Below, one piece after another: positions 1-64,000 of a stretch of 64,000 nt of DNA. The stretch covers positions 90,526-154,525 of the forward strand of contig JAIETH010000001.1 of NCBI GenBank assembly GCA_019745315.1, written 5' to 3'. The stretch comes from Patescibacteria group bacterium. GTDB lineage: Bacteria > Patescibacteriota > Minisyncoccia > Phycocordibacterales > UBA918. Positions within the stretch are counted from its first letter, which is position 1, and every line of letters begins with the position of its first letter. The translations under genes were made by a program, and so were the position numbers. The notes under the pieces were generated by a model. That model searched no databases, was not told the origin of the DNA, and saw only the letters and a list, made by a program, of their open reading frames with translations.

Positions 1-807
1 TCTGTGTCTGCATTGTCTACAGACGAGCCAGCGACTCGATACCCATCGCTTGTAGAGGAGGTACTTCTTGACGGAGATACTCTCAAGGAGGGAACTCAAT
101 ATCTCCACATTCAGTTTAAGAGTGAAAGTGAGTGGGGGGCCGTAGCGCATCGGATGATTAGAATAGATCTCACTGCCCCAAAGAATGTTGAAGTTGGTGC
201 GCGGCACGATCAAGAAAATGGCATCGCTCTTATTCCTGAAGCAGAGGATGAGCTTTCAGGTATTGCGCATTACACAATTTCTATTGATGGAGGTGTGCCA
301 CAAAAGCTTTCTCCTGTGGAGGCAAAGCGCGGGTATGAAGTTGGTTTTTTAAATCCTGGAAGTCATACGGTAGAAGTAATGGCAGTAGATAAGGCAGGTA
401 ACAGTACAAAAACAAGCATGCCTCTTGTAGTTGTGGGTGCGAGCACTATGCCTATAAGTGAATCCACAATGCCATCGCTCTGGGTTCTCTTTACGTTCCC
501 TGGTATCTTCATACTTCTCCTTCTGTGCCTCATCTTTGCTCTTGTTGCCTCTATCAAGTCTGAACGTGAAGCATTAAAAACAAAAGAAGCACAACTCCGA
601 AAAGAAACGAAAGAAGTGCAAGATCAAATTGAAAAAATATTTTCTGCATTGCGCACAGAGATACATACACAAATGCAGTCACTTACTAAGCGACCACGCC
701 TCACGAAGAATCAACAAGCTGTTGTGGTGGGGCTCGAAAGTGCCCTTGCAGTCTCTGAAACACTTATCGAAAAAGAGATTATCGACGTACAAGAGATATT
801 AAAATAA
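1..807 (+). CDS. Hypothetical surface/membrane protein, 5'-partial at the window edge. Has an Ig-like beta-rich region, a C-terminal TM helix and a coiled-coil tail.
   Basis: ORF runs off the window start. Hydrophobic stretch 'LWVLFTFPGIFILLLLCLIFALVA' is followed by a charged, K/E-rich coiled-coil-like tail. Confidence 0.5.
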   Translation, partial: SVSALSTDEPATRYPSLVEEVLLDGDTLKEGTQYLHIQFKSESEWGAVAHRMIRIDLTAPKNVEVGARHDQENGIALIPEAEDELSGIAHYTISIDGGVPQKLSPVEAKRGYEVGFLNPGSHTVEVMAVDKAGNSTKTSMPLVVVGASTMPISESTMPSLWVLFTFPGIFILLLLCLIFALVASIKSEREALKTKEAQLRKETKEVQDQIEKIFSALRTEIHTQMQSLTKRPRLTKNQQAVVVGLESALAVSETLIEKEIIDVQEILK

Positions 808-884
808 GCCTATACGTGCTGATCGCGTATGCTCTCCTGCCAGAGGTGCTTTTGCGCTCGTGATATACTGAGTGTGTAGTTACG

Positions 885-1409
885 TTGAATATTATTCGGT
901 TCTGGGAGCTAATAGATACGTTACATATGCAAAATACATACATTGGTATAGCAGCTGGCTTGGTTTTGTTGCTGGGAGGATTGGCAACGGTTACCTATAT
1001 GCAGCAAAAAGATGCTGATACGGTTGAAGAGAGTGAGGTCATGGTTGAAACTGAGACTGAAACTACGTCACAAGAGATGCGTATTGATGCAAAGCATTTC
1101 TTCTCATCAAATGATGGAGTTCATACACTGGTTGGAGAAATACTCATGCCAACTCCGTGCGATCTTCTTACCTATACGCCAACCGTTCTTGAAAATGGAA
1201 AACGTGTAGAAATAGCGTTTTCAGTAACAAATAATTCAGGAGATTCGTGCGTACAAATGGTTACCCCTCAAAGATTTAGTGTGACTTTCAAAGCAGAAAA
1301 AGATGCGGTGATTGAAGCGTACTACCAGGGTGCGCGAGCGTCTCTCAATATATTTCCCGCGAAAGATGGTGAAGACCCTACAGATTTTGAGCTCTTTATA
1401 AAGGGCTGA
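885..1409 (+). CDS. Hypothetical membrane-anchored protein
   Basis: TTG/ATG start. N-terminal TM helix 'IGIAAGLVLLLGGLATV'. No recognisable family. Confidence 0.45.
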   Translation: MNIIRFWELIDTLHMQNTYIGIAAGLVLLLGGLATVTYMQQKDADTVEESEVMVETETETTSQEMRIDAKHFFSSNDGVHTLVGEILMPTPCDLLTYTPTVLENGKRVEIAFSVTNNSGDSCVQMVTPQRFSVTFKAEKDAVIEAYYQGARASLNIFPAKDGEDPTDFELFIKG

Positions 1410-1429
1410 TTTAGCATTCGTTTTAAGTA

Positions 1430-2725
1430 TTGTATATGACGCCTTTTGAACAAATCATTTCACACATTAGAAAAGCTTCTGGAACTCTTGCCATGAGTGA
1501 GGAGGAGCAGACTATTTTCAATACTCCCGATAGAAGTATTGAAAAAACTCTCACAATTGTAAAAGATAACGGAGAAACAGAATCGTTCCCAGCCTACCGC
1601 GTACAATTTAATAATGCGCGAGGTCCCTATAAAGGTGGTATTCGCTTTCATCCTGATGCTCATAGCGAAGAGGTGAAGGCACTTGCTGCAGCTATGGCTA
1701 TTAAGTGTGCCGTTGTCGGCGTGCCGTTTGGTGGAGCAAAAGGGGGAGTGATGATCGATCCTAAAAAATACAGCAAAACTGAAATTGAGCGCGTATCACG
1801 AAAGTATGCGCAGGAATTTAAGGAACATATTGGCGTTAATCGCGATATTCCAGCTCCAGACGTCTACACCAACGCTGAAGTGATGGCATATATCCTTGAT
1901 GAGTATGAAAAGTTAACAGGAGCAAGTGAGGCAGGTGTCGTTACGGGTAAGCCGCTCTCTCTCGGGGGAAGTGAAGGGCGAGATACTGCAACAGCACAAG
2001 GGGGTGCCTATGTATTAGGAGAACTTATTTCAAGACTTGGACGTACTCCAGCTTCTACGTCTGTTGCAGTACAAGGTTTTGGAAATGCAGGAGCAACGAT
2101 TGCATGCATACTGCATTCTTTGGGATATAAAATTGTTGCGGTGTCTGATAGTACTGGAACACTCTATGCAAAAAACGGACTTGATCCACAAAAGATTCTT
2201 CTCGCAAAGAAAAACACCGAGTCCATCTTGGGCGATTATTGTGATGATGGGGTATGTGACGAAAATATGTTGCGTAAGGATGGGGCAGAAGTGCTGGCAC
2301 CAGAGGCAGCCTTGAGTATCGCTGCAGACATTCTTATTCCTGCCGCTCTCGATAATCAGATTCGTGAAGATAATGTTGCTGTCGTTGTGGCGCCAATTAT
2401 TCTTGAGCTTGCAAATAATCCTGTGACTCCGCAAGCGGATCGAATACTCTTTGAGCGCGGTGTCGTTGTTGTTCCTGATGTCTTGGCGAATGCGGGAGGC
2501 GTTACGGTGTCATATCTCGAGTGGGTGCAAAATAGACAGGGATATTATCTCACCAAGGCTGAGGTAATGGATCGTCTCCAAAAAATAATAATTGCTGCGT
2601 ACGGTCGCGTCGAAGAAGCTGCTCGCACGCACACTCTCTCGCTCAGAGAGGGGGCGTACCTTGTGGGTGTTCGTGATATATATGAAGCTATGAAGTATCG
2701 AGGTCGCTTTGGGAAGGAAGGATAG
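1430..2725 (+). CDS. gdhA: Glutamate dehydrogenase (Glu/Leu/Phe/Val dehydrogenase family)
   Basis: 'KGGIRFHP', 'GVPFGGAKGG' and C-terminal 'NAGGVTVSYLEWVQN' are GDH family signatures. Confidence 0.9.
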   Translation: MYMTPFEQIISHIRKASGTLAMSEEEQTIFNTPDRSIEKTLTIVKDNGETESFPAYRVQFNNARGPYKGGIRFHPDAHSEEVKALAAAMAIKCAVVGVPFGGAKGGVMIDPKKYSKTEIERVSRKYAQEFKEHIGVNRDIPAPDVYTNAEVMAYILDEYEKLTGASEAGVVTGKPLSLGGSEGRDTATAQGGAYVLGELISRLGRTPASTSVAVQGFGNAGATIACILHSLGYKIVAVSDSTGTLYAKNGLDPQKILLAKKNTESILGDYCDDGVCDENMLRKDGAEVLAPEAALSIAADILIPAALDNQIREDNVAVVVAPIILELANNPVTPQADRILFERGVVVVPDVLANAGGVTVSYLEWVQNRQGYYLTKAEVMDRLQKIIIAAYGRVEEAARTHTLSLREGAYLVGVRDIYEAMKYRGRFGKEG

Positions 2726-2851
2726 ACGGTACTTTTGACAGAAAATACAGATATGATCTAATTCAGTTAGATCAGTACCCATACGGTTTTCGGTGAAGCA
2801 GGAATATATCCAGCTGTGCTCGTCACACAGTCAGCTTCTCAAAAAAACGGT

Positions 2852-3013
2852 ATGAAAATTTTTAGAGCCGTGGGACTCTTGATTTTCTTGTTCTTTGCGC
2901 AGGTTGTCGTAGGTGAAATGTTCAGAGCTGTCTCGAGTGCCGTTGTTGCAACTCTTGAGACACTTGAAACAGCTTCACATACAGCTACTGTGCAATTACA
3001 GAAAATCGAATAA
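2852..3013 (+). CDS. Possible small secreted/membrane protein (53 aa)
   Basis: 'MKIFRAVGLLIFLFFAQVVV...' has a signal/TM-like N-terminus. It is followed by a clean hairpin+T terminator at about 3022-3050. The RBS is weak. Confidence 0.25.
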   Translation: MKIFRAVGLLIFLFFAQVVVGEMFRAVSSAVVATLETLETASHTATVQLQKIE

Positions 3014-3066
3014 CCCACATACAGCGCCAGAATATTCTGGCGCTTATGCGTATGTGATATACTATT

Positions 3067-4116
3067 TTGTATATGCCGCGTCAGCTTACTGAACAGGTTT
3101 TCTTCTATGGGTTACTTGCGCTTGCAGGCTATGTGATATGGCAAATTTTTGCTCCGTTTGTAGGAGAATTAATTCTGGCAGCAATTATTGCAGTGGTCGC
3201 GTACCCTCTTTTCACACGATTATTACGTTTGATGCCAAAGCAAAGTAGAGGACTTGCCGCATTTGCGACACTAATCCTTATTGCGTGTACGATTTTTGCG
3301 CCGCTCTCGTTTCTTGCATATATTCTTTTTAACCAAGCTCTCGCTTTTTACAATAGTTTTGGGCAAGCAGGAGTGGCGAGCGCCGGAGACTCTCTCAATA
3401 TGCTCGAGGGTCTTATTAGACAATTCTTCCCTGACTTCGCATTTAACTTTGCACAGTATGCAAAATCCGCCTCAGGATGGGTTGCGGTGCATGTCGGAGA
3501 TATTTTTGCAGGAACTGCTTCAACCATCTTCAGTCTTTTTATAACGTTCATTGCACTTTTCTACATGTTTAAGGATGGATCATGGTTTGTCCGCAAACTT
3601 ATTTGCCTGAGCCCCCTTAAAGATACTGAGGACACATTGATTCTGGGTCGTCTCACAACTTCAATACGTTCTGTAGTCTTGGGGACACTTGCCGTAGCAC
3701 TCATACAAGGAATTCTGACATCGATTGGATTCACTATTTTCGGCATTGAGCAGGCAGTTTTGTGGGGAAGCGTTGCTGCGGTTGGAGCATTGATTCCAGG
3801 TATTGGAACAGGAATCGTGTTTGTTGTTGTTATTGCGATTACCTTCCTCTCTGGTTCGTATGGAGCTGCTATCGGACTTGCGCTGTGGGGAATATTTGCC
3901 GTTGGTCTCATTGATAACTTCTTGGGGCCATATCTTATGGGTCGAGGAGCTGAGCTCCACCCATTCTTAATCCTTATTGCTGTTCTCGGAGGAGTCTCCC
4001 TCTTCGGCCCTATCGGAATCCTTATTGGTCCTGTTGCGCTTACATTCTTCACAGTGCTTCTTGAGTTGTATAGTCTTCATACACAAAAGAAAGACGAAGA
4101 ACGATATGCTGGATAG
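3067..4116 (+). CDS. AI-2E family transporter (PerM/UPF0118)
   Basis: Polytopic membrane protein about 350 aa long with the typical AI-2E N-terminal 'LLALAGYVIWQIFAPFVGELILAAIIAVVAYPLF' and C-terminal helices. Confidence 0.8.
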   Translation: MYMPRQLTEQVFFYGLLALAGYVIWQIFAPFVGELILAAIIAVVAYPLFTRLLRLMPKQSRGLAAFATLILIACTIFAPLSFLAYILFNQALAFYNSFGQAGVASAGDSLNMLEGLIRQFFPDFAFNFAQYAKSASGWVAVHVGDIFAGTASTIFSLFITFIALFYMFKDGSWFVRKLICLSPLKDTEDTLILGRLTTSIRSVVLGTLAVALIQGILTSIGFTIFGIEQAVLWGSVAAVGALIPGIGTGIVFVVVIAITFLSGSYGAAIGLALWGIFAVGLIDNFLGPYLMGRGAELHPFLILIAVLGGVSLFGPIGILIGPVALTFFTVLLELYSLHTQKKDEERYAG

Positions 4117-4513
4117 ACACTTCTTAGATTCATTTCTCAAACTCAATCATACGTCTCCGACGATGAGTGATGAGGAAGTGTCGGCGGTTCTGAGTAAAGC
4201 GGGGTGGTCAAAATCTGAAATTGATAGTGCTCTTATTCTTCTTCAGAAGGGAGCGGTTCCTACTAGTTCACAAGGTAACGTACCATTTCGCCCTGATATG
4301 GAATTTTCTCCGTCGCAACTCTCGAGTCTTCTTGGTGTTGATGTGAAGCTTGATCCAAGTATTATGCGCGGAGCGAGTGCTTCGATTGATGGGCGAGAGG
4401 TTGTAGTCCGGACATTTTTTGGTTTTGGTATCGTATTGGTGTCGCTTTCCATTGCAGCTCTCATAGGTTTGGGGTCTATGCATTTCCTCGAGATCGGTCC
4501 ATTCGCACGATAG
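4103..4513 (+). CDS. Hypothetical protein with C-terminal TM helix
   Basis: Internal ATG of the 3977 ORF, chosen to avoid overlap with the transporter. C-terminal 'FFGFGIVLVSLSIAALIGLG'. Confidence 0.4.
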   Translation, partial: DMLDRHFLDSFLKLNHTSPTMSDEEVSAVLSKAGWSKSEIDSALILLQKGAVPTSSQGNVPFRPDMEFSPSQLSSLLGVDVKLDPSIMRGASASIDGREVVVRTFFGFGIVLVSLSIAALIGLGSMHFLEIGPFAR

Positions 4514-4516
4514 TAT

Positions 4517-5584
4517 TTGTATGGTATGAAAAAACAACAGTATATCTACGCAGGAATCTGCGCTTTTTTTATAGCAGTTTTTTTCTGGATGCTTTCGTTT
4601 TCATATGAATTTAACGAAGTCTGGAGTCGTATCTATCATCCTGATACTGCATCGCCATCTATGCTGTTTACAGGAGACGTTATGCTCGCTCGAAGTGTTG
4701 AGAAAAAGATGCGAGCAGGGGGGAATGACTATCCTTTTTCTGCGCTTGGATCGTTTTTAAAAGAGCATGTAGCAGTTGTTGCTAATTTTGAAGCGAGTAT
4801 TCCAGAAGTTCATGTACCAACTCCTGACATGGGCTTTAGTTTTTCCGTTGATCCAGCGTTCCTTTCTGGTCTCAAAGAAAATGGTATAGGATATTTAAGT
4901 CTTGCGAATAATCATTCGTATGATTTTGGGCCTGGTGAATATGCTCATACAAAGAGCGTATTGAAAGAATCTGGTTTTATTGTGGGCGGTGATCAGCGCA
5001 GCGTATCTTCTTTGGAGGTCATGTATACAACGCTTGGTGATATGCGGGTGGCGATAGTTCCTGTGTATTCAGTATTTGTTACTCCTGATATAGAAGAGAT
5101 CAAGGATACACTTGCTATAGCCGCAACGTCCTCAGATATACAAGTCATATATATACATTGGGGAGATGAGTACGAATTAGTTCATAATACGCAACAAGAA
5201 GTCTTGGCTCACGCCATGATTGATGCGGGCGCTGATGCAATTATTGGACACCATCCGCATGTCGTTCAAGACATACAGATATACAAAGGTGCACCTATCT
5301 TTTATTCGTTAGGCAACTTTATTTTTGACCAATATTGGAGCGTGGACGTGGAGCAAGGGTTGCTGGTGTCACTTCATTTTTTCGGTAGAGATAAGGTCGG
5401 TGTATGGAACTATGAACTTTTTCCAATACAAAGCTCTCGAAGTGTTCCGGCACATATGACATCTCCTGCTCGAGAAGAATTTTTGACAAAACTTGCAGAT
5501 CGTAGTGAAACGTCACTTGCTGCTGCTATTGCCCAGGGCACAATAGAAATTACTCATAAAAACCTTGCGCCAATTCCAAACTGA
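4517..5584 (+). CDS. CapA-family metallophosphoesterase (poly-gamma-glutamate synthesis CapA/PgsA-like)
   Basis: Motifs 'IHWGDEYE' and 'GHHPHVVQ' characteristic of the CapA family. N-terminal TM. Confidence 0.8.
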   Translation: MYGMKKQQYIYAGICAFFIAVFFWMLSFSYEFNEVWSRIYHPDTASPSMLFTGDVMLARSVEKKMRAGGNDYPFSALGSFLKEHVAVVANFEASIPEVHVPTPDMGFSFSVDPAFLSGLKENGIGYLSLANNHSYDFGPGEYAHTKSVLKESGFIVGGDQRSVSSLEVMYTTLGDMRVAIVPVYSVFVTPDIEEIKDTLAIAATSSDIQVIYIHWGDEYELVHNTQQEVLAHAMIDAGADAIIGHHPHVVQDIQIYKGAPIFYSLGNFIFDQYWSVDVEQGLLVSLHFFGRDKVGVWNYELFPIQSSRSVPAHMTSPAREEFLTKLADRSETSLAAAIAQGTIEITHKNLAPIPN

Positions 5585-5599
5585 TGGTTACATAGAGCG

Positions 5600-6181
5600 A
5601 TGTCAAAAAAGAACAGTTCACGGATGCCTCTTAATTTTGAACGAGACGAACTAATAGGGATTTTCGTGTGCCTCGTGCTCGCTATAGGGTTTTTTGTCGT
5701 TCTTCGATTCGAAGAGATACAGGGAGCTATCAAGCGCCACTATGATGCGGCTATTATAAAAGAAGAAAAAATCCCCGATATGGTATTTATTGATACAGAC
5801 AACAATCCAAAAGATGTACAGGCATCACTTGCGGGTGCATTTTCTGCGCAAGGTGAAGTAAAAAAACTAATTGTTGAAGATAGTGTGGTAGGTACAGGAG
5901 CAGAAGTAGTTGAAGGCTCTCGCGTAACCGTTCATTATATTGGAGCGCTTCAGGATGGTACAGAGTTTGATAATTCATATGCTCGCGGAGAGGCTTTCTC
6001 GTTTACCGTTGGAGGAGGTACTGTTATTAAAGGATGGGACACAGGTCTTATCGGTATGAAAGAGGGAGGTAAGCGACTTCTCGTTATTCCTTCGAACCTT
6101 GCGTATGGAGATAGTGCCGTTGGTCCTATACCAAAAGGTTCAACACTCCTCTTTTCTATTGAACTTATTGCTGTTAAATAA
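5600..6181 (+). CDS. FKBP-type peptidyl-prolyl cis-trans isomerase, membrane anchored
   Basis: 'VHYIGALQDGTEFDNSYARGEAFSFTVGGGTVIKGWDTGLIGMKEGGKRLLVIPSNLAYGD' is a canonical FKBP domain. N-terminal TM. Confidence 0.85.
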   Translation: MSKKNSSRMPLNFERDELIGIFVCLVLAIGFFVVLRFEEIQGAIKRHYDAAIIKEEKIPDMVFIDTDNNPKDVQASLAGAFSAQGEVKKLIVEDSVVGTGAEVVEGSRVTVHYIGALQDGTEFDNSYARGEAFSFTVGGGTVIKGWDTGLIGMKEGGKRLLVIPSNLAYGDSAVGPIPKGSTLLFSIELIAVK

Positions 6182-6183
6182 TA

Positions 6184-7431
6184 ATGAGTACAAAGCCAGT
6201 TTCTTTTACTGTTGTACAAAAGATACCAAAGAGCTTAGGGCGCGCGGGCGTTATTCATACGCCGCATGGTGATATAGAGACACCTGCGTTTGTAGTGGTT
6301 GGTACGAAAGCAAGCGTAAAGAGCTTGATGCCTGAAGATTTGCGTCAGTATGTAGGGAATCAGGTAACGCTTGCAAACACCTATCATTTATTTTTGCAGC
6401 CAGGACACGAAGTGGTGAAGGCGGGAGGGGGATTGAATGCTTTTGCGCATTGGGAGACACCAACAATGACTGACTCAGGAGGGTTTCAAGTATTTTCTCT
6501 TGGGGCTGCGTTTGGAAAAGGTGTAACGAAGTTTGCGAAAGGTGACGTAGAGACTGAGCTGCCTGCGCGCGCTGAACTCAATGTCTATAGTGAAAAGCAT
6601 GCCGCAGATCATGGCAAGCTCTGTCAGATTGACGAAGACGGAGTGACGTTCACCTCACATATTGATGGCTCGCTTCATCGATTTACCGCAGAGCGATCTA
6701 TTGAAATTCAACATGCGATTGGAGCGGATATTATTATTGCATTCGATGAATGTACGTCGCCAACAGCTGATCGCGCATACCAAGAAGAGGCAATGCATCG
6801 CACACACCGCTGGGCGAAGCGCTCTGTATTGGCTCATAAACAGAATTATGAAGCGTTAAAGAAGCAAGGGCTCTTTGGTGTCGTGCAAGGTGGTCGCCAT
6901 CTTGATTTACGTGCTGAAAGCGCTCGCATATTGGCATCCATGGATTTCGATGGCTTTGGTATTGGCGGATCTTTTTCAAAAGAAGATCTCGGAGATTCTT
7001 TGCGGGTAGTGAATGAAGTCTTGCCAGACGATAAGCCTCGGCACCTCCTTGGTATCGGTGAGCCAGAAGATATTGTTGAAGGTATTTTACAAGGATGCGA
7101 TACGTTTGATTGTGTCCAGCCGACGCGCATTGGACGCACAGGAACCATCTATGTGCATACCGGAGCTATGAAGACGACTCCCTGCGGCACATTTACCTAT
7201 CCTGAAACAAAAAAGATTAGCGTTAGAAATGAGCAGTATAAAACTGATCATTCTCCACTCGACCCACTCTCAGACGGGTATGTTGCCCAGAAATATACAA
7301 AAGCGTACCTCGCACACCTTTTCCGCGCAGGAGAAATCTTGGGTCCTCACCTCGCATCAATTCACAACCTCTATTTCATAACGAACTTCACTAAAAATTT
7401 GCGAAAACAGATTTTAGAAAAGAGCGCATAG
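6184..7431 (+). CDS. tgt: Queuine tRNA-ribosyltransferase
   Basis: 'LANTYHL', 'LLGIGEPEDIVEGILQGCDTFDCVQPTRIGRTG' are TGT catalytic and zinc-site regions. Confidence 0.85.
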   Translation: MSTKPVSFTVVQKIPKSLGRAGVIHTPHGDIETPAFVVVGTKASVKSLMPEDLRQYVGNQVTLANTYHLFLQPGHEVVKAGGGLNAFAHWETPTMTDSGGFQVFSLGAAFGKGVTKFAKGDVETELPARAELNVYSEKHAADHGKLCQIDEDGVTFTSHIDGSLHRFTAERSIEIQHAIGADIIIAFDECTSPTADRAYQEEAMHRTHRWAKRSVLAHKQNYEALKKQGLFGVVQGGRHLDLRAESARILASMDFDGFGIGGSFSKEDLGDSLRVVNEVLPDDKPRHLLGIGEPEDIVEGILQGCDTFDCVQPTRIGRTGTIYVHTGAMKTTPCGTFTYPETKKISVRNEQYKTDHSPLDPLSDGYVAQKYTKAYLAHLFRAGEILGPHLASIHNLYFITNFTKNLRKQILEKSA

Positions 7432-7466
7432 TAGAGAAATTTTTTAGTTTGGTATACTGAACAGTA

Positions 7467-9557
7467 ATGTCCGTATTTAATTTAAAAACAGATCATCGTC
7501 CGGCAGGCGATCAGCCTAAGGCTATTGAGGCGTTGATTAAGGGCGTTAAAGCTGGTCAAAAGCATCAGACGCTTCTTGGTGTGACTGGATCAGGAAAAAC
7601 GTTTACGGGAGCTAATGTAATACAAGCTATTGGAAAACCAACGCTGGTTATTGCGCATAATAAGACTCTCGCAGCGCAGCTTGCACAGGAATATCGAGAC
7701 TTCTTTCCTGATAACGCAGTGCATTATTTCGTTTCATACTACGACTACTATCAGCCTGAGGCATACATGCCAACGTCTGACACCTATATTGAGAAAGAAG
7801 CACAGATCAACGAAGAGATTGATCGATTGCGGCATGCATCCACCCAGGCACTTTTGACACGGAAAGACGTGATTATTGTGGCATCAGTATCATGTATCTA
7901 TGGACTCGGGTCTCCTGAGCAGTATGAGCGCGTGCATAAAAAGATTGTAAAAGGGTATGCGATCACGCGCGCTGAGATGATACGCCTTTTGGTGTCGATG
8001 TACTTTGAACGAACAAACGCGGATTTAAATCCGGGCGAATTTCGTGCAGTAGGAAACTATGTTGAGATTATGCCTGTCAATGAGCGCGTGGTGTATCGTA
8101 TTTCCTTTGATGAGAAGGGTGTTGCTCTCATTACCAATATTGACGCAATCACCAGAGAAATACGCGAGGCTGACGTTGAAGTATTTTTCCTATTTCCAGC
8201 CAAACACTTTGTGACCCCAGAAGAAGAGCGTGTTGCAGCTATCACTGACATTGATCTTGAGCTCAAGGATCAGTTAAAGAAATTTAATGAGGCAGGGAAG
8301 ATTCTTGAGGCGGAGCGTATTAAGCGGAGAACCCAATATGATTTGGCGCTTATGCGTGAGGTTGGGTACTGCAATGGTATTGAAAACTATTCACGACACT
8401 TCGACAGACGCGCGCCGGGTGAGCCACCGTTTACACTTCTTTCATATTTCCCACACCTACCAGACGGAACTCCTGATTTCCTTACCATTATTGATGAGTC
8501 ACACGTAACTATTCCACAAATTGGTGGTATGTACGCAGGAGATCGTTCTCGTAAAGATACGCTCGTTGAGCACGGCTTTCGTTTGCCGAGCGCTGTCGAT
8601 AACCGACCACTGACGTTTGCTGAATTTGAAGAACGTGTGGGACAGCGTATCTATACCTCAGCAACTCCTGGTACGTATGAGTACGAACATTCAAAAGAAC
8701 CACATGGCAAAATCGTTGAACAGATTATTCGTCCAACAGGACTTGTTGATCCACTGATTGAAATACGTGGCGTTATACAGGAAGGTGAGTATCCGGGACA
8801 GGTGCGTGATTTCATCGAAGATGCAGTTTCGGTCATTAAAGGTGGCGGGCGTGTTTTGGTGACCACGCTCACCAAGGCAATGGCAGAAGATCTCTCAGAG
8901 TTTCTTAAGGAGCGAAATATAAAAGCGGAATATATTCATAGCGATATTAAAACGATTGATCGTATTACTATTTTGACGCAATTCAGACGAGGTGTATTTG
9001 ACTGTCTTGTAGGAGTAAACCTCCTTCGTGAAGGACTCGACTTGCCTGAGGTAGAGCTTGTATCAATTCTCGACGCTGACAAAGAAGGATTCCTTCGTTC
9101 TGAAACGTCTTTGATTCAAACTATTGGTCGCGCCGCTCGAAATGTGAAAGGACACGTCGTTCTCTATGCTGACACGATGACCAAGTCGCTGGAAAAAGCT
9201 ATCGGTGAGACGAATCGAAGGCGCGATATTCAGCTTGCGTACAATAAGGAGCACAATATAACTCCGGTAACAATTAAAAAAGCGATTAAAGATATCACGG
9301 AGCAAATGTCGACGGAGCACACCAAGGCAGTGTCGTCACTCCTTTCCATCGATACTGATATCTATGAGAAAAATCCAAAAGCATTCATAAAAGAGAAGAT
9401 TCTTCAGATGAATGAAGCGGTAAAGATTCTTGATTTTGAAACAGCAGCGCTCATTCGTGACGAAATAGAATTTCTTGAGGAGTCGACTGCAAAAAAAGTA
9501 AAAAAAGCAAAACGCGCAGCTGTTGCTAAGATAAAAAAGGAGCACGGTAAAGAGTAA
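7467..9557 (+). CDS. uvrB: Excinuclease ABC subunit B
   Basis: Walker A 'GVTGSGKT', helicase motifs, UvrB beta-hairpin region, and a C-terminal UvrB/UvrC interaction motif. Confidence 0.95.
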   Translation: MSVFNLKTDHRPAGDQPKAIEALIKGVKAGQKHQTLLGVTGSGKTFTGANVIQAIGKPTLVIAHNKTLAAQLAQEYRDFFPDNAVHYFVSYYDYYQPEAYMPTSDTYIEKEAQINEEIDRLRHASTQALLTRKDVIIVASVSCIYGLGSPEQYERVHKKIVKGYAITRAEMIRLLVSMYFERTNADLNPGEFRAVGNYVEIMPVNERVVYRISFDEKGVALITNIDAITREIREADVEVFFLFPAKHFVTPEEERVAAITDIDLELKDQLKKFNEAGKILEAERIKRRTQYDLALMREVGYCNGIENYSRHFDRRAPGEPPFTLLSYFPHLPDGTPDFLTIIDESHVTIPQIGGMYAGDRSRKDTLVEHGFRLPSAVDNRPLTFAEFEERVGQRIYTSATPGTYEYEHSKEPHGKIVEQIIRPTGLVDPLIEIRGVIQEGEYPGQVRDFIEDAVSVIKGGGRVLVTTLTKAMAEDLSEFLKERNIKAEYIHSDIKTIDRITILTQFRRGVFDCLVGVNLLREGLDLPEVELVSILDADKEGFLRSETSLIQTIGRAARNVKGHVVLYADTMTKSLEKAIGETNRRRDIQLAYNKEHNITPVTIKKAIKDITEQMSTEHTKAVSSLLSIDTDIYEKNPKAFIKEKILQMNEAVKILDFETAALIRDEIEFLEESTAKKVKKAKRAAVAKIKKEHGKE

Positions 9558-9617
9558 AAATTTGCCTTTCTATAGGTTTGTGGTTTACTAATTTCGGATC
9601 CAAAACGGAGGGGGGTA

Positions 9618-9965
9618 ATGGCGTTACTCAAGAGACTTGTTGTTGGGCATGTGCAGACTGAGTTTCAAAAAATGCTCGACAATGCGTATCCCAGAAAAGC
9701 GAAAGAAGTCGGTGTTTCATACACTGCATCGCTTTTGGAATCTCCTATTTGCGGCCCATTTGGCTTGCACTGTTGTTCAAAAAAGTTTCTCACCAAGCTT
9801 ACGTACAGACAACAATTTCGTGCTGTGCGTACATTTAGGGCGGGGTCGTTTGTGTGGGTGGCAGAGACTCGTGGACAGGTATCTCTCCGAATATGCTCCG
9901 CATGCTTAAAGGTCGAACTTCCTCGTATGTCGACCGAGATTGTCTCGCGAAGGCGAGGTATGTAG
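9618..9965 (+). CDS. Hypothetical small basic Cys-rich protein (115 aa)
   Basis: Strong SD 'GGAGGGGGG' 5 nt upstream of the ATG. Lies in the roughly 430-nt uvrB-uvrA spacer. No family recognised. Could alternatively be a non-coding region. Confidence 0.3.
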   Translation: MALLKRLVVGHVQTEFQKMLDNAYPRKAKEVGVSYTASLLESPICGPFGLHCCSKKFLTKLTYRQQFRAVRTFRAGSFVWVAETRGQVSLRICSACLKVELPRMSTEIVSRRRGM

Positions 9966-10076
9966 TGTGGTTTTTTAAATCAAGGCCCTGATCACGTGTC
10001 AGAGGCTTTTTCTTTGGTGTGTTATACTCTTTTCATATATTATGCGCATACAGCGCCAGGTTTGGTATTTTTGTAT

Positions 10077-12710
10077 ATGGTAGAAAAAAGAAATGAAAAA
10101 AAAGGAGGGGCGAAAGCACACGGGGATAAAATCATTATCCGCGGAGCGCGCACGCATAACCTTAAGAATGTTTCGCTCGAAATTCCCCGAGATAAGATGG
10201 TGGTATTTACCGGACTTTCAGGGAGCGGTAAGTCATCTCTTGCATTCGATACTATCTTTGCTGAGGGTCAGCGCCGCTATGTCGAATCTCTTTCTGCGTA
10301 TGCACGACAATTTTTGCGTCAGATGCAGAAGCCTGATGTTGATGAAATTTTAGGACTTTCTCCCGCAATCTCTATTGATCAGACCAGTCGCTCAAATAAT
10401 CCTCGCTCAACAGTTGCAACGATTACTGAAATTTATGATTACCTGCGTATTCTCTATGCGCGTGTAGGGCAGCCATACTGTCTTGATGTTGATACTCCTA
10501 TACAAAAACTTTCACAAGACGAAATTCTTGGAATCATCCTCTCTTCAATTGAATCTCGTGATATCAAGGCAGGCAAGACACAAGTGCTCGGCGTTGATCT
10601 CTCGCATGCGCAGATTCGAATTTATGCTCCTGTTGTTGTTGGGCGTAAGGGAGAGTACTACCAACTTCTCTATGATCTTCTTGGTAAAGGGTACGAGGAA
10701 GTAAAGATAGATGGCGAACGAAAAAAGCTTCGTGAACGTATTGAACTCCAAAAAACAAAACGTCACACGATCGATGTACTTGTTGACTCTATTTTTGTCA
10801 CAGAATTTATCAATGATAAAAAAGGAGCGCATGAGCGTCTATCTGAAGCAGTTGAGCGCGCGCTTGGTGAGGCAGGAGGGTTGGTGAAGATTGAGGCAGC
10901 TGACGGTACTGAACGAACTCTCTCAGCGAAATTTATTTGTCCTATCGACGGATCATCGTTTCCTGAAGTTGAACCACGCCTCTTCTCATTTAACTCTCCG
11001 TATGGCGCGTGTCCTGAATGTAACGGGCTTGGAACGGTAGGGATTTTCAATAGTGATGAATGTACGGTGTGTAAGGGTGCGCGTCTGCGACCTGAGGCAC
11101 TGCGTGTATACCTCAAAGGTGGAAAAGATGGAGGACTTGGGAAAAATATTGTTGATTTCACGAATATGACTATTCGTGAAGCATATGATTTTATTGACGA
11201 TCTGTCTCTTACCAAGCAACAGCAAGAAATTGCGTGGCCAGCACTTCGAGAGATTATCGACCGTTTGCAGTTTATGTTGAACGTTGGTATCGAGTACCTC
11301 ACCCTTAATCGCCGCGCGAACACTCTTTCAGGAGGAGAAGCACAGCGCATCAGACTTGCGTCTCAGTTGGGAAGTGGGCTTGTGGGAGCGCTCTATGTAC
11401 TCGATGAGCCGACTATTGGTCTTCATCAGAGAGATAATGATCGACTTATTAAAACACTCACCAGTCTTCGTGATCTCGGAAACACCATCATTGTCGTTGA
11501 GCATGATGAAGATACTATTTTTGCATCAGACTATATTGTCGATATCGGACCAGGAGCTGGCGTCCATGGAGGAGAGGTGGTGGTATCGGGATACCTTGAT
11601 GAATTGCTTGGTGCAAAGAAGAATACCTCTGGTTCAGTAACGCTTTCGTATTTGCGCGGAGAGAAAAAAATTGAAATTCCGGAAGAACGTCGCACGGGAG
11701 AGAAAGGTTCACTTAAAATTCAAGGGGCGAGCGCATTCAATATTAAAAATGTACACATCGATATTCCACTTGGTCGTTTGATTGCCGTTACGGGTGTTTC
11801 AGGAAGCGGAAAATCAACGTTTATGTATGAGATTGTGCATAAGAACTTGCGCTCTCGACTTGAGAAGGCGTATCGCACACCACATACCTATAATGCATCG
11901 AGCTTTACCGGCACTGAGTACCTCGGGCGTACTGTTCTCATCGATCAGTCTCCAATTGGTCGTACGCCTCGCTCAAATCCAGCTACCTATACAGGAGCAT
12001 TCACCCATATTCGTGATCTATTTGCAGGATCAAGCGAAGCGCGCGCACGCGGCTGGAAGTCAGGACGTTTTTCATTCAACGTGAAGGGTGGTCGTTGTGA
12101 GGCGTGCCAAGGAAATGGAATGATCGCGGTTGAGATGCACTTCTTGCCGACAGTCTTTGTGGTGTGTGATGTGTGTGATGGGAAGCGCTTCATGAAAGAA
12201 ACGCTTGAAGTTAAATATAAAGGAAAAAATATTCACGAAGTGCTGCAGATGACCATTGAGCAGGCTATTGAATTCTTTGTTGATATCCCGTCGGTTCATG
12301 AACGATTAAAAACACTTCAGGAGGTAGGGCTTGGATACTTGCAGCTCGGACAAAGTGCTACAACGCTTTCAGGAGGAGAGGCGCAGCGTGTCAAAGTATC
12401 TGCAGAGCTTTTCCGCCAGCATACGCAAAAGACAATCTATCTTCTTGATGAACCAACGATTGGTCTCCATTATGAAGATGTTAAAAAACTTATTGATATT
12501 TTGCAGAGCCTCGTTAATCACGGAAATACGGTGATGGTCATTGAGCACAACCTTGATCTTATTAAGTGTGCTGACTACGTGATTGATATCGGTCCAGAAG
12601 GAGGAGTGGGAGGAGGTCAGATTGTTGCAAAAGGTACCCCTGAAGAAGTGGCGAAAACGAAGGGTTCACATACCGGTCATTACCTCAAGAAAGTTCTCTC
12701 TCAGAAATAA
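10077..12710 (+). CDS. uvrA: Excinuclease ABC subunit A
   Basis: Internal ATG of the 9996 ORF. Two ABC ATPase modules '[10 protein letters not shown]' and 'GVSGSGKST', two ABC signatures 'LSGGE(A)QR', and zinc-finger cysteines. Confidence 0.95.
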
Positions 12711-12721
12711 AAAAATCCCTT

Positions 12722-13042
12722 CTAGGGAAGGGATGCTATCTTTTGTTTGATCTTGAGAGTCCACGTGCGGAATGCATCTTCTGCGCGGAGAGCATCCATT
12801 TCAAAGATCAGCACATTCCAGCGAGGATCAGCATCTCCTCGCGCACATGCTTCGGGACTCAGATTTCTGTCCTTCGTCTCGAGAGGCATCTCTCCGAACA
12901 TATGGAAAAAGATTCGACCCCAGTAGCGGGTGTCATGTGCTTCTGGTGGTGAGCCGGTGAGAGCTTCATATTCTGTCCACGCGAGCGCGAATGCTTGAGT
13001 CAGTGCAACTCGAGGACTTAACAAAGTCTGGCCATCTGGCAT
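12722..13042 (-). CDS. Hypothetical protein, visibly GC-rich cassette
   Basis: Complete ORF with RBS 'GGAGA' and a -10-like 'tatatact' upstream. Shares a bidirectional hairpin terminator with uvrA. GC-rich third codon positions, unlike its neighbours. Confidence 0.5.
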   Translation of the reverse strand: MPDGQTLLSPRVALTQAFALAWTEYEALTGSPPEAHDTRYWGRIFFHMFGEMPLETKDRNLSPEACARGDADPRWNVLIFEMDALRAEDAFRTWTLKIKQKIASLP

Positions 13043-13146
13043 GGCGCTTCTCCATTGTTAGGGGTTTTCTAGGATCCCAGTATATACTTTTTTGTGTATA
13101 GAAAAAGGTCAGGGGTTCCTGGCCTTTACGGAGGGACGTTGTTTCT

Positions 13147-13304
13147 TAGTGATCCATCGGGTCCCATATAGAGAAAGATGAATTGAAATGATCAGAGGCT
13201 TCTTTTGCCTCCAAGAACTTGGGCCATACCCAGATGGCGGCGGCGAGAGTTGCGATTCCGCCGATAGGCCATACAAGCCAAGAAAGGGTAGAGTAAGTGC
13301 ACAT
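13147..13304 (-). CDS. Possible small membrane protein (52 aa), below the ORF-track size cutoff
   Basis: ATG preceded by 'GGGAGA' and an extended -10 'tatggtattacag'. Hydrophobic core 'LSWLVWPIGGIATLAAAIWVW'. A 10-bp hairpin with a T-run lies downstream on the - strand. Confidence 0.4.
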
Positions 13305-13379
13305 GGCCGTCGTCTCCCAGTCTTTTTATTGTTTTTCCCCCTATTTCTGTAATACCATAGAAGTTGAATCACTGTCAAA

Positions 13380-14621
13380 ATGAATAAAGAACAACTTTCA
13401 AAAAGTAAAAAGAAACTTCCTGATGCACCTGGTGTGTATTTTTTTCTTGGCGCTAAAAAAGAAATTCTCTACATAGGAAAAGCAACGTCGCTCGCGAATC
13501 GTGTCCGCAGTTATTTCACTGATGACATTCTCGAGAAACGAAGTCCGCTCATTGAAAAGATGGTTATCGAGGCAAAGACTATTGAATGGACAGTGACTGA
13601 TTCTGTTCTTGAAGCATTGCTTCTTGAAACAAATCTCATACGGACACATAAGCCGCGCTATAACACCATCTCCAAAGATGACAAGAGTTTTAATCATTTG
13701 GTAATCACTAAAGAAGAATTCCCACGCGTTCTCATTGTGCGCGCAAAAGACCTGGCAGAGAAATTTGAAACGACAGAGATTCGCTCAGTGTTTGGCCCGT
13801 TCACTAGTGGTGGGCTTTTGAAAGAGGCACTTAAGATCATTCGAAAAATATTTCAGTTCTATGATACGCATACACCAATAGATAAAGCACGTTCTAAGAT
13901 GGCGAGTGGGAAGATAAACTTCAACCGACAGATCGGTATTTATCCAGATAACACCTCGAAAGAAGACTATCAAAAAACAATTCGTCATATTGAACTTTTA
14001 TTTGAAGGAAAAAAGAATACGATCCTCAAAGAGCTTGAGCGCGATATGAAGCGCTATGCGAAAGAGCGTAAGTTTGAAGAGGCTGGTGTGGTAAAAAAGA
14101 AAATTTTTGCGCTCACCCATATTCAAGATGTCGCGCTCATAAAAGAACGAGATCGTGTCTATAGAGATGATCGAACGATCAGAGTTGAGGCATACGACGT
14201 TGCGCACTTAAGTGGCACAAGTATGGTGGGCGTTATGACAGTGGTTGAATCTGGTGAGCCAGATAAGGCGAGCTATAGAAAGTTTAAAATACAGACAGTT
14301 ATTGGTGCAAATGACACAGCGGCACTTGCTGAAATTCTTAATCGACGCTTGGGACACACTGAATGGCCGCTTCCACAGTGCATTGTTGTTGATGGAGGGG
14401 TTGCACAAAAGAAACGTGCTGAATCAGTCTTAAACACTGCAGGAGTGCACATACCGGTAGTTGCAGTGGTGAAGGATGAACATCATCGTCCTAAGCGAAT
14501 TTTGGGCCCTCAGAGCCTTGTTTCGAGTCTTGAGAGTGACATCATTCTTGCAAATGCTGAAGCACACCGTTTTGGTATTGGGTATCACCGCGATCTTCGC
14601 AAAAAAAGTAACTTTGGGTAA
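13380..14621 (+). CDS. uvrC: Excinuclease ABC subunit C, short form with no obvious C-terminal HhH domain
   Basis: N-terminal GIY-YIG ('GVYFFLGAKKEILYIGKATSL', 'R...Y'), a UvrB-interaction region, and a C-terminal RNase-H-like endonuclease region ('AYDVAHLSGT', 'VVDGGVAQ'). Confidence 0.85.
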   Translation: MNKEQLSKSKKKLPDAPGVYFFLGAKKEILYIGKATSLANRVRSYFTDDILEKRSPLIEKMVIEAKTIEWTVTDSVLEALLLETNLIRTHKPRYNTISKDDKSFNHLVITKEEFPRVLIVRAKDLAEKFETTEIRSVFGPFTSGGLLKEALKIIRKIFQFYDTHTPIDKARSKMASGKINFNRQIGIYPDNTSKEDYQKTIRHIELLFEGKKNTILKELERDMKRYAKERKFEEAGVVKKKIFALTHIQDVALIKERDRVYRDDRTIRVEAYDVAHLSGTSMVGVMTVVESGEPDKASYRKFKIQTVIGANDTAALAEILNRRLGHTEWPLPQCIVVDGGVAQKKRAESVLNTAGVHIPVVAVVKDEHHRPKRILGPQSLVSSLESDIILANAEAHRFGIGYHRDLRKKSNFG

Positions 14622-14642
14622 CGCACGCGTGTTTTATACGAT

Positions 14643-14729
14643 ATGACCATTGGATTTATTGGGCAAGGTGAGAAAGCGCGGGCTGAACATGCTGGGAGTA
14701 TGTTCAGAATCTTGCGAGATATCTTTTAA
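14643..14729 (+). pseudogene. Remnant copy of the 5' end of the downstream dehydrogenase gene ('MTIGFIGQGEKAR...' vs 'MIMKIGFIGQGWIGK')
   Basis: A 29-codon ORF whose first about 12 codons closely match the start of the 14824 gene at nucleotide and protein level, then diverge to an early stop. Confidence 0.35.
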
Positions 14730-14745
14730 AAAGTATCCACAAGAT

Positions 14746-14797
14746 GTACTGCTTCTGTAAGAAGGCTTTCGCAAGGTGTACAGCTTCTGTAAGAAGG
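14746..14797. promoter_or_regulatory. Two 20-bp direct repeats (gtacTgcttctgtaagaagg / gtacAgcttctgtaagaagg), each a near-palindrome, 32 bp centre to centre. Candidate tandem operator.
   Basis: Directly visible repeat immediately upstream of the 14824 gene. Confidence 0.4.
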
Positions 14798-14823
14798 GAT
14801 AGGCGCGTTGAATATATTTCACA

Positions 14824-15681
14824 ATGATTATGAAAATCGGATTTATAGGGCAGGGTTGGATAGGAAAAAATTACGCAAATGATTTTGAGGCGCGCGGGTA
14901 TGATGTTGTACGATATTCTCTCGAGACAGAATATATCGATAACAAAGAAAAAATAAAAGAGTGCCCAATTGTATTTATTGCTGTTCCTACACCAACCACA
15001 GAGCAGGGATTTGATGATTCCTATGTACGAAGTGCGCTTGGTGTCGTAGAAGCCGGTACGAGTGTTGTTATTAAATCGACACTTCTTCCTGGCACAACCC
15101 AAGCGTTGCAAAAAGCCTTTCCTGAGCTCTTTGTATTCCATAGCCCTGAGTTTTTGGTAGAAAAAACAGCTGCGTATGATGCTGCGCACCCTAATAGGAA
15201 TATTATCGGTATTCCTGAGGATGGTGAGGTGTATCGTGCCAAGGCACATGAAATTCTCTCTGTGTTGCCAGACGCACCCTATACACGAATCATGGACGCA
15301 CGCGATGCTGAGTTTGTGAAATATGCAGGCAATTGTTTTTTGTTCACCAAGGTTATTTTTATGAACATGCTTTATGATGTTGTGTTGCAATCTGGTGGCA
15401 CGTGGGATGCGGTACGTGATGCACTTATACACGATCCCCGTATTGGTGTGAGCCATACGGAGCCAGTCAATGCGGGCGGGCGTGGTGCAGGAGGTCACTG
15501 TTTCATCAAAGACTTTGAAGCATTTCGTCGTTTATACAGCGAACATGTCGGTGACCCACTCGGAGATGCAATTCTGTCGGCGGAAGCAGGTAAAAATATA
15601 GAACTGCTTCGTGCATCAGGAAAAGATCTTGATCTGGTGCGTGGAGTGTACGGAGAAAAATCACTCCACGCACACGACTAA
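14824..15681 (+). CDS. UDP-glucose/GDP-mannose dehydrogenase family protein, truncated, lacking the C-terminal UDP-binding domain
   Basis: N-terminal Rossmann 'KIGFIGQGWIGK' and the catalytic-Cys motif 'GGHCFIKD' (cf. GGSCFPKD) are present. Only 285 aa. Confidence 0.65.
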   Translation: MIMKIGFIGQGWIGKNYANDFEARGYDVVRYSLETEYIDNKEKIKECPIVFIAVPTPTTEQGFDDSYVRSALGVVEAGTSVVIKSTLLPGTTQALQKAFPELFVFHSPEFLVEKTAAYDAAHPNRNIIGIPEDGEVYRAKAHEILSVLPDAPYTRIMDARDAEFVKYAGNCFLFTKVIFMNMLYDVVLQSGGTWDAVRDALIHDPRIGVSHTEPVNAGGRGAGGHCFIKDFEAFRRLYSEHVGDPLGDAILSAEAGKNIELLRASGKDLDLVRGVYGEKSLHAHD

Positions 15682-15721
15682 TGGTAGTTTTTTATACACT
15701 TCTATACTATTCTAAATACAT

Positions 15722-16702
15722 ATGCAGCAGCGCACACGAGTAGTGGTCCTCCGCGGAGGCCCAAGCGAAGAATACGAAGTGTCTCTTAAGACGGGGCAGG
15801 TCGTTATTTCTGCTATTAATACAGAAAAGTACGATGTCCTTGATGTGGTTATAACAAAAGCAGGGGAATGGCTCTTGCGTGGCATGTTACGCGAGCCGCG
15901 CGATATTTTGAGTCACGTTGATATTGTGTTTCTTGCACTCCATGGTGGGTATGGTGAAGACGGAACTGTGCAGCGCTTGATCGATTCTCATGGTGTGAAA
16001 TATACCGGTAGCCGCGCATTTCCTTCGGCGATGGCATTCAATAAAGCAATGACCAAAGATCGGATGAAAGATAAGGGGATCAAGATGGCGCAGCACATGA
16101 TTGTAGGGAAAGACATGCTTCCGAATCTGCATGGCACTGTTTCAGCGATTTCTGCACTCTTTGGCCCTCGCTATATCGTAAAGCCTATCGCAAGCGGCTC
16201 TTCAATCGGAACTATTTTTGCTGAAAGTCCTATCATGCTCGAACAAGCACTTCGCACGGCGCTCGGTGTCTATGACCAAGTGCTTGTCGAAGAATATATC
16301 GCAGGCAAGGAGGCAACCTGTGGTGTTGTTGAAAACTTCCGTGGCAAGAATCACTACGCATTACCACCCATTGAGATTGCGCACACCGGGGACGTATTCG
16401 ATTATCAAGCAAAATACGGCGGAGGTACTGAAGAAATTTGTCCGGGACGATTTTCTCGTGCTGAAAAAGAAGAGATCGAGAGTCTTGCTATACTTGCACA
16501 CACTGAGCTCGGACTTTCACACTACTCACGATCAGATTTTATTATCGCGAACGATGGTATTTATTTTCTTGAGGTGAATACGCTTCCTGGGCTCACGACT
16601 GAATCCCTTCTTCCAAAGTCTCTTGAAGCGGTGGGATGTTCCTACAGTGATTTTATCGAGCATCTCCTCATGCTCGCTCATCGTCATCCACGAGGTATCT
16701 AA
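15722..16702 (+). CDS. ddl: D-alanine--D-alanine ligase
   Basis: 'RVVVLRGGPSEEYEVSL' N-terminal domain, ATP-grasp core, and C-terminal 'FLEVNTLPGLT'. Confidence 0.9.
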   Translation: MQQRTRVVVLRGGPSEEYEVSLKTGQVVISAINTEKYDVLDVVITKAGEWLLRGMLREPRDILSHVDIVFLALHGGYGEDGTVQRLIDSHGVKYTGSRAFPSAMAFNKAMTKDRMKDKGIKMAQHMIVGKDMLPNLHGTVSAISALFGPRYIVKPIASGSSIGTIFAESPIMLEQALRTALGVYDQVLVEEYIAGKEATCGVVENFRGKNHYALPPIEIAHTGDVFDYQAKYGGGTEEICPGRFSRAEKEEIESLAILAHTELGLSHYSRSDFIIANDGIYFLEVNTLPGLTTESLLPKSLEAVGCSYSDFIEHLLMLAHRHPRGI

Positions 16703-16705
16703 TGT

Positions 16706-17023
16706 ATGCGCTCACTCATTCCAAAAAAGAAAGGTCGTTTTTCAAAAGATGATGCAGAAAAGCATCTACAAGCTCTTTCTGGGTGGCATGTGAATCCAAC
16801 GCATACAATGATTTCAAAAATATTTATTTCTCAGAACTTTATTCAAGGTCTTTCCTTCATAGCAAAGATTGCAGTGCATGCTGAGGTGCTTGGTCACCAT
16901 CCTGATATTGAACTCTCGTACGGAAAGGTGGTAGTGAAGCTCACGACCCATGATGCAGAAGGGTTAACAAAGAAAGACTTTGAACTGGCGGAGCGTATAG
17001 AGGGGTTACGGCAAGAGCGGTAG
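16706..17023 (+). CDS. 4a-hydroxytetrahydrobiopterin dehydratase (PCD/DCoH)
   Basis: Signature 'AEVLGHHPDIELSYGKVVVKLTTHD' matches the E-x3-HHP-x5-Y-x3-V-x3-L-T-TH pattern. Confidence 0.85.
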   Translation: MRSLIPKKKGRFSKDDAEKHLQALSGWHVNPTHTMISKIFISQNFIQGLSFIAKIAVHAEVLGHHPDIELSYGKVVVKLTTHDAEGLTKKDFELAERIEGLRQER

Positions 17024-17257
17024 GGAAGAGTCTACACAGGAAAGACCTGTGTAGAGCAAAAGGAGTGGTTTGACTCAGAGGCAGAAAATTCGTATTATAT
17101 GCGTGCCCTGAAGACGAGCTTTCTTTGGGGTGTTCAAAGAAAGAGCGCGTGGTATATTTTCATTCGCTGGGCCTGAACTTTTTTAATTAAAAAATTAAAA
17201 AAAGCGGGCCCTGCACTCGAAGAAAATAAAAACAAGCTTTTATTTTGCTTCTCGTTT

Positions 17258-17330
17258 GGGCCCGTAGCTCATCTGGTAGAGCGCCTCACTTGCACTGAGG
17301 AGGCGGCAGGTTCGAGTCCTGTCGGGTCCA
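17258..17330 (+). tRNA. tRNA-Ala (anticodon TGC)
   Basis: Cloverleaf with acceptor GGGCCCG/CGGGTCC and a G3:U70 Ala identity pair. D-arm GCTCATCTGGTAGAGC. Anticodon loop CTTGCAC. T-arm GCAGG-TTCGAGT-CCTGT. Discriminator A. CCA not encoded. Confidence 0.9.
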
Positions 17331-17343
17331 CTGATATACAAAA

Positions 17344-17367
17344 CACCGGCTTTATGCCGGTTTTTGT
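17344..17367 (+). terminator. Rho-independent terminator after the tRNA (caccggc-tttat-gccgg + TTTTTGTG)
   Basis: GC-rich hairpin plus T-run 14 nt after the tRNA. Confidence 0.55.
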
Positions 17368-17407
17368 GTATCAGGTTGGGTGACCAGGGACTCGAAAAGG
17401 TTGCCAG

Positions 17408-19057
17408 CTATTTATTTTTAAAATAGCGACAACCTGTACTGAACATGTAATGTTCGAGTCCTGTCGGGTCCACATCGTCAGAGTTTTGTTCGCAAAACTC
17501 TTCAAATATCCTTGCAGTACTTAGTGAATCAGAGGTTCGAAAGGCCTCTGATTTGCTGTATGTCAGACGGCTATCAAAAAGGAAGAAAAAGAGCCTCTGT
17601 TGTTCTATTGGACTCACAGAATCCCAGATCGTTATTGGGCTTTTGAGCATCTTCGTTGCTTTATCAAAGGCGGTTCGAAATGGAACTTTTAGGTCCCCAT
17701 TTTGTCCTGGCTTCATATCTTTGAGTTCTTTCGCCAATTCTTCGATCCTTTTCTCATATTGTTCTCGCACAAGATCACTTCGAGTCCTCGATGCGCTGTC
17801 AGTCAATTCTCTAATTTCTTGTTCGATCCTTTCGCACTCCCTAGCATTTGCTGTTTGCTTGCTTCGTAAATCATGAACTTCTTCCTTCCACACACGACTG
17901 AAGGTAAGATCGAGGATCTCATCCATCTCTTGCTTGATCGCGTTGCGTTTTACCAAAGCGCGAAAATCTTCCTCAATCTTCTTTCTCTGAATAGCCTTTG
18001 ACCTCAATGAACATCCCTTGTGGATGCAGTAGTAATAGTAATAAGGATTCTTTTTGTGGTTGCTTGATCGAGCCGCAGTCAATTTGCTCTTACACTCTGA
18101 ACAAAGCACTAATCCACGCAAAGGGAATTCCGGAGAAATGTCCTGGCGAACCCATGCTTTAGAAGAATCCTTTTGTAAACGTCGTTGAATCTTTTCAAAT
18201 GTTTCTACAGAAATGATCCCTTTATGCTTTCCAGGTCGTCGGGCTACACCCCATTTTGGATATTCAATATCACCGCAGTAGGCGACATCCCTTAGGATAT
18301 TAGAAACATCCGTGAGATGTCCTTCCGCTGTTCTTCTCTCCCAGAATTTATTTTCAAAAAGGAATCGCGCAACATCAATCTGCCTGACAAATATTCCAGA
18401 AGCAAAACCCTCAAGGGCTTCCTTCAAGATCTTTGCATCCTGGTTAGGCACTAGAACTTTTCCATGCAGTGGGTTTTTCACCATATCGAATCCGCGCTTC
18501 TTTCCAAAAGTGTAATAGCCAAGATCGAGCCTGGCTTTCATTTTCTGAATAACTTGTCGCTGGTTTTGTTTACGCTCTAGTTGAGCCTGGCCGGACATAA
18601 TCAGTTCGGCGAATTCACCCTCCGGACTCTCATCAAAATTATAGTTTAGACAACGGAGCAAAACTTGGCGGTTTCTAAATGCCTGCCTTAGTTTGAAATG
18701 GAATTCAACATTTCTTGAAAAACGCTTCAGATCATCAAATACGACTATAAATTTCTTGTGGGGATTTGCATCAATATATCCAATAAGTTCTCTCATTGCA
18801 GGTCGCTTCATAAAATCACCTCCACCCGTGAAAGTGTCAGGGAATGTCTTGATGTAAGGTACTCCGATCAATCGGAGATCATTTACACAGCGTCCTTCTT
18901 GGCTTGTCAGACCGGAGCCTTCCAATTCCTGTTTCTTTGAAGAAACGCGAGCATAAACAAGACCTTCTCTGCCGAGAAAGGGATTTTTGTTTTCTAAATC
19001 TTGGATTATTTCTTTATGGAGTTTTTTTATACTCATATAATTCTTGCCGTATAACAT
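17408..19057 (-). CDS. Large serine recombinase (resolvase/invertase-type N-domain plus recombinase and zinc-ribbon C-domains)
   Basis: 'GLVYARVSSKKQ' catalytic-Ser motif. 'NPYYYYYCIHKGC' zinc-ribbon-like cysteines. About 549 aa, typical of LSR integrases. Confidence 0.85.
   Translation of the reverse strand: MLYGKNYMSIKKLHKEIIQDLENKNPFLGREGLVYARVSSKKQELEGSGLTSQEGRCVNDLRLIGVPYIKTFPDTFTGGGDFMKRPAMRELIGYIDANPHKKFIVVFDDLKRFSRNVEFHFKLRQAFRNRQVLLRCLNYNFDESPEGEFAELIMSGQAQLERKQNQRQVIQKMKARLDLGYYTFGKKRGFDMVKNPLHGKVLVPNQDAKILKEALEGFASGIFVRQIDVARFLFENKFWERRTAEGHLTDVSNILRDVAYCGDIEYPKWGVARRPGKHKGIISVETFEKIQRRLQKDSSKAWVRQDISPEFPLRGLVLCSECKSKLTAARSSNHKKNPYYYYYCIHKGCSLRSKAIQRKKIEEDFRALVKRNAIKQEMDEILDLTFSRVWKEEVHDLRSKQTANARECERIEQEIRELTDSASRTRSDLVREQYEKRIEELAKELKDMKPGQNGDLKVPFRTAFDKATKMLKSPITIWDSVSPIEQQRLFFFLFDSRLTYSKSEAFRTSDSLSTARIFEEFCEQNSDDVDPTGLEHYMFSTGCRYFKNK
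17452..17473. repeat. 22-nt exact direct copy of the tRNA-Ala 3' end (positions 17310-17331). Putative att/integration scar.
   Basis: 'gttcgagtcctgtcgggtccac' occurs twice. The second copy lies inside the last codons of the serine recombinase gene on the opposite strand. Confidence 0.8.
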
Positions 19058-19271
19058 TCCGGCACAATGACTCTATATATTCTAACCTTTTTAGAATGAC
19101 TTCATCCGGCGTTTTGTAGTCTTTCAAGGACTTCCGGTATTCAGCAATCGAGACTAGAGGTTTCTCTTGAGAAGCCTCGACTATTTCTGGATTTCCCTCG
19201 CCAACCCTATTCATGGCGGTAGGGATCCTCCATTTCAGAGGCTCGAATAGCGAGTGACACCAAGGATCCAA
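19014..19271 (-). CDS. Hypothetical small protein. Overlaps the recombinase start and the upstream ORF in another frame.
   Basis: 85-aa ORF translationally coupled to the recombinase. No family recognised. Confidence 0.35.
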   Translation of the reverse strand: MDPWCHSLFEPLKWRIPTAMNRVGEGNPEIVEASQEKPLVSIAEYRKSLKDYKTPDEVILKRLEYIESLCRNVIRQELYEYKKTP

Positions 19272-19539
19272 TACAGGTCGCTTGCTGGGGGGTCATAGGA
19301 TCCGTCCTGACCCTGTTTATCGTGTCCTCAAGAAGAACTAGCATCTCGGATGGACGCCTCACTGGAAGCCGTTTTAGTGGCTTTCCAGGCCTTCTAGTCT
19401 TAGGGGATGATCCTCCTTTCCGGACCGCAATTCCACGGGCTTCCGCTGTACTTGGATCATGGGTAAAGCAAAACTCCCGACCATGTAGCGCGTAGGCCTT
19501 GCATCGACTGTCTTCTTTTGTCTTGTGGATACAGCGCAT
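19207..19539 (-). CDS. Hypothetical small Cys/His-containing (Zn-finger-like) basic protein, possibly a recombination directionality factor or regulator
   Basis: 'CIHKTKEDSRCKAYALHGREFCFTH' C-x9-C...H-x4-C-x2-H pattern. Basic, Pro/Arg-rich middle. Preceded by a roughly 270-nt structured leader. Confidence 0.35.
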   Translation of the reverse strand: MRCIHKTKEDSRCKAYALHGREFCFTHDPSTAEARGIAVRKGGSSPKTRRPGKPLKRLPVRRPSEMLVLLEDTINRVRTDPMTPQQATCIGSLVSLAIRASEMEDPYRHE

Positions 19540-19843
19540 GAGTTTTGCTTACTCTCGGCGCTACCCACCCACAAAAAATTCGCGAAGATTCGGGTTCGTT
19601 TTTCCTCACTAGAAACGGAAAAGGGACCTGAACCCCCGCGACCGTAGTCGTGGATGAGTTCAGATCCCTTAGGATTCCGAAGCCGAATCAGTCGATTCGC
19701 TTTATCGAGTTTACCTTTGGACCGTGTTTCTCCCGTGGGAAAAGCAAAGCCAAAGACTCAATAGCACTATCAACCTATGCTTATATTCTAACTCGTTGAG
19801 AAAACCTGTCAAAGGTTATTCAACTTGTCAGGCTCCATGAAAA

Positions 19844-20110
19844 CTAAAGGATGCTAATTTTGTCTGCCGCTTCTTCTGTCGATTTTTTGTCGGCAGTAAT
19901 CTTTGACTTCAACTTCACCAACTCCTTTTTGAGCAATTGCTTTGCTCTTTCTTTTTCCTCGGCCGAAGAAAAATGTTTGTTCTCAAACTCTTCGATCTTT
20001 CGGTCCATTTCCTTGAGTTTCTTTTTGTTGGCCACCATAAATATTGGAGCCATAAAACCTGCTAAGAACAGACCGATGAAGATCGCTACTACAAGAATGA
20101 TGATTATCAT
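19844..20110 (-). CDS. Small membrane protein with coiled-coil tail (88 aa)
   Basis: 'MIIIILVVAIFIGLFLAGFMAPIFMVA' TM followed by a K/E-rich helix. Confidence 0.45.
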   Translation of the reverse strand: MIIIILVVAIFIGLFLAGFMAPIFMVANKKKLKEMDRKIEEFENKHFSSAEEKERAKQLLKKELVKLKSKITADKKSTEEAADKISIL

Positions 20111-20356
20111 AAATTTGCTTGATCGACTTCTCTAATAATGCCCGCTAGGTTTTCCGTTTACACACAGAAAACCCGCCACGGGTAGGAGCCGAAGCCCCTC
20201 GTACAGGTTTCCCCATACGGCGATCAAGCAACCCCATGACGGGTTTTCTATGCTTGATCGACTTTTGACCATACCTTTGACCGGAGTCAAAGGGTTAGGC
20301 CCAACATATTCAGTTGTAAATACATTATACGATATTTTTGATTCCACTTACAGACT
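20111..20356. repeat. Structured non-coding region. Contains the 14-nt direct repeat 'tgcttgatcgactt' (20116-20129 and 20251-20264), an inverted 10-nt copy (20221-20230), and additional perfect hairpins (e.g. 20274-20293).
   Basis: Repeats and palindromes read directly from the sequence. No convincing ORF. Confidence 0.5.
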
Positions 20357-20404
20357 ATGCGAACAAGTCTAGAAATGGTGGTGTTTTTGTACTATAATGA
20401 ACTC

Positions 20405-21400
20405 ATGGCAAAGGCTACTAAAAAGAAAGCCGCACTAAGCCCTATTGAGGCCCTTGAAGCCTCAAGAAATAGCAGGGTGATTGTTTATTTTACAGGGGAC
20501 AGAAAACCTCAACCGTTTTCAACATTGGTTGGTATTGATGTACTCCCTGCATTCAAGGCTGTTCTCAAAAAAATTGGTAATACAAAAAAGATCACACTTG
20601 CCCTCTACACTAATGGGGGACATTTGGATACTCCTTGGCCTCTAATACATTTGATCAGGGAACACGCTGAAGAATTCGAGGTGCTTATTCTTGAGAAAGC
20701 ATTGAGCGCTGGAACTATGATTGCCCTAGGAGGCGATAAGATTGTCATGACGCCTCATTCTTTTTTGAGTCCTATTGATCCTGCAACCAATTTCCAAGAC
20801 GAGGAAAATCAGAAAATGAAGCGTTTTGAAATTGAGGATGTGATTGGGTATATAGATTTTGTTAGAGACAGAATCGGGATCACTGAACAACAGGCTTTGA
20901 TGGAAATCATGAAAGATTTGACTAAGGAAGTAAATCCTACTCGTCTTGGGTCTATTCATCGTACCCATGCTTTGGTTAGACGATTAGCAACAAAACTACT
21001 ATCGCTCCACAAAGAACCAGTGTCCGAAAGACAGACAAAGGAGATTATTGATCATTTGGCTCAAAAACTTTTTTCTCATAGTCATTTGATAAACAGGAAG
21101 GAAGCAAAAGAGATTGGTTTCGATAACATCATTGAATATGCCGATAAAGCAACTGAAAAGGCGGCTGATAATTTGATGACATACTATTCAGACTATCTCA
21201 AAATCGATGAGGAGTTTGAGCCTCTAAAGGAGATTGGCGAAAAAGAAGTAAAGAAAGAAATTCCACTAAGTCTAGCCGTAGTTCACTCCAAAGATCTCAA
21301 GTATGACTTCAAGGCAAATTGCGTAATTACAAAAGCCCCAGATCCAAACGGAAATCCTGGGATCAGAGTCGATATGAAATCTAAGTGGGAAAAAATATGA
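20405..21400 (+). CDS. ClpP/SppA/SDH-superfamily serine peptidase (crotonase-fold protease)
   Basis: 'LSAGTMIALGGDKIVMTPHSFLSPIDP' matches the ClpP-like G-x-S-x-G ... P motif pattern. About 330 aa with a non-protease C-terminal extension. Confidence 0.6.
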   Translation: MAKATKKKAALSPIEALEASRNSRVIVYFTGDRKPQPFSTLVGIDVLPAFKAVLKKIGNTKKITLALYTNGGHLDTPWPLIHLIREHAEEFEVLILEKALSAGTMIALGGDKIVMTPHSFLSPIDPATNFQDEENQKMKRFEIEDVIGYIDFVRDRIGITEQQALMEIMKDLTKEVNPTRLGSIHRTHALVRRLATKLLSLHKEPVSERQTKEIIDHLAQKLFSHSHLINRKEAKEIGFDNIIEYADKATEKAADNLMTYYSDYLKIDEEFEPLKEIGEKEVKKEIPLSLAVVHSKDLKYDFKANCVITKAPDPNGNPGIRVDMKSKWEKI

Positions 21401-21639
21401 AATACAACTCTCAAACAATATCAATAGGCAGTGATAGACAGAATTTCAAGACAAGCCTTGAAATAGCGGGTAATTTGAATGTTGGAGGAATTGTATATTC
21501 TACGCGACAAAATGGGTGGTTCATACAAACACAAGGTCCTGAAATAAAAAAGAACGAGCCATCAGGAGAATATGTAGAACTAAGTAAGGAAGAAGAAAAG
21601 AAGTTCTACAAGAAAGCCTTGGAGAAGAAACTTCTGTAA
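21397..21639 (+). CDS. Hypothetical small protein
   Basis: ORF overlapping the protease stop by 4 nt (operonic). K/E-rich C-terminus. Confidence 0.35.
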   Translation: MKYNSQTISIGSDRQNFKTSLEIAGNLNVGGIVYSTRQNGWFIQTQGPEIKKNEPSGEYVELSKEEEKKFYKKALEKKLL

Positions 21640-21642
21640 ATT

Positions 21643-22146
21643 ATGTATGCGGAACAAGGCCTACTCGATCCAACAACGCTTTACCAGGGAGATCTCATAG
21701 AAGATTTTCCTTTTCATGACCTTGATTCCCATTCTTCTGTAGTTAGAAACGAGAGTGGTACCCTAGTTGAACAAGCCACAGAGGATCAAAACTATCTTGC
21801 TCTCATTGAAACAAAGAAAAGGACAGTGATGATACTATCTCAAACTTGCGATATACAAAGGCGTACCCATGTCATTGTTTGTCCTATTTTCGATCTTCAA
21901 GAATACAGTAGAACTATCTCAAGGGATAAAGTTGAGGCTCTAAAAAAGAGAACAATAAACTATCTTTTTTATCTTCCCGCACATGGTAATTTTCAGGAAT
22001 CGTTTGCTGATTTACAACAGATTCACTATGTACCTCTAGAAACCATGAACTCCTACAAAGACAAGAGGGTTTTATCTTTGAGTGATTTGGGGAGACATCA
22101 TCTTTCTTGGTCCTTAGCATCTTTGTTTGGTCGGCCAGCATCGTAA
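21643..22146 (+). CDS. Hypothetical protein (167 aa)
   Basis: Begins 4 nt after the previous ORF. No recognisable motifs. Confidence 0.45.
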   Translation: MYAEQGLLDPTTLYQGDLIEDFPFHDLDSHSSVVRNESGTLVEQATEDQNYLALIETKKRTVMILSQTCDIQRRTHVIVCPIFDLQEYSRTISRDKVEALKKRTINYLFYLPAHGNFQESFADLQQIHYVPLETMNSYKDKRVLSLSDLGRHHLSWSLASLFGRPAS

Positions 22147-22522
22147 GTCTAGTTCTATATCCCTATTGTGGTAGTTGGATTGAAAGATCTCTAAGAAAAT
22201 TCAAGCGCTCTTTGAAGCGTAGGGCTTGATTGGTAGTACTCCCAAAAGCGAGATAGGTAGGTTTTCAGGTGGTTCGAAGTTTTATATACTGTGTCCACAA
22301 AATACGAAATAATCTCCCAAACGGGAGATTTTTCGATTTTGTGGAAAGCGCAGCCATATCGCTTTTGCGATGGCGAGCTGGGGTCGAGAGCACTTAGGCT
22401 TTTGTGAATACTTGGAACAAAAGACTTAGTGACTCGTGACCACTGGTGGAAGCCAAGGTGCGCTCGCGGAAATTTTGCCTAAAGCAAAATTATCTGTAAC
22501 CACAAAAAAGAGCGTTTTGTAT

Positions 22523-22867
22523 TCACGCTCTTCGTCTTCCGGCTTCTTCTCGTTCGAGTATCTCCTCATATTCTGCAGTGACGGTCTCCACATCATCTGG
22601 TTGTATAACCAGTGCTGCAATTAGGTCTCGTGCACGCATCTGGAGAAAGAAAATGGTGGGCAGTGATTTGCCGATCGCATACCTGACCACTGCCTCATGA
22701 ATTTTTCCAGCTACCACATACGCACTCATGTAGTATCCTGCGATAGAAAAGAACTCAGGAAAAAGGTCTTCCGGCAATCTATCCAGATCGGCACTCCCGA
22801 GAGAGATGCATTCAAGCTTATCTTTCATCTCACGGAAAGGGTGCAGTCGAATCAATCGTGATGCCAT
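22523..22867 (-). CDS. Hypothetical protein, GC-rich cassette
   Basis: Start set at the internal Met 'MASRLIRLHPF...', chosen on composition alone (the stretch upstream of it in the ORF is AT-rich); no RBS was checked. GC-rich third positions. Hairpin+T terminator downstream on the - strand. Confidence 0.4.
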   Translation of the reverse strand: MASRLIRLHPFREMKDKLECISLGSADLDRLPEDLFPEFFSIAGYYMSAYVVAGKIHEAVVRYAIGKSLPTIFFLQMRARDLIAALVIQPDDVETVTAEYEEILEREEAGRRRA

Positions 22868-23029
22868 GACTTTTCTCCCATCTGAGAGGATGAAAAGAAC
22901 TATATACAGAAAACATATACAAGGGAGCCTTGTCAACGAACACTATGAGTATATTGATTATCTTAAAATAATATGGTATAAGTTTTTTATATTGTATAGT
23001 GCAATACGTACATTTAAGGAGAATTTGGA

Positions 23030-23464
23030 ATGGCTCAAGGAGAAAAAATACTCCTTCTGGACGGAGAGAAGTCGAGGCGTGAAGGAATTGCTAAGCTTCT
23101 CACGGAATGGGGTCATAGGGTTGCTGCGGAGCGGTGTCCTGATACGGCGTGGCGATTGATTGAGCAGTACCCGAACTCCTTCACTGTTGTCATCGCTCCC
23201 GCCAACACGTCGCGTGGTAGCGGCACTGACTTCCTGGCTCGTGTTTCGTCTGGGATGAATACGCCGCCCCACCTGATCGCTCTGTGTGTCGCCCTCCATC
23301 ACTATCGGCGATATCTGCCGGATGTGATTGCGGACTTTGGGGGACACTGCGTTTCTGCGACCTGGCTTTGTGATGACGGAACGAACTACCCGCATCTCCG
23401 GGGTGTGATCGAAAACCTGAAGATACGACCCATTCTCTCGGTGACCGATACCAAAGACCACTAG
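23030..23464 (+). CDS. Receiver (REC)-like domain protein, degenerate (pseudo-receiver?)
   Basis: 'KILLLDGEKSRREGIAKLL...' has CheY-like N-terminal topology, but the acidic pocket and phospho-Asp are not conserved. GC-rich. Confidence 0.45.
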   Translation: MAQGEKILLLDGEKSRREGIAKLLTEWGHRVAAERCPDTAWRLIEQYPNSFTVVIAPANTSRGSGTDFLARVSSGMNTPPHLIALCVALHHYRRYLPDVIADFGGHCVSATWLCDDGTNYPHLRGVIENLKIRPILSVTDTKDH

Positions 23465-23488
23465 GTCTTCTGTATCGGTCTTTTTTAT
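23443..23488 (+). terminator. Hairpin (gaccgatac...gtatcggtc) plus T6 terminator of cassette 1. The 'TTTTTTATTTCC' motif is shared by the following cassettes.
   Basis: Seen directly. Analogous hairpin+T-run elements follow each of the seven cassettes. Confidence 0.6.
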
Positions 23489-23507
23489 TTCCAATTTCAG
23501 AAGGCAC

Positions 23508-23536
23508 TGTACAAAAACATATTACATGGTATAATT
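23508..23536 (+). promoter_or_regulatory. Sigma-70-type promoter for cassette 2: -35 'tgtaca', 17-nt spacer, extended -10 'TGGTATAAT'
   Basis: Read from the sequence. The same 'tatggtataa' element recurs upstream of cassettes 1, 4 and 5 and other genes. Confidence 0.45.
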
Positions 23537-23583
23537 CCTGCCGGATTTGCACCCGCAAGTCTCTCAGTATTCGGAGAGCCATA

Positions 23584-23967
23584 ATGGCACAAGCAAGGAT
23601 TCTCTTGGTTGAAGATGAACGGTTTTTGCGGAGCATGTACACTATGCTCCTCGAAGGGGCAGGTTATGAGGTTTTCTCTGCCGTAAACGGCGAGGAGGCA
23701 GAGGAAAAGCTGGAGCTCGGATCTTTCGATTTGATCTTGAGCGACAACAATATGCCGTTCAAGGATGGCGTGGATGTGCTTCGGGCTCTTCGCGCGGCAG
23801 GGAATGCCATCCCATTCATCCTTATGAGCGGGCGTCCTTGGCTTGATGACGGTACTGGCCTCGAGGATTTGTGCGCGTCCCACGGGGCGCAGTTCATCCA
23901 GAAGCCTGCTCAGAACAAGGTCCTTCTCGCCGCCATCGAGGAGATGCTCGCAGCCAAATCGGCATAG
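23584..23967 (+). CDS. Single-domain response-regulator receiver (CheY-like)
   Basis: 'RILLVEDE', phospho-acceptor context 'FDLILSDNNMP', and conserved 'T/S' and 'KP' ('FIQKP') positions. Confidence 0.85.
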   Translation: MAQARILLVEDERFLRSMYTMLLEGAGYEVFSAVNGEEAEEKLELGSFDLILSDNNMPFKDGVDVLRALRAAGNAIPFILMSGRPWLDDGTGLEDLCASHGAQFIQKPAQNKVLLAAIEEMLAAKSA

Positions 23968-24124
23968 GTTTCAAGATTGAGGAGTACCCGGGTGGACATG
24001 TGTCCATCCGGTTTTTTATTTCCATTCTCAAATACTTGCAATAGCTCAAATTATATGTTCCAATGCGTTTAGAGTCACACACAAAATCGTGTGAGTGGCA
24101 AAACCAAAACTGGAGGCTCATACA

Positions 24125-24508
24125 ATGAAGCGAATCTTGATTGTTGAAAGTGACGAAGCTCTTGCGGCAGAGCTGACAGAGATGCTGAAGGAGCATCTCG
24201 TGGTGACGGTGCCGAGCACTGTCACTGCATGGGTGTTGATCGAGGAAGGGCCGCCGTTTGATCTTGTGATCACGGATGTCGACAAGATCTCCGAGATGAG
24301 CGGGGTCCAGCTTCTCACGAACATGAAGGCGCAGTCTGTACCGAGCGCATGCGTGCTCATGAGCAGCGGCACCCACCACGACGGACAGTTCCTGCCTGAT
24401 ATTGCCCACAGGCTCGGCATCGAATTCATGCTCAAGTCGAGTATCCGCATTCGGTTTGTTCTTCCTCTCGTGGAGCGCCTTCTTGGTGTCACACGCGCCG
24501 CGGCATAA
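24125..24508 (+). CDS. Single-domain receiver (REC)-like protein
   Basis: 'RILIVESDE', 'FDLVITDVD'. Start taken at the internal Met. Confidence 0.6.
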   Translation: MKRILIVESDEALAAELTEMLKEHLVVTVPSTVTAWVLIEEGPPFDLVITDVDKISEMSGVQLLTNMKAQSVPSACVLMSSGTHHDGQFLPDIAHRLGIEFMLKSSIRIRFVLPLVERLLGVTRAAA

Positions 24509-24566
24509 GCCGCACCAATCCCTCTCCGCTTGCGAGTGGGATTTTTTCATACCCGGATACAAAATA

Positions 24567-24596
24567 TTGCAATTATTGTATTTCTATGGTATAAAA
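24567..24596 (+). promoter_or_regulatory. Promoter for cassette 4: -35 'ttgcaa', 18-nt spacer, 'TGGTATAAA'
   Basis: Read from the sequence. Confidence 0.4.
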
Positions 24597-24644
24597 CAGG
24601 TGGAAATTTCGCAGCTGTGCGGAATTCAGTGAGGGGGAAGTAGC

Positions 24645-25034
24645 GTGGCAAAAACCATTTTGGTCGTTGATGATGATGACGGCGTCCGCGAAGAGCTCGC
24701 GGAACTGATCGAGCTTCCGGGGCGGATCATCGTGATCGCCAAAAATCCGGAAGAGGCCCTCCGGCTCATCGATGGGGGTCTCAAGCCCCACTTGATCATC
24801 TCCGATCTCAACATGCCGCCGTATATGGACGGCTTCACCATGTTCATGGTGATTCGCCGCCTCAAGCGGTTTCCGTTTAACTTCATTCTGATGAGTGCGA
24901 GAGATAATCTGGACGGGGTGTCGCTCGCGGAGCTTTCGCGCAGGTACTCGTTCGAGTTCATCAGCAAGGGCTCTCTCCGAGGATCAGAGATCCTTCCGAT
25001 GGTCGCGCGCCTCCTCGAGAGTCTCGAGGTCTGA
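24645..25034 (+). CDS. Single-domain response-regulator receiver (CheY-like)
   Basis: 'ILVVDDDD', 'HLIISDLNMP', 'FISKG'. Confidence 0.85.
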   Translation: MAKTILVVDDDDGVREELAELIELPGRIIVIAKNPEEALRLIDGGLKPHLIISDLNMPPYMDGFTMFMVIRRLKRFPFNFILMSARDNLDGVSLAELSRRYSFEFISKGSLRGSEILPMVARLLESLEV

Positions 25035-25100
25035 GGGCCTCTCGCGCAGGTGTTTAAAAACACACCTGCGCTTTTTTATTTTCATACAAAACCATAGAGC

Positions 25101-25131
25101 TTGATAGTGCCATATTTTTATGGTATAAAAT
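25101..25131 (+). promoter_or_regulatory. Promoter for cassette 5: -35 'ttgata', 17-nt spacer, 'TGGTATAAAAT'
   Basis: Read from the sequence. Confidence 0.45.
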
Positions 25132-25179
25132 ACTTCAGAAATTTCGCCCCACGGCGACATCCGCAGGAGGTCAACCAAA

Positions 25180-25635
25180 ATGGCTCGTGTGCTCTGCGTA
25201 GATCCAGAAAACGAAGAATTGATAGTGCAGGTGATCCGAGGGATCGCTGATCACGGTCACACCGTGCATATGGTCCCGAGCCTTTTTCAAGTGCCCATCA
25301 CCGTGAGTCAATTCTACTTCGATCTCATGGTCGTGGTTGATGACCCTCTCGATTTCGATTTCGAGCGGCTCAAGGTTTTTCACGCAGCTCGATGCCGCGT
25401 GATTCCTCCTGACAATCTTCCACTGCCGCATCTTCTCGTCGTGTGTCCGGTGAGCATTCCTCCTCCTCGAGTGTGGAAGCTCAACTCACTCCGCATGCAA
25501 GTGCGGGAACCAACAAGTTACGTGGTGCTGGGGAAGAGCGATCAAAAACCCTGTCCGCTCTACGAGCACTTGAAGCCGCTCTTTCCGTCTGTTCTCCCAG
25601 AGCACACGCTCTGGACAGAACCTGTCCAAGCCTGA
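25180..25635 (+). CDS. Receiver-like domain protein, degenerate
   Basis: 'RVLCVDPENEE', 'FDLMVVVDD'. Pro-rich C-terminus. GC-rich. Confidence 0.4.
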   Translation: MARVLCVDPENEELIVQVIRGIADHGHTVHMVPSLFQVPITVSQFYFDLMVVVDDPLDFDFERLKVFHAARCRVIPPDNLPLPHLLVVCPVSIPPPRVWKLNSLRMQVREPTSYVVLGKSDQKPCPLYEHLKPLFPSVLPEHTLWTEPVQA

Positions 25636-25743
25636 CTCTCATCCGCATCTGCGGATTTTTTCTTTATTGCACATACAAATTATTTATGCGATCTTTTTAG
25701 AGGATAGTGCACATCCCGTGCTCACAATCAAAACGAGGGTGTT

Positions 25744-26211
25744 ATGGAAAAAAAGTTCGCACCGAAAGTGTTGATCGTCCATACCAGCGTTTGTGCTCGC
25801 ATATGCATTCGCGTGCCGCTTATGAGAAAGCATCGCGTGCGCGGTGTCAGCTGCGGAGAAACGGCTCTTTCTGTTTTTCGGATGGGTTTTTTTGATCCGG
25901 ATCTGGTCATCATAAACTACGCTCTCTCGAAAGATATGTCGGGCATGAAGCTTCTCGGCGCTCTTCGTGAGAAGACCTCCATGCGCGCAGTTCCTTTTTT
26001 TTCAGGTCCGGTGGTGGTGCTGGGAGCGTCCGAGACCGCAGAGCGTACGAGGAAATTGGAGACGCTCTGCGCACGGCGAGATGCGGTCTATATGTCCAGT
26101 TTCAGCTGCTGGCCGGAAGATCTGGCGAGGCTCGCACGAATCGTTAATGGTCAGCTTGATCCGTATGGATCAGAAGAAGAGGGCGAACGCTCATTATCGA
26201 CGAAAGTCTGA
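25744..26211 (+). CDS. Receiver-like domain protein, degenerate (Asp to Asn at the acceptor position)
   Basis: 'KVLIVHTS', 'DLVIINYAL', 'VVVLGAS'. Confidence 0.4.
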   Translation: MEKKFAPKVLIVHTSVCARICIRVPLMRKHRVRGVSCGETALSVFRMGFFDPDLVIINYALSKDMSGMKLLGALREKTSMRAVPFFSGPVVVLGASETAERTRKLETLCARRDAVYMSSFSCWPEDLARLARIVNGQLDPYGSEEEGERSLSTKV

Positions 26212-26336
26212 AGAGTACCCGAGACATGTTCTCGGTTTTTTTATTTCCCACCATACTCTTGATCCGTATCTTTTTTCATGTCACTATCTTTGCTCGGGGC
26301 GCGCAGTGCGTCCCTTGTTCTTTCCGGGGAAGATTC

Positions 26337-26768
26337 ATGCAACATGTATTGTGTGTGGGAGATGGTCAACATATCGACGCGATGCTGAGGAGCGGCGTCG
26401 AACGCATCGAAGGCCAGACCATCAAGGTGACATCAGTGCAGACGACAGAGGATGCGCTCCTCCATCTGCGTGCCGCCAACGACGAGCCGTGCCTTGTCGT
26501 GATCGCTCTGCCATTTCGCACATGCATGAATTTCATGCGCAGCCTGCGGCAGCCTGATGGAAACAAGCAGCAGCTCTTCGAAGGGCCCTTCGTTTTCGTC
26601 GGGCAGTCGAATGGCTTCATTCGCTCGAGGATGCTGTACAAGTTCGTCGCACTGCTTCACGGCATCTGCTACGACACGGAGTGGACGAAGGTCACTCCCG
26701 TACTCTTCGAGCGGCTCGTCAGGACGCTGCTTGATCCCTACGGCATGCTGTATCAGGAAGCAGCATAG
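26337..26768 (+). CDS. Receiver-like domain protein, degenerate
   Basis: Internal Met 'MQHVLCVGDGQ', 'CLVVIALP', 'FVFVGQS'. Followed by a 'cacacgccccgcgtgtgg'+T6 terminator. Confidence 0.4.
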   Translation: MQHVLCVGDGQHIDAMLRSGVERIEGQTIKVTSVQTTEDALLHLRAANDEPCLVVIALPFRTCMNFMRSLRQPDGNKQQLFEGPFVFVGQSNGFIRSRMLYKFVALLHGICYDTEWTKVTPVLFERLVRTLLDPYGMLYQEAA

Positions 26769-27208
26769 CCTCCCAACAACCCCACACGCCCCGCGTGTGG
26801 TTTTTTATGCTATGTGTTGCGGTTTCAGCATTTTGCTTATAATAAAATTATACAGGATGCAGGGAATAGGAAATCGCCGAACTCTCCTTAGAGTCCGGCG
26901 ATGGCGACAGGAGTGTGTACTCCTAGTCCGCAAGTTGCTTCACTGCGATGAGGTCGAGTGTCTCTCTCAGCATTTGGCCGCTCATGTCCGAAACCTCTCG
27001 GACATAGTCTGCCTGTGCGTTCGTATGAGAGTACTGCTCCCATGCGAACATACCCAGCATTGCAGCAAGAAAGAACATCGCGTATTCGTACTTCACTGTG
27101 ATTCCCCCTCAGGAATGTGTTTTAATATTATACTATTATATTAAATAAAGTCAATAGTCTGTGTAAACGCGTAAATGGCGCGCTTTTGTATTGTATAATC
27201 ATAGCAAT

Positions 27209-28288
27209 ATGTTCCGATGGCTCAAGAAACACTTCATTCCGCATCATGGGAATGGACATCAGCCACACTTTCTTCGTGAAAGAAATATCCGTGCGCTCAT
27301 TGTGGTGGTGCTGGTGGCTGAGCTCTGCCTCCTTGTTTTCCCATTTGTACCAGCCCTTCGCTTTACCAATAGCAACTTCATCACCTCAGTACTTCCTGCG
27401 GTTTTAAATGACCTCACTAACGAAGAGCGTGAGACACAGAGTTTTGCGACACTTACTGTCAATCCAGAATTGAATGCTGTTGCGGAACTTAAGGCGCGTG
27501 ATATGGCAGAAAAAGGATACTTTGCGCATACGAGTCCTGAAGGAAAAGAGCCGTGGTATTGGTTTAACTATGTGGGATATGACTATGAATATGCAGGAGA
27601 GAATCTTGCAGTTGATTTTGTCGACTCAGAAGATGTGACGAAGGGCTGGATGAATTCTCCGACACATAAGGCAAATATTTTGAAAGGGGTATACACAGAG
27701 ATGGGTACGGGTGTGGCAACTGGTATCTATGAAGGACGCGAGACTATTTTTGTTGCACAAGTGTATGCGCGTCCGAAGAGTGCTGCACCAGCCCCCACAA
27801 AGACTGTGGAGACATCTATTCCTGCGGTGGTGCCCTCTGCATCGTCTAACACTGAATCTGTTCCAGCCCCAACGCCACTTGAGGTTTCTGTGCCGGAAGG
27901 TTCAGTGGAAACAATTATTCTCGAAGAAGTGCGTGACGCTGTTGCGGAAGAGCAGGAGCAGACAGGAATTGCATTCGATGTGCCGACAGTGCTTGGTGTT
28001 GATACATCTCAAGCAGGAACGACACAGGCGAGCATGTTTGATAAATTTATTACCTCTCCGCAGCGTGTCGCTAATGGCGTGATCGGATTCCTTGCACTCC
28101 TTCTTGCTGTTGCGCTCATACTTAAGATGCTTATTCGTATGGATAAACAGCATCCTGTCCTTATAACGAACGGTCTTGCAGCGCTCACGATTGTCCTTGG
28201 TGTTTTCACCACTAACACATTTCTTGAAGAGAGGGATCAGGTCGTGACCACATCCTACGCAAGTTTTTACGAAGAAACACTTGAGTAA
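27209..28288 (+). CDS. CAP (SCP/PR-1/YkwD-like) domain protein with N- and C-terminal TM helices
   Basis: 'GYFAHTSPEG', 'GENLA', 'WMNSPTHKANIL' are CAP-domain motifs. Low-complexity Pro/Ala/Ser linker. Confidence 0.7.
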   Translation: MFRWLKKHFIPHHGNGHQPHFLRERNIRALIVVVLVAELCLLVFPFVPALRFTNSNFITSVLPAVLNDLTNEERETQSFATLTVNPELNAVAELKARDMAEKGYFAHTSPEGKEPWYWFNYVGYDYEYAGENLAVDFVDSEDVTKGWMNSPTHKANILKGVYTEMGTGVATGIYEGRETIFVAQVYARPKSAAPAPTKTVETSIPAVVPSASSNTESVPAPTPLEVSVPEGSVETIILEEVRDAVAEEQEQTGIAFDVPTVLGVDTSQAGTTQASMFDKFITSPQRVANGVIGFLALLLAVALILKMLIRMDKQHPVLITNGLAALTIVLGVFTTNTFLEERDQVVTTSYASFYEETLE

Positions 28289-28326
28289 TTGAGAACGGAG
28301 ATGCTTTTTGCTACTATACCCTCACT

Positions 28327-29196
28327 ATGACTTATAGCGTTATTCTCTTTTATAAATACGTCACCATTGATGCGCCAGAGCTCCTTATGGAGCGGGAGCG
28401 CGCGGTGTGTGAGGTTTTGGGACTCACTGGTCGCGTGATCATTGCGACTGAGGGTATTAATGCAACGCTCGAAGGTACTACAGAAGCAATTGCAAAATAT
28501 AAAGCACATCTTAAAAAAGATAGTCGGTTTAAAAAGGTTGATATAAAAGAAACTGAAGGGAAGGGAGATCTGTTTCCACGCCTTTCTATTAAGGTGCGGT
28601 CTGAAATAGTGACATCACACTTGCCTGCGTCTATTAATCCACGAGTCGATACCGGTGTGCACCTCGCGCCTTCTGAGCTTAAAAAGTGGTTTGAGGCAGG
28701 AGAAGATTTTGAGATTATCGATATGCGGAATGACTACGAGTATGCGGTCGGGCATTTCAAAAATGCGCGCCCGAGTGGTATGAGTGATTTCAAAGATCTT
28801 CCAAAGGTAGCAGAGCGCTATAGCGATATTAAGGATAAAAAAGTGATCACGGTGTGCACCGGTGGTGTGCGCTGTGAGAAGGCGAGTGCCTATTTGAAAT
28901 CGCAGGGATTCACGAATGTGTATCAGCTTGAAGGGGGAATTCACCGTTATATGGAAAAGTATCCGGCACAAGAATTTTTGGGTACACTCTATACGTTTGA
29001 TGGACGTGTCACTATGGATCTTGGAGCGCACAACCATGAGGTTATAGGGGTGTGCGTGCACTGTGGCGAGAAAACAGAACGGTTTGCGGATTGTGCGCTT
29101 AAGTCATGTGGTAATCACTTCATTGCATGTACTGCATGTCGCGATGAGAGTGATCAGGTGTATTGTCAGGATCATGTGGCAGCTTTCGTGTCATAG
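28327..29196 (+). CDS. trhO: Rhodanese-domain tRNA U34 hydroxylase TrhO (UPF0176/YceA family)
   Basis: 'ILFYKYV', a rhodanese active-site loop 'CTGGVRCEKAS', and a C-terminal Cys cluster. Confidence 0.8.
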   Translation: MTYSVILFYKYVTIDAPELLMERERAVCEVLGLTGRVIIATEGINATLEGTTEAIAKYKAHLKKDSRFKKVDIKETEGKGDLFPRLSIKVRSEIVTSHLPASINPRVDTGVHLAPSELKKWFEAGEDFEIIDMRNDYEYAVGHFKNARPSGMSDFKDLPKVAERYSDIKDKKVITVCTGGVRCEKASAYLKSQGFTNVYQLEGGIHRYMEKYPAQEFLGTLYTFDGRVTMDLGAHNHEVIGVCVHCGEKTERFADCALKSCGNHFIACTACRDESDQVYCQDHVAAFVS

Positions 29197-29266
29197 TGCG
29201 CACACCGCTAGTACAAAAAAGAGATGGTGCAGTATATACTGAGTGTACTATCCTGTAATAAAATAT

Positions 29267-30478
29267 ATGGAAACAGATTCTTCTGAAGAAACAGCTTTGA
29301 ACTCTCATTCAACTCCTGACGCCACTTCGACTCCGGATACTGATCAGAAAAAGACTACTGCTTTTAAAACGACAGCTATGTCTGTCGGTTTTTTTGTACT
29401 CTGCGCCGTTGCTGCGATTGCTGTTGCGTACTTCCTTCATACGAGAGACGGGTCGTCAGGTGATTCTGCAGAAAAGAAGAGTGATGAGTCAGGCTTCTCA
29501 CTTTCACGACTTCCGATTACCTTTGGTAAATGTCTTGATTTCACTGTTCATGATGTAGTGAATGGTTTTGTAGTAAATAGCTGTGACGTAGGGACTGATG
29601 TTACTCGTGCGCTTTTGACAGGAAATACCACCATTGAAGGTTCAGTGGATCAATCAAGCTATTGTTCTCGTTTTGATGAATCGGGGTATGAGTATTCAGT
29701 GGGTAACTACATGCAGGTTGCAACCACGTCTCGCGCACTCTTGCCACAGGTGCTCGGAAAATCCCTTGAAAAAATATGTATTGAGTCGTATCAGTCGACG
29801 GGAGGGAATGTTTCATTTAATGTGACGCAGCTCGAAGTAGAATATTCTCGACAAAAAGGGCGTACCGAAGTATTTGCGCTTGGCGAGACAAATACAGTGA
29901 AAGACATTTTTGCCGTCTCCACGCAGTGCTATAACTACATGCCTGCGAACTGTTCGATACGAATACTTCCAAATGGATACGGGCTTACTGAAAATACCTA
30001 CGTACCAAAAACGTCTGAATCACTTTCTCATGTTCAACGAGTTGGTTCACGTGTCTACATGGAGTGGGGATTTGGAGATGCTGGTGTCTACTCTTCAAGC
30101 TACCTCTACTGGGATCCAGCGACGAATGGAGTAACAGGAACTCGCGTTTCCGGTGAAGGGGAGCGCATGGCGACATTTGGTCGTGTTGAATCTGCAAAAT
30201 CGTATCAATTTGAAGTTGCGTACCCAAGTTCTATGTCTCTTCTTGAAGATAGCGGACTTTTGACATATAGAGTCGAAGGAGGTCAACGCTCACTCATAGG
30301 GACACAAAAAGTTTTTCGAGATTCCGCCTCTCCTGATATCAGTCTTTCGCTCTCACTCTATCCAGAATATCCAAGCGATGAATATTCACGAATTCTTTTA
30401 AATGTATATGCTGAAGGAAAGAGTGAGACATACTACTTTGACACAACGACAGAGACCTTGATTCCGGTGACGTATTAG
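29267..30478 (+). CDS. Hypothetical membrane-anchored extracytoplasmic protein
   Basis: Ser/Thr/Asp-rich N-terminus, then TM 'VGFFVLCAVAAIAVAYFL'. A bidirectional terminator lies downstream. Confidence 0.5.
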   Translation: METDSSEETALNSHSTPDATSTPDTDQKKTTAFKTTAMSVGFFVLCAVAAIAVAYFLHTRDGSSGDSAEKKSDESGFSLSRLPITFGKCLDFTVHDVVNGFVVNSCDVGTDVTRALLTGNTTIEGSVDQSSYCSRFDESGYEYSVGNYMQVATTSRALLPQVLGKSLEKICIESYQSTGGNVSFNVTQLEVEYSRQKGRTEVFALGETNTVKDIFAVSTQCYNYMPANCSIRILPNGYGLTENTYVPKTSESLSHVQRVGSRVYMEWGFGDAGVYSSSYLYWDPATNGVTGTRVSGEGERMATFGRVESAKSYQFEVAYPSSMSLLEDSGLLTYRVEGGQRSLIGTQKVFRDSASPDISLSLSLYPEYPSDEYSRILLNVYAEGKSETYYFDTTTETLIPVTY

Positions 30479-30525
30479 AAAAACCGCCTTCCTTTCGGAT
30501 GGCGGTTGTGTGGTGAGGCGATGCC

Positions 30526-30840
30526 TCAGTTCTTGAGGAAGGGCTGCACTCGCGATTGTATCGCGGCGAGCGCTTCAGCTTCGATCCTGTCGACGTCTTC
30601 CGGCGTCAGGTTCTGCGTGAGGGCGATCATCTCGCGCGAGCTCGGGTCTTCCTTGAGCCGGAGTTCATAGATGATCGCGAGTTGAAGCGGGGTGAGATCC
30701 TTGATTGTCGCGGTGATCAATCTCGCGAGCTCCTTATTCAGAAGACGTTGTTCGGGCGTGGACCAGTCCACCGCTCCTTGAGCACCGTCTCCGGTATTGA
30801 AAAAGCGTTTGCTGTCTCGGCCGCTTCTTGTATGGAACAT
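30526..30840 (-). CDS. Small sigma-70 region-4-like HTH protein, GC-rich cassette
   Basis: 'LTPLQLAIIYELRLKED...REMIALTQNLTPEDVDRIEAEALAAI' resembles sigma region 4 / LuxR-type HTH. Strong RBS 'GAGGGGG' before the internal ATG. Confidence 0.45.
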   Translation of the reverse strand: MFHTRSGRDSKRFFNTGDGAQGAVDWSTPEQRLLNKELARLITATIKDLTPLQLAIIYELRLKEDPSSREMIALTQNLTPEDVDRIEAEALAAIQSRVQPFLKN

Positions 30841-30907
30841 GATAACCCCCTCGGTTTGGGTTTTTACCCACAAACATCATACAACTAAGGCTATGCTTGT
30901 CAAAAAA

Positions 30908-31996
30908 CTACTTACCTTGACCGTAGTATTCTTTGAGAGAAGTGACATGTTCTTCGTAGGTGATTGAGCAGTGGAAACCACCATCTCTGTCATGGAAGTA
31001 GAACATACAGTCTGTTTTTCGAGGATTCAATGCTGCGAGTATTGCGTCGAGAGAAGGATTTGCAATTGGCGCTGGAGGAAGTCCTTTGTTTTCATACGTA
31101 TTGAACATTGAGTTGATGTATTTGTCATCAGGTACTACGTTCGGCCACCATTTTGTTTGATGTTCAGTACCTTTTGCATACTGGAGCGTTGCGTCAATCT
31201 GAAGTTTCATACCGGCAAAAAGACGATTCCAGATAATTCCTGAGATATAGCGCATATCTTCAAAGTCGTATGCTTCGCGTTCAAGAATAGATGCGATGGT
31301 GAGTGCGTCAGCAAGAGAAACTTTCTCTGCGATATCTTCTCCATATCGAGCCAGAACTTCTTTTTTAAAGTGCTCATTCACAATCACCGCGACTTCTTTC
31401 GGAGATGCGCTTTTGCCGGTGATGTATGTGGATGGAGTGAATTTCCCTTCGCTCAGAGAGGGTTCAGCAGAAATAATCTCTTCTATAAAGAGCGCTCGCT
31501 CTTCTTCGGTCCAGTCTAAAATTTCTCCAAAGTTGTATGCGACTTCTTCTTTGCGTTCTCCTGATTGGATAACAAGAATGCGTCCTGTGGGAGAGGCAAT
31601 ATTTTGATAGAGCGGTATGTGGGTGAGGGTTGCGAGAACTCGACTAAACCAGCTTTCCTTTGAGCGTGTTGCAAGTGGTTCTTCTGTTATTGCTTCAACA
31701 AAAAATTCATCAACGTCAGGATTTTCGGTAATTAATTGTGCGCTCGGATCTACGCCGATAGGAAAAGGCTTATTGGCTGCAGACCCCCAGAGAGATTCGC
31801 CTGGGCCTTCCACCACTCGTCCTATTACTACATAGGTGCCGATAAGTACAAGTGCGATGCCTGCAGCCGCAACGCCTCCTCCATAGAGAGCGAATGTTTT
31901 AAGAGGGGAGAGAGAAGAAGACTTTTTCTCGTGCGGCGCTGTATAGAATTTCAACGGAAAATGTTCGCGAGTGCGTTTTTTGGGATTCAACTTCAT
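30908..31996 (-). CDS. mltG: Endolytic murein transglycosylase MltG (YceG-like)
   Basis: N-terminal TM, and a C-terminal 'FNTYENKGLPPAPIANPS...' YceG signature. Confidence 0.85.
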   Translation of the reverse strand: MKLNPKKRTREHFPLKFYTAPHEKKSSSLSPLKTFALYGGGVAAAGIALVLIGTYVVIGRVVEGPGESLWGSAANKPFPIGVDPSAQLITENPDVDEFFVEAITEEPLATRSKESWFSRVLATLTHIPLYQNIASPTGRILVIQSGERKEEVAYNFGEILDWTEEERALFIEEIISAEPSLSEGKFTPSTYITGKSASPKEVAVIVNEHFKKEVLARYGEDIAEKVSLADALTIASILEREAYDFEDMRYISGIIWNRLFAGMKLQIDATLQYAKGTEHQTKWWPNVVPDDKYINSMFNTYENKGLPPAPIANPSLDAILAALNPRKTDCMFYFHDRDGGFHCSITYEEHVTSLKEYYGQGK

Positions 31997-32126
31997 GTTC
32001 TATAAGTATCGCATATGTTGTGTTGACTGTCTTTGTGAGGAGTGGTGTATTATTGACTTTTTCATATAAAATGGTACTTTGTGGGTGGACAAAAACGTCC
32101 AGAATCCAACTGAGGGGTGTCAGACC

Positions 32127-32612
32127 ATGACCGATTCCGCCGCCGTGCCGACCATCCTGGAGCAGGTCCAGGCCGCGCTCGCCGCCATCAATCTCGGGGA
32201 TGTGAAGTTCCCGGAGTTCCACAAGTGCCGGCACTATGAGTCGCTCGATCTGACGCCGAGCGACCACTTGAAGCGGCTGTTCGCCCTTCGGTGGCAGATC
32301 GAACAGCGTCTCGAGCGGTCCATGGAGGCGCTGAAGGGCATGAGGCGCAGCGAGGTCAGCGAGGGCGTGCTGAAGAACATGGCTCGTGATGGCAACGCGG
32401 ACGTCATGCTCTTCCAGGCTGTCGGCGCGCTCGTCAACGCCGAACTCAATCGCGAGCTGGGCGAAGTCGCCATCACCAAGCCCCAAGAATTCCTCGACAT
32501 GGTGGTGGTCGAGCCTGGCTGGAAGCTGGGGTGGATCAACCACCCGGAAGGGATGGTCGTCCATGCTCTGGTTCTCGATCTCTTCGGCGGAAAGCGGCAG
32601 CGGCGCCACTGA
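32127..32612 (+). CDS. Hypothetical protein, GC-rich cassette
   Basis: Internal Met 'MTDSAAVPTILEQ'. GC-rich third positions. Followed by a 'ggcgcccgtgagggagccg...'-type hairpin + T7 terminator. Confidence 0.45.
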   Translation: MTDSAAVPTILEQVQAALAAINLGDVKFPEFHKCRHYESLDLTPSDHLKRLFALRWQIEQRLERSMEALKGMRRSEVSEGVLKNMARDGNADVMLFQAVGALVNAELNRELGEVAITKPQEFLDMVVVEPGWKLGWINHPEGMVVHALVLDLFGGKRQRRH

Positions 32613-32750
32613 TTCTGTTCTTCGGCCTCCTGGCCAACGGCTCCCTCACGGGCGCCGTTTTTTTATACCCAAACAGACGCCAGGAGTGGAAAACAATTTT
32701 GAAAAGAGGTCACTCTCTGCTATACTCTGGCTGATTTTCATTGTCTATTT

Positions 32751-33554
32751 ATGATTTCTACAGCATACGCAGCAACTGCGGCAACAGAAGAAGTGGTAAA
32801 AGAGGGTCTTTCTATCCACATTGCTCCAACTATCATAGGACATATTGGCTCAATGCCACTTACCAACACCATTGTCACTGCGTGGTTCGTGCTTCTTTTG
32901 GTGCTCGGTATCGCATTTTATTTCCGAAAGTCGTTTAAAACACTCCCTTCAAAGGGGCAGGTGTTGGTTGAAACCGTTATTGGGGGAGCATATGACTATA
33001 TGGCGGAAACTCTGGAGAGCAGAGAGCTTGCACGTAAGTTTTTCCCGGTGATCATGACGATTTTCATATTCATCCTGTCATTGAACTGGGTGGGGCTCCT
33101 TCCAGGAGTGGATAGTATCGGAATCTATGCGGAGCATGGCGGACACGAAACACTGGTGCCGTTCCTCCATCCGGCAAATACTGATCTCAATATCACGATA
33201 GCGTTTGCGATTGTGGCAGTTCTCACGATTGAGGCAGCGGGTATTATGCTCCTTGGTTTCTTGAAGTACGGAGGCAAGTTTGTTACGTTTAAGTCCCCAC
33301 TTGCGTTTGTGATTGGAATCATTGAACTTATTGGGGAAATAGCGCGTCTTATCTCATTCTCATTCCGACTTTTCGGAAACATTTTTGCAGGGAAGACGCT
33401 GTTGGTGGTTGCGATCTTCTTTATACCGTTTGTGATGCCGGTGCCGATACTTGCGTTTGAGGTTTTTGTAGGCTTCATCCAAGCGTTGGTATTTTCAGTG
33501 CTGACACTGGTATTTATCAAGCTTGCGATAACGGAGCATAGTGATGCACACTAG
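32751..33554 (+). CDS. atpB: F0F1 ATP synthase subunit a
   Basis: Polytopic. 'RLISFSFRLFGNIFAG' contains the conserved Arg helix. Confidence 0.9.
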   Translation: MISTAYAATAATEEVVKEGLSIHIAPTIIGHIGSMPLTNTIVTAWFVLLLVLGIAFYFRKSFKTLPSKGQVLVETVIGGAYDYMAETLESRELARKFFPVIMTIFIFILSLNWVGLLPGVDSIGIYAEHGGHETLVPFLHPANTDLNITIAFAIVAVLTIEAAGIMLLGFLKYGGKFVTFKSPLAFVIGIIELIGEIARLISFSFRLFGNIFAGKTLLVVAIFFIPFVMPVPILAFEVFVGFIQALVFSVLTLVFIKLAITEHSDAH

Positions 33555-33567
33555 TGAGTAACCATGA

Positions 33568-33849
<282 letters not shown>

Positions 33850-33990
33850 AGCATTCCCAAAAGTTTCATCTGCGTCGTCGTTTTTCGTCGCAAAAGTCCT
33901 CACCGTACACACCAGTACGACTCGAACTTTTGCTCCTCAACTTCTCGCATCTGAACCCTTTTTGAAACGCTTTAAACAATAACTATTGCT

Positions 33991-34437
33991 ATGCAGGAAA
34001 TTATCAACGCATTCGGTATCGACTGGCGACTCATCGTCATTCAAATATTTAACTTTGCCCTTTTGCTCACTGGGCTCTGGTATTTCCTGTATACACCAGT
34101 GCTTACCATGCTTGAGAAGCGTCAGAAGACTATTGAAAAAGGTCTTGCTGATGCAGCGTTGGCAGAACAGGCGCTCACAGGAGCTGAGACTGAAAAAGCA
34201 GCTATCGTGAAAGCGGCGCATGACGAAGCGACTGCTGTTTCGCTTCGCGCGAAGGCATATGCTGATGAAAAATCAGCAGCGCTTGTGCGTGAAGCAGAAG
34301 AGAAAACGACTCGCATGATGGAAGAGGCAAAGAAGGCAGGTCTCGAGCTCCAAAACAGACTCTATAAAGAAAGTGAGGCAGAAATCGCACGCACTGCACT
34401 CCTTGCAGCAGAAAAGATTTTGAAGCAACGCGCATAA
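33991..34437 (+). CDS. atpF: F0F1 ATP synthase subunit b
   Basis: N-terminal TM then a long Ala/Glu/Lys-rich helix. Operon position. Confidence 0.8.
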   Translation: MQEIINAFGIDWRLIVIQIFNFALLLTGLWYFLYTPVLTMLEKRQKTIEKGLADAALAEQALTGAETEKAAIVKAAHDEATAVSLRAKAYADEKSAALVREAEEKTTRMMEEAKKAGLELQNRLYKESEAEIARTALLAAEKILKQRA

Positions 34438-34438
34438 C

Positions 34439-34825
34439 ATGAACCACACCGTGTATAGAGATGCTACTCTCCGCGCACTCGCGTCAGGTACTTCGCCTGA
34501 GGTAGTGCTTTCTGGATTGCAAAAAACTCTCGCACGTCGAGGTCATACAAAGTTGTACGGAGCTGTTTTGAAAGAGGTGCTTGCGTCTCTTTCAAAGAAA
34601 GAAGCAGACGGTATAGCAATCATACTCCTTGCGCGAAAAGAAGATGAAGGAACATATGCAGAGGCAATCAAAGCGTTTGTACACACCGCGCACGCGACAG
34701 GTACCCGCATTGTTGTCGACGAATCAATAGTAGGGGGATTTATCGCACAGACCACAACCACAAAACGAGATCAGAGCTATAAAGGTTCTCTTGTAGCTCT
34801 CTATCGATCATTAACCGCAGGATAA
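34439..34825 (+). CDS. atpH: F0F1 ATP synthase subunit delta (short OSCP-like)
   Basis: Operon position between b and alpha. C-terminal 'RIVVDESIVGGFI' resembles the OSCP C-terminus. Confidence 0.6.
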   Translation: MNHTVYRDATLRALASGTSPEVVLSGLQKTLARRGHTKLYGAVLKEVLASLSKKEADGIAIILLARKEDEGTYAEAIKAFVHTAHATGTRIVVDESIVGGFIAQTTTTKRDQSYKGSLVALYRSLTAG

Positions 34826-34846
34826 TTTAATCACTAACACATTACT

Positions 34847-36412
34847 ATGAGCAATCCAATCATCGAACGTATTCAAAAGGAAATCGAATCTCTTGATACA
34901 TCCTCAAAGGATGAGCAGATTGGGCGCGTGGTCACTGTGGGTGATGGTGTTGCTGAGATCGAAGGACTTGTCTCGGCACAGATGTCTGAAATGGTGGTGT
35001 TTGACGAGAGTGAAGGGAAGACTCTTGAGGAGACCATTGCGCACAAGGATGCGCTCTATGGACTCGTACTCAACCTTGAGGAGGAGTTGGTGAAGGTGGT
35101 GGTGCTTGGAGATACTGCGCGTATCAAAGAGGGAATGACTGCGCGTCGTACAGGAAAGCTTTTGAATATTCCAGTTGGAGACGCAATTATCGGTCGCGTG
35201 GTGAATCCGCTTGGAGACGCTATCGACGGAAAGGGCGCAATTGCAACCGATAGAGAGATGCCGATTGAGCGCATTGCGTATGGTGTAATGGATCGCGATT
35301 CAGTAAACACTCCAATTCATACCGGTATTAAGGCAATTGATGCAATGATCCCGATTGGTCGTGGTCAGCGTGAGCTTATCATTGGAGATCGCGCTACAGG
35401 CAAGACAACGATTGCGATTGATACTATTTTAAATCAACGATTTGAACCAAAAGAAACTCGCCCTATTTGTATTTATGTAGCGGTGGGGCAGAAAGAGTCA
35501 AAGACTGCGCGCATCATGGGCGAATTGCAGGAAGCAGGGGCTCTTGAATACACCATCATCGTATCAACTTCAGCATCTGACCCTTCAGCATTGCAGTATC
35601 TTGCACCATTTGCGGGAGCTGCTATCGGAGAGTATTTCATGGAGAAAGGGAAGGATGCTCTCATTATTTACGACGATCTTTCAAAGCATGCGGTTGCATA
35701 TCGCCAGATGTCACTTCTTCTTCGTCGCCCACCAGGACGCGAGGCATACCCAGGAGACATCTTCTACTTGCACTCACGTCTTCTTGAGCGTGCTGCAAAG
35801 TTGAATGAAAAACTAGGAGGAGGTTCTCTTACGGCTCTCCCTATCATTGAGACACAAGAGGGAGACGTGTCTGCATACATTCCAACAAACGTTATTTCAA
35901 TTACTGACGGACAGATCTTCCTTGAGACTGATCTCTTCAATAAAGGAATTCGTCCAGCATTGAACGTTGGTATCTCAGTATCTCGTGTGGGGTCTTCAGC
36001 GCAAACAAAAGCAATGAAGAAAGTGTCAGGAAAGATTCGTCTTGAGCTCGCACAGTTTCGAGAACTTGAAGCCTTCATGCAGTTCTCTCAGGACTTGGAT
36101 GAAGATACAAAGAAGCGTATTGAGAGCGGACGCAAGTACACTGAGCTCTTGAAGCAGAAGCAGCACCAGACGATGCCGTTTTATCATCAGGTTGTGTCTC
36201 TTTATGGTGCAAACGGAGGATTGCTTGATGGGGCGAAGGTTGAGGATGTGAAGAAGATTGAAGAGGAGTTCATTGGATTTCTTGAGCGCGATCGCGCAGC
36301 GATTGTGGAATCTATTCGCGATACACGTGCGATTAGTGATGAGGTAGACGGTATGCTCAAGGCAGCAATCACTGACTTTAAGGTTGCATTCCCAGCATTC
36401 TACGCAGCATAG
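34847..36412 (+). CDS. atpA: F0F1 ATP synthase subunit alpha
   Basis: '[13 protein letters not shown]' P-loop, '[14 protein letters not shown]'. Confidence 0.95.
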
Positions 36413-36431
36413 TCGAGACGATACATAACGT

Positions 36432-37340
36432 ATGGCACTCAAAGACATAAAAAACAAAATACGCGCCACAGACCGCACTCGCAAAGTTACCAAAGCGATG
36501 GAGGCAGTGTCAGCGGTGAAGATGCGCAAGAGCCAGGAGCGTGCGCTCTATAACCGTGGATATGCTGAAGCGGCGCTCCGTATTCTTAATAATGTGCAAA
36601 ACACTCCTGACATTGCCAAGAGCCCGTACATCATTAAAGAAGGGGCTCGCGAATGTATTGTGGTTATCACTTCAGACAAAGGACTTGCAGGAAGTCTTAA
36701 TAGTGCGGTGCTAAAACTCGTTGAGACATACACAAAAGGGAAAGATCCAGAATCTATCGTTGCTATCTGTCTTGGACGTAAAGGATATGAATTTTGTCTT
36801 CGAAAAGGATTTGATATCCCATATTTTGCGGTGCAGGTGCGTGATGAAATTTCTATTGATGATTTGGCAGAGGTCTCTGAGCACGCAGTGCGCGCATACC
36901 AAACCGCTGATGTGCGTATGCTTTCTGTGTTTTTCCAGAACTTCATAACAACATTTGCTCAGGAGGCAGCGCGTCGCCAGCTCTTGCCGTTGAGTTCTGA
37001 AACAATTGTCGACATGATCAAGGGAATCATTCCAAAGTCAGGTCGTTACAGTGAGAGCGAGGTTCGCACCAAAGGAGCAGATTACACATTTGAACCAAGT
37101 AGCGAAGAAGTTTTTAATACGCTGATTCCAGAGCTGACGCATATTCTTCTTTATCATGCGCTTTTGGAAACGAAAGCCTCCGAGCACTCGGCCCGCATGG
37201 TCGCGATGAAGAATGCATCGGATAACGCAAAAGAAGTTTCCAAGAAATTAACACTCAAGTACAACAAGGCACGACAGGCAGCAATCACAAGAGAAGTTTC
37301 AGAGATCACCGGAGGAATGGAGGCGATGGCACAGAAATAA
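36432..37340 (+). CDS. atpG: F0F1 ATP synthase subunit gamma
   Basis: 'ALKDIKNKIRATDRTRKVTKAMEAVSAVKMRK' N-terminus and C-terminal 'ITREVSEITGG'. Confidence 0.9.
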   Translation: MALKDIKNKIRATDRTRKVTKAMEAVSAVKMRKSQERALYNRGYAEAALRILNNVQNTPDIAKSPYIIKEGARECIVVITSDKGLAGSLNSAVLKLVETYTKGKDPESIVAICLGRKGYEFCLRKGFDIPYFAVQVRDEISIDDLAEVSEHAVRAYQTADVRMLSVFFQNFITTFAQEAARRQLLPLSSETIVDMIKGIIPKSGRYSESEVRTKGADYTFEPSSEEVFNTLIPELTHILLYHALLETKASEHSARMVAMKNASDNAKEVSKKLTLKYNKARQAAITREVSEITGGMEAMAQK

Positions 37341-37353
37341 ATTAACAACATAA

Positions 37354-38724
<1,371 letters not shown>

Positions 38725-38877
38725 TATGCCCCAAATTCCCTCATCTGCATTGTTGCGAACATCGGCGCTCACTCACCGTATACTCAATACGACTCGTTTC
38801 TCGCCTCGTTCGCGCCGCGCAGCTGAGGTTTTTGGAACATATTAATTTTTGCAAAAAGGAGTATAGTAAAAAAATAT

Positions 38878-39111
38878 ATGAAACTACGAATTGCGCGCGT
38901 TGGAGAATCACTCTTTGAAGGAGACGCTCTTTCTTTGAATCTTCCCGGAAGTGAGGGAGATATGACGATTCTTCCAGGGCACGCACCCCTTATCGCAACA
39001 CTTCGTGCGGGTACTGTCCGTGTTGTTGATGCTGCCAAAGAGCATAAAGAATTTGAAATCAAAAAAGGTCTCGTAGAGATATCAAACAGTGAAGTGATTG
39101 TACTGGTTTAA
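38878..39111 (+). CDS. atpC: F0F1 ATP synthase subunit epsilon (N-terminal beta-sandwich only)
   Basis: 'MKLRIARVGESLFEGDA...LPGHAPLIATL'. Only 77 aa. Confidence 0.75.
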   Translation: MKLRIARVGESLFEGDALSLNLPGSEGDMTILPGHAPLIATLRAGTVRVVDAAKEHKEFEIKKGLVEISNSEVIVLV

Positions 39112-39131
39112 TATATTAAAAAATCCCTAGA

Positions 39132-39383
39132 ATGGATCTACTCAAAGCACCAAAGCAATTTGTCGACAGTGTAGCTGGAGGATTCACTGATGAGCATTTT
39201 ATTCTTGCCATGCTTTCGGGAGAGAGCGGGCAGGCGTACGCGGCGACTCCTAAGCACGCAAAGCGCATTGCGCAGTGGCTCACGTATCAGGTCGGAGAAT
39301 ATGAAAAGAAGCACGGAAGAATAGACACAGAATGGACGCCTGGCATGAAAAGCCCTATCCAATCAGAGGACTTGGGCAAATAA
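39132..39383 (+). CDS. Hypothetical protein
   Basis: ORF only. Confidence 0.35.
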   Translation: MDLLKAPKQFVDSVAGGFTDEHFILAMLSGESGQAYAATPKHAKRIAQWLTYQVGEYEKKHGRIDTEWTPGMKSPIQSEDLGK

Positions 39384-39431
39384 TACCAGTCGGTAGTTTT
39401 AGAAAAATAACTTTCTGATACACTAAGGGCT

Positions 39432-39938
39432 ATGGAATATATATTTATGATTGTGCCAGTTGTATACAAACTGGCACTGACTCTTGGAATAGGGTCTTCA
39501 ACGTTTGCACTTATTTTCTTTATACAGTCAAAGCAGGATGGAATTGTTGATGAGACAGAGCGACGGTTTTTGCGTACAGTGATCACTGTTATGCGCGTGG
39601 GAATGGTGGGTATTGTTGCCTCACTTCTTTTCTATACATACGCATTTTGGAATAGTGCAGTAAACCTATTTGCTGATCCGATCTTCTTGATGGAGTCGAC
39701 AATAATGACTGTGATTATCCTCAATGCAATCTTGATGCAGTTTAGGGTAATGCCTATGTGGCTTGGTCCTGCTATTGCGGGGGCAAGCTGGTATTCACTC
39801 TTCTTCCTTACCAGTGTGCCGTTTACTGTGACTAGCTATGGAATGTTCATTACCTACTATGCGCTCTTTGGTGCGGTGTTCTACGGCGTGTTTACAATCA
39901 TTCAGCACTTCTTCTCTCCAAAGCCAAAAGTGATCTAA
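39432..39938 (+). CDS. Hypothetical polytopic membrane protein
   Basis: Four to five hydrophobic helices. Confidence 0.5.
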   Translation: MEYIFMIVPVVYKLALTLGIGSSTFALIFFIQSKQDGIVDETERRFLRTVITVMRVGMVGIVASLLFYTYAFWNSAVNLFADPIFLMESTIMTVIILNAILMQFRVMPMWLGPAIAGASWYSLFFLTSVPFTVTSYGMFITYYALFGAVFYGVFTIIQHFFSPKPKVI

Positions 39939-39972
39939 TTGAAATCAAAAGCCTTTCTGCTACAATAACGCG

Positions 39973-40203
39973 ATGTTAAAAAATTTTTTGATGCGCAAGA
40001 TGCTTCAGTCACAGACGAAGAATCTTCCAAAAGAACAGCAAGACCAAGTAATGATGATGCTTGAAAAGGACCCCGATTTGTTTATGAAGATTGCTCAGGA
40101 GGTACAGGAAGAAATGAAGAAAGGAAAAGATCAGATGGCGGCTGCGATGGCGGTGATGCCAAAGTACCAAGACAAACTCAAGGAGTTGATGGGTCCGAAG
40201 TAA
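39973..40203 (+). CDS. Hypothetical small Met/Lys-rich protein
   Basis: ORF only. Confidence 0.35.
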   Translation: MLKNFLMRKMLQSQTKNLPKEQQDQVMMMLEKDPDLFMKIAQEVQEEMKKGKDQMAAAMAVMPKYQDKLKELMGPK

Positions 40204-40223
40204 TATTCCTATAACAATCCTGC

Positions 40224-40805
40224 ATGCAGAAAAAAAAGATCTTTGTTCTTCTTGGTAATCCTGATTCAGATTCTTTTTCAGGCACAGTAGCTACGACGTA
40301 TGTTGATGCTGCAAAGGCAGCGGGGCATGAGGTTGAGCGGATTAATATTGGAGATCTTGCTTTTGATCCTATTCTTCACAAGGGATACAAAGAGATACAA
40401 GCTCTTGAGCCAGATCTTGTTCGTGTGCAGGAGGTATGGAAGTGGGCTGATCATGTAGTTATTATCTATCCGAACTGGTGGTGCACCATGCCAGCTCTTC
40501 TCAAGGGTATGTTTGATCGTATGTTCCTTCCAGGATTTGCATTTAACTTTGATAAGCAAACAAAAAAAATTATTCAAAGACTTTCTGGGAAAAGTGCGCG
40601 CGTTATTGTGCTCGCCGGAACACACAGCCCGTTTATGACCTGGTGGAAGTTTGGAGACTTTACGAACGAAATAGCAAAAGGAATCCTTGGTTTTGCAGGA
40701 ATGAAAACGAAAGTGTCCTCATATGGTCCATGCGACAAGGTGGATCAAGAATGTCGCGCGAAGTGGCTGAAAGAAGTGGCACAGCTCGGCTCGGAAGCGG
40801 TGTAG
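40224..40805 (+). CDS. NAD(P)H dehydrogenase (quinone) / flavodoxin-like fold family (NQO1/MdaB-like)
   Basis: 'KIFVLLGNPDSDSFS', 'YPNWWCTMPALLKGMFDR'. Confidence 0.75.
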   Translation: MQKKKIFVLLGNPDSDSFSGTVATTYVDAAKAAGHEVERINIGDLAFDPILHKGYKEIQALEPDLVRVQEVWKWADHVVIIYPNWWCTMPALLKGMFDRMFLPGFAFNFDKQTKKIIQRLSGKSARVIVLAGTHSPFMTWWKFGDFTNEIAKGILGFAGMKTKVSSYGPCDKVDQECRAKWLKEVAQLGSEAV

Positions 40806-40862
40806 TCACTTTATAGCTTTTTATGTGTGTGTTGTGTATAGTGCTCTCACACTTGTTTTAGT

Positions 40863-41960
40863 ATGAATATCTCTGTCGGCATTGTAGGACTCCCAAACGT
40901 TGGTAAATCAACGCTTTTTAATGCGCTCACTCGCAGCTCTGTTCCTGCCCAAAACTATCCATTTTGTACCATTGACCCTTCGGTGGGAATTGTGCCGGTT
41001 CCAGATCCACGTCTTAAGACGCTCTCTGGTATTTCAGGATCAGAGAAAACAATTCCAGCTGTTATTGAATTTGTTGATATTGCAGGTCTTGTGAAGGGTG
41101 CTTCAACAGGAGAGGGGCTCGGAAATCAATTCCTCGCTAATATCCGCGAGGTGGATATGATTGCTGAAATGGTTCGTATCTTTGAAGACGACGATATTAT
41201 TCATGTTGCCGGAGAAGTAAATCCACTTTCTGATATTGAGGTTATTAATCTTGAATTGATACTCTCTGACTCTGAGACAGTTGCGAAACGACTTGTGGCA
41301 GCGGAGCATAATGCAAAGCGCAATGATGCGCAGGCAGCAAAAGAGCTACCGGTATTTGAAAAGCTGGCAAAACACCTTGCAGCAGGGAAGCTTGCAAATA
41401 CACTTCCGCTCGAAGAGGATGAAGAAAAGATTGCATACGGTCTTCATCTCCTTACTAAAAAACCAATTCTTTATATTTTTAATAAAAAGAGTTCTGCGCA
41501 GAACCTCGACGAGCAGAATGATCCGCGATGGCAGGCGCTCATGGATATGGTTGAGGAGACCGGATCACAATATGTGGTTGTGGATGCTGGAGTTGAAGAC
41601 GATCTCAAAGACCTTGATGAGGAGGAGAAACTTGAATTCAGGCGTGAATATGCAACCTTGGATTCTGGGATCGATAATTTGATTCGTGCATGTTATGAGA
41701 AGCTTGGTCTCGCGTCATATTTCACTACAGGAGAAAAAGAGACACGTGCATGGACTATTGCGCGAGGTTCAACGGCACCAGTTGCGGGACAGGCAATCCA
41801 TACTGACTTTAAGGATAAATTTATCCGAGCACAGGTTGTTGCTTTTGAAGATTTGGTGCGTGCAGGAAGCGTTGCAGCAGCTCGTGAGACAGGAAAGCTT
41901 CGTACTGAAGGAAAAGAGTATATTGTGAAGGATGGAGACGTGATTGAGTTTTTGATTTAA
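40863..41960 (+). CDS. ychF: Ribosome-binding ATPase YchF
   Basis: 'GIVGLPNVGKSTLFNALT', TGS C-terminal domain. Confidence 0.9.
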   Translation: MNISVGIVGLPNVGKSTLFNALTRSSVPAQNYPFCTIDPSVGIVPVPDPRLKTLSGISGSEKTIPAVIEFVDIAGLVKGASTGEGLGNQFLANIREVDMIAEMVRIFEDDDIIHVAGEVNPLSDIEVINLELILSDSETVAKRLVAAEHNAKRNDAQAAKELPVFEKLAKHLAAGKLANTLPLEEDEEKIAYGLHLLTKKPILYIFNKKSSAQNLDEQNDPRWQALMDMVEETGSQYVVVDAGVEDDLKDLDEEEKLEFRREYATLDSGIDNLIRACYEKLGLASYFTTGEKETRAWTIARGSTAPVAGQAIHTDFKDKFIRAQVVAFEDLVRAGSVAAARETGKLRTEGKEYIVKDGDVIEFLI

Positions 41961-42073
41961 AGAAGAAATACATCCTAAAAACAGACGTTTGTGCTATTTG
42001 CGCAAACGTCTGTTTTGGTATATTACGGTACCAATGTCCAATGCCGGGCAGAGATCTTTGAGGAGATCCTCAG

Positions 42074-42739
42074 ATGACAAGGCCGAAACCCAATATCTTC
42101 GTGATGGAGAACGATGGGGCCATTCGGGTCGGGGTTCGTCCCGATGGCCCGCATGGCTTTTCTCACCGAACACGGGATCTGAAAGACAGTGTGCCTGTCT
42201 TCCTTTCCAAGAATACTCCTCCTCGCTTCAAGGGAAGGGTGCTGGTTGAAGGCATTCTCTCGAAGAGCGAGAAAGGAGTCTTTCACATATCGCAGAGGCG
42301 CTCCTGGCGCGGCGCGCTGCTTCATGTGAGGGTGAGCCCCGATTTCCTCTTTCCGTCACATGTAGGCACGCACCTGTCTGTGGAAAATGCCTATCCGGGC
42401 ATCGAACACAGTGGTGGGTTCTTCTTCCAGATGGGGAGACGTGCCTCTACGTCTCAAGTGCAGTGGGCTGCGCTTGAAGAAGGAATGTCTATCCATGTTG
42501 CCGACACTGGCGGTATTCATGTTCGATACCTCAGGGTCACATGGACGGGCGACTGGCTTCAGGTTCTGCCAGCAACAAAGGAGGGGGTCGCGCAGACGCT
42601 GGTTGATCGCCTTCTTCGGCAAAGAAATCCCACCCATGTCGCCCTGACATGGACTTATGCAACGCTCCGAAGGCTCGAATGTCGGGCGCTCTGGCCAGCG
42701 ACGCTCGAGAGACGGTTGCGGGAACTGTCGCACAGGTAA
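42074..42739 (+). CDS. Hypothetical protein, GC-rich cassette
   Basis: GC-rich third positions. 'TTGGTATATTACGG' promoter-like element upstream. Hairpin + T6 'ATTACC' terminator downstream. Confidence 0.45.
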   Translation: MTRPKPNIFVMENDGAIRVGVRPDGPHGFSHRTRDLKDSVPVFLSKNTPPRFKGRVLVEGILSKSEKGVFHISQRRSWRGALLHVRVSPDFLFPSHVGTHLSVENAYPGIEHSGGFFFQMGRRASTSQVQWAALEEGMSIHVADTGGIHVRYLRVTWTGDWLQVLPATKEGVAQTLVDRLLRQRNPTHVALTWTYATLRRLECRALWPATLERRLRELSHR

Positions 42740-42804
42740 TGCACTCACGGGTGCATTTTTTATTACCTTTACTCGTAATCTTTTTTACAGCATAATGTAC
42801 GGAT

Positions 42805-43758
42805 ATGAATGAAAAAAATACACCGCGAGATTTTTTCTTGCACGCAGGGGCTTTTATTACTCTTTATTTTAGTGCTATTGCTCTTATCACATTACTCTTT
42901 GCGGTAATCAATCAGGCGTTCCCTGATCCACTTTCTGTACAGTACTACTACGATCCATACACAGGGCCAATACGTTTTGCAATTGCGTCCCTCTTTGTGC
43001 TTACGCCACTTACGGTCTATCTTTTTTATATAGTACAGAAAGAAGCCCGTCTCATTCCTGAACGACGCACCCTTGGTGTGCGTAAATGGTTGACGTACAT
43101 TACGCTCTTTATTGCAGGGATTACTGTAGTGGGAGATTTGATTGTATTGATCGACAGTTTTCTTGGGGGAACACTTCCGACACCATTTCTTTTGAAAGCA
43201 GCACTTCTCCTCGTGGTTATGGGTGGAGGGTTGTGGTATTTCTTGCTTGATATTCGTGGGTATTGGATGGAGCACGCTGCAGGTTCACGATATGTAGGTA
43301 TTGGAGTTCTTGGTGTGGTGTTGGGCTCTATTGTTGGAGGAATGATGCTTATCGGAAGTCCTATGATGCAGAGAGATTTGCGTATTGATAACCAGCAAGT
43401 ATCTGACCTTAGCAGTATCTCTCAGTCAGCTTTGAGCTACTGGCAGCAGACAAAGAAGATTCCAGCGACTCTCGACGCAATGGAGAATGACCTTGGATGG
43501 TACCAGATTCCAAAGAGTCCAGAAGGACAACCTGCATATGAGTATATTCCTGTAAGTGACCTCTCATTTAAGGTGTGTGCGACATTCAAGCGTGAGTCAA
43601 CAGATGACATTAATGCAAATGTAATGTACCAAGGACAAGGATTTGTTGAAGAAGGTGAACAATGGAAGCACAAAGCTGGATACACCTGCTTTACTCGCAC
43701 CATTGATCCAGCATTGTTTAATCCGATGCCAGTAGATCTTCCGGTTACACCATTGTAG
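42805..43758 (+). CDS. Hypothetical membrane protein (five TM helices plus a C-terminal extracytoplasmic domain)
   Basis: Hydropathy pattern read from the translation. Confidence 0.55.
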   Translation: MNEKNTPRDFFLHAGAFITLYFSAIALITLLFAVINQAFPDPLSVQYYYDPYTGPIRFAIASLFVLTPLTVYLFYIVQKEARLIPERRTLGVRKWLTYITLFIAGITVVGDLIVLIDSFLGGTLPTPFLLKAALLLVVMGGGLWYFLLDIRGYWMEHAAGSRYVGIGVLGVVLGSIVGGMMLIGSPMMQRDLRIDNQQVSDLSSISQSALSYWQQTKKIPATLDAMENDLGWYQIPKSPEGQPAYEYIPVSDLSFKVCATFKRESTDDINANVMYQGQGFVEEGEQWKHKAGYTCFTRTIDPALFNPMPVDLPVTPL

Positions 43759-43771
43759 ACGCTCCTTATAC

Positions 43772-46219
43772 ATGCAAAAAAAGTTTGATCACGTTGCGAT
43801 AGAAAAAAAATGGCAGGAACAGTGGAAGGCGCGTGATATTTATAGAACAGAAGAAATATCAGAGAAGCCAAAAGCATATGTTCTTGATATGTTTCCGTAT
43901 CCTTCGGGAGAGGGTTTGCACGTGGGTCATCCAAAGGGCTATATAGCGACAGATGTCTATTCTCGCTTTAAGAAGATGTCAGGGTTTGAAGTATTGCATC
44001 CGATGGGATGGGATGCTTTTGGTTTGCCTGCTGAAAATTATGCAATCAAGAATAAAGTGCACCCACGAGTTGCGGTTGAGAAAAATATTGCAAACTTTAA
44101 GGCACAACTTAATCAGCTTGGTTTTAACTATGACTGGAGTCGCGAGATAAATACGACTGACCCGGAATACTATAGATGGACACAGTGGATTTTCTTAAAG
44201 CTCCTTGAGAAAGGTCTTGCGTATCAGTCATACGAGCCTATTAACTGGTGTCCTTCGTGTCAGACAGGTCTTGCGAACGAGGATCTTGAAAGTGATGGAA
44301 CCTGTGAGCGATGTGGAAGTGTGGTAGAGAAGCGTCCAATGCGACAGTGGGTGCTGAAGATTACGGAGTATGCAGATCGGATGCTTCAAGATTTAGATAG
44401 TCTGGCGTGGCCAGAGCATATCAAAAACCTTCAGCGTAACTGGATAGGTCGCTCGGTTGGAGCAGAAATTTCTTTTGCTCTTTCGACAGGAGATTCTGTG
44501 ACGGTATTTACAACCCGCCCCGATACACTCTTTGGCGCAACGTATTTGGTACTCGCTCCTGAGCATCCGCTTGTTGAAAAGCTAAAAAGCGCAAGTACAA
44601 ATGCTGAGGCTATTACGTTTTACCAGCATGAAGCTGCTCGCAAAAAAGATATTGAACGTATTGCTGAGGGGAAAGAGAAAACAGGTGTACCACTTCTCGG
44701 TGTGACCGCACAAAATCCTGCAAGTGGAGAGACTATTCCTGTCTTTATCGCTGATTATGTGCTCGGACACTATGGAACGGGGGCGATTATGGCGGTTCCT
44801 GCGCACGATGAACGTGATTTTGCATTTGCACAGAAATATGAGCTTTCTATAAAGCCTGTTGTCGAAGGAGGTGGAAATATACACTATAGTGATGTTCTGG
44901 GTGATATTGAAAAAGCTAATGCAGCTGAGACTGTAAATAATAAACCTTTTACAGGAAACGGGTATTTGATTAATTCACCAAGTTTCAATGGTCTTTCTTC
45001 AGAAGAGGCGAAGAAAAAAATTACTGAATCAGTTGGGGGAAAAGAAACGAAAACATACAAGATACGTGACTGGGTCTTTTCTCGACAGCGCTACTGGGGT
45101 GAACCAATTCCAGTTATTCATTGTGAGAAATGTGGCGTAGTACCCGTGCCAGAGAATCAGCTTCCTGTGACGTTACCTGAAGTGGAAGAGTACGCTCCAA
45201 CAGGAACAGGAGAGTCGCCTCTAGCTGATATCGAGAGTTGGGTTAATGTGCCGTGTCCTACCTGTGGAGGTCCTGGAAAACGAGAGACTAACACAATGCC
45301 ACAGTGGGCAGGGTCTTCATGGTACTACCTACGATTTATTGATCCACATAATGCATCTGCACTTGTTGATGTTGATAAAGAGAAAAAGTGGTCTCCGGTT
45401 GATGTCTATGTGGGGGGAGATCATGCAGTCCGACATCTTATCTATGCACGCTTCTGGCACAAGTTTCTTTATGACATTGGGGCGGTAAGTACTATTGAGC
45501 CATTTGCGCGTCTTGAGTTTCTTGGGTTTATTCTTGCTGAAGATGGTCGGAAGATGTCTAAGCGATGGGGGAATATCATCAATCCTTCAGTTATTGTGGA
45601 AAAGAACGGTGCCGATACCCTCAGAGTCTATGAAATGTTTATGGGGCCTTTTGAAAACACTATTGCGTGGAGTACAGAAGGGCTTATAGGAGCACAACGC
45701 TTTCTCGATCGGGTATTTGGGCTCCGTGAGCATATTACAGAGACTGAAAATACTCTGGTGACCACCCTTATACACGAAACCATTCAAAAAGTGGCGAGTG
45801 ATATTGAGCAGTTTAAGTTCAATACCGCTATTTCTGCGATGATGATCTTTTTGAACCTTGCAGAGAAGGAAGGTCTGTCGAAGGAGAGCTATATGTCGTT
45901 CTTAAAGCTCTTGGCACCATTTGCTCCCCATGTGACTGAAGAGTTGTGGGAGACTTTGGGAGAGAAAGAATCCATACATCAAGCCGTATTTCCTGTTGCT
46001 GATACATCAGTGTTGGCAAAAAAAGAAGTAACTATCGCAGTGCAGTGTAATGGAAAGATGCGAGGTGTGGTAACTGTTCCGAGTGGAAGTACTGAAGAAT
46101 ATGTGAAAAAAGCCGTCCTTTCTGACGCAGTATTGCGTGAACATGTAGAGAAAGTAGGGGAGGCCCGGGTCATCTTTGTGGAGAACAAAATAATCAGTTT
46201 TGTTGGGGTAGGGGTCTAA
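43772..46219 (+). CDS. leuS: Leucine--tRNA ligase
   Basis: 'PYPSGEGLHVGH' HIGH and 'KMSKR' KMSKS motifs, plus CP1 editing region. Confidence 0.95.
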   Translation: MQKKFDHVAIEKKWQEQWKARDIYRTEEISEKPKAYVLDMFPYPSGEGLHVGHPKGYIATDVYSRFKKMSGFEVLHPMGWDAFGLPAENYAIKNKVHPRVAVEKNIANFKAQLNQLGFNYDWSREINTTDPEYYRWTQWIFLKLLEKGLAYQSYEPINWCPSCQTGLANEDLESDGTCERCGSVVEKRPMRQWVLKITEYADRMLQDLDSLAWPEHIKNLQRNWIGRSVGAEISFALSTGDSVTVFTTRPDTLFGATYLVLAPEHPLVEKLKSASTNAEAITFYQHEAARKKDIERIAEGKEKTGVPLLGVTAQNPASGETIPVFIADYVLGHYGTGAIMAVPAHDERDFAFAQKYELSIKPVVEGGGNIHYSDVLGDIEKANAAETVNNKPFTGNGYLINSPSFNGLSSEEAKKKITESVGGKETKTYKIRDWVFSRQRYWGEPIPVIHCEKCGVVPVPENQLPVTLPEVEEYAPTGTGESPLADIESWVNVPCPTCGGPGKRETNTMPQWAGSSWYYLRFIDPHNASALVDVDKEKKWSPVDVYVGGDHAVRHLIYARFWHKFLYDIGAVSTIEPFARLEFLGFILAEDGRKMSKRWGNIINPSVIVEKNGADTLRVYEMFMGPFENTIAWSTEGLIGAQRFLDRVFGLREHITETENTLVTTLIHETIQKVASDIEQFKFNTAISAMMIFLNLAEKEGLSKESYMSFLKLLAPFAPHVTEELWETLGEKESIHQAVFPVADTSVLAKKEVTIAVQCNGKMRGVVTVPSGSTEEYVKKAVLSDAVLREHVEKVGEARVIFVENKIISFVGVGV

Positions 46220-46294
46220 ACCTGGGTTGGGGTCAAAACTTGACGTATATTTATAAATATGATACAAACAAGCATACAACTATAAAAAACAGAT

Positions 46295-47326
46295 ATGTCT
46301 AGTATGTCATTTAAACCTAAACAAGCGACCAAAAAGCTTCTCGGAGCCCTTTCTCCTCGTGCCCAGGATGTCCTGACAAAGCGCTATGGACTTGATACCG
46401 AGGCACATTCTCATACCCTTGAGGCTATTGGACAGATCTACGGCATCACTCGCGAGCGCGTGCGTCAGATTGAGAATCACGCTCTTCACTCTATTCAGAA
46501 ATCAGATGCGTATAAAGAGTTCAAAACTCTCTTTGAGGAGCTTGAAACCGAAGTTGCACGCCTTGGACATATCATTGCTGAGCACGAACTTCTTGAAGCT
46601 TTGGGTAAGGACTCATCATCAAAAAACCACGTATTTTTCTTATTGACTCTCGGAACTCCATTTACACGCTCAAAAGAGGATGATGACTTCCATCACCGTT
46701 GGCACACAGAGCCAAAGGTTGCAGACATGGTAGAAAAAGCTCTTGCTCGTATGCACGAGTCTCTCTCTGAGGATGATCTTCTTTCAGAAGAAGATATGAT
46801 GAAGCGTTTTGTAGAGAATCTTGATGAAGCTGTTGCTCGTGAGAATGACGAAGCGACACTCTACCGATGGCTCGGACTTTCTAAGCGTATTGCAAAGAAT
46901 CCACTTGGAGAATGGGGGGTTGCCTCAAGTCCAAATGTGCGCGCAAAGGGAATTCGCGATTTCGCATACCTTGCAGTTAAGCGTCACGGTTCTCCAATGC
47001 ACTTTAGAGAAGTTGCAAAATCTATTGAAGAACTTTTTGCTCGTCAGGCTCATGTAGCAACATGTCACAATGAATTGATTAAAGATAAGCGTTTTGTACT
47101 TGTTGGACGCGGTCTTTACGCACTCACTGAATGGGGATACTCAGCAGGAGTTGTAAAGGATGTACTCCGCGAAATTCTTCGCAAAGAAGGAGCTCTTACA
47201 CGAAATGAGATTATCGATCGTGTGCGTCGCGAGCGCTATGTGAAGGACAATACTATTGTGGTAAACCTCCAAGACCTCGCCCTCTTCAAGAAGCTTTCTG
47301 ATGGACGATACGCACTTGCTGACTAA
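46295..47326 (+). CDS. Protein with N-terminal sigma-70 region-4 HTH and an unknown C-terminal domain
   Basis: 'LSPRAQDVLTKRYGLDTEAHSHTLEAIGQIYGITRERVRQIENHALHSI' strongly matches sigma r4. Confidence 0.55.
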   Translation: MSSMSFKPKQATKKLLGALSPRAQDVLTKRYGLDTEAHSHTLEAIGQIYGITRERVRQIENHALHSIQKSDAYKEFKTLFEELETEVARLGHIIAEHELLEALGKDSSSKNHVFFLLTLGTPFTRSKEDDDFHHRWHTEPKVADMVEKALARMHESLSEDDLLSEEDMMKRFVENLDEAVARENDEATLYRWLGLSKRIAKNPLGEWGVASSPNVRAKGIRDFAYLAVKRHGSPMHFREVAKSIEELFARQAHVATCHNELIKDKRFVLVGRGLYALTEWGYSAGVVKDVLREILRKEGALTRNEIIDRVRRERYVKDNTIVVNLQDLALFKKLSDGRYALAD

Positions 47327-47391
47327 TACTATAGACATAGCCCACACAAAAGCCTCCATGATTGGAGGCTTTTGTTATACAATAAGAGTAC

Positions 47392-48738
47392 ATGTCACAG
47401 AAAGGGAATCCTATCCAAAGCTTCCTCCATTTTTTCGATGATTTCGGACTCAATAGCGTTTGGATTTTAGTTGTATTTGGTTTTGGAATGATTGTGTTTG
47501 CGCTTTCAGTTATTCCAATACCAGCAAGTCGTTGGCTTGGTATTGCATTTGCAACGAGCCCGCTCTGGCTTCCGTACGTGCTCTTCTTTATCTTTTTTAA
47601 GAAATGGCTGTATTACATCCAGCTTCACTTTTGGCTCGCACAAGGGAGAACAACACTTGAATTACAGTTCCCACAAGAAATATTTAAGTCGCCCCTTGCT
47701 ATGGAGATGGTGTTGACGCAGATGTATCAAACTGCAAGTCCTGACAACCATATTCAGACCTATTGGGATGGGAAGCATCCTCCGACCTATGGACTTGAAA
47801 TAGTCTCAGATGGTGGACGAGTATCTTTTTATATAAATACTCCTGCAAAGAAGTTTAAAAATATGTGGGAGACGCATCTGTATGCTCAATATCCGGGCAT
47901 TATTGTGCGAGAGCTGCCGGTTGATTACACTGCGGCGGTGCCATGGGACCCAAAGCGTTTTTTGTATTTCTCCATTCACTACATGCTTAAAAAGCCTGAT
48001 GCGTATCCGATTAAAACATACATTGATTACGGACTTGATCAGGATCCAAAAGAAGAATTTAAAATTGATCCACTTGCACCAGTTATTGAAACACTTGGCT
48101 CTATCGGTCCTGGAGAAAAGATGTGGATTCAAATTCTCATCAGTGCTCACCGTAAAGAAGATTTTAAGGTAGGGAGCTTGACTGCAAAATCAGACTGGAA
48201 AGAAGCAGTCCAAAAAGAGATTGACGGTATTGCACAGCGAGACACAAAAACAAAAAAAGGTGCAGCTGAAACAGAGATGGCGCCTCGTGTGACGCCAAAA
48301 GAAAAAGATACACTCATAGCTCTTGAGCGAAGTCTTTCAAAGTATGCGTTTAATACAAAGATTCGTACGATGTATATCGCTGAGTCAGACAAAGCACTGC
48401 CAGGAGAGCGTATTGGGCCTATGGTAGGTTTTTGGCGACATCTCGATGATATCTCTCGGAATAGTATTGGTCTTATTTGGCGAACTGACGTGAACTGGCC
48501 ATTATGGCAGGATCGTTCAGGAAAGCAGCGGCTTCATATGAAGCAGGAGGAGCTTCATGAATACAAGTTGCGCGAATATGAGGAAAAAACTCCTACAGAT
48601 CATGGCTTTATTATGACCACTGAAGAATTGGCGACCCTCTTTAGACCTGTTGGTCAAACTGTTACGACCCCTACTCTTGAACGGGTTTCTTCTGCCCGCT
48701 CTGAACCTCCAGCGAATTTGCCGCGTGGTAATGTATAG
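47392..48738 (+). CDS. Hypothetical membrane protein (448 aa)
   Basis: Two N-terminal TM helices. No recognisable motifs. Confidence 0.5.
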   Translation: MSQKGNPIQSFLHFFDDFGLNSVWILVVFGFGMIVFALSVIPIPASRWLGIAFATSPLWLPYVLFFIFFKKWLYYIQLHFWLAQGRTTLELQFPQEIFKSPLAMEMVLTQMYQTASPDNHIQTYWDGKHPPTYGLEIVSDGGRVSFYINTPAKKFKNMWETHLYAQYPGIIVRELPVDYTAAVPWDPKRFLYFSIHYMLKKPDAYPIKTYIDYGLDQDPKEEFKIDPLAPVIETLGSIGPGEKMWIQILISAHRKEDFKVGSLTAKSDWKEAVQKEIDGIAQRDTKTKKGAAETEMAPRVTPKEKDTLIALERSLSKYAFNTKIRTMYIAESDKALPGERIGPMVGFWRHLDDISRNSIGLIWRTDVNWPLWQDRSGKQRLHMKQEELHEYKLREYEEKTPTDHGFIMTTEELATLFRPVGQTVTTPTLERVSSARSEPPANLPRGNV

Positions 48739-48741
48739 CCT

Positions 48742-49731
48742 GTGAACGAATCCATGCCTCCCTTGATTGCAGAGCGAAAATCACTGCCTACGAAAGTAGT
48801 TTTCTTTACTGTTTCTTTTCTATTGTTACTTTTTATTTTTGTGGTGGTGCGTATTAATTCAGCACCAGATGATTTTCCGATTGGCGAACGTGTAGTGATT
48901 GAAGAGGGAGCAAGCCTTAATGATATAAGTCATACGCTTGCACGTAAGAATATTGTACGCTCAGCGTTTCTCTTTAGAGGTATTGTTATTTTCTATGGCA
49001 AAGAAGAATCACTTCGTGCCGGGCCTCATGTGTTTGTCGAGCCACTCACAGCGTTTGGAGTTGCTCGCTCTTTTATACAACAATCTTCGCTTATAGCTCC
49101 TGCTCGAGTCACTATTCCTGAAGGTTCTCGTTTATCTGAGTTTGATGCGCTTCTTCATGCTGCAGTCCCTGAGATTCCGGAAGGTGCGCTTATAGAAGCG
49201 GTCGGCGGAGAAGAAGGAGTATTATTTCCGGATACGTACTTTATCCCAGAGACATATATCGTTCTTGATGTTGCGTCTCTCCTTACAGAGACATTTGCTG
49301 AAAAACTTGCGCCATATAGAGATGCCATTCTCGCATCTGGTTTCACTGAACGAGAAGTTATAATACTCGCTTCTATTCTTGAAAAAGAAGGAAGTGATGC
49401 AGAGTCTATGCGTCTCATATCAGGCATTCTTCAGAAAAGGCTCTCTATAGGAATGGCGTTACAAGTAGATGCGACATTTACCTATCTTCTTGGCAAAACA
49501 AGCGCAGAGCTGACTTTGAATGATTTAGAAATAGATTCTCCGTTTAATACCTACAACAATAGAGGATTGCCCCCATCTCCTATAGGAAGTCCAGGTATTA
49601 AAGCTATTGAGGCCGTATTGAATCCGACGGAGTCTCCATATCTCTACTATCTCACTGATGAGGACGGTGTGTTCTATTATGCAGAGACATTTGAAGAGCA
49701 TAAGAAAAATAAAGAACGTTACTTGCGGTAG
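48742..49731 (+). CDS. mltG: Endolytic murein transglycosylase MltG paralog (YceG-like)
   Basis: 'FNTYNNRGLPPSPIGSPG' YceG signature. N-terminal TM. Confidence 0.8.
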   Translation: MNESMPPLIAERKSLPTKVVFFTVSFLLLLFIFVVVRINSAPDDFPIGERVVIEEGASLNDISHTLARKNIVRSAFLFRGIVIFYGKEESLRAGPHVFVEPLTAFGVARSFIQQSSLIAPARVTIPEGSRLSEFDALLHAAVPEIPEGALIEAVGGEEGVLFPDTYFIPETYIVLDVASLLTETFAEKLAPYRDAILASGFTEREVIILASILEKEGSDAESMRLISGILQKRLSIGMALQVDATFTYLLGKTSAELTLNDLEIDSPFNTYNNRGLPPSPIGSPGIKAIEAVLNPTESPYLYYLTDEDGVFYYAETFEEHKKNKERYLR

Positions 49732-49770
49732 ATTCTTGTGCTCCGTACCATTTATCGGTACTCTCTTGAT

Positions 49771-50859
49771 ATGAGCGTGGCAAAGAAAGTCGTATTTGTG
49801 GGAATGTCAGGGGGCGTTGACTCGTCTGTTTCGGCGTATCTGCTTAAACAGCAGGGCTATACGGTCGTGGGTGTTTTTATAAAGGTATGGCACCCAGATT
49901 TTTTGGAGTGTCATTGGGAACAGGAGCGGCTTGATGCTATGCGCGTTGCGGCACATCTTGAGATACCGTTTCTTACGTGTGACGCAGAAGATGCGTACAA
50001 AAAAGATGTTGCTGACTACTTTATAGCTGAATATAAAGCAGGACGAACACCTAATCCTGACGTGATGTGCAATACCTTCGTTAAGTTTGGAAGATTTTAT
50101 GAATTTGCTCGGGAGCGGGGTGCTGATTACATAGCGACAGGTCATTATGCTCGTGTGGTCAAAGATGGAGATCGGTCTGTGTTGCTTCGAGGTATAGATA
50201 CAGAAAAAGATCAGAGCTATTTTTTATGGAATATTGCGGAGGAGGCACTCTCTCACACACTTTTTCCTATTGGAGACCTTACGAAAAAAGAAGTGCGTGT
50301 CATCGCAGAGAAGGCAGGTCTTCCTACTGCAACGAAGGATGAAAGTCAAGGTGTGTGTTTCTTGGGGCATATTGATATCCCTGAATTCCTCGCTCACTTT
50401 ATTGAGTTACATGAAGGAGAAGTTCGCACTGAAGAGGGGGTGGTTATAGGTTCTCATAGAGGATCAGAGCTTTTGACTATCGGACAGCGACATGGATTTA
50501 CGATTGATACTACTCGTACGTCAAATAATTCTGAAACAGCGCCATACTATGTAATTGAGAAAGATGTGGCCACTAATACAATTACTGTCTCGCATAAAAA
50601 ACCAGAAATACACAAAGAAGGTTCACGACTCATCCTTTCATCTGCTCGGTGTGACGAAGGAGTTATCAATGCTCCAATACATGTGCAAACACGCTACAGA
50701 CAAATACCAATTCCTGCTCGTATAGAACGCATTTCAAATTCCCTCGTTGAGATTTCTCTTTCTGGGATAGCGGAGTATCCTGCTGTCGGTCAGTTTTGTG
50801 TTATATACGCAGGCGATAGAGTGTGTGGAGGTGGTATCATTGAGGACATACGAGTTTGA
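49771..50859 (+). CDS. mnmA: tRNA-specific 2-thiouridylase
   Basis: 'VVFVGMSGGVDSSVSAYLL' PP-loop. Catalytic Cys region 'GVCF'. Confidence 0.9.
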   Translation: MSVAKKVVFVGMSGGVDSSVSAYLLKQQGYTVVGVFIKVWHPDFLECHWEQERLDAMRVAAHLEIPFLTCDAEDAYKKDVADYFIAEYKAGRTPNPDVMCNTFVKFGRFYEFARERGADYIATGHYARVVKDGDRSVLLRGIDTEKDQSYFLWNIAEEALSHTLFPIGDLTKKEVRVIAEKAGLPTATKDESQGVCFLGHIDIPEFLAHFIELHEGEVRTEEGVVIGSHRGSELLTIGQRHGFTIDTTRTSNNSETAPYYVIEKDVATNTITVSHKKPEIHKEGSRLILSSARCDEGVINAPIHVQTRYRQIPIPARIERISNSLVEISLSGIAEYPAVGQFCVIYAGDRVCGGGIIEDIRV

Positions 50860-50867
50860 AATAATCT

Positions 50868-51707
50868 ATGCCACACAGTATTAATGTACGAAAAGCAGAC
50901 GGAACGCTCGAGGCTTTCAGAATGGAAAAACTCACTGACTCTTTGAGGCGCTCGGGAGCAACGGATGGGGAGGTGGTACATATAACGCGAGACATAGAAA
51001 AAACACTCGTTGACGGTATGACGACCGAAGCGATTTACAAAAAAGCCTTTACCCTATTGCGGAGTGGGGAGCATTTGACCGCTGCTCGTTATTCACTCCG
51101 ACGCGCCATGACAGGACTTGGCCCGACAGGATTTCCGTTTGAAGATTACCTCGCTCGTCTTTTTACGTATCAGGGATACAGTGTGGATGCTCGCGTGGAG
51201 CTTCAGGGGAAATGCATTTCTCATGAAATTGATATGCTCGCATTTAAAGAGGGGGTATGTCTCATAGGAGAAGCAAAGTTCCATGCACAAGTTGGTGTGA
51301 AGTCTGATGTACAAGTTGCATTGTATTCGCACGCACGATTCCTTGATATTGCGAGTGTTCCTATGCAAGGGAAGCTTGCCAATACTAAGCTTGAGTCATA
51401 TCTCATAACGAATACAAAGTTTACTTCGATGGCAATACAGTATGCAGAATGTGTCGGTACGCACTTGCTCTCATGGGATTATCCGAAGGTAGGGAATCTC
51501 CAGGAATTGATTCAAACATCAGGACTCTATCCAGTGACAGTTCTTCAGACACTCTCTCTCGCAGAGAAACGAAGTCTTCTTTCACAGGGTACTGTGCTCT
51601 GTAAAGATATTCTTGACAACGATTCTGTATTAAGTTCTATTGGTGTTTCTCGTACGAAAATAAGCCGTGTTTTAGACGAAGGTTCACGTCTCTGTATAAT
51701 TAAATAG
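50868..51707 (+). CDS. ATP-cone domain fused to a Mrr-like restriction-endonuclease (PD-(D/E)xK) domain
   Basis: N-terminal 'VRKADGTLEAFRMEKL...' ATP-cone. 'IDMLAFKEGVCLIGEAKFH' D...EAK nuclease core. Confidence 0.6.
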   Translation: MPHSINVRKADGTLEAFRMEKLTDSLRRSGATDGEVVHITRDIEKTLVDGMTTEAIYKKAFTLLRSGEHLTAARYSLRRAMTGLGPTGFPFEDYLARLFTYQGYSVDARVELQGKCISHEIDMLAFKEGVCLIGEAKFHAQVGVKSDVQVALYSHARFLDIASVPMQGKLANTKLESYLITNTKFTSMAIQYAECVGTHLLSWDYPKVGNLQELIQTSGLYPVTVLQTLSLAEKRSLLSQGTVLCKDILDNDSVLSSIGVSRTKISRVLDEGSRLCIIK

Positions 51708-51751
51708 GCTATGTTATACTATCAGCCATTAATAATGGTTAGTATTCCTAT

Positions 51752-52312
51752 ATGGATGAACAGAAACAAAAAACAGTCGTAGCGTTTGTAGTTGGGTTGC
51801 TTATTGGAGGGTTGTTGGTTTGGATTTTTTCAATCACACCAGACAACAAAAAGTCGTCTGATACAAAAAACACATCGGAATTTACAGAAAATACAGATGA
51901 AAATGCGTCTGATACAAATAAAGCTACTTCATCAGAGGAGAAAAAAGACGAAGTTATATCAACTGGGATCGTAGTAGAGAATGGTTCAGGTTCTATCGTA
52001 GTTGAGGATCAGTCTGCTGGTCTCTCTGTGGCAATTGCTTCAGTGCTTATGCCAGTTTCAAATGGATGGATTGTAGTTCATGAAATTAATGACGATGGCA
52101 CCTTGAGTAACATTCTCGGAGCTGCACGCTTCAGTGAGTCTGAAGACTTGATGCCAAAGTCAGTAGAGTTACTTCGCACAACTAAGGCAGGAGCAACATA
52201 CAAAGTAGTTATTTACGGAGGAAACGAAGATCGTATGTTTGATAAGGTTGCAGATATGCCTATCACTATGACAGGAGGATACCGAATTGAAGATTCATTT
52301 GTTGCGAAGTAA
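51752..52312 (+). CDS. Hypothetical membrane-anchored protein
   Basis: TM 'VVAFVVGLLIGGLLVWIF' then a Ser/Thr/Asp/Glu-rich linker and a beta-rich domain. A bidirectional terminator lies downstream. Confidence 0.5.
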   Translation: MDEQKQKTVVAFVVGLLIGGLLVWIFSITPDNKKSSDTKNTSEFTENTDENASDTNKATSSEEKKDEVISTGIVVENGSGSIVVEDQSAGLSVAIASVLMPVSNGWIVVHEINDDGTLSNILGAARFSESEDLMPKSVELLRTTKAGATYKVVIYGGNEDRMFDKVADMPITMTGGYRIEDSFVAK

Positions 52313-52384
52313 ATTACATACTTTGAAACACAAAAAAGCACCTCTCGAGGTGTTTTTTTGTATGAAAAAACTCTCCAAAGAGAG

Positions 52385-52678
52385 TTAGTTGAGTCTTGAG
52401 TTGAACAGAGACCACGTTTTGTCTCTGCGATGCAGAGAAATGAAGTCGGCGATCTCCAACCTGATCCACACTTCTGCAGTGGGATCGGAGGTTTTCGTGC
52501 CAGGTGTGTGGGTCACGTGGTCAATTTCTACGGTCAGCTCACTTAGAGTCATTTCGTCGCCCTTGCTTGGAGGGAAGAGGAAAAGCATATCCTGCTTCAG
52601 TGTTCTCCCCGTATCCATGGGTGCTTTGCCTTCTTCAGTAAGGACTTCTTCGATGGTCACGGGCAATGTAATAAACAT
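52385..52678 (-). CDS. Hypothetical protein, moderately GC-rich cassette
   Basis: RBS 'GGAGG'. 'ttatatggtaattatag' -10-like upstream. Terminator downstream on the - strand. Confidence 0.4.
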   Translation of the reverse strand: MFITLPVTIEEVLTEEGKAPMDTGRTLKQDMLFLFPPSKGDEMTLSELTVEIDHVTHTPGTKTSDPTAEVWIRLEIADFISLHRRDKTWSLFNSRLN

Positions 52679-52795
52679 TTGACCTCCAATAACGATCTAA
52701 AAACTATAATTACCATATAACATTAATAGTATTACGTCAATATATTGTGCAGATAGTATAAGTTTCAATGACCTCGCGTGATACAATGGGCTTCT

Positions 52796-53602
52796 ATGGG
52801 TTTTGGGTATAGTGTGCGTAAAAAAGAATACTGCTTTGATCCTGTGCGTCACGGGAAAAAGAGTACAAGTCCGTATGCTATTAGTCGTTCTAAAATTGAT
52901 CTCTTCGTAGAGTGTCCCCGTTGTTTCTATCTTGACCAGCGTCTTGGTATTAAGCGACCAGATAGCTATCCGCTTACGCTTAATAATGCAGTTGATGAGT
53001 TGATGAAACGTGAGTTTGATCTTGTGCGTGTAAATAAAGAGCCGCACCCTCTGATGGAAGAAGCAGGAATTGATGCTGTTCCATATACTCATAAAGATCT
53101 TGAATTGTGGCGAGATGCTATGAAAAATGGTGTTAAATATCTTGAACCAGAAACAAATTTGATTATACGAGGAGGGATTGATGATGTATGGGAAAACAGT
53201 CAAGGAGAATTACATGTTGTTGATTACAAGGCGACAAGTAAAAAAGAGCAAGTCACCCTTGATGCTGAGTGGCAAAATGCATATAAGCGACAAGTTGAGG
53301 TGTACCAGTGGCTTTTTCTGAAAAATGGATTCAAAGTATCTCCGATTGCATATTTTGTGTATGCAAATGGTAATTCAGATGCAGATACGTTTGATGCGAC
53401 CCTTGAATTCGACATGACTATTATTCCGTACACAGGATCTACGGACTGGATTCAAGGGACTGTCGAGAAGCTATATGCATGTCTTATGGAAGAGAGTACG
53501 CCAAAAGCAGGGAAGGATTGTTCGTACTGCATGTATCGCGAGGTTGCGGGAAAAACTCTCTATGCTGAAATGGTTGCACAAAAGAAAAAGCAAAAAGAAT
53601 AA
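52796..53602 (+). CDS. Cas4-like/RecB-family PD-(D/E)xK nuclease with probable Fe-S cysteines
   Basis: 'VECPRC' N-terminal Cys pair, 'GGIDDV...ELHVVDYK' nuclease motifs, C-terminal 'CSYC'. Confidence 0.6.
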   Translation: MGFGYSVRKKEYCFDPVRHGKKSTSPYAISRSKIDLFVECPRCFYLDQRLGIKRPDSYPLTLNNAVDELMKREFDLVRVNKEPHPLMEEAGIDAVPYTHKDLELWRDAMKNGVKYLEPETNLIIRGGIDDVWENSQGELHVVDYKATSKKEQVTLDAEWQNAYKRQVEVYQWLFLKNGFKVSPIAYFVYANGNSDADTFDATLEFDMTIIPYTGSTDWIQGTVEKLYACLMEESTPKAGKDCSYCMYREVAGKTLYAEMVAQKKKQKE

Positions 53603-53608
53603 TATTGT

Positions 53609-53908
53609 ATGGAACTATATATCACTTCTTCAGCTCGTAAGAAAAACATACCTACGCCGTTTGCTGAGGCAGTGCGTGCGGTGGTGCGGAAGATTCCAAG
53701 AGGAGAAGTTCTTTCATATAAAGAGGTGGCAGAGCGTGCGGGGAGTCCTCGTGCATATCGCGCAGTAGCGACCGTTATGGCACATAATTTTGACTCGACC
53801 GTGCCATGTCATAGAGTTATAAAAAACGATGGTACTCCTGGAGGGTATAATCGAGGAGGCGCTTCTAAAAAACGATTACTTCTCATAGAGGAAGGGGTTT
53901 CAATTTAG
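53609..53908 (+). CDS. ogt: Methylated-DNA--protein-cysteine methyltransferase, single DNA-binding/catalytic domain
   Basis: 'VPCHRVI' active-site Cys motif and a winged-helix region. Only 99 aa. Confidence 0.75.
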   Translation: MELYITSSARKKNIPTPFAEAVRAVVRKIPRGEVLSYKEVAERAGSPRAYRAVATVMAHNFDSTVPCHRVIKNDGTPGGYNRGGASKKRLLLIEEGVSI

Positions 53909-53909
53909 T

Positions 53910-54494
53910 ATGATGTATTCATATCGTATCGAGCAGGCGATTCGTGCAGCGACAGTATTGCACCAAGGGCAATTTCGCCGTGGTAAGGCGCCATTCCCAT
54001 ACGTATCACATCTTTTTTCTGTTGCATGCATTATTGCTGATTATACAAAGGATGAAGATATTGTGATTGCGGGACTTCTCCACGACACTCTTGAAGATAC
54101 TGAATACACGGCAGAAGAGCTTGCGGCAGACTTCGGATCACGTGTACAGAGTATTGTGCTCGGAGTTTCAGAGCGTACTGATCCAAAAGATCCTCGTCCG
54201 TGGTTTGAGCGCAAAGATGCGTACATTGCTACTCTTGCGAATGCGAGCGAAGAATCTCGTATCGTTGCTGCGGCTGATACCATTCATAACTTACGTTCAG
54301 TTATCGAGGAATATCAAGGAAATTTCGAACGATATCTCCTCGATTTTGGTGGCTCACTCGAGCAACGCCTCTCGTTATATGAACGAAAAAGCCAGGTCTT
54401 TAATGAGGGTATTGAAAATGCTATTGTTGAGGAGTTCAATCATGTGTTTGAAGAGTATAAAAACTTTATTCGGCAGGAGAGTACTCTACTATGA
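53910..54494 (+). CDS. HD-domain hydrolase (RelA/SpoT-type, small alarmone hydrolase-like)
   Basis: 'H...HDTLEDT' HD motif. Starts 2 nt after ogt. Confidence 0.7.
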   Translation: MMYSYRIEQAIRAATVLHQGQFRRGKAPFPYVSHLFSVACIIADYTKDEDIVIAGLLHDTLEDTEYTAEELAADFGSRVQSIVLGVSERTDPKDPRPWFERKDAYIATLANASEESRIVAAADTIHNLRSVIEEYQGNFERYLLDFGGSLEQRLSLYERKSQVFNEGIENAIVEEFNHVFEEYKNFIRQESTLL

Positions 54495-55777
54495 AAATAC
54501 CAAAACAATTTCGGCACGAAAGCACCATAGAGAACGCTGAGGAGTATCTCTATACAAAAAATGGCTTACGGGTGCTCTATGTTCATATTCCTGGATGTGA
54601 CGCAGTCATTTCTAATATTGTGTACCTTGTTGGTGCTCGGCACGAGGCGCGTGGCAAGACGGGTATTGCGCATATGCTTGAGCATATGCTTTTCAAGAAC
54701 ACGAAAGATAAGCATGGAAAAAAAGTACCTGTTCCTCGATATATTCCCCTTCAAAATAAAGGTGCGAGCTTGAACGCTTCTACATGGATCGATCGAACCA
54801 ATTACTACTTTGTAATGCCTCCGCAGTATCTTGGAGAGATGCTCCAGGCTGAAGCAGAGCGTATGCGAGGGTTAATTCTTACACCCAAAGAGTTTGCTCC
54901 TGAACAACAGAATGTGCTTTCTGAATATGAAATGTATAGTGAGAATCCTGAATTTATACTTAACGCTGCGGTAACTGCTCAGGCATTTGTATCACACGGA
55001 TACGGTCATGAAACGATTGGATATAAATCAGATATTGAAAATCTCACGTGTGAGGATTTACAGTCGTTTTATGACACATACTACTGGCCTAATAATGCAT
55101 ATCTCGTGATTGCGGGAGATATTTCTCGAGAAACAGCTTTGAATTGTGTTGATGAGCATTTTTCTCATATTCCAAAATCTCCGAAACCTATTCCACAGCT
55201 GGCAATCGTAGAGCCCTCGGCTCTCGGTGCGCGTTCAATATATATCGAACGAAAAAACCCTGTGACATTAACGATGCGTTCATATGTTGCGCCTCGTGCG
55301 CAAGACCCTGCGTGGATTCATGCGTATATTGCACTCACGTATCTCGCGTCAGGCAAATTGTCACCGCTCTATAAAAAACTCGTTGAAACAAATAAAGCTT
55401 CCTCTATTACTCCGTCACTGATGCCGTCCTATGATCCATTTCTCTTTTCAATTACCTGCACCGTATCTCAAGGAGTAATGCCAGAGGATGTGCAGAAAAT
55501 CATGGAAGCAGAAATAGAATCCCTGAAAGCGCATCCTATTTCTCTTAAAGATTGTGCGCGTATAAAAAATAAGTTGATAGCAGATATGTTGTATGGTCGC
55601 GATGGTGCTCAGGCTGTTGCACGAGAGCTGACTGAGTACATAGCCGGAGGAAGCTGGAAGCATTACTTCAGTGTTATTGAGGATATTGAAAATACATCTA
55701 GTGCTGATATACAAAGTTTTGCAAAAAAATGGCTTGATACTACGTCATGTATAACAGGTACGTTCAAAGGAATATGA
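54491..55777 (+). CDS. M16-family zinc peptidase (active subunit)
   Basis: 'HMLEHMLF' HxxEH zinc motif. Confidence 0.85.
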   Translation: MKIPKQFRHESTIENAEEYLYTKNGLRVLYVHIPGCDAVISNIVYLVGARHEARGKTGIAHMLEHMLFKNTKDKHGKKVPVPRYIPLQNKGASLNASTWIDRTNYYFVMPPQYLGEMLQAEAERMRGLILTPKEFAPEQQNVLSEYEMYSENPEFILNAAVTAQAFVSHGYGHETIGYKSDIENLTCEDLQSFYDTYYWPNNAYLVIAGDISRETALNCVDEHFSHIPKSPKPIPQLAIVEPSALGARSIYIERKNPVTLTMRSYVAPRAQDPAWIHAYIALTYLASGKLSPLYKKLVETNKASSITPSLMPSYDPFLFSITCTVSQGVMPEDVQKIMEAEIESLKAHPISLKDCARIKNKLIADMLYGRDGAQAVARELTEYIAGGSWKHYFSVIEDIENTSSADIQSFAKKWLDTTSCITGTFKGI

Positions 55778-57087
55778 AACACGAATACACATACACAGAG
55801 GGTGGAGAAGGAAAGGATGGTCTACATGTCCTCACTATTGTGTCGCCAGAAGATGATGTGGTGCGTCTGCATCTAACCTCTAATCTTTCTCTGTCTGGCA
55901 AAGACTCCCTCTTTATACAGTTTTTTTCAGATATGCTTGAGAGAGGAAGTCGTATGTATACAAAAGATGCATATGAAGAGGCCTTGGAGACGCTTGGGGC
56001 GCAGGTGGCAATAGATGCTCTCGACGCATCTCTCCATATAGAAATGACATGTAGAAAAAGTGTTGTGGAGGATGTTGTTTCGATACTTGTAGCGACACTG
56101 AGTCGACCAGTATTTCTTCCAAAAGAAATAGAAAAACTCAAAAAAGAATACGCACAACATCTCCATGAAGAGAAAGATAATAGTCGGGCATTATCATACG
56201 GAATGTTTGCACGACACATCTATTCTGAAAATGAAGTAGGGTACGTACCAACCCTTGCTGTTCGTACTGCACAATTAAAAAAAATCACACAAAAAACATT
56301 GAGAGATATGCATACTCTTTTTGTGTCGGGTGTATGGCACCTTAGTGTTTGTGCAGATTCTTCGGTCTTTAGCAAGGTAGTTCCTCAGCTATCAGCGCTT
56401 CATGTGTCGACTGTGCGTGCACAAAAAACTGCTCCAGTAGCTACGCTACTTCCTCAAAAAGAAGAATTTCTTCTTGTCCCGGAGAAGCAAAACATAGAGT
56501 TTTTTATGGGTAATAGACTTCCTCTCACTCTTGCAAACGAAGACTTCCTCGCATTTTCATTTGGTATTGATGTGTTGGGAAAGCGCGGCGGGTTTGCGGG
56601 TCGCCTCATGAGTACCGTACGAGAAAAAGAAGGGCTCACGTATTCAATTTATGCATGGATACAAGGGGTAACTACGCGCCGCTCCGGTCATTGGCAAATC
56701 TTTACATTTTTTACTCCAAAAGATGCATGGCGTGGCATTACATCGACTATGCGTGAAGTGACACAGCTTATCGAAAAAGGTGTATCTGAGGCTGATGTAA
56801 AGCGTTTTAAAGAATTGCTTACAAATCAATTTCAACTCGCTCATGAATCAAAAGCTTCCACACTCGCTCTCTATCATGCGGCGGCGGTAGGAGGGCGCTC
56901 TCCTGAGGATGTTGCGACATATCCAACCCGCATACAAAAACTAACTAAAAAAGAAATTAATGCAGCTCTGGCTACCTACCTCAAGCCAGATGCGATAGTG
57001 ATCACGAGGGCGGGCGCAACAGGTACCATGGGAGATCGTCCTGTCGGCGTTGCGTCATTGAAGAAAGGTATAAATGTGAGACAATAA
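55774..57087 (+). CDS. M16-family peptidase (non-catalytic partner)
   Basis: M16 fold by similarity of organisation. Lacks HxxEH. Overlaps the previous gene's stop. Confidence 0.7.
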   Translation: MKHEYTYTEGGEGKDGLHVLTIVSPEDDVVRLHLTSNLSLSGKDSLFIQFFSDMLERGSRMYTKDAYEEALETLGAQVAIDALDASLHIEMTCRKSVVEDVVSILVATLSRPVFLPKEIEKLKKEYAQHLHEEKDNSRALSYGMFARHIYSENEVGYVPTLAVRTAQLKKITQKTLRDMHTLFVSGVWHLSVCADSSVFSKVVPQLSALHVSTVRAQKTAPVATLLPQKEEFLLVPEKQNIEFFMGNRLPLTLANEDFLAFSFGIDVLGKRGGFAGRLMSTVREKEGLTYSIYAWIQGVTTRRSGHWQIFTFFTPKDAWRGITSTMREVTQLIEKGVSEADVKRFKELLTNQFQLAHESKASTLALYHAAAVGGRSPEDVATYPTRIQKLTKKEINAALATYLKPDAIVITRAGATGTMGDRPVGVASLKKGINVRQ

Positions 57088-57092
57088 GCCGT

Positions 57093-57320
57093 ATGATTAC
57101 GTTATATACAGCGCTGACATTGGGGACAATTGGGAAATTGATACTGGGTATTGCAGTTCTGCGTGTACACGCCTATATTATCAAAGAGCATAGGATAGAT
57201 GATGTCGTCCTCCGCGCCATGAAGCGAGAGCGTTACATCACTGTTGGAGGCGTTATTCTGATACTTATTGGATACGCCATGGAGATCTATTTTTACGCGA
57301 ATGTGCCTTTAGTACTCTAA
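57093..57320 (+). CDS. Hypothetical small membrane protein
   Basis: Two hydrophobic helices. Confidence 0.4.
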   Translation: MITLYTALTLGTIGKLILGIAVLRVHAYIIKEHRIDDVVLRAMKRERYITVGGVILILIGYAMEIYFYANVPLVL

Positions 57321-57323
57321 TTA

Positions 57324-59201
57324 GTGTATATGTCTGGAGAAGAAATACGTTCTAAATATTTAGAATTCTTTAAGCGCCACGATCATGCGGTTATTCCGTC
57401 GTCTGCACTGGTGCCTGAGAATGATCCAACAACTCTTTTTACCGGGAGTGGAATGCAGCCTCTTGTCCCATACCTTATGGGAGAGGTACACCCGAAAGGA
57501 ACTCGTCTCACAGACTCACAAAAATGTTTTCGTGCAGAAGATATTGATGAGGTTGGAGATAATCGCCATACAACCTTTTTTGAGATGCTTGGAAACTGGT
57601 CTCTCGGTGATTACTTCAAGAAAGAACAACTTCGATGGTTTTTCACATTTCTTGTTGATGAAGTAGGTCTTGATCCCCAGAGGATTTATGTGAGTGTATT
57701 TGCAGGAGACGAATCTTTGGGAATTCCAAAAGACGATGAGGCTGTCGCTATCTGGAAAGAACTCTTTCTTGAGCGTGGTATAGAGGCGCACGATGTATTT
57801 ATCGGTTCTGAAGAGGATGGATATGAGAAAGGTATGCAAGGAGGTCGTATCTTTTACTATGATGCTGCAAAAAACTGGTGGAGTAGAGCAGGAAAGCCAA
57901 GCAAGATGCCTGTTGGAGAGATCGGTGGACCAGATAGCGAAGTTTTTTATGATTTTGGTCCTGAATACGCAACCCATCCTGACTTTAAAGATAAAGAACC
58001 GCATCCAAACAGTGACTCAGGACAATTCCTTGAAATAGGAAATTCTGTTTTTATTGAATATATAAAACAAGAAGACGGATCGTTTACAAAACTTCCTCAA
58101 AGAAATGTTGATTTCGGAGGAGGGCTTGAACGTATTGCTGCGGCGCGCGTAGGTACGCCGGATGTGTTTAAGGTGGATCTTTTGTGGAATGTGATAGAGC
58201 AAATCCAAACTCTTTCAGGCAAAAAGTATGAGGACAATCTTGTTGCATTTCGTGTGGTGACTGACCATATTCGAGGAGCTACCTTTATGATTGGGGACGG
58301 TATACATCCTGGAAATACTGAGCAGCCGTACTTCGTGCGTCGCTTGGTGCGCCGTGCGGTGCGCTACGCTGATATGCTCCGAATTCCTGCAGGTGAGCTT
58401 AAAAACCTGTCTCGTAGCGTTATAGAGACCTATAAAGGGCACTATACAAATCTCAGAGAGAAGCAGAATGAAATAATTGATGCGATTGGGAAAGAAGAGG
58501 AGCAATTTCGTAAAACACTTGAACGAGGACTTAAAGAGTTTGAAAAAATTAAAGAGTCTCATATAGATGGACCAACTGTTGCGCTTCTCTTTACTACATA
58601 CGGTTTCCCGTATGAACTTATTCTTGAGGTAGCAAAAGAGTCTGGAAAAACAGTCGACGAGGCTGGTTTCAAAGAGGAGATGCAGAAACATCAAGAGCTT
58701 TCTCGCGCAGGAGCTGAGCACAAGTTTAAAGGAGGACTTGCTGATCACTCAGAAAAAGTTGTGCAGTATCACACTGCAACGCACCTTTTGCTTGCAGGGC
58801 TGCGAAAAGAACTAGGAGATCACGTGCATCAGGCTGGATCTAATATTACCGGCGAGCGACTTCGTTTTGACTTTACGCATGGAGAAAAGGTAAGTGGCGA
58901 TGTACTCCGCAAAGTTGAAGTATTTGTAAACGACGTTATACAAAAAGGAGCAGAGGTGACAATGGAGATTCGTGATAAAGAAGAAGCGCGAAAGGATCCA
59001 ACCATTGAGGCAAGTTTCTGGGAGCGATATCCTGATCAGGTAAAGGTGTATTCGATGACAGGGGAGAATGGTGAACTCTACTCTCGCGAGTTGTGTGGTG
59101 GGCCTCATGTGCAAAATACAAAAGGTATAGGAACCTTTAAAATCCAAAAAGAAGAAGCTGTCGCTGCTGGGATTCGTCGTATCAAGGCCACCTTGGAATA
59201 A
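57324..59201 (+). CDS. alaS: Alanine--tRNA ligase (short form)
   Basis: Class II N-terminal 'FFKRHDHAVIPSSALVP...TLFTGSGMQ', editing-domain 'HTATHLL...H', 'CGGPHV'. 625 aa, lacking the long C-terminal Ala-rich/DHHA1 region. Confidence 0.9.
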   Translation: MYMSGEEIRSKYLEFFKRHDHAVIPSSALVPENDPTTLFTGSGMQPLVPYLMGEVHPKGTRLTDSQKCFRAEDIDEVGDNRHTTFFEMLGNWSLGDYFKKEQLRWFFTFLVDEVGLDPQRIYVSVFAGDESLGIPKDDEAVAIWKELFLERGIEAHDVFIGSEEDGYEKGMQGGRIFYYDAAKNWWSRAGKPSKMPVGEIGGPDSEVFYDFGPEYATHPDFKDKEPHPNSDSGQFLEIGNSVFIEYIKQEDGSFTKLPQRNVDFGGGLERIAAARVGTPDVFKVDLLWNVIEQIQTLSGKKYEDNLVAFRVVTDHIRGATFMIGDGIHPGNTEQPYFVRRLVRRAVRYADMLRIPAGELKNLSRSVIETYKGHYTNLREKQNEIIDAIGKEEEQFRKTLERGLKEFEKIKESHIDGPTVALLFTTYGFPYELILEVAKESGKTVDEAGFKEEMQKHQELSRAGAEHKFKGGLADHSEKVVQYHTATHLLLAGLRKELGDHVHQAGSNITGERLRFDFTHGEKVSGDVLRKVEVFVNDVIQKGAEVTMEIRDKEEARKDPTIEASFWERYPDQVKVYSMTGENGELYSRELCGGPHVQNTKGIGTFKIQKEEAVAAGIRRIKATLE

Positions 59202-59310
59202 TTTTAAAAAACTATATATGCGGTTATTGCATATATAGTTTTTTTATGTTCTAATAATTTTAGAATACAACATACAGTACAAGGAGTACGTTTCGTGGAC
59301 ATCCATAGGA

Positions 59311-59394
59311 TGCGCGAACTTGAAGAATTAGAGAGCCTTCTTGGTATTTCATTTCAAGATCTTGAATGCCGCTCTTACGCATATCTCATATAAC
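59311..59394 (+). pseudogene. rnc: Out-of-frame 5' segment of rnc ('MRELEELESLLGISFQDLE...')
   Basis: Encodes the conserved RNase III N-terminal 'LExLLGYxFxD' block in a frame that stops after 27 codons. The main rnc ORF continues in the +1 frame. Confidence 0.5.
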
Positions 59395-59967
59395 GAGAAG
59401 GAGAATAATGAAGCTTTTGAGTTTCGAGGTGATCGGGTTTTGAACCTTGTCATGGCGGACGCGCTCTGTGAAGCTTATCCCAGAGCAACTCCCGGAGAGT
59501 TAAGCGATCTTCTTCAAAGTTGGACAAGTAATAAGATTCTTACCCGGATCGGGAATCGTTTCGGAATATATAATTTTTTATTGCGACAAGAGCTGCTCAC
59601 TGAAGGTATGGTTGCTGATGCTGTTGAAGCACTTATTGGTGCCTACTTTTTCGAGAATGGATACGATAAAACAGCGCAATTTGTACTGCAACTATTTGGA
59701 AAAGAGGTGGTGAATATTGATACTATTAATATTCACTCCAAGACTCTTTTGCAGAACGAAACGCGTAGGATTTGGAAGAAGGCGCCCGAGTATGTTTTGT
59801 TGTATGTAGATCCTGAAAGAGCTCTTTTTTGTTCAGAGGTCCGTGTAAAAGGGGCATTTCTCGGTTTTGGGCTCGGAGGTACAAAAAAAGAAAGTGAGCA
59901 GGAGGCCGCATATGCAGTGCTGCAAAAATTAAAGAGTGGGAGAATTCCTACTATAGCCAAGCGTTAA
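59341..59967 (+). CDS. rnc: Ribonuclease III, N-terminally disrupted by a frameshift (see findings)
   Basis: 'ALTHISYNEKENNEAFEFRGDRVL' (cf. ALTHxSY...NERLEFLGD), C-terminal dsRBD 'GFGLGGTKKESEQEAAYAVLQKL'. Confidence 0.7.
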   Translation: MVFHFKILNAALTHISYNEKENNEAFEFRGDRVLNLVMADALCEAYPRATPGELSDLLQSWTSNKILTRIGNRFGIYNFLLRQELLTEGMVADAVEALIGAYFFENGYDKTAQFVLQLFGKEVVNIDTINIHSKTLLQNETRRIWKKAPEYVLLYVDPERALFCSEVRVKGAFLGFGLGGTKKESEQEAAYAVLQKLKSGRIPTIAKR

Positions 59968-60041
59968 CGCTTGGCTTTTTCTATCCCCATAAAGTCGAGT
60001 CTTTTGTTAAATGATGCCGTTCTTCGCCTATAATAGAGATA

Positions 60042-61235
60042 ATGATTTTCAGTTTTGGGAAGCATGATACCAATTATGGCGTTATTGTTGACGTGCACTC
60101 GGGGAGCGTTGGTATTGCTCTGGTTCATAGCGATCCTACAAGTAACAAGCCTAAAATACTTTTTTCTTTTAGAGAGTACTTAAAAATTCTTGATGCTCCT
60201 GATACGCCAAGCTTGCTTCGGGCACTCACTGCTGCGCTTGCTGTTGCAACAGAGGCGCTTTCTAAAGACGGGATGCGTGTACTTATGGCGCACGACACAA
60301 AGGCACGTATTAGTAAGGTTTTGTTGGTGTGTGGAGCTCCGTGGGCACAGACCGTCACACGCTTTATTCATGTCGAGGATACTGAGCCATTTGTTATCAC
60401 TGAGGAAAAGGTGAAGTCCCTCATTGTTGAGGCAGAACGAAGAGATGAAACTGAGCTGAAGACATCAGATTTGCTTAAAGAATTAAATGTGAGCTTAGTT
60501 GAGCGCGCTGTTGTTAATACAGCGATAAACGGATATTTCGTTGAAGATCCGTACGGTAAAAAAGGAACAGAGTTTTCTCTCGCTCATATCTCAGGTCTCA
60601 TCCCAGAAATTATAGTAAAGGGAATTGAAAGCCTTGAACATAAAGCGTCGCTTCATGTGGTGCGAAAAACTCATACCTTTGCACTCGTACTGTTCTGTGT
60701 TGTGCGTGATCTTTACCCAAAAATAACGCAAGCCTTGATTGTCGACATATCAGGAGAAGCTACTGAGCTTTGCATTATGCAGGAAGAAGTTCTCATGGAG
60801 ACCTGTGTGTTCCCATATGGTACCCATTCGTTTGTGAGAGACATTGGTGCTCTGCTTAATAATACGTTTCCAGAAGAAGTTTTAGGTCATTTGCGTGAGT
60901 ATGGCCCAGAGTCAGATGAAAAAATTAAGAAAGCAGTGACGGTGACCCAAGAGCGATATCTTAAAAAGCTTGAAGAAGCTCTCATTCTTTTGGAAGAGCG
61001 ATATACTATTCCACGTCATTGTATTCAGGTTACCAGTAAAAATCTTGGCGCTTTCTTTGATCCCTTGATTGAAGGATTTATTACGAAGTATAAAAGTAAA
61101 GAAGTACGCTCTTTCATCTCTCTCAATAAAGATCTTCTATCAGAAAAAAAAGACGCCGAACAAAATAAAGATGTCTTTTTTGTTGTAGAAGCACGCTTTT
61201 TCCACAAACTACATGCATGTGGAGAAATTACATAG
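60042..61235 (+). CDS. Hypothetical protein, possibly ASKHA/actin-like ATPase fold
   Basis: 'YGVIVDVHSGSVGIALV' resembles a phosphate-1 motif. Weak. Confidence 0.45.
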   Translation: MIFSFGKHDTNYGVIVDVHSGSVGIALVHSDPTSNKPKILFSFREYLKILDAPDTPSLLRALTAALAVATEALSKDGMRVLMAHDTKARISKVLLVCGAPWAQTVTRFIHVEDTEPFVITEEKVKSLIVEAERRDETELKTSDLLKELNVSLVERAVVNTAINGYFVEDPYGKKGTEFSLAHISGLIPEIIVKGIESLEHKASLHVVRKTHTFALVLFCVVRDLYPKITQALIVDISGEATELCIMQEEVLMETCVFPYGTHSFVRDIGALLNNTFPEEVLGHLREYGPESDEKIKKAVTVTQERYLKKLEEALILLEERYTIPRHCIQVTSKNLGAFFDPLIEGFITKYKSKEVRSFISLNKDLLSEKKDAEQNKDVFFVVEARFFHKLHACGEIT

Positions 61236-61262
61236 TTAAAGAATGGTATACTTCTTTTACAC

Positions 61263-62672
61263 ATGACTCAAAAATGGAATTTACAAGACATTGTTCCTCC
61301 CGATCGTTCAAAACGTAATGCTGAACGCAGAGAAGGTCAGGCATCACGCCAAGCACCAGCTCGTGAGATGCGTGTAGCGCCTCAGACACCTTTATCACCA
61401 AAAGAGCCGCCGCGTCCAATGCTCGATACTATGCCTCCTGTCGATACTTCTTCTTTTGAAGAGAAGAATTCGTATATGAATGCTGAAAAAACTACAAAAA
61501 AGTTTAACCAAGGAGATGGGGGAGTTATACGAAAGTATATCTATGGAGGACTCGGCCTGGTTGCCATTGGTGCATTAGGTTTCCTGGTAACCATTATTCT
61601 CAATGGTGCAGAGATTACGGTAAAGCCAAAGACGTATGACACAACCGTCCAGGCGTCATTTTCTGCTAAATTAAAACCTGCAACTGGAGAATTGGGGTAT
61701 GAAATACTCACCCTCACTGAAGAAGGTGAGCGACAAGTGGCTGCAAAGGGTACTGAAGATGTAAAGCAGGCTGCGGCAGGTGAGATCACTGTATTTAATT
61801 CCCATAGCGCTTCGTCTCAAAGATTGATCAAGAGCACTCGCTTTGAAGCTGATGGAGGACGTATTTACCGAATCACTGAGGCAATTGATATACCAGGATA
61901 TAAAAAGGCAGCAGATGGAACAATTACTCCAGGTTCGATAAAGGCTCGTGTAGTAGCTGATGGTACAGGAGAGAGCTATAACCTTACTTCAGGAAAGCTC
62001 AGTGTACCGGGACTTAAAGGTAGCGACCAATACACGAACATATATGCAGAAGTAGGAGTTTCTGGGATTGTGGGTGGATTTGAGGGAGCAAAGTTTATTA
62101 TCGAAGAAGCTGAGCTTATGGCTGCAAAAGAGGCGCTTCATGCCGAACTGAAGACAAAGCTTACCAGTCGCTTGAGCGCTGAGCGTCCAAATGGTTTCGT
62201 GGTCTACGAGCCTGCAATTACTTTTTCAACCACATCGCTTCCTCCAGGGGAGGGTGGGTCTCAAGTTGCGATTATAAAAGAACAGGTTTCTCTCGTAGCT
62301 CCGCTTTTTAATGAGACAACGTTCTCATCGTTCATTGCAAAAAATACACTTGCCGGGTATAAAGGAGAGTCTGTTCGACTTGAAGACCCGACGGCCCTCA
62401 CGTTTGCCTACGACGGCGAAGTCCCACAGAATCTTGGTGCCGCTGAAGCAATATCATTCAAACTTTCTGGAGCTATACGAGTTATCTGGAACTTTGATAG
62501 TCAAGCGCTAAAAGAAGAGTTGAAGGGAGCTCCTGAGTCAACCCTTCCTGCAATTTTGGCAAAATATGAGGCTATTGATAAGGCGAAGGCGGTTATACGT
62601 CCAATATGGAAGAATACCTTCCCTAAAGACCCTGAAGATATCGTGATTACAGAGACGCAGGAAATCGAATAA
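61263..62672 (+). CDS. Hypothetical membrane-anchored protein with a large extracytoplasmic domain
   Basis: Basic N-terminus, TM 'GGLGLVAIGALGFLVTIIL'. Confidence 0.5.
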   Translation: MTQKWNLQDIVPPDRSKRNAERREGQASRQAPAREMRVAPQTPLSPKEPPRPMLDTMPPVDTSSFEEKNSYMNAEKTTKKFNQGDGGVIRKYIYGGLGLVAIGALGFLVTIILNGAEITVKPKTYDTTVQASFSAKLKPATGELGYEILTLTEEGERQVAAKGTEDVKQAAAGEITVFNSHSASSQRLIKSTRFEADGGRIYRITEAIDIPGYKKAADGTITPGSIKARVVADGTGESYNLTSGKLSVPGLKGSDQYTNIYAEVGVSGIVGGFEGAKFIIEEAELMAAKEALHAELKTKLTSRLSAERPNGFVVYEPAITFSTTSLPPGEGGSQVAIIKEQVSLVAPLFNETTFSSFIAKNTLAGYKGESVRLEDPTALTFAYDGEVPQNLGAAEAISFKLSGAIRVIWNFDSQALKEELKGAPESTLPAILAKYEAIDKAKAVIRPIWKNTFPKDPEDIVITETQEIE

Positions 62673-62753
62673 TATGCATATTTTACAGGTTTTTATGGCT
62701 TATACAGTCCGTATGTTGACGATCTTTCCTAAGTCTGTTAAACTCAAGCTCGT

Positions 62754-62972
62754 TTGATGGACATTCAGACAGAAGACAACCTCACATATGGTGTTGTGGA
62801 GGAGGCACTGCCTGATGCTCTTTTTCGTGTAGAAACAGACGACGGGAAAAAAGTACTTGCCTATCTTGCGGGAAAAATGCGAAAATTTCGCATACGAGTC
62901 CTTGTAGGAGATAAAGTAGGTCTCGTCATGGATCCATACGGAGGGAAGAGTCGTATCACCAAAAGACTATAA
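62754..62972 (+). CDS. infA: Translation initiation factor IF-1
   Basis: S1-like '[43 protein letters not shown]'. Confidence 0.9.
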
Positions 62973-63005
62973 GAAAGAGAGGTACGAAAAAATCTATACA
63001 ACAAT

Positions 63006-63122
63006 ATGAAAGTACGATCATCAGTAAAAAAGTTTAGTCCAGACGACATCATTGTTCGTCGTCGTGGTCGTATTTACGTAATCAATAAGAAGAAGCCTCG
63101 TCATAAGCAGCGCCAAGGCTAA
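63006..63122 (+). CDS. rpmJ: 50S ribosomal protein L36, cysteine-free variant
   Basis: 'MKVRSSVKK...[21 protein letters not shown]' matches the L36 frame but has no Cys/His zinc ligands. Below the ORF-track cutoff. Confidence 0.8.
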
Positions 63123-63148
63123 CTATTGCTAAGTCATTTACATAATTT

Positions 63149-63526
63149 ATGCGTATTTCTGGTATCACTATCCCTGACAAGAAACGAATTGAGTTCGGTC
63201 TCACTGCTGTATATGGTGTGGGTCGTCCTCGAGCAGAGGAAATTCTAAAGGGTCTCAATATTCCTCTTGGAACTCGTCCAACAGAATTGACTCCTGAGCA
63301 GGAACAGTTGATACGCGAGAAGGTTGAATCTTTCACCATTGAAGGAGAGTTGCGTCGAGAGACATCTGCGCACATCAAGCGACTCAAAGATATCAAGGCA
63401 TACCGAGGTATGCGCCATGCAAAACGACTTCCTGCTCGTGGTCAGCGCACAAAGACGAATGCGCGCACATTGAAGGGAGTACGTAAGACGATGGGAAGTG
63501 GTCGCCGTAAGGTTGAGAAGACATAA
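63149..63526 (+). CDS. rpsM: 30S ribosomal protein S13
   Basis: 'MRISGITIPDKKRIEFGLTAVYGVG'. Confidence 0.95.
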   Translation: MRISGITIPDKKRIEFGLTAVYGVGRPRAEEILKGLNIPLGTRPTELTPEQEQLIREKVESFTIEGELRRETSAHIKRLKDIKAYRGMRHAKRLPARGQRTKTNARTLKGVRKTMGSGRRKVEKT

Positions 63527-63553
63527 ACAAGCGCTATAACGATTGAAACACCT

Positions 63554-63982
63554 ATGGGTAAGAAACGAATCATAAAAAAGAGCGGAGGAGACCAGTCAGG
63601 ATCATCGACTGCGCTTTCTCGTATTCCAAAGAAAAAAGTAGAGTCTGGTATCTTGAATGTTACTGCGACATTTAATAACACCATCCTCACACTTGCAGAT
63701 TCAAAGGGAAATGCACTTATTAGCGCATCAAGTGGTGCACTTGGTTTCAATGGTTCTCGTAAGAGCACACCATTTGCTGCAGCAAAGGTTGGAGAAGTTA
63801 TTGCTGACAAGGCTCTGCAGATGGGCATGAAAGAGGCTTCAGTTGTTATTAAGGGTGTTGGAGCGGGACGTGAGTCAGCGCTTCGCGCATTTGCTGGTAA
63901 GGGGATCAATGTGGTAAAGATTAGTGATCGGACACCGGTTCCTCACAATGGACCACGTCCACCTAAGGCTCGTCGTGTTTAA
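63554..63982 (+). CDS. rpsK: 30S ribosomal protein S11
   Basis: 'ASSGALGFNGSRKSTPFAA...INVVKISDRTPVPHNGPRPPKARRV'. Confidence 0.95.
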   Translation: MGKKRIIKKSGGDQSGSSTALSRIPKKKVESGILNVTATFNNTILTLADSKGNALISASSGALGFNGSRKSTPFAAAKVGEVIADKALQMGMKEASVVIKGVGAGRESALRAFAGKGINVVKISDRTPVPHNGPRPPKARRV

Positions 63983-64000
63983 TATTTTATAGCGTATGAT

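Follow-up and report, generated by a model that had tools for sequence, protein, structure and literature searches.

The six isolated ORFs (c1–c6, Table 1) dispersed along the window, i.e., the 64,000-nucleotide stretch analysed here from the chromosome of a Kaiserbacteria-like member of the Patescibacteria, are best explained (probability of roughly 0.55) as unrelated, genuine, monocistronic and native fast-evolving genes of this lineage, some of which would be subject to a gene-specific force favouring GC. According to this interpretation, detectable homologues are lacking elsewhere because these ORFs evolve very fast and not because they arrived recently. A previous sequence-only reading had regarded them as GC-rich foreign ORFs repeatedly inserted into intergenic or terminator sites or, alternatively, as a gene family kept under compositional constraint. 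All six are present exactly as that reading had delimited them, and five coincide in full with public gene calls, while the calls for c5 differ (221 aa at JGI, only 119 aa at NCBI). Repeated foreign insertion finds no support for any of the six. They occupy identical sites in independent metagenome assemblies drawn from ENA, JGI, Logan and NCBI, with flanking DNA 90–97% identical, and each ORF is retained at its site in the close relatives compared, among which no presence/absence polymorphism was seen. Six further assemblies carry c1 at this position as an identical or 97%-identical copy. Moreover, the six ORFs have no flanking direct repeats or shared recombination sites around them and no adjoining integrase, and searches of PHROGs, IMG/VR and PADLOC gave no phage, plasmid-like or defence matches.

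Table 1. Coordinates of the six ORFs, the REC array and associated signals in the window.
Feature	Position	Strand	GC	GC3	Description
c1/uvrA bidirectional hairpin	12715–12734				common to both genes
c1	12722–13042	−	0.52	0.48	106-aa orphan; between uvrA and uvrC
c2	22523–22867	−	0.48	0.43	114-aa orphan; flank of REC array
REC array	23030–26768	+		0.56–0.75	seven small receiver-like genes
c3	30526–30840	−	0.57	0.69	104 aa; between a 411-aa gene of no assigned function and mltG/yceG
c3 promoter	30903–30876	−			TTGACA-16-TATGAT; consensus scan
c4 promoter	32053–32080	+			TTGACT, 16 nt, TG-extended TACTTT; read from sequence
c4	32127–32612	+	0.63	0.85	161 aa; between yceG and atpB
c4 terminator	32636–32665	+			10-bp stem with one mismatch, T-run; kept in L145 and L146
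atpB promoter	32699–32726	+			after c4 terminator
ychF terminator hairpin	41978–42024	+			overlaps c5 extended −10 element at 42016–42024
c5	42074–42739	+	0.57	0.60	221-aa orphan; between ychF and DUF5671, leuS
c5 terminator	42738–42765	+			consensus scan
c6	52385–52678	−	0.49	0.58	97-aa orphan; between DUF7282 and PD-(D/E)XK nuclease
c6 promoters	52768–52712	−			consensus scan
c6 terminators	52386–52339	−			consensus scan

The six ORFs evolve as coding sequences under purifying selection, with dN/dS ratios of 0.08–0.45 where measurable and substitutions mostly at third positions of the annotated frames (c1, c2, c5, c6 and rec1–rec4 of the REC array). The ratio is 0.22 for c1, from just four synonymous and three non-synonymous changes, 0.14 for c2 against the relative L061, and 0.08 for c6 against L060, where eight of nine differences fall at third positions of the minus-strand frame. 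In c5, compared with L001, 28 synonymous and 12 non-synonymous codon changes yield a ratio of 0.12; the coding signal is clear at codons 75–221, while the first 74 codons show just two changes, both non-synonymous. The sense frame of c4 displays a ratio of 0.45 against L146, the lowest among the six frames. The ORFs are mutually unrelated, have no Pfam match and match nothing in Rfam with the threshold relaxed to E = 1. The relatives of c5 all share at least 90% identity in a search of 5.8 × 10^9 proteins, and c1, c2, c3 and c6 have no homologues beyond very close relatives in about 1.4 Mb of related loci. The ancestry of c3, c5, c6 and the REC array can be traced to about 95% nucleotide identity, and deep homologues were found for c4 only.

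The compositional claim holds for part of the set. With a GC content of 44.8%, the window is moderately AT-rich at most, and its native genes show a GC3 of 0.379 ± 0.041 (34 long genes). When the ORFs were compared with size-matched in-frame samples from native genes, GC3 was clearly raised in c4 (z = 8.5), c3 (z = 4.9), c5 (z = 4.6) and c6 (z = 3.2), was marginal and without significant excess in c1 (z = 1.6, p = 0.08), whose total GC derives from codon positions 1 and 2, and did not differ from that of native genes in c2 (z = 1.0). In c3–c6 and the REC array, the GC excess lies in the CDS, in c3 and c4 also in the GC-rich stems of the 3' UTR/terminator, and the shift is concentrated at third codon positions across every codon class. 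The presumed richness in Arg, Ala, Gly and Pro is slight, since these residues account for 0.27–0.32 of five ORFs compared with 0.25 of native proteins, and does not extend to c6 (0.19).

The ORFs use native-style AT-rich promoters and hairpin terminators, although the terminator of c2 is unconvincing. As had been proposed, the upstream regions are AT-rich (GC of 0.26–0.47 over 90 nt). However, the TGGTAT(A/T) motif thought to precede each ORF was found in this exact form only before c5, whose extended −10 element TGGTATATT is overlapped by the ychF hairpin, and not before the other five. This exact motif occurs 41 times in the window and is simply an extended −10 element (TGnTAnnnT); such a TGGTAT element also precedes rec1, rec2, rec4 and rec5 individually, at a constant distance of 56–59 nt from the start codon. 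A consensus promoter scan gave matches for c3 and c6, and its strict version misses the c4 promoter, which is followed by the Shine–Dalgarno sequence GAGGGGTG ahead of the ATG and is 100% conserved in L146, where nucleotide identity of the CDS is only 63%. Hairpins with T-runs were recovered by consensus scan for c1, c5 and c6, imperfect stems are visible by eye for c3 and c4, and none is convincing for c2. Housekeeping neighbours on both sides were confirmed for c1, c3, c4 and c5 and, loosely, for c6, but not for c2, which in the window has an integrative element on one side and the REC array on the other; in L057 and L061, c2 adjoins the pterin-4a dehydratase and tRNA-Ala region without an island between.

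The strongest evidence comes from c4. Its orthologue in L146, a relative about 91% identical, encodes a protein only 53% identical (dN 0.41, dS 0.86), a protein divergence roughly 80 times that of atpB in the same comparison (dN 0.005). The c4 family is very rare and restricted to Kaiserbacteria, and counts about seven members, with two remote matches among 1.8 × 10^9 representative proteins. Its members in L003, L012, L142 and L144 lie close to yceG/LRR/HhH-GPD or UPF0176 rhodanese genes, and pairwise identities within the family parallel those of YceG. GC3 amounts to 0.77–0.85 in six genomes against a host background of 0.38–0.66, and to 0.77–0.84 in the relatives compared with 0.39–0.72 in most neighbouring genes; synonymous sites are saturated between family members, and GC3 is still high. 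Moreover, c4 GC3 remains at 0.82–0.85 across the dS of 0.86 that separates it from L146, and its composition is thus stationary, not decaying. The AF2 model (pLDDT 74) predicts a small sheet and a long helical hairpin, for which fold comparison gave no informative match, and the protein carries invariant His and Trp residues. Judging from these comparisons, c4 appears to be a vertically inherited, clade-resident gene. Since family GC3 is constant across hosts and the neighbourhood is kept, a recent foreign insertion of c4 is refuted; related genomes carry the family, equally extreme in composition, in a related neighbourhood, the very pattern that the sequence-only reading had regarded as ancestral rather than acquired. 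Its alternative of a compositionally constrained gene family does not apply to the six ORFs, which are not one family, but describes well the c4 family, with a GC3 near 0.8. A persistent gene-specific GC force acting on fast-diverging genes is, accordingly, the favoured explanation for c4.

This force would offset the AT-biased mutation pressure of the genome. Its likeliest source may be GC-biased repair during frequent homologous recombination or allele replacement at hypervariable loci with conserved flanks, and selection on synonymous GC content could act instead. Published work connects recombination with GC3 in bacteria (Lassalle et al. 2015, PMC4450053), and several signs of recombination are observed here. 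Divergence is patchy along every comparison with relatives, and c3 lies within a tract of about 1.1 kb (29938–31038) that is near-identical to L059. The contigs of three independent assemblies all stop 132 bp upstream of yceG, and those of two assemblies stop at window position 25355, within the REC array, which fits population-level hypervariability. In this array, rec2, rec3 and rec4 pass Pfam Response_reg, one more gene gives a weak match and the others are divergent paralogues, so that the genes can partly be inferred to encode single-domain CheY-like receivers. Their dS reaches 0.28–0.74 compared with 0.05–0.16 in flanking genes, with dN/dS of 0.13–0.40 in rec1–rec4, the four comparable genes. 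The rec2 slot is only 51% identical in L061, where identity reaches about 90% for rec1 and rec3, a pattern that points to replacement of the rec2 allele. However, recombination likewise affects the housekeeping genes of this mosaic and their GC3 stays low, which weighs against gene-specific GC-biased repair, and c3 and c6 are rich in GC3 yet not fast-evolving (one comparison each). Furthermore, an M50 peptidase of L144, a housekeeping gene, reaches a GC3 of 0.78; therefore, patchy GC in the Kaiserbacteria-like clade is not limited to orphan genes.

Horizontal acquisition is a somewhat unlikely but serious rival for the GC-rich ORFs. Each would have been imported from a GC-richer donor (another Patescibacteria lineage, in a clade of about 30–61% GC, the host organism or a virus), would have inserted into intergenic or terminator DNA, where it gained or brought a promoter, and would not yet have drifted to host composition. 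The strongly atypical composition of c3–c6 and the absence of homologues beyond very close relatives in the searches made for c1, c2, c3, c5 and c6 agree with this origin. So does the REC array, whose homologues in distant relatives show background GC3, so that its GC excess is specific to this species; this would fit import of the array as well as a local process. Furthermore, related loci span GC contents from 0.30 to 0.61 and, thus, GC-rich donors are present within the clade. In this lineage, gene-scale DNA is indeed gained and lost at intergenic and terminator sites, as had been anticipated: L001 carries an extra 677 bp with an AT-rich 173-aa gene immediately upstream of the ychF hairpin, a 5-kb AT-rich integrative element is associated with tRNA-Ala, and a strain otherwise 99.9% identical has recently acquired a 181-bp structured element with an 8-bp target duplication in the terminator T-run beside c1. 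However, this is the only GC-rich insertion seen, while both gains of coding DNA that were observed directly are AT-rich (GC of 0.32–0.39). Acquisition also has to face the stationary composition and kept neighbourhood of c4, GC-rich tracts that halt at the upstream CDS boundary next to native-looking promoters and Shine–Dalgarno sequences, and the lack of flanking repeats, adjoining integrases and viral or defence matches noted above.

Selection on synonymous sites, by which GC-rich codons or mRNA would be favoured in short monocistronic transcripts whether for mRNA stability, to escape cleavage by RNases or toxins at AU-rich sites or for condition-specific decoding, is rather improbable as an alternative to a recombination bias. 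The excess lies within the CDS, mainly at third positions, is maintained among c4 family members whose hosts differ in GC, and leaves A-ending codons almost absent from the four-fold sites of c4 (A 0.01, C 0.51, G 0.38, T 0.10). Moreover, the GC excess tracks transcription-unit boundaries, which suits mRNA or codon selection no less well than gene conversion. Nevertheless, canonical highly expressed genes show little or no such bias (GC3 of 0.37 for IF-1 and 0.44–0.50 for ATP synthase genes) and, therefore, high expression does not account for raised GC3. The shift is uniform over codon families, CGG and CTG among them, and appears compositional rather than tRNA-matched, and this kind of selection leaves the link to hypervariability unexplained.

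A dedicated system, in the form of integron- or moron-like cassettes at terminator sites or of diversity-generating retroelement targets, is very improbable and largely refuted. The monocistronic promoter–gene–terminator units between conserved genes, the 181-bp insertion beside c1, and the hypervariability of c4 and rec2 between conserved flanks could suggest it. However, the six units share no attC-like or other repeat, their common 8-mer CTCACGGG being at chance level, no integron integrase was found in the window, and the sole recombinase belongs to the tRNA-Ala element. Regarding retroelements, neither a reverse transcriptase nor a template repeat was found in the window, 12000–53500 contains no template/variable repeat pair of at least 18 nt, and c4 differs from L146 at all codon positions (52, 47 and 71 differences), not in an adenine-derived pattern at positions 1 and 2. 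That the ORFs are non-genes (structured RNAs of high GC content, or ORFs open by chance in GC-rich DNA) has a negligible probability, since the missing Pfam matches, the first 74 codons of c5 and the antisense frames that GC-rich DNA leaves open (one gene caller annotates the c4 antisense ORF in L146) are outweighed by third-position-dominated substitution with dN/dS below 0.5 in the annotated frames, by the conservation of the c4 family at the protein level and the confident AF2 model of c4, and by the absence of Rfam matches.

Compared with known systems, the six genes resemble ORFan or 'islet' genes, being short, fast-evolving, without distant homologues and of odd composition amid core genes. 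Bacterial orphan and recently acquired genes are reportedly AT-richer, as a rule, than their host and are said to drift towards its composition (Daubin and Ochman 2004; Lawrence and Ochman 1997); in contrast, the genes here are GC-richer, and the deviation of c4 is stationary across the clade. Phage morons are independent promoter–gene–terminator units between conserved phage genes, often with odd composition, and share with the present units the arrangement of one gene equipped with a promoter and a terminator, the conserved neighbours, the atypical composition and the variation of unit presence between related strains (the extra gene in L001). Unlike morons, the six lie in a cellular chromosome with housekeeping neighbours, without prophage or phage homologues, show no presence/absence polymorphism and include a c4 that appears vertically inherited. 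Integron cassettes, which lack promoters, form arrays beside an intI/attI platform and are flanked by attC sites, are likewise small single-gene units that vary in function and composition, whereas the units here are scattered and possess their own promoters and terminators, with neither attC nor integrase. Targets of diversity-generating retroelements are common in the Candidate Phyla Radiation, and c4 resembles them as a hypervariable small Patescibacteria protein with conserved GC-rich sequence and a hairpin immediately beyond its variable 3' end; unlike in such targets, its variation spans the whole gene at all codon positions, and the window holds no template repeat or reverse transcriptase. 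With regard to regulators, no partner kinase and no sigma regions 2 or 3 adjoin the candidates, unlike in usual regulators, while rec2, rec3 and rec4 are like CheY-like response regulators, and the sigma-region-4-like HTH already noticed in one ORF is upheld for c3 by weak but consistent matches: to region 4 in NCBIfam ECF/RpoE/RpoH models (E about 3 × 10^−3, below curated thresholds), to residues 116–193 of E. coli sigma-E (E 0.08), and through the IMG label sigma-70/32 subunit on a 99%-identical relative. Thus, c3 may in part be read as a stand-alone sigma-region-4-like DNA- or RNA-polymerase-binding domain. Finally, as in GC-biased gene conversion (PMC4450053), GC3 is raised at loci with signs of recombination and in all codon classes; unlike in the genome-wide correlations of that work, the effect here is far larger, at +0.2 to +0.47 GC3 per single gene.

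The genes recognized by Pfam in the window (uvrA, uvrC, Ddl, mltG/yceG, the F-ATPase operon, ychF, DUF5671, leuS, and IF-1), the public name of identical proteins ('Patescibacteria group bacterium', locus tags K2X96_00610 to 00850), and the closest yceG relatives, which carry the labels Candidatus Kaiserbacteria or Paceibacteria and have a YceG identity of at most 63%, identify the window as part of a Kaiserbacteria-like Patescibacteria chromosome. Its GC content is 44.8%, nearly all of its genes are carried on the plus strand, and 34 long native genes have a GC content at third codon positions (GC3) of 0.379±0.041. All six ORFs (c1 to c6) that the sequence-only reading had described as GC-rich cassettes exist exactly where it had placed them. 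Their GC3 was compared with size-matched in-frame samples from native genes (Table), and GC-rich composition holds for c3, c4, c5, and c6 (z 3.2–8.5) and not for c1 and c2, while the enrichment in Arg, Ala, Gly, and Pro ascribed to the encoded proteins is only slight. The shift is present in all codon classes, with four-fold sites of c4 composed of A 0.01, C 0.51, G 0.38, and T 0.10, and the GC excess lies in the coding sequences and in the stems of terminators, with a GC content of 0.23–0.48 over the 90 nt upstream. The ORFs of the REC array, seven small receiver-like genes named rec1 to rec7, are likewise anomalous. Moreover, GC-rich islands of 250–1000 bp are found in many related loci, and eight out of ten small ORFs sampled from them are devoid of a Pfam domain. 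Housekeeping genes also occur in these islands, namely peptide deformylase, a TauE exporter, and an M50 peptidase (L144, a related contig). Thus, patchy GC is a clade-wide property of which orphan genes are not the sole carriers; among the GC3-rich examples of related genomes, the M50 peptidase reaches 0.78 and a 168-aa orphan 0.83.

Table. Coordinates and composition of the features discussed (window positions unless a related contig, L-number, is given).
Feature	Position	Strand	GC3	z	Remark
c1	12722-13042	minus	0.48	1.6	marginal
c2	22523-22867	minus	0.43		normal
c3	30526-30840	minus	0.69	4.9	
c4	32127-32612	plus	0.85	8.5	
c5	42074-42739	plus	0.60	4.6	
c6	52385-52678	minus	0.58	3.2	
REC array (rec1 to rec7)	23030-26768	plus	0.56-0.75		
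Extended -10 elements of REC genes	22974, 23527, 24587, 25121				TGGTAT(A/T)
tRNA-Ala	17258-17331				adjoins integrative element
Perfect 22-nt repeat of tRNA 3' end	17310-17331 and 17452-17473				
Large serine recombinase	17408-19057	minus			beside tRNA-Ala
LOOT RNA	20184-20301	minus			within integrative element
ClpP/SDH-type protease	20357-21400				within integrative element
Recurrent contig breaks	32019-32127 and 25355				L059, L147, L057, L061
181-bp insertion	L053 3906-4086; also L054, L056				assemblies 99.8-100% identical to window
GC3-rich genes in related genomes	L144 967-1740 and 11287-11793; L047, L014, others				

The six ORFs are genuine genes. Every unit was recovered at the same site in close relatives with 90–97% DNA identity (independent ENA, JGI, Logan, and NCBI assemblies), and neither patchy presence nor empty sites were found among these relatives. 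Nei–Gojobori dN/dS ratios are 0.22 for c1, 0.14 for c2, 0.12 for c5, 0.08 for c6, and 0.13–0.40 for rec1 to rec4, and most differences in these comparisons fall on third positions of the annotated frames. For c4, the ratio of 0.45 in the annotated frame is the lowest among the six frames, and the antisense in-register frame is open, yet evolves neutrally. Automated calls depart from these frames in two cases: NCBI annotates c5 over its final 119 codons only, and at L146 328-807 the gene caller chose the antisense ORF of c4. The spacer between c1 and uvrC (13043-13379, 337 bp) is nearly invariant in the related contig L057 (about 2 differences), and an ORF inside it (13109-13378, minus strand) has a codon score resembling non-coding DNA; this stretch is a candidate for a conserved regulatory region or a so far unrecognised RNA.

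Promoter-like and terminator-like elements accompany most units, as had been proposed, and the arrangement of a single gene with its own promoter and terminator is convincing for c3, c4, c5, and c6 and partial for c1 and c2. The motif TGGTAT(A/T), which had been placed upstream of every ORF, is an extended -10 element with 41 occurrences in the window; it precedes c5 exactly and none of the other five. Four REC genes carry it at a near-constant 56–59 nt ahead of the start codon, which suggests that the array expanded via duplication of whole promoter–gene units. Scores against Pfam PF00072 of 67.5 bits for rec2, 48.2 for rec4, and 31.6 for rec3, with a gathering cut-off of 30.2, mark these three as bona fide receiver domains, while rec6 gives a weak match and rec1, rec5, and rec7 are tied to the array only via BLAST to paralogues. 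None of the six units has an above-threshold match in Pfam, PHROGs, NCBIfam, or PADLOC. The helix–turn–helix resembling sigma region 4 that had been noticed in one of the ORFs survives for c3 as a weak but consistent alignment: Pfam gives no match, hits at E 0.003–0.09 come from seven sigma models of NCBIfam, all over region 4 and far below their curated cut-offs, a PDB sigma-E structure matches at E 0.08, and a relative of c3 is labelled a sigma-70/32 subunit in IMG. The AF2 model of c4 (pLDDT 74) contains a three-stranded sheet and a long helical hairpin, and no informative structural neighbour was found for it. A 250-aa member of the c4 family (L012 11132-11884, minus strand) has a weak PADLOC match to 'Aga_Nuclease' (E 2.7e-4, 18 bits), an assignment considered unreliable since the c4 model is unlike a PD-(D/E)XK nuclease.

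Horizontal transfer is routinely inferred from atypical composition. Of the two readings that had been offered for the six ORFs, that of foreign cassettes is disproved for c4, and nothing supports it for the other five. In a word-indexed search of 5.8e9 proteins, c4 was its own sole match; an exhaustive HMMER search of 1.8e9 representatives returned two remote relatives, and a profile search raised the family to about seven members. All homologues lie in Kaiserbacteria-like contigs with related neighbourhoods: those of L003, L012, and L142 have yceG, an LRR gene, and a gene for an HhH-GPD glycosylase close by, and that of L144 is near a UPF0176 rhodanese, yceG and the rhodanese gene both being neighbours of c4 in the window. 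No homologue of c4, the only unit compared in this way, was found in a different lineage. Pairwise identities within the family track those of YceG (0.60 vs. 0.75 for L003–L012, and 0.22 vs. 0.56 for window–L003), as expected of vertical descent at a higher rate. The family has a GC3 of 0.77–0.85 in every genome, with most neighbouring genes at 0.39–0.72 and a host background of 0.38–0.66, and lies about 0.2–0.45 above every host genome examined. Two nearer orthologues were located upstream of atpB, in L145 and L146. The latter contig is 90.7% identical to the window across 3.3 kb, with an identical promoter and a nearly identical terminator around c4 and a dN of 0.005 for atpB, whereas c4 itself shares 53% protein identity and 63% nucleotide identity (dN 0.41, dS 0.86). 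L145 has a 100%-identical AtpB, and its c4 is again strongly diverged over the final ~30 codons, after an identical stretch. This fast divergence between flanks of ~91% DNA identity explains the orphan appearance of such genes. Since a GC3 of 0.85 in the window and 0.82 in the orthologue has been kept across saturating synonymous divergence, the composition of c4 is stationary; no amelioration toward the host was seen. A clade-resident family of stationary composition is the outcome that the sequence-only reading had itself named as refuting recent acquisition.

In L146 (1-255), yceG does not precede the conserved c4 promoter; its place is taken by the 3' part of another ORF, very GC-rich and with a hairpin terminator of its own, so that the c4 neighbourhood has been rearranged or holds a further GC-rich unit. 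A yceG-based scan of GTDB genomes yielded YceG identities of at most 63% and a little-conserved gene order, which made these relatives of no use for presence/absence tests but exposed the c4 family, and a metagenome scan with AtpB returned only relatives at most 69% identical.

Divergence between the window and its relatives forms a mosaic in all comparisons made. A tract of ~1.1 kb spanning c3 (29938-31038) is almost identical to L059, with 0–2 differences per 100 nt against 7–19 in the DNA beside it, and has the hallmarks of a recent homologous recombination tract, which would account for the zero synonymous change in c3. A special constraint on c3 is rejected, given that the identity runs past the gene. 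At the rec2 slot, a 51%-identical allele is found between 90%-identical neighbours. At the edge of the c4 locus, contigs of three independent assemblies all stop 132 bp upstream of yceG, their last 109 bp having no match to the window, and two contigs stop within the REC array. These recurrent breaks (Table) suggest co-existing divergent alleles or insertions at both loci. The spacer between uvrC and the UDP-glucose dehydrogenase gene (14603-14824), in which a 41-aa ORF is called in relatives, is replaced in L057, with 17–40 differences per 100 nt and 0–6 in its flanks.

Turnover at intergenic sites is real, yet without particular GC-richness. An AT-rich integrative element of ~5 kb (17475-22496) is missing from L057 and L061; together with tRNA-Ala it spans 17258-22496 and also holds small AT-rich ORFs. 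In L001, a contig ~94–96% identical to the window, an extra 677 bp (718-1394) corresponds to the point between window positions 41960 and 41978, placed between the ychF stop codon and the hairpin shared by the ychF terminator and the c5 promoter, and encodes a 173-aa protein (GC 0.32) with a predicted transmembrane segment. A 181-bp insertion (59% GC), present in three assemblies and empty in the window at 12706-12713, separates the c1 stop codon from that of uvrA, and an 8-bp sequence, TTTTTATT, is duplicated on either side of it. On both strands, the insertion has a much stronger predicted fold than shuffled sequence (z -6.2 and -5.8), Rfam gives no match, and neither the window nor the related loci retrieved contain a second copy. 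It is a candidate new miniature mobile element or structured RNA of Patescibacteria.

That the shift is uniform among codon families, persists in hosts of different GC, and is linked to hypervariable loci points to a gene-specific process favouring GC. High GC3 accompanies hypervariability and allele swapping at c4, rec2, and rec4, and it is also a feature of a tandem array of paralogues. We assign a probability of roughly one in five to the reading that small, hypervariable, independently transcribed genes of Kaiserbacteria-like Patescibacteria keep a GC3 near 0.8 through a locus-specific process, linked to ongoing replacement of alleles between promoter and terminator 'anchors' that are conserved, and independent of genome base composition. 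Possible examples are the c4 family and the receiver array, which is diversifying. The favoured mechanism is that recombination-associated GC-biased repair would raise GC3 at these loci; mosaic divergence and the replacement of alleles at GC3-rich loci lend it indirect support, and a relation between recombination and GC content has been reported for bacteria (PMC4450053). The main alternative is selection on synonymous GC content, with which the coincidence of the GC block and the transcription unit agrees. An older import from a GC-richer lineage is a live rival for c3, c5, c6, and the REC array, since they have no deep homologues in the data searched and the REC homologues of distant relatives are at background GC3. 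High expression is an unlikely cause, as IF-1 has a GC3 of 0.37 and the atp genes 0.44–0.50.

The idea of a single gene family was overturned by all-against-all BLASTP, which detected no similarity among the six. A repeat search found no flanking repeats common to the units, and the 8-mer CTCACGGG, common to the terminator loops of c4 and c5, is at chance level. Integron cassettes are rejected by the absence of shared or inverted repeats at unit ends and of attC sites; no integrase adjoins any of the six, the sole recombinase being the serine recombinase of the tRNA-Ala element. Diversity-generating retroelements (DGRs) are rejected for c4, whose differences fall at all codon positions, and no template repeat was found (no pair of at least 18 nt involving c4 in 12000-53500). 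Structured RNAs such as rRNA or T-boxes do not underlie the GC-rich stretches, as Rfam (gathering threshold and E=1) and ARAGORN detected only the LOOT RNA and tRNA-Ala, neither of which falls within any of the six ORFs.

The six units are, therefore, ordinary in kind, namely small, lineage-restricted accessory genes. Their unusual side is that they include units GC-richer than the genome and that c4 keeps its composition clade-wide while diverging very fast. The c4 family is a clean counter-example to transfer inferred from composition, being clade-resident with a kept neighbourhood and extremely fast protein turnover. If GC bias linked to recombination is responsible, GC-rich blocks could be cheap markers for hot spots of recombination and for interaction genes that evolve fast. 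They would help in uncultured episymbionts with reduced genomes, in which the majority of such genes lack annotation. If allele replacement between conserved anchors is the cause of high GC3, these loci would represent hot spots of recombination or gene conversion, or else a so far unrecognised mechanism of targeted diversification, with a sharply bounded GC-rich block as the footprint, and such blocks would point to the interaction genes that evolve rapidly in these episymbionts. In practical terms, orphan status here reflects rapid divergence, and gene callers err and assemblies break at these loci. Phage origin is rejected, as three IMG/VR scans (the c4 family profile, c5, and c3) returned no relatives, the neighbours are uvrA/uvrC, mltG, the atp operon, ychF, and leuS, and there are no PHROG relatives. 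Phage morons are likewise single genes with their own promoter and terminator, whereas the six units reside in a cellular chromosome.

Follow-up and report, generated by a model that had tools for sequence, protein, structure and literature searches.

Why should the 3' end of a tRNA gene recur, letter for letter, inside the coding sequence of a serine recombinase? The question arises at a tRNA-Ala gene in a 64,000-nt stretch of a patescibacterial metagenome-assembled genome (MAG), here called the window. A minus-strand ORF downstream of this gene (17408-19057) contains Resolvase, Recombinase, and Zn_ribbon_recom domains (PF00239, E = 1.1e-16; PF07508, E = 2.3e-8; PF13408, E = 1.9e-7) and matches a PHROG integrase (E = 1.7e-55). 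The last 22 nt of the tRNA gene, GTTCGAGTCCTGTCGGGTCCAC, occur exactly twice in the window, at the end of the tRNA and within the 3' end of the recombinase gene (Table 1). No further copy with up to 3 mismatches was found in the whole 64 kb, and 100 dinucleotide-preserving shuffles gave 0 matches. The duplication described in the initial annotation is therefore real, with both copies located, and its reported extent, from G53 of the T-stem to the discriminator plus one base, agrees with the sequence. The second copy encodes V-D-P-T-G-L-E and the first base of a His codon. It lies near the end of the ORF, which reads ...NSDDVDPTGLEHYMFSTGCRYFKNK to its stop, but it does not form the very last codons as first described, since the His and 13 further codons precede the stop. 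The two 22-mers enclose just 120 bp and no gene.

The recombinase is probably the integrase of a 4.8-kb element, E1, with its gene split on insertion, and the second 22-mer is probably a target half-site that ends a separate 142-bp unit.

Table 1. Features of the tRNA-Ala locus and of E1 (window positions)
Feature	Position	Strand	Basis
tRNA-Ala(UGC), intact host gene	17258..17331	+	ARAGORN call; Rfam tRNA, 65.6 bits at 17258-17330
Repeat copy 1, last 22 nt of tRNA-Ala	17310-17331	+	
142-bp unit after tRNA-Ala, ending in repeat copy 2	17332..17473	+	sequence, terminator scan, nhmmer, fold
Unit: terminator hairpin	17345-17361		
Unit: degenerate inverted copy of tRNA 3' end, GTGACCAGGGACTCGAAAAGG	17380-17400		
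Unit: hairpin overlapping integrase stop codon	about 17400-17433		fold
Large serine integrase, integrated state, 542 aa from probable start M8; ORF can start at 19057	17408..19036	-	
Repeat copy 2, B-type half-site plus core; attB arm, now attL of E1	17452..17473	+	
attL core GTCCAC (V-D codons GTGGAC on integrase strand); crossover within TCCAC	17468..17473		
7-bp inverted repeat GAGTTTT-N6-AAAACTC in integrase 3' coding region (P' arm)	17481..17500		
Two small E1 ORFs, 110 aa (19207-19539) and 88 aa (19844-20110)	19207..20110	-	
LOOT RNA (RF03000) within E1	20184..20301	-	Rfam
Cargo: SDH-type ClpP-like serine protease	20357-21400	+	Pfam PF01972, 4e-13
Cargo: 84-aa ORF	21385-21639	+	
Cargo: 167-aa ORF	21643-22146	+	
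Detached native integrase C-terminal tail (P arm of attP), VDTVYKTSNHLKTYLSRFWEYYQSSPTLQRALEFS plus stop	22191..22298	-	tblastn
attR core GTCCAC	22293..22298		
Original host flank (B' side), AAAATACGAAAT...	22299..22340	+	alignment with relatives

E1 and its split integrase gene

The 542-aa form of the integrase that starts at M8 is 100% identical to the family protein P0001. Its best NCBIfam matches are generic (XisF, 92.8 bits; CcrB/CcrC, ~60 bits) and all far below the cut-off. The N-terminal resolvase domain has the catalytic serine, and its YARVSS motif (R30, V31, and S32 in P0001 numbering) is invariant in alignments A1 and A3. The AF2 model of the homologue P0047 has the architecture of a large serine recombinase (LSR): the Zn ribbon is followed by long helices (366-414 and 418-438), by a linker of low confidence where body and tail meet (519-525), and by tail helices (522-553). 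In the window, the integrase body runs to ...NSDDVD and then continues into a substitute tail, PTGLEHYMFSTGCRYFKNK, that is read from the 142-bp unit up to its stop codon.

Around 40 homologous integrases we looked for att repeats of 11 nt or longer, mostly in vain. We therefore searched for the missing tail instead, which located the true attR. A detached 35-codon ORF is matched by the tail of the homologue P0045 (tblastn, E = 2.4e-13), and an alignment of 34 such tails has a mean column identity of 66%. This native C-terminal tail adjoins a second copy of the core, indicating that attP lies inside the integrase ORF and that integration splits the gene. E1 occupies 17474-22298, or 4,825 bp from core to core. 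Its distal end is thus marked by a 6-bp core and the detached tail, and the recombinase's element does not run from one 22-mer to the other. The short distal core fits the caveat in the initial annotation that serine recombinases do not normally create long direct repeats, and the overlap of the integrase 3' end with the attachment site, which it offered as an alternative, proved to be a property of the family. An unrecombined element, with attP beside attB in the window, is ruled out by the native tail 4.8 kb away.

The host flank beyond E1 resembles the natural tRNA-Ala downstream flanks of four relatives (L152, L172, L192, and L194) and contains a bidirectional terminator at 22311-22330 (terminator scan). 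Within E1, the 110-aa and 88-aa ORFs are 91 to 97% identical to those of a sister element (contigs L001 and L002). The LOOT RNA scores 78.6 bits against a gathering score of 46.4, covers model positions 1-121 of 121, and was also found in family elements at large (13 of the 19 checked). The protease matches NCBIfam Clp_like_SDH at 1e-16, under the cut-off, and phrog_11747 and phrog_4575 are the PHROG matches among the cargo. PHROGs and Pfam detected no capsid, replication, or conjugation genes. A prophage reading was unsupported, as a scan of IMG/VR gave distant recombinases alone (25% identical). The activity of E1 itself is a prediction from sequence comparison.

The integrase family and its attachment sites

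We identified 1,330 homologues at E <= 1e-10 among the scored candidates, nearly all of them in Patescibacteria. They constitute a large and apparently undescribed family whose insertion sites in this phylum are the last bases of tRNA-Ala and tmRNA genes. Among the best 120 homologues (48 to 87% identical), at least 95 have tails that correspond to tRNA or tmRNA antisense after ...NSxDV[DE], and 5 to 7 have a conserved non-tRNA tail. A gene called by ARAGORN overlaps the integrase 3' end in 49 of 80 genome loci (24 tRNA-Ala, 23 tmRNA, 1 Ile, and 1 Leu), and in every such case the V-D/E codons fall on the last 6 called bases of the overlapped target. A detached tail ORF beginning with V[DE] lies 3.3 to 11 kb upstream of the integrase in about 31 other loci. 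The window integrase has a tail unlike those of all 120 homologues, with 5 tRNA-derived residues followed by unrelated sequence, so this locus is atypical for the family.

A family element also exists in a free form. L207 and L208 are one and the same circle of 5,387 bp (ends overlapping by 30 nt; 0 mismatches once rotated), in which the integrase is intact and fused to its native tail. Only this full-length integrase encoded by the circle would be fully active. Occupied and empty sites can be compared in L185 and L130, which are 92 to 97% identical in aligned segments. L185 carries tail-bearing mini-elements without an integrase at the tRNA end and near the unit 3' end, neither of which is present in L130; the second L185 junction is complicated. 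This pair, and natural flanks in which the tRNA is followed by AAAATAC..., provide the empty-site configurations that the initial annotation had asked for, and the insertion reading for E1 therefore stands. As far as sequences go, the circular form and the occupied and empty sites of related strains bear on a predicted attP x attB recombination. One locus, L011, contains a true tandem array, which implies hybrid-site recombination, foreign to canonical LSRs.

Only GTGGA(+C/G) is common to the 32 attL/attR pairs. At tmRNA loci, base 6, directly after GTGGA, differs between attL (G) and attR (C), so the crossover must lie inside GTGGA; we estimate the crossover dinucleotide to be CC(71-72). Identity past the core is limited to 0 to 3 bases in most pairs, with L032 (17 nt) and L023 (10 nt) as exceptions. 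The motif T[CT]GAA[CT] is found at +16 from the core in 30 of the 32 B arms and at +21 in 21 of the 32 P arms. In the model for LSRs, the ZD motif of attB is 5 bp nearer the centre than that of attP (PMC3783163), and in our aligned sites the T-loop motif likewise appears 5 bp further out in attP. On the opposite side, the inverted repeat of the P' arm is kept across the family with compensatory changes, with 7/7 pairing in 14 of 32 loci and several stem variants that co-vary. A perfectly symmetric P/P' arrangement could not be placed to the exact base. Over the 32 reconstructed attB sites, the B' arm (host flank) consensus is essentially without conservation, and imperfect inverted-repeat half-sites on both sides of attB were not found. 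This near-absence of conservation in the B' arm is unusual for LSR attB sites.

We propose that recombination by the integrases of this family takes place at the terminal bases of tRNA-Ala and tmRNA genes (...TCCAC, positions 70-74), with the crossover falling in the V-D/E codons (GTGGAC or GTGGAG) inside their own ORF. Integration would detach the last ~35 codons, a conserved helical tail, and move them to the far end of the element, while the integrated gene would gain a new tail read from the target antisense. The second 22-mer would then be the B arm and core fused to the integrase gene, contributed by the tRNA-like 3' end of the unit and not by the tRNA itself, and the unit ends would act as secondary attB sites. 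This half-site spans the T-loop motif TCGAAC through the acceptor 3' strand, and the motif has the same position as in the family B arm. The sequences show where the element ends, that its gene is split, which targets are used, that a circle exists, and that the unit has homologues; any order of events, unit first or E1 first, is conjectural.

The 142-bp unit and competing explanations

BLAST searches with the 120-bp spacer, first in 86 loci and later in about 206, found no match, and homology emerged only with a unit profile. This nhmmer profile, built from the units of L098, L164, L130, and L119, matches 17388-17473 (E = 1.9e-9, 32 bits), compared to 10.4 bits on the true tRNA end alone. A second copy of the 3' end is present 120 to 220 nt downstream in 11 of about 55 tRNA-Ala loci, and in none of these 11 does a recombinase gene follow it in the stretch examined. 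The second 22-mer in the window thus ends a kind of unit that other Patescibacteria have without a recombinase gene in the stretch examined, which indicates that the serine recombinase did not create the long direct repeat. The initial annotation would have taken the same duplication at recombinase-free loci as a sign of a structural feature and not an att scar. This holds in part, in that such tRNA-Ala loci have homologous units with a second copy; the unit may itself be a scar or a mini-element. SRP RNA, RNase P RNA, Y RNA, ribozymes, and group I introns were dropped as its identity because nothing matched. A published description of tRNA introns in Patescibacteria covers anticodon-loop introns only.

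A possible, though somewhat unlikely, alternative is that the unit, as a companion of tRNA-Ala and tmRNA genes in Patescibacteria, is a small structured RNA gene or a DNA palindrome. The 5' end of the unit would complement its 3' end, which copies the 3' end of the neighbouring gene, so that the repeat would function in the RNA and the integrase would merely exploit the unit because of its likeness to the target. The same architecture indeed occurs after tmRNA, with an inverted copy that matches tmRNA (GTGGAGATGG-hairpin-GGGGAATCGAA), and the L028 unit ends in CCTTCTCCAC. Predicted folds consist of a long terminal helix and hairpins at conserved positions, and terminators flank the units. However, Rfam assigned no family to the unit or to a conserved RNA-like block after the host terminator, and unit interiors are little conserved. 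Related loci can also differ in whether they have a unit (L098 versus L129), and only about a fifth of tRNA-Ala loci are accompanied by one.

We regard as unlikely, more so than a structured RNA or palindrome, that the 22-mers are attL and attR of a second element that entered the T-loop-to-3'-end block of tRNA-Ala and decayed to 120 bp. This element could have been an island with a tyrosine integrase, or else an LSR element of the DsiB kind whose identity block is ~20 bp, as in the tandem accretion suggested by the initial annotation. Accretion is correct insofar as more than one inserted entity is present here and true tandem arrays exist in relatives, as in L011, but not in taking the 22-mers for element ends. 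The identity block G53-C74 is of the canonical T-loop type, and island-type tRNA-Ala 3' fragments were many in our metagenome scan. Fragments of the 43-nt anticodon-loop type occur in L093, L127, L132, L139, L170, and L184, and a 24-nt block in L096 lies beside methyltransferase cargo. In Dehalococcoides, ssrA islands leave 20-bp repeats and islands without an integrase (PMC3146451). On the other hand, the 120 bp are homologous to units of unrelated genomes and are not random debris. Those units share the inverted tRNA-end copy and internal hairpins and lack an integrase, and the window ORFs scanned (9996-30478) yielded neither a tyrosine recombinase (Phage_integrase) nor another integrase.

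It is very improbable that the tRNA 3' end was duplicated locally in tandem together with its flank and then diverged, with no part played by mobile DNA. L091 and L107 do carry a second, near-complete tRNA-Ala with internal insertions 124 to 220 nt downstream. In the window, however, the spacer (17332-17451) cannot be aligned with the flank from 22299 onward beyond the terminator architecture, yet the 22-mers are identical, and the inverted copy within the unit would go unexplained. We give hardly any weight to an assembly artefact mixing integrated and excised forms: the source is a MAG and the sister-element contigs end exactly at the tRNA, but a 22-nt repeat is below the assembler k-mer length, the spacer junctions would need real reads, and the same architecture is found in independent assemblies.

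Beyond the preferred reading of a split E1 integrase beside a separate unit, a speculative and rather improbable extension is that the units are non-autonomous mini-elements or landing pads. Mobilised in trans, they would multiply the target and, with the self-splitting integrases and LOOT, form one RNA-assisted system. If so, units that begin with an inverted copy and end with a direct copy of the neighbour's 3' end would co-evolve with the integrases. The detachable tail would set directionality without a separate factor, and an obligatory LOOT RNA would act in element replication or recombination. Patescibacteria would then possess a complete, tRNA-end-specific, RNA-assisted integration system peculiar to them.

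Relation to known systems and significance

The closest known system, likened by description, is the serine integrase DsiB and the ssrA islands of Dehalococcoides (McMurdie et al. 2011, PMC3146451). Both DsiB and this family are large serine recombinases of ~540 aa that adjoin attL. The ORF of DsiB in every case reads into the tmRNA gene or its repeat, which leaves the stop codon to the neighbour; the window integrase overlaps a tRNA-Ala-like end in this manner. Both also insert into the 3' end of tRNA-like genes, and both include tandem arrays and elements without an integrase. McMurdie et al. speculated that the DsiB gene is complete only on the circle or beside a neighbouring island (PMC3146451), and in our family the detached tail is identified and conserved. 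The shared core here is 5 to 6 bp at positions 70-74, and the distal boundary of E1 carries GTCCAC only, in contrast to the ~20-bp direct repeat of the target in DsiB islands. Those islands span tens of kb and have a six-gene module (DsiA, RecF-like, ParB, Mom, and others), whereas our elements are 3 to 11 kb, carry LOOT RNA and no second recombinase, and also target tRNA-Ala. Domains of the DsiB module (the small serine recombinase DsiA, ParB, Mom, and RecF-like) were absent from E1, L083, L207, L209, and L210.

With the phage-type LSRs (A118/LI, phiC31, and Bxb1; Rutherford et al. 2013, PMC3783163), the family shares the set of Resolvase, Recombinase, Zn ribbon, and coiled coil, a short common core, and a distal recognition motif that is displaced outward by 5 bp in attP relative to attB. 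It differs from them in targeting tRNA-Ala and tmRNA 3' ends, in having attP inside the integrase ORF and an unconserved B' arm, and in that no recombination directionality factor was identified. The location of attP inside the ORF and the partition of the gene are evident from the tails in the window and in the other loci. Among tyrosine recombinases, Mx8 IntP/IntX of Myxococcus has attP within the integrase gene. The archaeal SSV-type "suicidal" tyrosine integrases also have attP within the gene, which integration fragments or re-tails, and this self-disruption has been proposed to bias the reaction toward stable integration and stated to be exclusive to archaea (PMC8371274). Our family consists instead of bacterial serine recombinases, of which just the last ~35 to 45 codons are removed.

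The tyrosine islands catalogued by Islander and TIGER resemble this family in inserting at the 3' part of a tDNA while preserving the gene. E1 differs from them in having no tyrosine recombinase and no displaced tDNA fragment at its distal boundary; the 22-nt repeat is part of the unit and not of E1. The tRNA-Ala and tmRNA loci are hot spots with several kinds of fragments. Targeting of tRNA and tmRNA 3' ends was not known for serine integrases (Islander 2014), and 14 such cases were later reported and called unproven (Mageeney 2020). A very large family that uses tRNA genes runs contrary to the 2014 statement, and its anatomy is clear, from the 5-bp core and the split gene to the motif shift of 5 bp and the free circle. 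Long tRNA-end repeats beside a serine integrase, accordingly, need not be its att sites. These compact integrases have a well-defined and universally conserved target, the alanine-type acceptor end, which makes them testable as tools and possible markers of gene flow in uncultivable organisms. The family also gives the orphan LOOT RNA motif a genomic home and a host phylum, and it represents a bacterial serine-recombinase counterpart to the "suicidal" integrases of archaea.

Integrase family and its targets

ARAGORN calls a single tRNA in the window, a tRNA-Ala(UGC) that scores 65.6 bits against the Rfam tRNA model. Its last 22 nt (GTTCGAGTCCTGTCGGGTCCAC), which start at G53 and reach one base past the discriminator, recur exactly within a minus-strand ORF that terminates in ...NSDDVDPTGLEHYMFSTGCRYFKNK and carries Resolvase, Recombinase, and Zn-ribbon domains. 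This bears out the initial annotation, which had described an exact copy of the tRNA-Ala 3' end in the 3' end of a large serine recombinase (LSR) gene. No further copy was found in the 64 kb at up to three mismatches, nor in 100 shuffles. The integrase is identical to an NCBI entry labeled "Patescibacteria group bacterium," and the left-hand neighbors are housekeeping genes (uvrA-like, uvrC, UDP-glucose dehydrogenase, ddl, and pterin-4a-carbinolamine dehydratase).

A protein search identified 1,330 integrase homologs at E ≤ 1e-10 among the scored candidates. The best 120 share 48 to 87% identity over their full length, and nearly all are from Patescibacteria. Their conserved C-terminal stretch, ...F-E-E-F-x3-N-S-x-D-V-[DE], precedes a junction, and in at least 95 of the 120 the V-[DE] is followed by the antisense translation of a tRNA or tmRNA (e.g., VDPTGIEPVTSSLQMRRSTK and VEMGGIEPPCK). 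An IMG/VR scan returned no close relative, and no paper describing this Patescibacteria integrase family was found in the literature searched; the family appears undescribed.

A gene called by ARAGORN on the opposite strand overlaps the 3' end of the integrase gene (int) in 49 of 80 genome loci: tmRNA in 23, tRNA-Ala in 24 (UGC in 11, GGC in 11, and CGC in 2), and tRNA-Ile and tRNA-Leu in one each. Without exception in these 49 loci, the V-[DE] codons (GTGGAC or GTGGAG) are the antisense of the final six called bases of the target gene. Several of the remaining 31 loci have tmRNA-like int tails that ARAGORN missed, and Rfam confirmed one of them (L032). Since the acceptor end of tmRNA is alanine type, the family has one target motif, ...[G/C]TCCAC. 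The target in genome locus L083 is a tRNA-Ala-like gene, called by neither ARAGORN nor Rfam, that has an alanine-type acceptor stem and T-arm but, where the anticodon arm would be, a stem of 8 bp closed by a 9-nt loop.

Split integrase gene and element boundaries

A minority of homologs (P0045, P0047, P0064, and P0104) carry a conserved C-terminal tail of non-tRNA type with the consensus V-D-x5-[TL]-[SL]-N-x-L-K-x-Y-L-S-R-F-W-x-Y-Y-Q-S-S-P-x-L-Q-x-A-L. The L083 tail forms an ORF of its own, 48 codons long and beginning with GTGGAC; it lies 5.5 kb upstream of int, at the opposite edge of the small insertion that separates prfA from rpsB. The window match to this tail (tblastn E = 2.4e-13) falls in an ORF (VDTVYKTSNHLKTYLSRFWEYYQSSPTLQRALEFS) that begins at GTCCAC, after which come AAAATACGAAAT... 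and a bidirectional terminator. The flank beyond this core resembles natural tRNA-Ala 3' flanks in relatives, such as those of L152 and L172 (tRNA followed by AAAATACAAAAAGG...TTTTGATTTTGTGGAAG). Tail, core, and host-like flank together delimit E1, the element that carries the window integrase, at 4,825 bp from core to core; it contains int, two small ORFs, a LOOT RNA (Rfam RF03000), an SDH/ClpP-like protease gene, two more ORFs, and the detached tail. The 22-nt repeat had been read as an integration scar. An attachment site does overlap the integrase 3' end, as had been suggested, but the element ends in the GTCCAC cores and not in the 22-nt pair.

The gene is likewise split in approximately 31 other loci, with the tail 3.3 to 11 kb upstream of int. 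Mean column identity across 34 aligned tails is 66%, and L15, F18, W19, and Y22 are invariant. That the tail is conserved though chromosomally detached argues for selection on the joined gene. Sequences L207 and L208 come from two samples and represent one 5,387-bp circle (30-nt terminal overlap, 0 mismatches after rotation) in which int is joined to its native tail, with an AbiEii gene and LOOT RNA aboard. The AF2 model of the circle-encoded integrase, P0047 (mean pLDDT, 82), has the usual catalytic, recombinase, zinc-ribbon, and coiled-coil parts, a helical tail (residues 522 to 553), and a low-confidence linker (residues 519 to 525) exactly at the junction. These elements form a large family of self-splitting serine-integrase elements specific for the alanine-type acceptor end.

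In 32 pairs, attL (the int end) and attR (the far end) have nothing in common beyond GTGGA and at most a few adjoining bases. In tmRNA loci, the sixth core base is a host-derived G in attL and a tail-derived C in attR, which places the exchange within GTGGA, corresponding to target positions T70 to C74. Measured from the first core base, the T-loop-derived motif T[CT]GAA[CT] is 16 nt away in 30 of the 32 target arms and 21 nt away in 21 of the 32 tail-coding arms. An outward shift of 5 bp in attP relative to attB has been described for LSRs (PMC3783163). We infer that the central dinucleotide is CC(71-72), on which count the motif ends at base pair 24 of the P arm and base pair 19 of the B arm (the target half-site). 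The host flank, B', is unconserved across the 32 loci, which is atypical of LSR attB sites. The int coding region of the window contains a 7-bp inverted repeat that is found at the same position in 31 loci. Its family form is GAGTTTG-N6-CAAACTC, 8 to 27 nt ahead of the core, with the compensatory variants GAGTTTT/AAAACTC, GAGTTGG/CCAACTC, GATTTTG/CAAAATC, and GAATTTG/CAAATTC. This repeat, in the P' arm, may form a hairpin or serve as a palindromic binding site.

Coordinates of features in the window and in fetched loci
Sequence	Feature	Positions	Strand
Window	tRNA-Ala(UGC)	17258-17331	
Window	142-bp unit	17332-17473	
Window	Terminator in unit	17345-17361	
Window	Unit profile match	17388-17473	
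Window	int ORF	17408-19057	-
Window	Second 22-mer	17452-17473	
Window	GTCCAC cores of E1	17468-17473; 22293-22298	
Window	7-bp inverted repeat	17481-17500	
Window	LOOT RNA	20184-20301	-
Window	Tail ORF	22191-22298	
Window	Tail match	22298-22203	-
Window	RNA-like block	22341-22445	
Window	High-G+C block	22500-27150	
Window	ORF run in block	22523-25431	-
Window	ORFs in block	25744-26768	+
L001	LOOT RNA	3531-3651	
L083	LOOT RNA	8670-8789	
L083	tRNA-Ala-like target	11570-11650	-
L207	LOOT RNA	1011-1133	
L209	LOOT RNA	407-525	
L003, L005, L006, L013, L017, L028, L032 (two copies), L033	LOOT RNA		
L185	Mini-elements	1040-1687; 1855-2838	
L011	Tandem array	9956-16007	

The 142-bp unit next to tRNA-Ala

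By the family norm, int abuts a complete tRNA, whereas the tRNA-like sequence next to the window int amounts to just 22 nt, with the true tRNA-Ala 120 bp beyond; this integrase is the sole one with such a tail among the best 120 homologs. The second 22-mer extends from the core as far as the outer limit of the TCGAAC motif and is thus exactly a B-type half-site. It closes a unit in which a terminator is followed by an inverted, degenerate copy of the tRNA end (GTGACCAGGGACTCGAAAAGG), then by a hairpin, AACCTGTACTG, and the direct copy.

The unit is not debris. A metagenome scan with the 22-mer as the query identified 74 distinct full tRNA-Ala loci. Approximately 55 of these extend 300 nt or more past the tRNA, and 11 of the 55 have a second direct copy of the tRNA end (12 to 22 nt) 120 to 220 nt downstream. 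No recombinase gene follows the second copy in the examined sequence of these 11. The common plan is a terminator, GTGGACCCGA-(hairpin)-ACAGGAC[TG][CA]GAAAAGG, a variable hairpin-bearing interior, and ...GAGTCCTGTCGGGTCCAC. A profile built from four units matches the window at E = 1.9e-9 and 32 bits, whereas the true tRNA end by itself scores 10.4 bits. Units of the same plan also lie 3' of tmRNA genes, where the inverted copy matches the tmRNA. Two loci, L091 and L107, have a nearly complete second tRNA-Ala 124 to 220 nt downstream of the first, with insertions of a 23-nt hairpin in the D-arm region (L091) or approximately 90 nt in the T-arm (L107).

Loci L130 and L185 are 92 to 97% identical in aligned segments, but L185 has two int-less mini-elements (649 bp and approximately 985 bp) and L130 has neither. 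They share a conserved right-end sequence that leads into a terminal GTCCAC, and a tail ORF is recognizable in the first. One is located at the tRNA end and the other near the 3' end of a unit, where the junction is not simple. One encodes an RNA-polymerase-alpha-CTD-like protein of 140 aa; the product of the other is a secreted protein of 189 aa. Loci L098 and L129 share the tRNA and a flank of 98.9% identity, between which a unit is present in one and absent from the other. Both comparisons make unit ends look like secondary insertion sites, one of which E1 occupies in the window. A unit present before E1 and a unit that slipped in later would yield identical maps. E1 belongs to the large family of small elements with self-splitting serine integrases, and its site is an atypical, secondary one.

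The unit could also be a decayed second island left by tandem accretion, a possibility compatible with insertion at a secondary site. Genes for tRNA-Ala are hot spots where fragments of other islands, of 43 nt and of 22 to 24 nt, are also seen, and L011 has a true tandem array in which a second, different 513-aa LSR overlaps tRNA-Ala(CGC). Behind that LSR, an int of the E1 family ("family 1") reads into a "type-2" tail (CGSIFWNSFALECNRLVEIL...), apparently the detached tail of its neighbor, which is also present in P0014, L024, and the L185 mini-elements. Alternatively, the unit may be a structured RNA gene or a DNA palindrome; an Rfam search of the unit matched no family. Simple duplication of the tRNA 3' end is unlikely, since the spacer and the flank past E1 do not align beyond a common terminator architecture although the 22-mers are identical, and since it would leave the inverted copy unaccounted for. 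An assembly artifact is unlikely as well.

Past the host terminator on the far side of E1 is a conserved RNA-like block, GTGGAA..GCGAGCTGGGGTCGAGAG-(hairpin)-ACTTAGTGACTCGTGACCA, which matched no Rfam family and recurs 3' of tRNA-Ala or tmRNA in other Patescibacteria (L039, L048, L152, L172, L192, and L194), sometimes as a tandem pair. Farther along, a block of 50 to 52% G+C against a 44% background contains ORFs with almost no Pfam or PHROG matches, and none has a homolog among the fetched loci. This block, possibly an older island beside the same tRNA-Ala, showed no att remnant.

Related systems, cargo, and LOOT RNA

TRNA-gene targets were described as not known for serine integrases (Islander 2014); Mageeney et al. 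(2020) found 14 of 297 such cases and called for proof. The closest described system is the DsiB/ssrA islands of Dehalococcoides (PMC3146451), which have in common with the E1 family the enzyme size, target overlap, and tandem arrays but differ in their 20-bp repeat, T-loop insertion point, six-gene module, and large islands. McMurdie et al. (PMC3146451) speculated on the completeness of the dsiB gene, which matches our split-int reading. Self-splitting integrases have been described as tyrosine enzymes exclusive to archaea (PMC8371274), unlike the serine enzyme and bacterial hosts here. In parallel with dsiB and the archaeal "suicidal" integrases, the full-length enzyme made from the circle would drive integration, and the retailed chromosomal integrase would be impaired or differently regulated, stabilizing the insertion.

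Cargo varies among L207/L208, L209, and L083 (AbiEii toxin, HerA/DUF87-ResIII ATPase, FtsK-gamma, and MerR-type HTH proteins), and the window element carries the SDH/ClpP-like protease. No replication, capsid, or conjugation genes were recognized in any of these. LOOT RNA is present in 13 of 19 family elements checked, including the free 5.4-kb circle, usually 1 to 3 kb upstream of int on either strand. It may serve as an origin, a primer, or a regulator. The literature searched yielded no paper on the genomic context of LOOT RNA; the serine-integrase elements give this orphan RNA a host phylum and a mobile-element context.

What the first reader, a model, noticed from the sequence alone, without database searches (positions are those of the whole stretch)
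17331..22520. Roughly 5 kb island of unknown genes headed by a large serine recombinase, including a ClpP/SDH-fold protease operon
Downstream of tRNA-Ala there is no recognisable housekeeping gene for about 5 kb. The recombinase is co-transcribed with two small ORFs, one Zn-finger-like. A coiled-coil membrane protein and a repeat-rich structured region follow. Then comes a three-gene + strand operon: a ClpP-like serine peptidase (catalytic 'LSAGTM...GGDKIVMTPHSFLSPIDP'), an 80-aa ORF and a 167-aa unknown. ClpP-fold proteases occur as phage prohead proteases, but here they are followed only by two unknowns, not capsid or terminase genes. The block could be a prophage remnant or a protease-based accessory or defence module.
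Basis: partly seen in the sequence, partly recalled or inferred. Interest (0 to 1): 0.6.

Follow-up and report, generated by a model that had tools for sequence, protein, structure and literature searches.

The report
Mobile island carrying protease-linked toxin module
A roughly 5-kb mobile element next to a tRNA gene in a Patescibacteria genome carries a serine recombinase, a small RNA (LOOT) also found on phage-like contigs, and a conserved three-gene set (ClpP-like protease, tiny low-complexity protein, MazF-fold toxin-like protein) that looks like an undescribed toxin-antitoxin or defence module with its own protease.

The parts
17258..17331 (+). tRNA-Ala(UGC), the probable integration target; its last 22 nt (17310-17331) are repeat copy 1
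   Evidence: ARAGORN; Rfam tRNA 65.6 bits; repeat family D8
17345..17361 (+). Terminator-like hairpin plus T run just after the tRNA
17452..17473 (+). Exact 22-nt copy of the tRNA-Ala 3' end, inside the 3' end of the recombinase ORF (read antisense as VDPTGLE); probable fossil att junction
   Evidence: none of 100 shuffles reached 2 matches; analogous geometry in L008
17408..19057 (-). Large serine recombinase (549-aa ORF; NCBI start gives 542 aa, 17408-19036)
   Evidence: Resolvase 1.1e-16, Recombinase 2.3e-8, Zn_ribbon_recom 1.9e-7; phrog_95 integrase 1.7e-55; XisF/CcrB/CcrC-like well below cut-offs; 25% identical (E 6e-24) to the recombinase of the L008 island
19014..19539 (-). Two overlapping small ORFs (85 aa and 110 aa) upstream of the recombinase; unconfirmed as genes
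   Evidence: ORF list; no family hits; not in the NCBI annotation; no homologues in fetched loci
19545..19790 (-). Highly structured leader between a promoter-like site (19812-19785) and the small ORFs and recombinase
   Evidence: MFE -92.9 kcal/mol, z -4.92, 0 of 200 shuffles as stable; promoter-like 11 of 12; no Rfam match
19844..20110 (-). 88-aa single-pass membrane/coiled-coil protein (NCBI name 'LapA family protein')
   Evidence: LapA_dom 2.4e-5, below cut-off; NCBI name
20171..20301 (-). LOOT sRNA (20184-20301) with its own terminator-like hairpin (20183-20171)
   Evidence: RF03000 78.6 bits against gathering score 46.4, full length 1-121; terminator
20370..20398 (+). Promoter-like site (TAGAAA-17-TATAAT) ending 7 nt before the protease ATG; consensus match only
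20405..21400 (+). ClpP-fold SDH-type serine protease, 331 aa (first gene of the triad)
21397..21639 (+). 80-aa low-complexity protein with conserved N-terminal M.Y.SQT and C-terminal EEEKKFYKK motifs; candidate antitoxin or protease substrate
   Evidence: conserved position and size in all triads, 33 distinct sequences; 4-nt overlap with the protease stop
21643..22146 (+). 167-aa MazF/PemK/CcdB-fold protein; candidate toxin
22311..22330 (.). Bidirectional terminator-like hairpin downstream of the triad; approximate right limit of the low-GC block
   Evidence: GC by gene

Best explanation
The block from 17.3 to about 22.4 kb is the decayed remainder of an integrative, temperate-phage-like element. 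A large serine recombinase mobilised it and it inserted at the 3' end of tRNA-Ala. Its cargo is a self-contained three-gene module.

Proposed components:
- The 167-aa MazF-fold protein is a toxin, probably an endoribonuclease.
- The ~80-aa low-complexity protein is its antitoxin and binds the toxin through its acidic/aromatic C-terminal motif.
- The ClpP-fold serine protease, encoded first in the operon, controls the stability of the small protein.

Proposed mechanism: when synthesis of the small protein stops, or when a phage cue activates the protease, the protease removes the small protein and the toxin is freed. The outcome would be addiction of the element to its host, abortive infection, or both.

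Shown here: the folds, the invariant Ser/Asp/His, the strict gene order and tight packing, the mobility, and a sister clade that swaps in an unrelated peptidase-like protein.

Inferred: toxicity, neutralisation, which protein the protease cuts, and the trigger.
For: **Fold of the third gene.**
- In Foldseek against BFVD, 11 of the top 14 hits are named PemK/MazF toxin or endoribonuclease.

**Protease.**
- It has a ClpP fold.
- It passes the Pfam SDH_protease cut-off.
- S101, D125 and H225 are invariant in 44 homologues down to 31% identity.

**Strict linkage.**
- Every MazF-like hit with HMM E < 1e-34 and enough upstream DNA has the protease upstream on the same strand. The gap between the ORFs is 194-280 nt and holds the small ORF.
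- This holds in about 27 distinct contigs. The only hits without a protease have less than 300 nt of upstream DNA.
- The pattern persists in members detected at only 1e-21 to 1e-31.

**Small protein.** It has toxin-antitoxin-like placement, upstream of the toxin and overlapping or abutting its neighbours. Its C-terminal acidic/aromatic motif is conserved while the middle is variable and rich in S, T, N and Q.

**Peptidase swap.**
- In 5 independent loci a sister clade of the MazF-like protein keeps a ~70-aa acidic small protein with an aromatic C-terminal motif (EEYWPF).
- The ClpP-fold gene is replaced by a 289-aa family.
- That family aligns end to end with proteasome-beta/HslV, with Thr/Ser2, invariant D18 and K47 on Thr1/Asp17/Lys33 (hhalign E 1.9e-5 global and 8.7e-4 local). 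The top 10 PDB profile hits are all proteasome beta-1.

**Other contexts of the toxin-like family.** A more distant member (L018) is preceded by two short unannotated ORFs with no protease, and sits next to a PIN-domain gene.

**Neighbourhoods.** These include ResIII plus methylase plus PDDEXK, DUF2726, nSTAND3/SLFN-type helicase with HNH, AbiTii, a type I R-M S subunit, and serine recombinases.

**Mobility.**
- In L012 a 31-nt direct repeat starting in a tRNA 3' end brackets the triad alone (2.28 kb).
- In L008 a 15-nt repeat of a tRNA 3' end brackets a 5.7-kb island holding an Xre regulator, the triad and a recombinase homologous to the window's. Housekeeping genes flank it.

**Precedent.** A MazF-like protein serves as the effector of a validated defence system, Liu-DS1 (bioRxiv 10.64898/2025.12.08.692795, read).
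Against: - There is no experimental evidence for toxicity, neutralisation or cleavage.
- The MazF relationship is structural only. There is no Pfam hit, no PDB sequence hit, and hhalign against B. subtilis MazF gives E 0.18. Catalytic residues could not be mapped.
- The small protein has no recognisable DNA-binding domain, unlike most type II antitoxins. Its interaction with the toxin was not modelled.
- The full-length E. coli homologue of the protease (31% identity) is a solitary prophage gene with no MazF-like partner. The protease family therefore does not need this toxin.
- No PADLOC model matches any of the three genes.
- The right end of the window's island is not marked by a repeat.
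- The 142-nt spacing of the two tRNA-end copies is unexplained.
Confidence: 0.55

Rival explanations
1. Type VI-like arrangement. The MazF-fold toxin itself is the protease substrate, and the small protein is an adaptor that delivers it, as SocA delivers SocB to ClpXP. Loss of the adaptor or the protease lets the toxin accumulate.
For: The triad, the conserved order and the peptidase swap fit this as well as they fit the main model. The N-terminal Met-Tyr of the MazF-like protein is invariant, which could be a recognition element. The small protein has no DNA-binding domain.
Against: The conserved C-terminal acidic/aromatic motif of the small protein resembles, from general knowledge, the toxin-binding tails of MazE-type antitoxins more than a known adaptor. 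An antidote made of two proteins seems a less robust basis for addiction. No direct data exist either way.
Confidence: 0.17
2. Sensor-protease defence. The protease is held inactive and is switched on by a phage protein. It then cleaves the small inhibitor, or the toxin's long beta-hairpin insertion, to arm the toxin. The protease would be the phage sensor rather than a constitutive turnover device.
For: ClpP-fold S49/SDH enzymes are related to prohead proteases that recognise capsid and scaffold proteins (phrog_1684, 94, 53 and NF045542 weak hits). Solitary homologues sit in moron positions of lambdoid, P2-like and Porphyromonas phages. Triads lie in defence-type neighbourhoods.
Confidence: 0.15
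3. Degraded prophage morphogenesis genes: a prohead protease followed by scaffold and capsid remnants.
For: There are weak hits to ClpP-related head maturation proteases (phrog_1684 2.8e-12; NF045542 36.5 bits). A recombinase and a LOOT RNA, both seen on phage-like contigs, lie next door.
Against: The head-maturation score is far below its cut-off of 120. The best PHROG is an unknown-function family, not a head protease. The third gene has a MazF fold. The triad stays intact at 31-62% identity in about 27 contigs, and no capsid, portal or terminase family was listed in the six Pfam-annotated triad loci. I found no relative of the 167-aa protein in INPHARED or, by pattern scan, in IMG/VR.
Confidence: 0.02
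4. Peptide maturation or other non-conflict function. The small protein would be a precursor processed by the protease (a signalling peptide or RiPP-like product), and the MazF-fold protein would be an accessory or immunity factor. Alternatively, the three genes are ordinary lineage-specific housekeeping genes.
For: The small protein has conserved termini and a hypervariable middle. Two variants start with Cys-rich N-termini (L005, L008). In L001 the triad sits at a similar place downstream of uvrC and ddl as in the window.
Against: No modification enzyme or exporter appears among the annotated neighbours. The nearest structural matches are overwhelmingly toxins. The distribution across phyla is patchy, and triad identity (52-62%) equals or exceeds that of housekeeping genes (uvrC 54%, ddl 40%). 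Direct-repeat-bracketed insertions at tRNAs exist.
Confidence: 0.06

Closest known systems
MazEF / PemIK / CcdAB type II toxin-antitoxin modules
   Different: There is no sequence-level membership: no PemK_toxin Pfam hit, and hhalign E 0.18. The protein is about 50 residues longer, with a long beta-hairpin insertion. The small protein has no AbrB/RHH/HTH DNA-binding domain. A protease gene is an obligatory first cistron, whereas, from general knowledge, classical modules rely on host Lon or ClpXP.
Toxin-antitoxin-chaperone (TAC) systems (HigBA-SecB type)
   Same: Both are three-component toxin-antitoxin modules in which a dedicated third protein sets the stability of the antitoxin. TAC systems act in phage defence (bioRxiv 10.1101/2024.02.24.581848, abstract seen).
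   Different: In TAC the third component is a SecB-like chaperone that protects the antitoxin from host proteases. Here it is itself a peptidase, so the logic would be the opposite. There is no homology between any components.
SocAB (type VI toxin-antitoxin; from general knowledge)
   Same: Toxin control depends on ClpP-type proteolysis and on a small partner protein.
   Different: SocAB uses the host ClpXP and the toxin is the substrate. Here the peptidase is encoded in the operon, has no AAA+ partner, and its substrate is unknown.
SDH family Clp-fold serine proteinases (PF01972 / NF047768), e.g. the E. coli lambdoid-prophage protein WP_044064371.1
   Same: The E. coli protein is the same length (331 aa) and aligns over nearly the whole protein (residues 17-319 of 331; 31% identity, E 2e-43). 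The protease here passes the Pfam cut-off. The catalytic-type Ser, Asp and His are invariant.
   Different: It scores 58.9 bits against the NCBIfam equivalog cut-off of 250. The E. coli protein is a solitary gene between Q and the holin, in 47 of 5426 genomes, with no small or MazF-like partner. My searches found no published function.
ClpP-related prohead (head maturation) proteases (S49-like, NF045542)
   Same: They share the ClpP fold and the region around the nucleophile (weak hits).
   Different: The score is below the family threshold. No capsid, scaffold or portal neighbours were seen. The C-terminal region is different.
Large serine recombinase integrases of temperate phages and islands (XisF, CcrB/CcrC, phrog_95)
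   Same: It has the full three-domain architecture plus a coiled coil and sits at the edge of an island next to its probable target.
   Different: It is a distant member (XisF model 93 bits against cut-off 375). The gene reads antisense across a tRNA 3'-end sequence. From general knowledge, tRNA 3' ends are more typical targets of tyrosine integrases.
LOOT RNA (Rfam RF03000; family traced to Weinberg et al. 2017, PMC5737381, where neither the main text nor any held supplement describes it)
   Same: It is a full-length match well above the gathering score and is followed by its own terminator.
   Different: Here and in four other triad loci it lies within 3.2 kb of the triad. It is also present on six IMG/VR contigs, of which one (L067) encodes a terminase and two (L061, L066) encode serine recombinases. 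I found no prior description of that context.

Membership tests
Large serine recombinase (phage/island integrase type) | N-terminal resolvase catalytic domain with the Ser nucleophile motif, Recombinase domain and zinc beta-ribbon domain | tested here: met
   PF00239 61.7 bits, PF07508 34.7, PF13408 31.8, all above cut-offs; 'YARVSSKKQ' motif in the ORF; phrog_95 1.7e-55
Large serine recombinase (phage/island integrase type) | Defined attL and attR sites flanking the element it moves | tested here: inconclusive
   A 22-nt tRNA-end copy lies inside the gene's 3' end, but no right-hand copy was found. The homologous L008 island has both repeats.
SDH-type Clp-fold serine proteinase (PF01972 / NF047768) | Profile score above the curated threshold | tested here: inconclusive
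   Pfam 49.4 bits, above 31.3 (met). NCBIfam equivalog 58.9 bits, below 250 (not met). It is a divergent subfamily.
SDH-type Clp-fold serine proteinase (PF01972 / NF047768) | ClpP/crotonase fold with a conserved nucleophile Ser | tested here: met
ClpP-related prohead (head maturation) protease | Profile score above threshold, and adjacency to capsid, scaffold or portal genes | tested here: not met
   NF045542 36.5 bits against cut-off 120. No structural phage family listed in the six Pfam-annotated triad loci. The third gene has a MazF fold.
MazF/PemK/CcdB toxin superfamily | The characteristic MazF/CcdB/Kid toxin fold | tested here: met
MazF/PemK/CcdB toxin superfamily | Sequence-profile membership (PemK_toxin/CcdB Pfam) and identifiable catalytic residues | tested here: not met
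   No Pfam, NCBIfam or PDB sequence hit. hhalign against B. subtilis MazF gives E 0.18.
MazF/PemK/CcdB toxin superfamily | Growth inhibition or RNase (or gyrase-poison) activity, neutralised by the upstream gene product | not testable with these tools
   Needs expression and biochemical assays.
Type II toxin-antitoxin module | Small labile antitoxin gene immediately upstream of the toxin and translationally linked to it, on mobile or variable DNA | tested here: met
   4-nt overlap and 3-nt spacer in the window. The small ORF is conserved in all triads. Repeat-bracketed insertions exist.
Type II toxin-antitoxin module | Antitoxin with a DNA-binding domain that autoregulates the operon | tested here: not met
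   No HTH, RHH or AbrB hit in the small protein. Composition is low-complexity.
Known anti-phage defence systems (PADLOC-DB v2) | Match of any component to a system model | tested here: not met
   No hits for the three genes or for the variant triad.
LOOT RNA (RF03000) | Covariance-model score above the gathering threshold over the full model | tested here: met
   78.6 bits against 46.4, model positions 1-121
Proteasome-beta/HslV-type Ntn hydrolase (for the 289-aa family that replaces the ClpP-fold gene in the sister triads) | N-terminal Thr/Ser nucleophile with Asp17 and Lys33 equivalents, and the Ntn fold | tested here: inconclusive
   T/S2, invariant D18 and K47 align to Thr1/Asp17/Lys33. 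The PDB profile top 10 are all proteasome beta-1 at E 0.2. No Pfam hit.

The most novel reading that the evidence does not exclude
The triad defines a new class of self-contained, horizontally mobile three-component toxin-antitoxin or abortive-infection modules. In this class a cis-encoded peptidase is the obligatory regulator of a MazF-fold toxin and its small low-complexity partner. The peptidase can be of either of two unrelated folds: ClpP-fold serine or Ntn-fold threonine. Carrying its own protease would make the module independent of host Lon or ClpXP. That could explain its spread among reduced-genome Patescibacteria, other bacteria and, for the Ntn version, MAGs labelled as archaeal. 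In addition, the LOOT sRNA would be a gene of temperate phages or integrative elements of these bacteria rather than a host housekeeping RNA.
Probability: 0.4. Interest if true: 0.75.

Novelty: new variant of a known kind. Interest (0 to 1): 0.62.

Why it matters
From general knowledge, how antitoxins are removed, and whether proteolysis really triggers toxin release, is a long-running dispute in the toxin-antitoxin field. It is hard to settle because the proteases involved are host housekeeping enzymes with many substrates.

- **A tractable test case.** A module that carries its own dedicated peptidase, with two unrelated peptidase folds apparently interchangeable, gives a genetically separable three-gene system. 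Protease, substrate and toxin can each be mutated on their own.
- **Two large unnamed families.** The work gives a first structural and contextual hypothesis for the MazF-like family (about 1000 clusters at 50% identity) and for the 289-aa Ntn-like family. It also adds context for SDH-type Clp-fold proteinases, including a solitary prophage gene in 47 complete E. coli genomes.
- **Patescibacteria biology.** It documents tRNA-targeting serine-recombinase elements and links the orphan LOOT RNA to phage-like contigs.

All functional claims remain predictions.

Tried and rejected
- **Capsid or scaffold reading of the 167-aa protein.** Rejected by the fold searches.
- **Prohead protease.** Rejected by the family thresholds and by context.
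- **Known defence system.** PADLOC has no hits. Literature searches for SDH or ClpP-like proteases with MazF, toxin-antitoxin or defence terms found nothing relevant.
- **Sequence-level link to MazF.** hhalign and PDB profile searches were negative.
- **Triad in phage collections.** There was no tblastn hit for the MazF-like protein in INPHARED or PLSDB, and no pattern-confirmed hit in IMG/VR. Protease-only hits exist, are distant and are solitary.
- **LOOT as a cis-regulator of the triad.** Rejected. Its position and strand relative to the triad vary: divergent upstream, downstream on the same strand, or 1-3 kb away. It has its own terminator, and it occurs on six IMG/VR contigs that lack the triad.
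- **Right-hand att repeat in the window.** No third copy of the tRNA end was found. Two short collinear matches at 22552-22597 do not exceed shuffled controls.
- **Relatives of the recombinase in IMG/VR, and an exact look-up of the 549-aa form.** Nothing was found. The 542-aa form is the annotated one.
- **afdb50 fold search.** The library was unavailable.

Full report
**Source and layout.** The window comes from a Patescibacteria group MAG (NCBI locus tags K2X96_00650 to 00660, contig of 315,805 bp). Housekeeping genes run up to 17.0 kb: uvrC, a UDP-glucose dehydrogenase-like gene, ddl and a short 105-aa ORF (16706-17023) that I did not scan. tRNA-Ala(UGC) follows at 17258-17331. After it come these features:
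- A large serine recombinase on the - strand (17408-19057).
- Two unconfirmed small ORFs.
- An 88-aa membrane/coiled-coil ORF (19844-20110, - strand).
- A LOOT sRNA (20184-20301, - strand; 78.6 bits against a gathering score of 46.4).
- Three + strand genes at 20405-21400, 21397-21639 and 21643-22146.

This block has 36-42% GC in its protein genes. The flanking housekeeping genes have 42-48%, and the next block (23.0-27.1 kb) has 50-56%. The structured region is a LOOT RNA. The two small ORFs next to the recombinase are not annotated and have no homologues. An exact 22-nt copy of the tRNA 3' end lies inside the 3' end of the recombinase ORF.

**The three-gene set: middle gene.** The 80-aa gene overlaps the protease stop by 4 nt and ends 3 nt before the third gene. 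Across 33 distinct versions it keeps its size and position. It also keeps an N-terminal M.Y.SQT motif in the main clade and an acidic/aromatic C-terminal motif. That motif is EEE..FYKK..T.L, WKKYYKKMGLE or K.DYRPL.DSDPT, depending on the clade. The middle of the protein is variable and rich in S, T, N and Q.

**Linkage and distribution.** I fetched loci from genomes and metagenomes. Every MazF-like hit with HMM E < 1e-34 and enough upstream DNA has the protease upstream on the same strand, with a 194-280 nt interval that holds the small ORF. This covers about 27 distinct contigs. The four hits without a protease all have less than 300 nt of upstream DNA. The hosts are Patescibacteria lineages (Saccharibacteria, Peribacteria, Minisyncoccia), Clostridia and Desulfobacteraceae. 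Identity does not follow phylogeny. The protease is 62% identical to a Peribacteria copy in a different locus. A Saccharibacteria genome with local synteny shows uvrC at 54% and ddl at 40%, but the protease at 62% and the MazF-like protein at 52%.

**Neighbourhoods.** The neighbours vary and are typical of defence or mobile regions:
- ResIII with N6_N4 methylase and PDDEXK, and DUF2726 (twice).
- SNF2/ResIII.
- GIY-YIG, MazG-like, nSTAND3/SLFN helicase and HNH.
- AbiTii, a rolling-circle Rep, and serine recombinases.

**A second, unrelated peptidase-like partner.** In five independent loci, a sister clade of the MazF-like protein (E 1e-13 to 1e-33) has no ClpP-fold gene. Its triad consists of a 289-aa protein, a ~70-aa acidic protein ending in an aromatic motif (EEYWPF or EKEFIPF), and the MazF-like protein. 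The 289-aa family has 39 clusters, including two labelled as archaeal MAGs, and no Pfam, NCBIfam or PADLOC match.
- It starts M-(T/S)-I.
- D18 and K47 are invariant.
- Its top ten PDB profile hits are all proteasome beta-1 subunits at a non-significant E of 0.2.
- It aligns end to end with a small proteasome-beta/HslV alignment, with T2, D18 and K47 on Thr1, Asp17 and Lys33.

If that assignment is right, two unrelated peptidase folds occupy the same slot next to a homologous small-protein/toxin pair. That would be the strongest argument that proteolysis is the function required there. A still more distant member of the MazF-like family is preceded by two short unannotated ORFs, with no protease, and lies next to a PIN-domain gene. 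That looks like an ordinary toxin-antitoxin pair.

**Mobility and the recombinase.** Three relatives bear on this.
- **L012.** A 31-nt direct repeat (25 nt exact) begins in the last 8 nt of a tRNA. It brackets 2,280 bp that contain only the triad.
- **L008.** A 15-nt repeat of a tRNA 3' end brackets a 5.7-kb island lying between an AI-2E transporter gene and tilS. The island holds an Xre regulator, membrane ORFs, the triad and a serine recombinase 25% identical (E 6e-24) to the window's. That recombinase ORF runs antisense into the intact tRNA. This matches the geometry in the window, where the recombinase ORF reads antisense through the 22-nt tRNA-end copy.
- **Other loci.** Recombinase homologues also lie within about 5 kb of triads in L020 and L027, and a different serine recombinase does so in L069. 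L020 has the same layout as the window: recombinase (-), then LOOT (-), then the triad (+).

I therefore read 17452-17473 as the recombinase-proximal att junction of an element that integrated at tRNA-Ala. Two points remain open. It is not explained why a complete tRNA plus 120 nt, including a terminator, lies to the left of that junction. The right end of the element is not marked by a repeat either. Later accretion and decay at the tRNA hot spot is the simplest guess.

**LOOT.** LOOT RNAs above the gathering score lie within 3.2 kb of the triad in five independent loci: the window, L001, L020, L022 and L023/L069. Their position and strand relative to the triad vary. A pattern scan of IMG/VR followed by Rfam found six more copies on "viral" contigs, none with the triad. 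Pfam confirms these genes on three of those contigs:
- L067 carries a large terminase, a ParB-methylase and an HTH_Tnp_1_2 protein.
- L066 carries a DNA methylase, an HTH_Tnp_1_2 protein and a full three-domain serine recombinase.
- L061 carries an HTH_Tnp_1_2 protein and a full three-domain serine recombinase.

Most copies are followed by a GC hairpin and T run, which looks like their own terminator. LOOT thus looks like an sRNA gene of temperate phages or integrative elements of these bacteria. Its proximity to the triad is best explained by shared carriage on such elements, not by regulation of the triad.

**Mechanism.** I favour a three-component toxin-antitoxin or abortive-infection-type module. 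The MazF-fold protein would be the toxin, the small protein its antitoxin, and the cis-encoded peptidase the factor that sets the antitoxin's lifetime or senses a cue.
- **Shown:** the folds, the invariant residues, the strict order and tight packing, the sister clade with a different peptidase-like protein, and mobility.
- **Inferred:** toxicity, neutralisation, substrate and trigger.

Two rival models remain open. In the type VI-like model the toxin is the substrate and the small protein is an adaptor. In the sensor-protease model a phage protein switches the protease on.

**Comparison with known systems.** The closest relatives are MazEF-type modules (same toxin fold and operon logic). Toxin-antitoxin-chaperone systems are also close (a third component sets antitoxin stability, but with the opposite sign). 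So is SocAB (ClpP-dependent control, but through the host protease). No PADLOC model and no paper in the searched library describes a ClpP-like or Ntn-like peptidase fixed in an operon with a MazF-fold protein. A MazF-like effector in a validated Gabija variant shows that the fold is used in defence. The full-length E. coli homologue of the protease is 31% identical. PGAP names it "SDH family Clp fold serine proteinase". It is present in 47 of 5426 complete genomes. In the plasmid record I inspected it is a solitary gene between Q and the holin. It offers a tractable relative, but it also shows that the protease family does not always need this toxin.

**Verdict.** The triad is best classed as a new variant of a known kind, namely toxin-antitoxin or abortive-infection modules with a dedicated, interchangeable peptidase. 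All functional statements are predictions.

Noticed in passing
window 23030-27144 (+ strand): A GC-rich block (50-56% GC against about 44% around it) holds a tandem array of 6-8 short genes. Each has its own AT-rich upstream repeat. At least four of them are stand-alone response-regulator receiver domains (PF00072: 1.4e-18, 2e-7 and 1.4e-12, plus a weak 2.7e-3). They are only 25-36% identical to one another. No kinase or output domain is visible. A CAP-domain protein follows at 27191-28288.
   Followed up: partly
L058 5520-5654, L061 5001-5120, L062 3685-3809, L065 1843-1957, L066 4755-4867, L067 2928-3050: LOOT RNA (RF03000) occurs on IMG/VR contigs. L067 encodes a large terminase and a ParB-methylase, and L061 and L066 encode three-domain serine recombinases. 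In L061 the recombinase is directly divergent from LOOT. This suggests LOOT is a gene of a phage or integrative element.
   Followed up: partly
window 19545-19790 (- strand): The 246-nt stretch between a strong promoter-like site (TTGACA-16-TAGAAT, 19812-19785) and the recombinase-side ORFs folds far more stably than shuffles (z -4.9, 0 of 200). Local GC is about 50%. It has no Rfam match and no similar DNA in any fetched locus. It could be a regulatory leader or ncRNA of the recombinase operon.
   Followed up: partly
L070 2229-3224 (E. coli plasmid NZ_CP081704.1) and 47 E. coli genomes: A 331-aa 'SDH family Clp fold serine proteinase', 31% identical to the window protease, is present in 47 of 5426 complete E. 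coli genomes. In the inspected record it is a solitary, oppositely oriented gene between the Q antiterminator and the holin of a lambdoid prophage. My searches found no published function.
   Followed up: partly
L012 4449-4479 and 6760-6790: A 31-nt direct repeat begins in the last 8 nt of a tRNA. It brackets a 2.28-kb insertion containing only the triad, with no recombinase inside. An IS (rve transposase) lies just outside. It looks like a mini-island that would have to be mobilised in trans.
   Followed up: partly
L069 17531-17803 (- strand): A group I intron (69.3 bits) lies 35 nt after the stop of a 572-aa serine recombinase, about 6 kb from the triad and LOOT. No tRNA was detected around it, so its host gene is unknown.
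   Followed up: no
L015 (Porphyromonas phages) and L016 (Burkholderia P2-like phage): Distant SDH-type protease homologues (23-27% identity) sit in accessory positions. One is next to a HicAB pair in Porphyromonas phages, and one is next to the integrase of a Peduoviridae phage.
   Followed up: no
L005 2266-4144 and 16157-16238: Three copies of a 92-nt repeat (85-97% identical) and a further 82-nt repeat flank a cluster of small ORFs, GIY-YIG, MazG-like, nSTAND3/SLFN helicase and HNH genes upstream of the triad. They may be repeat-bounded cassettes.
   Followed up: no
window 20370-20405: The -10-like TATAAT of the triad's promoter-like site ends 7 nt before the annotated protease ATG. The operon mRNA may therefore be leaderless or nearly so. 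This rests on a consensus match only.
   Followed up: no
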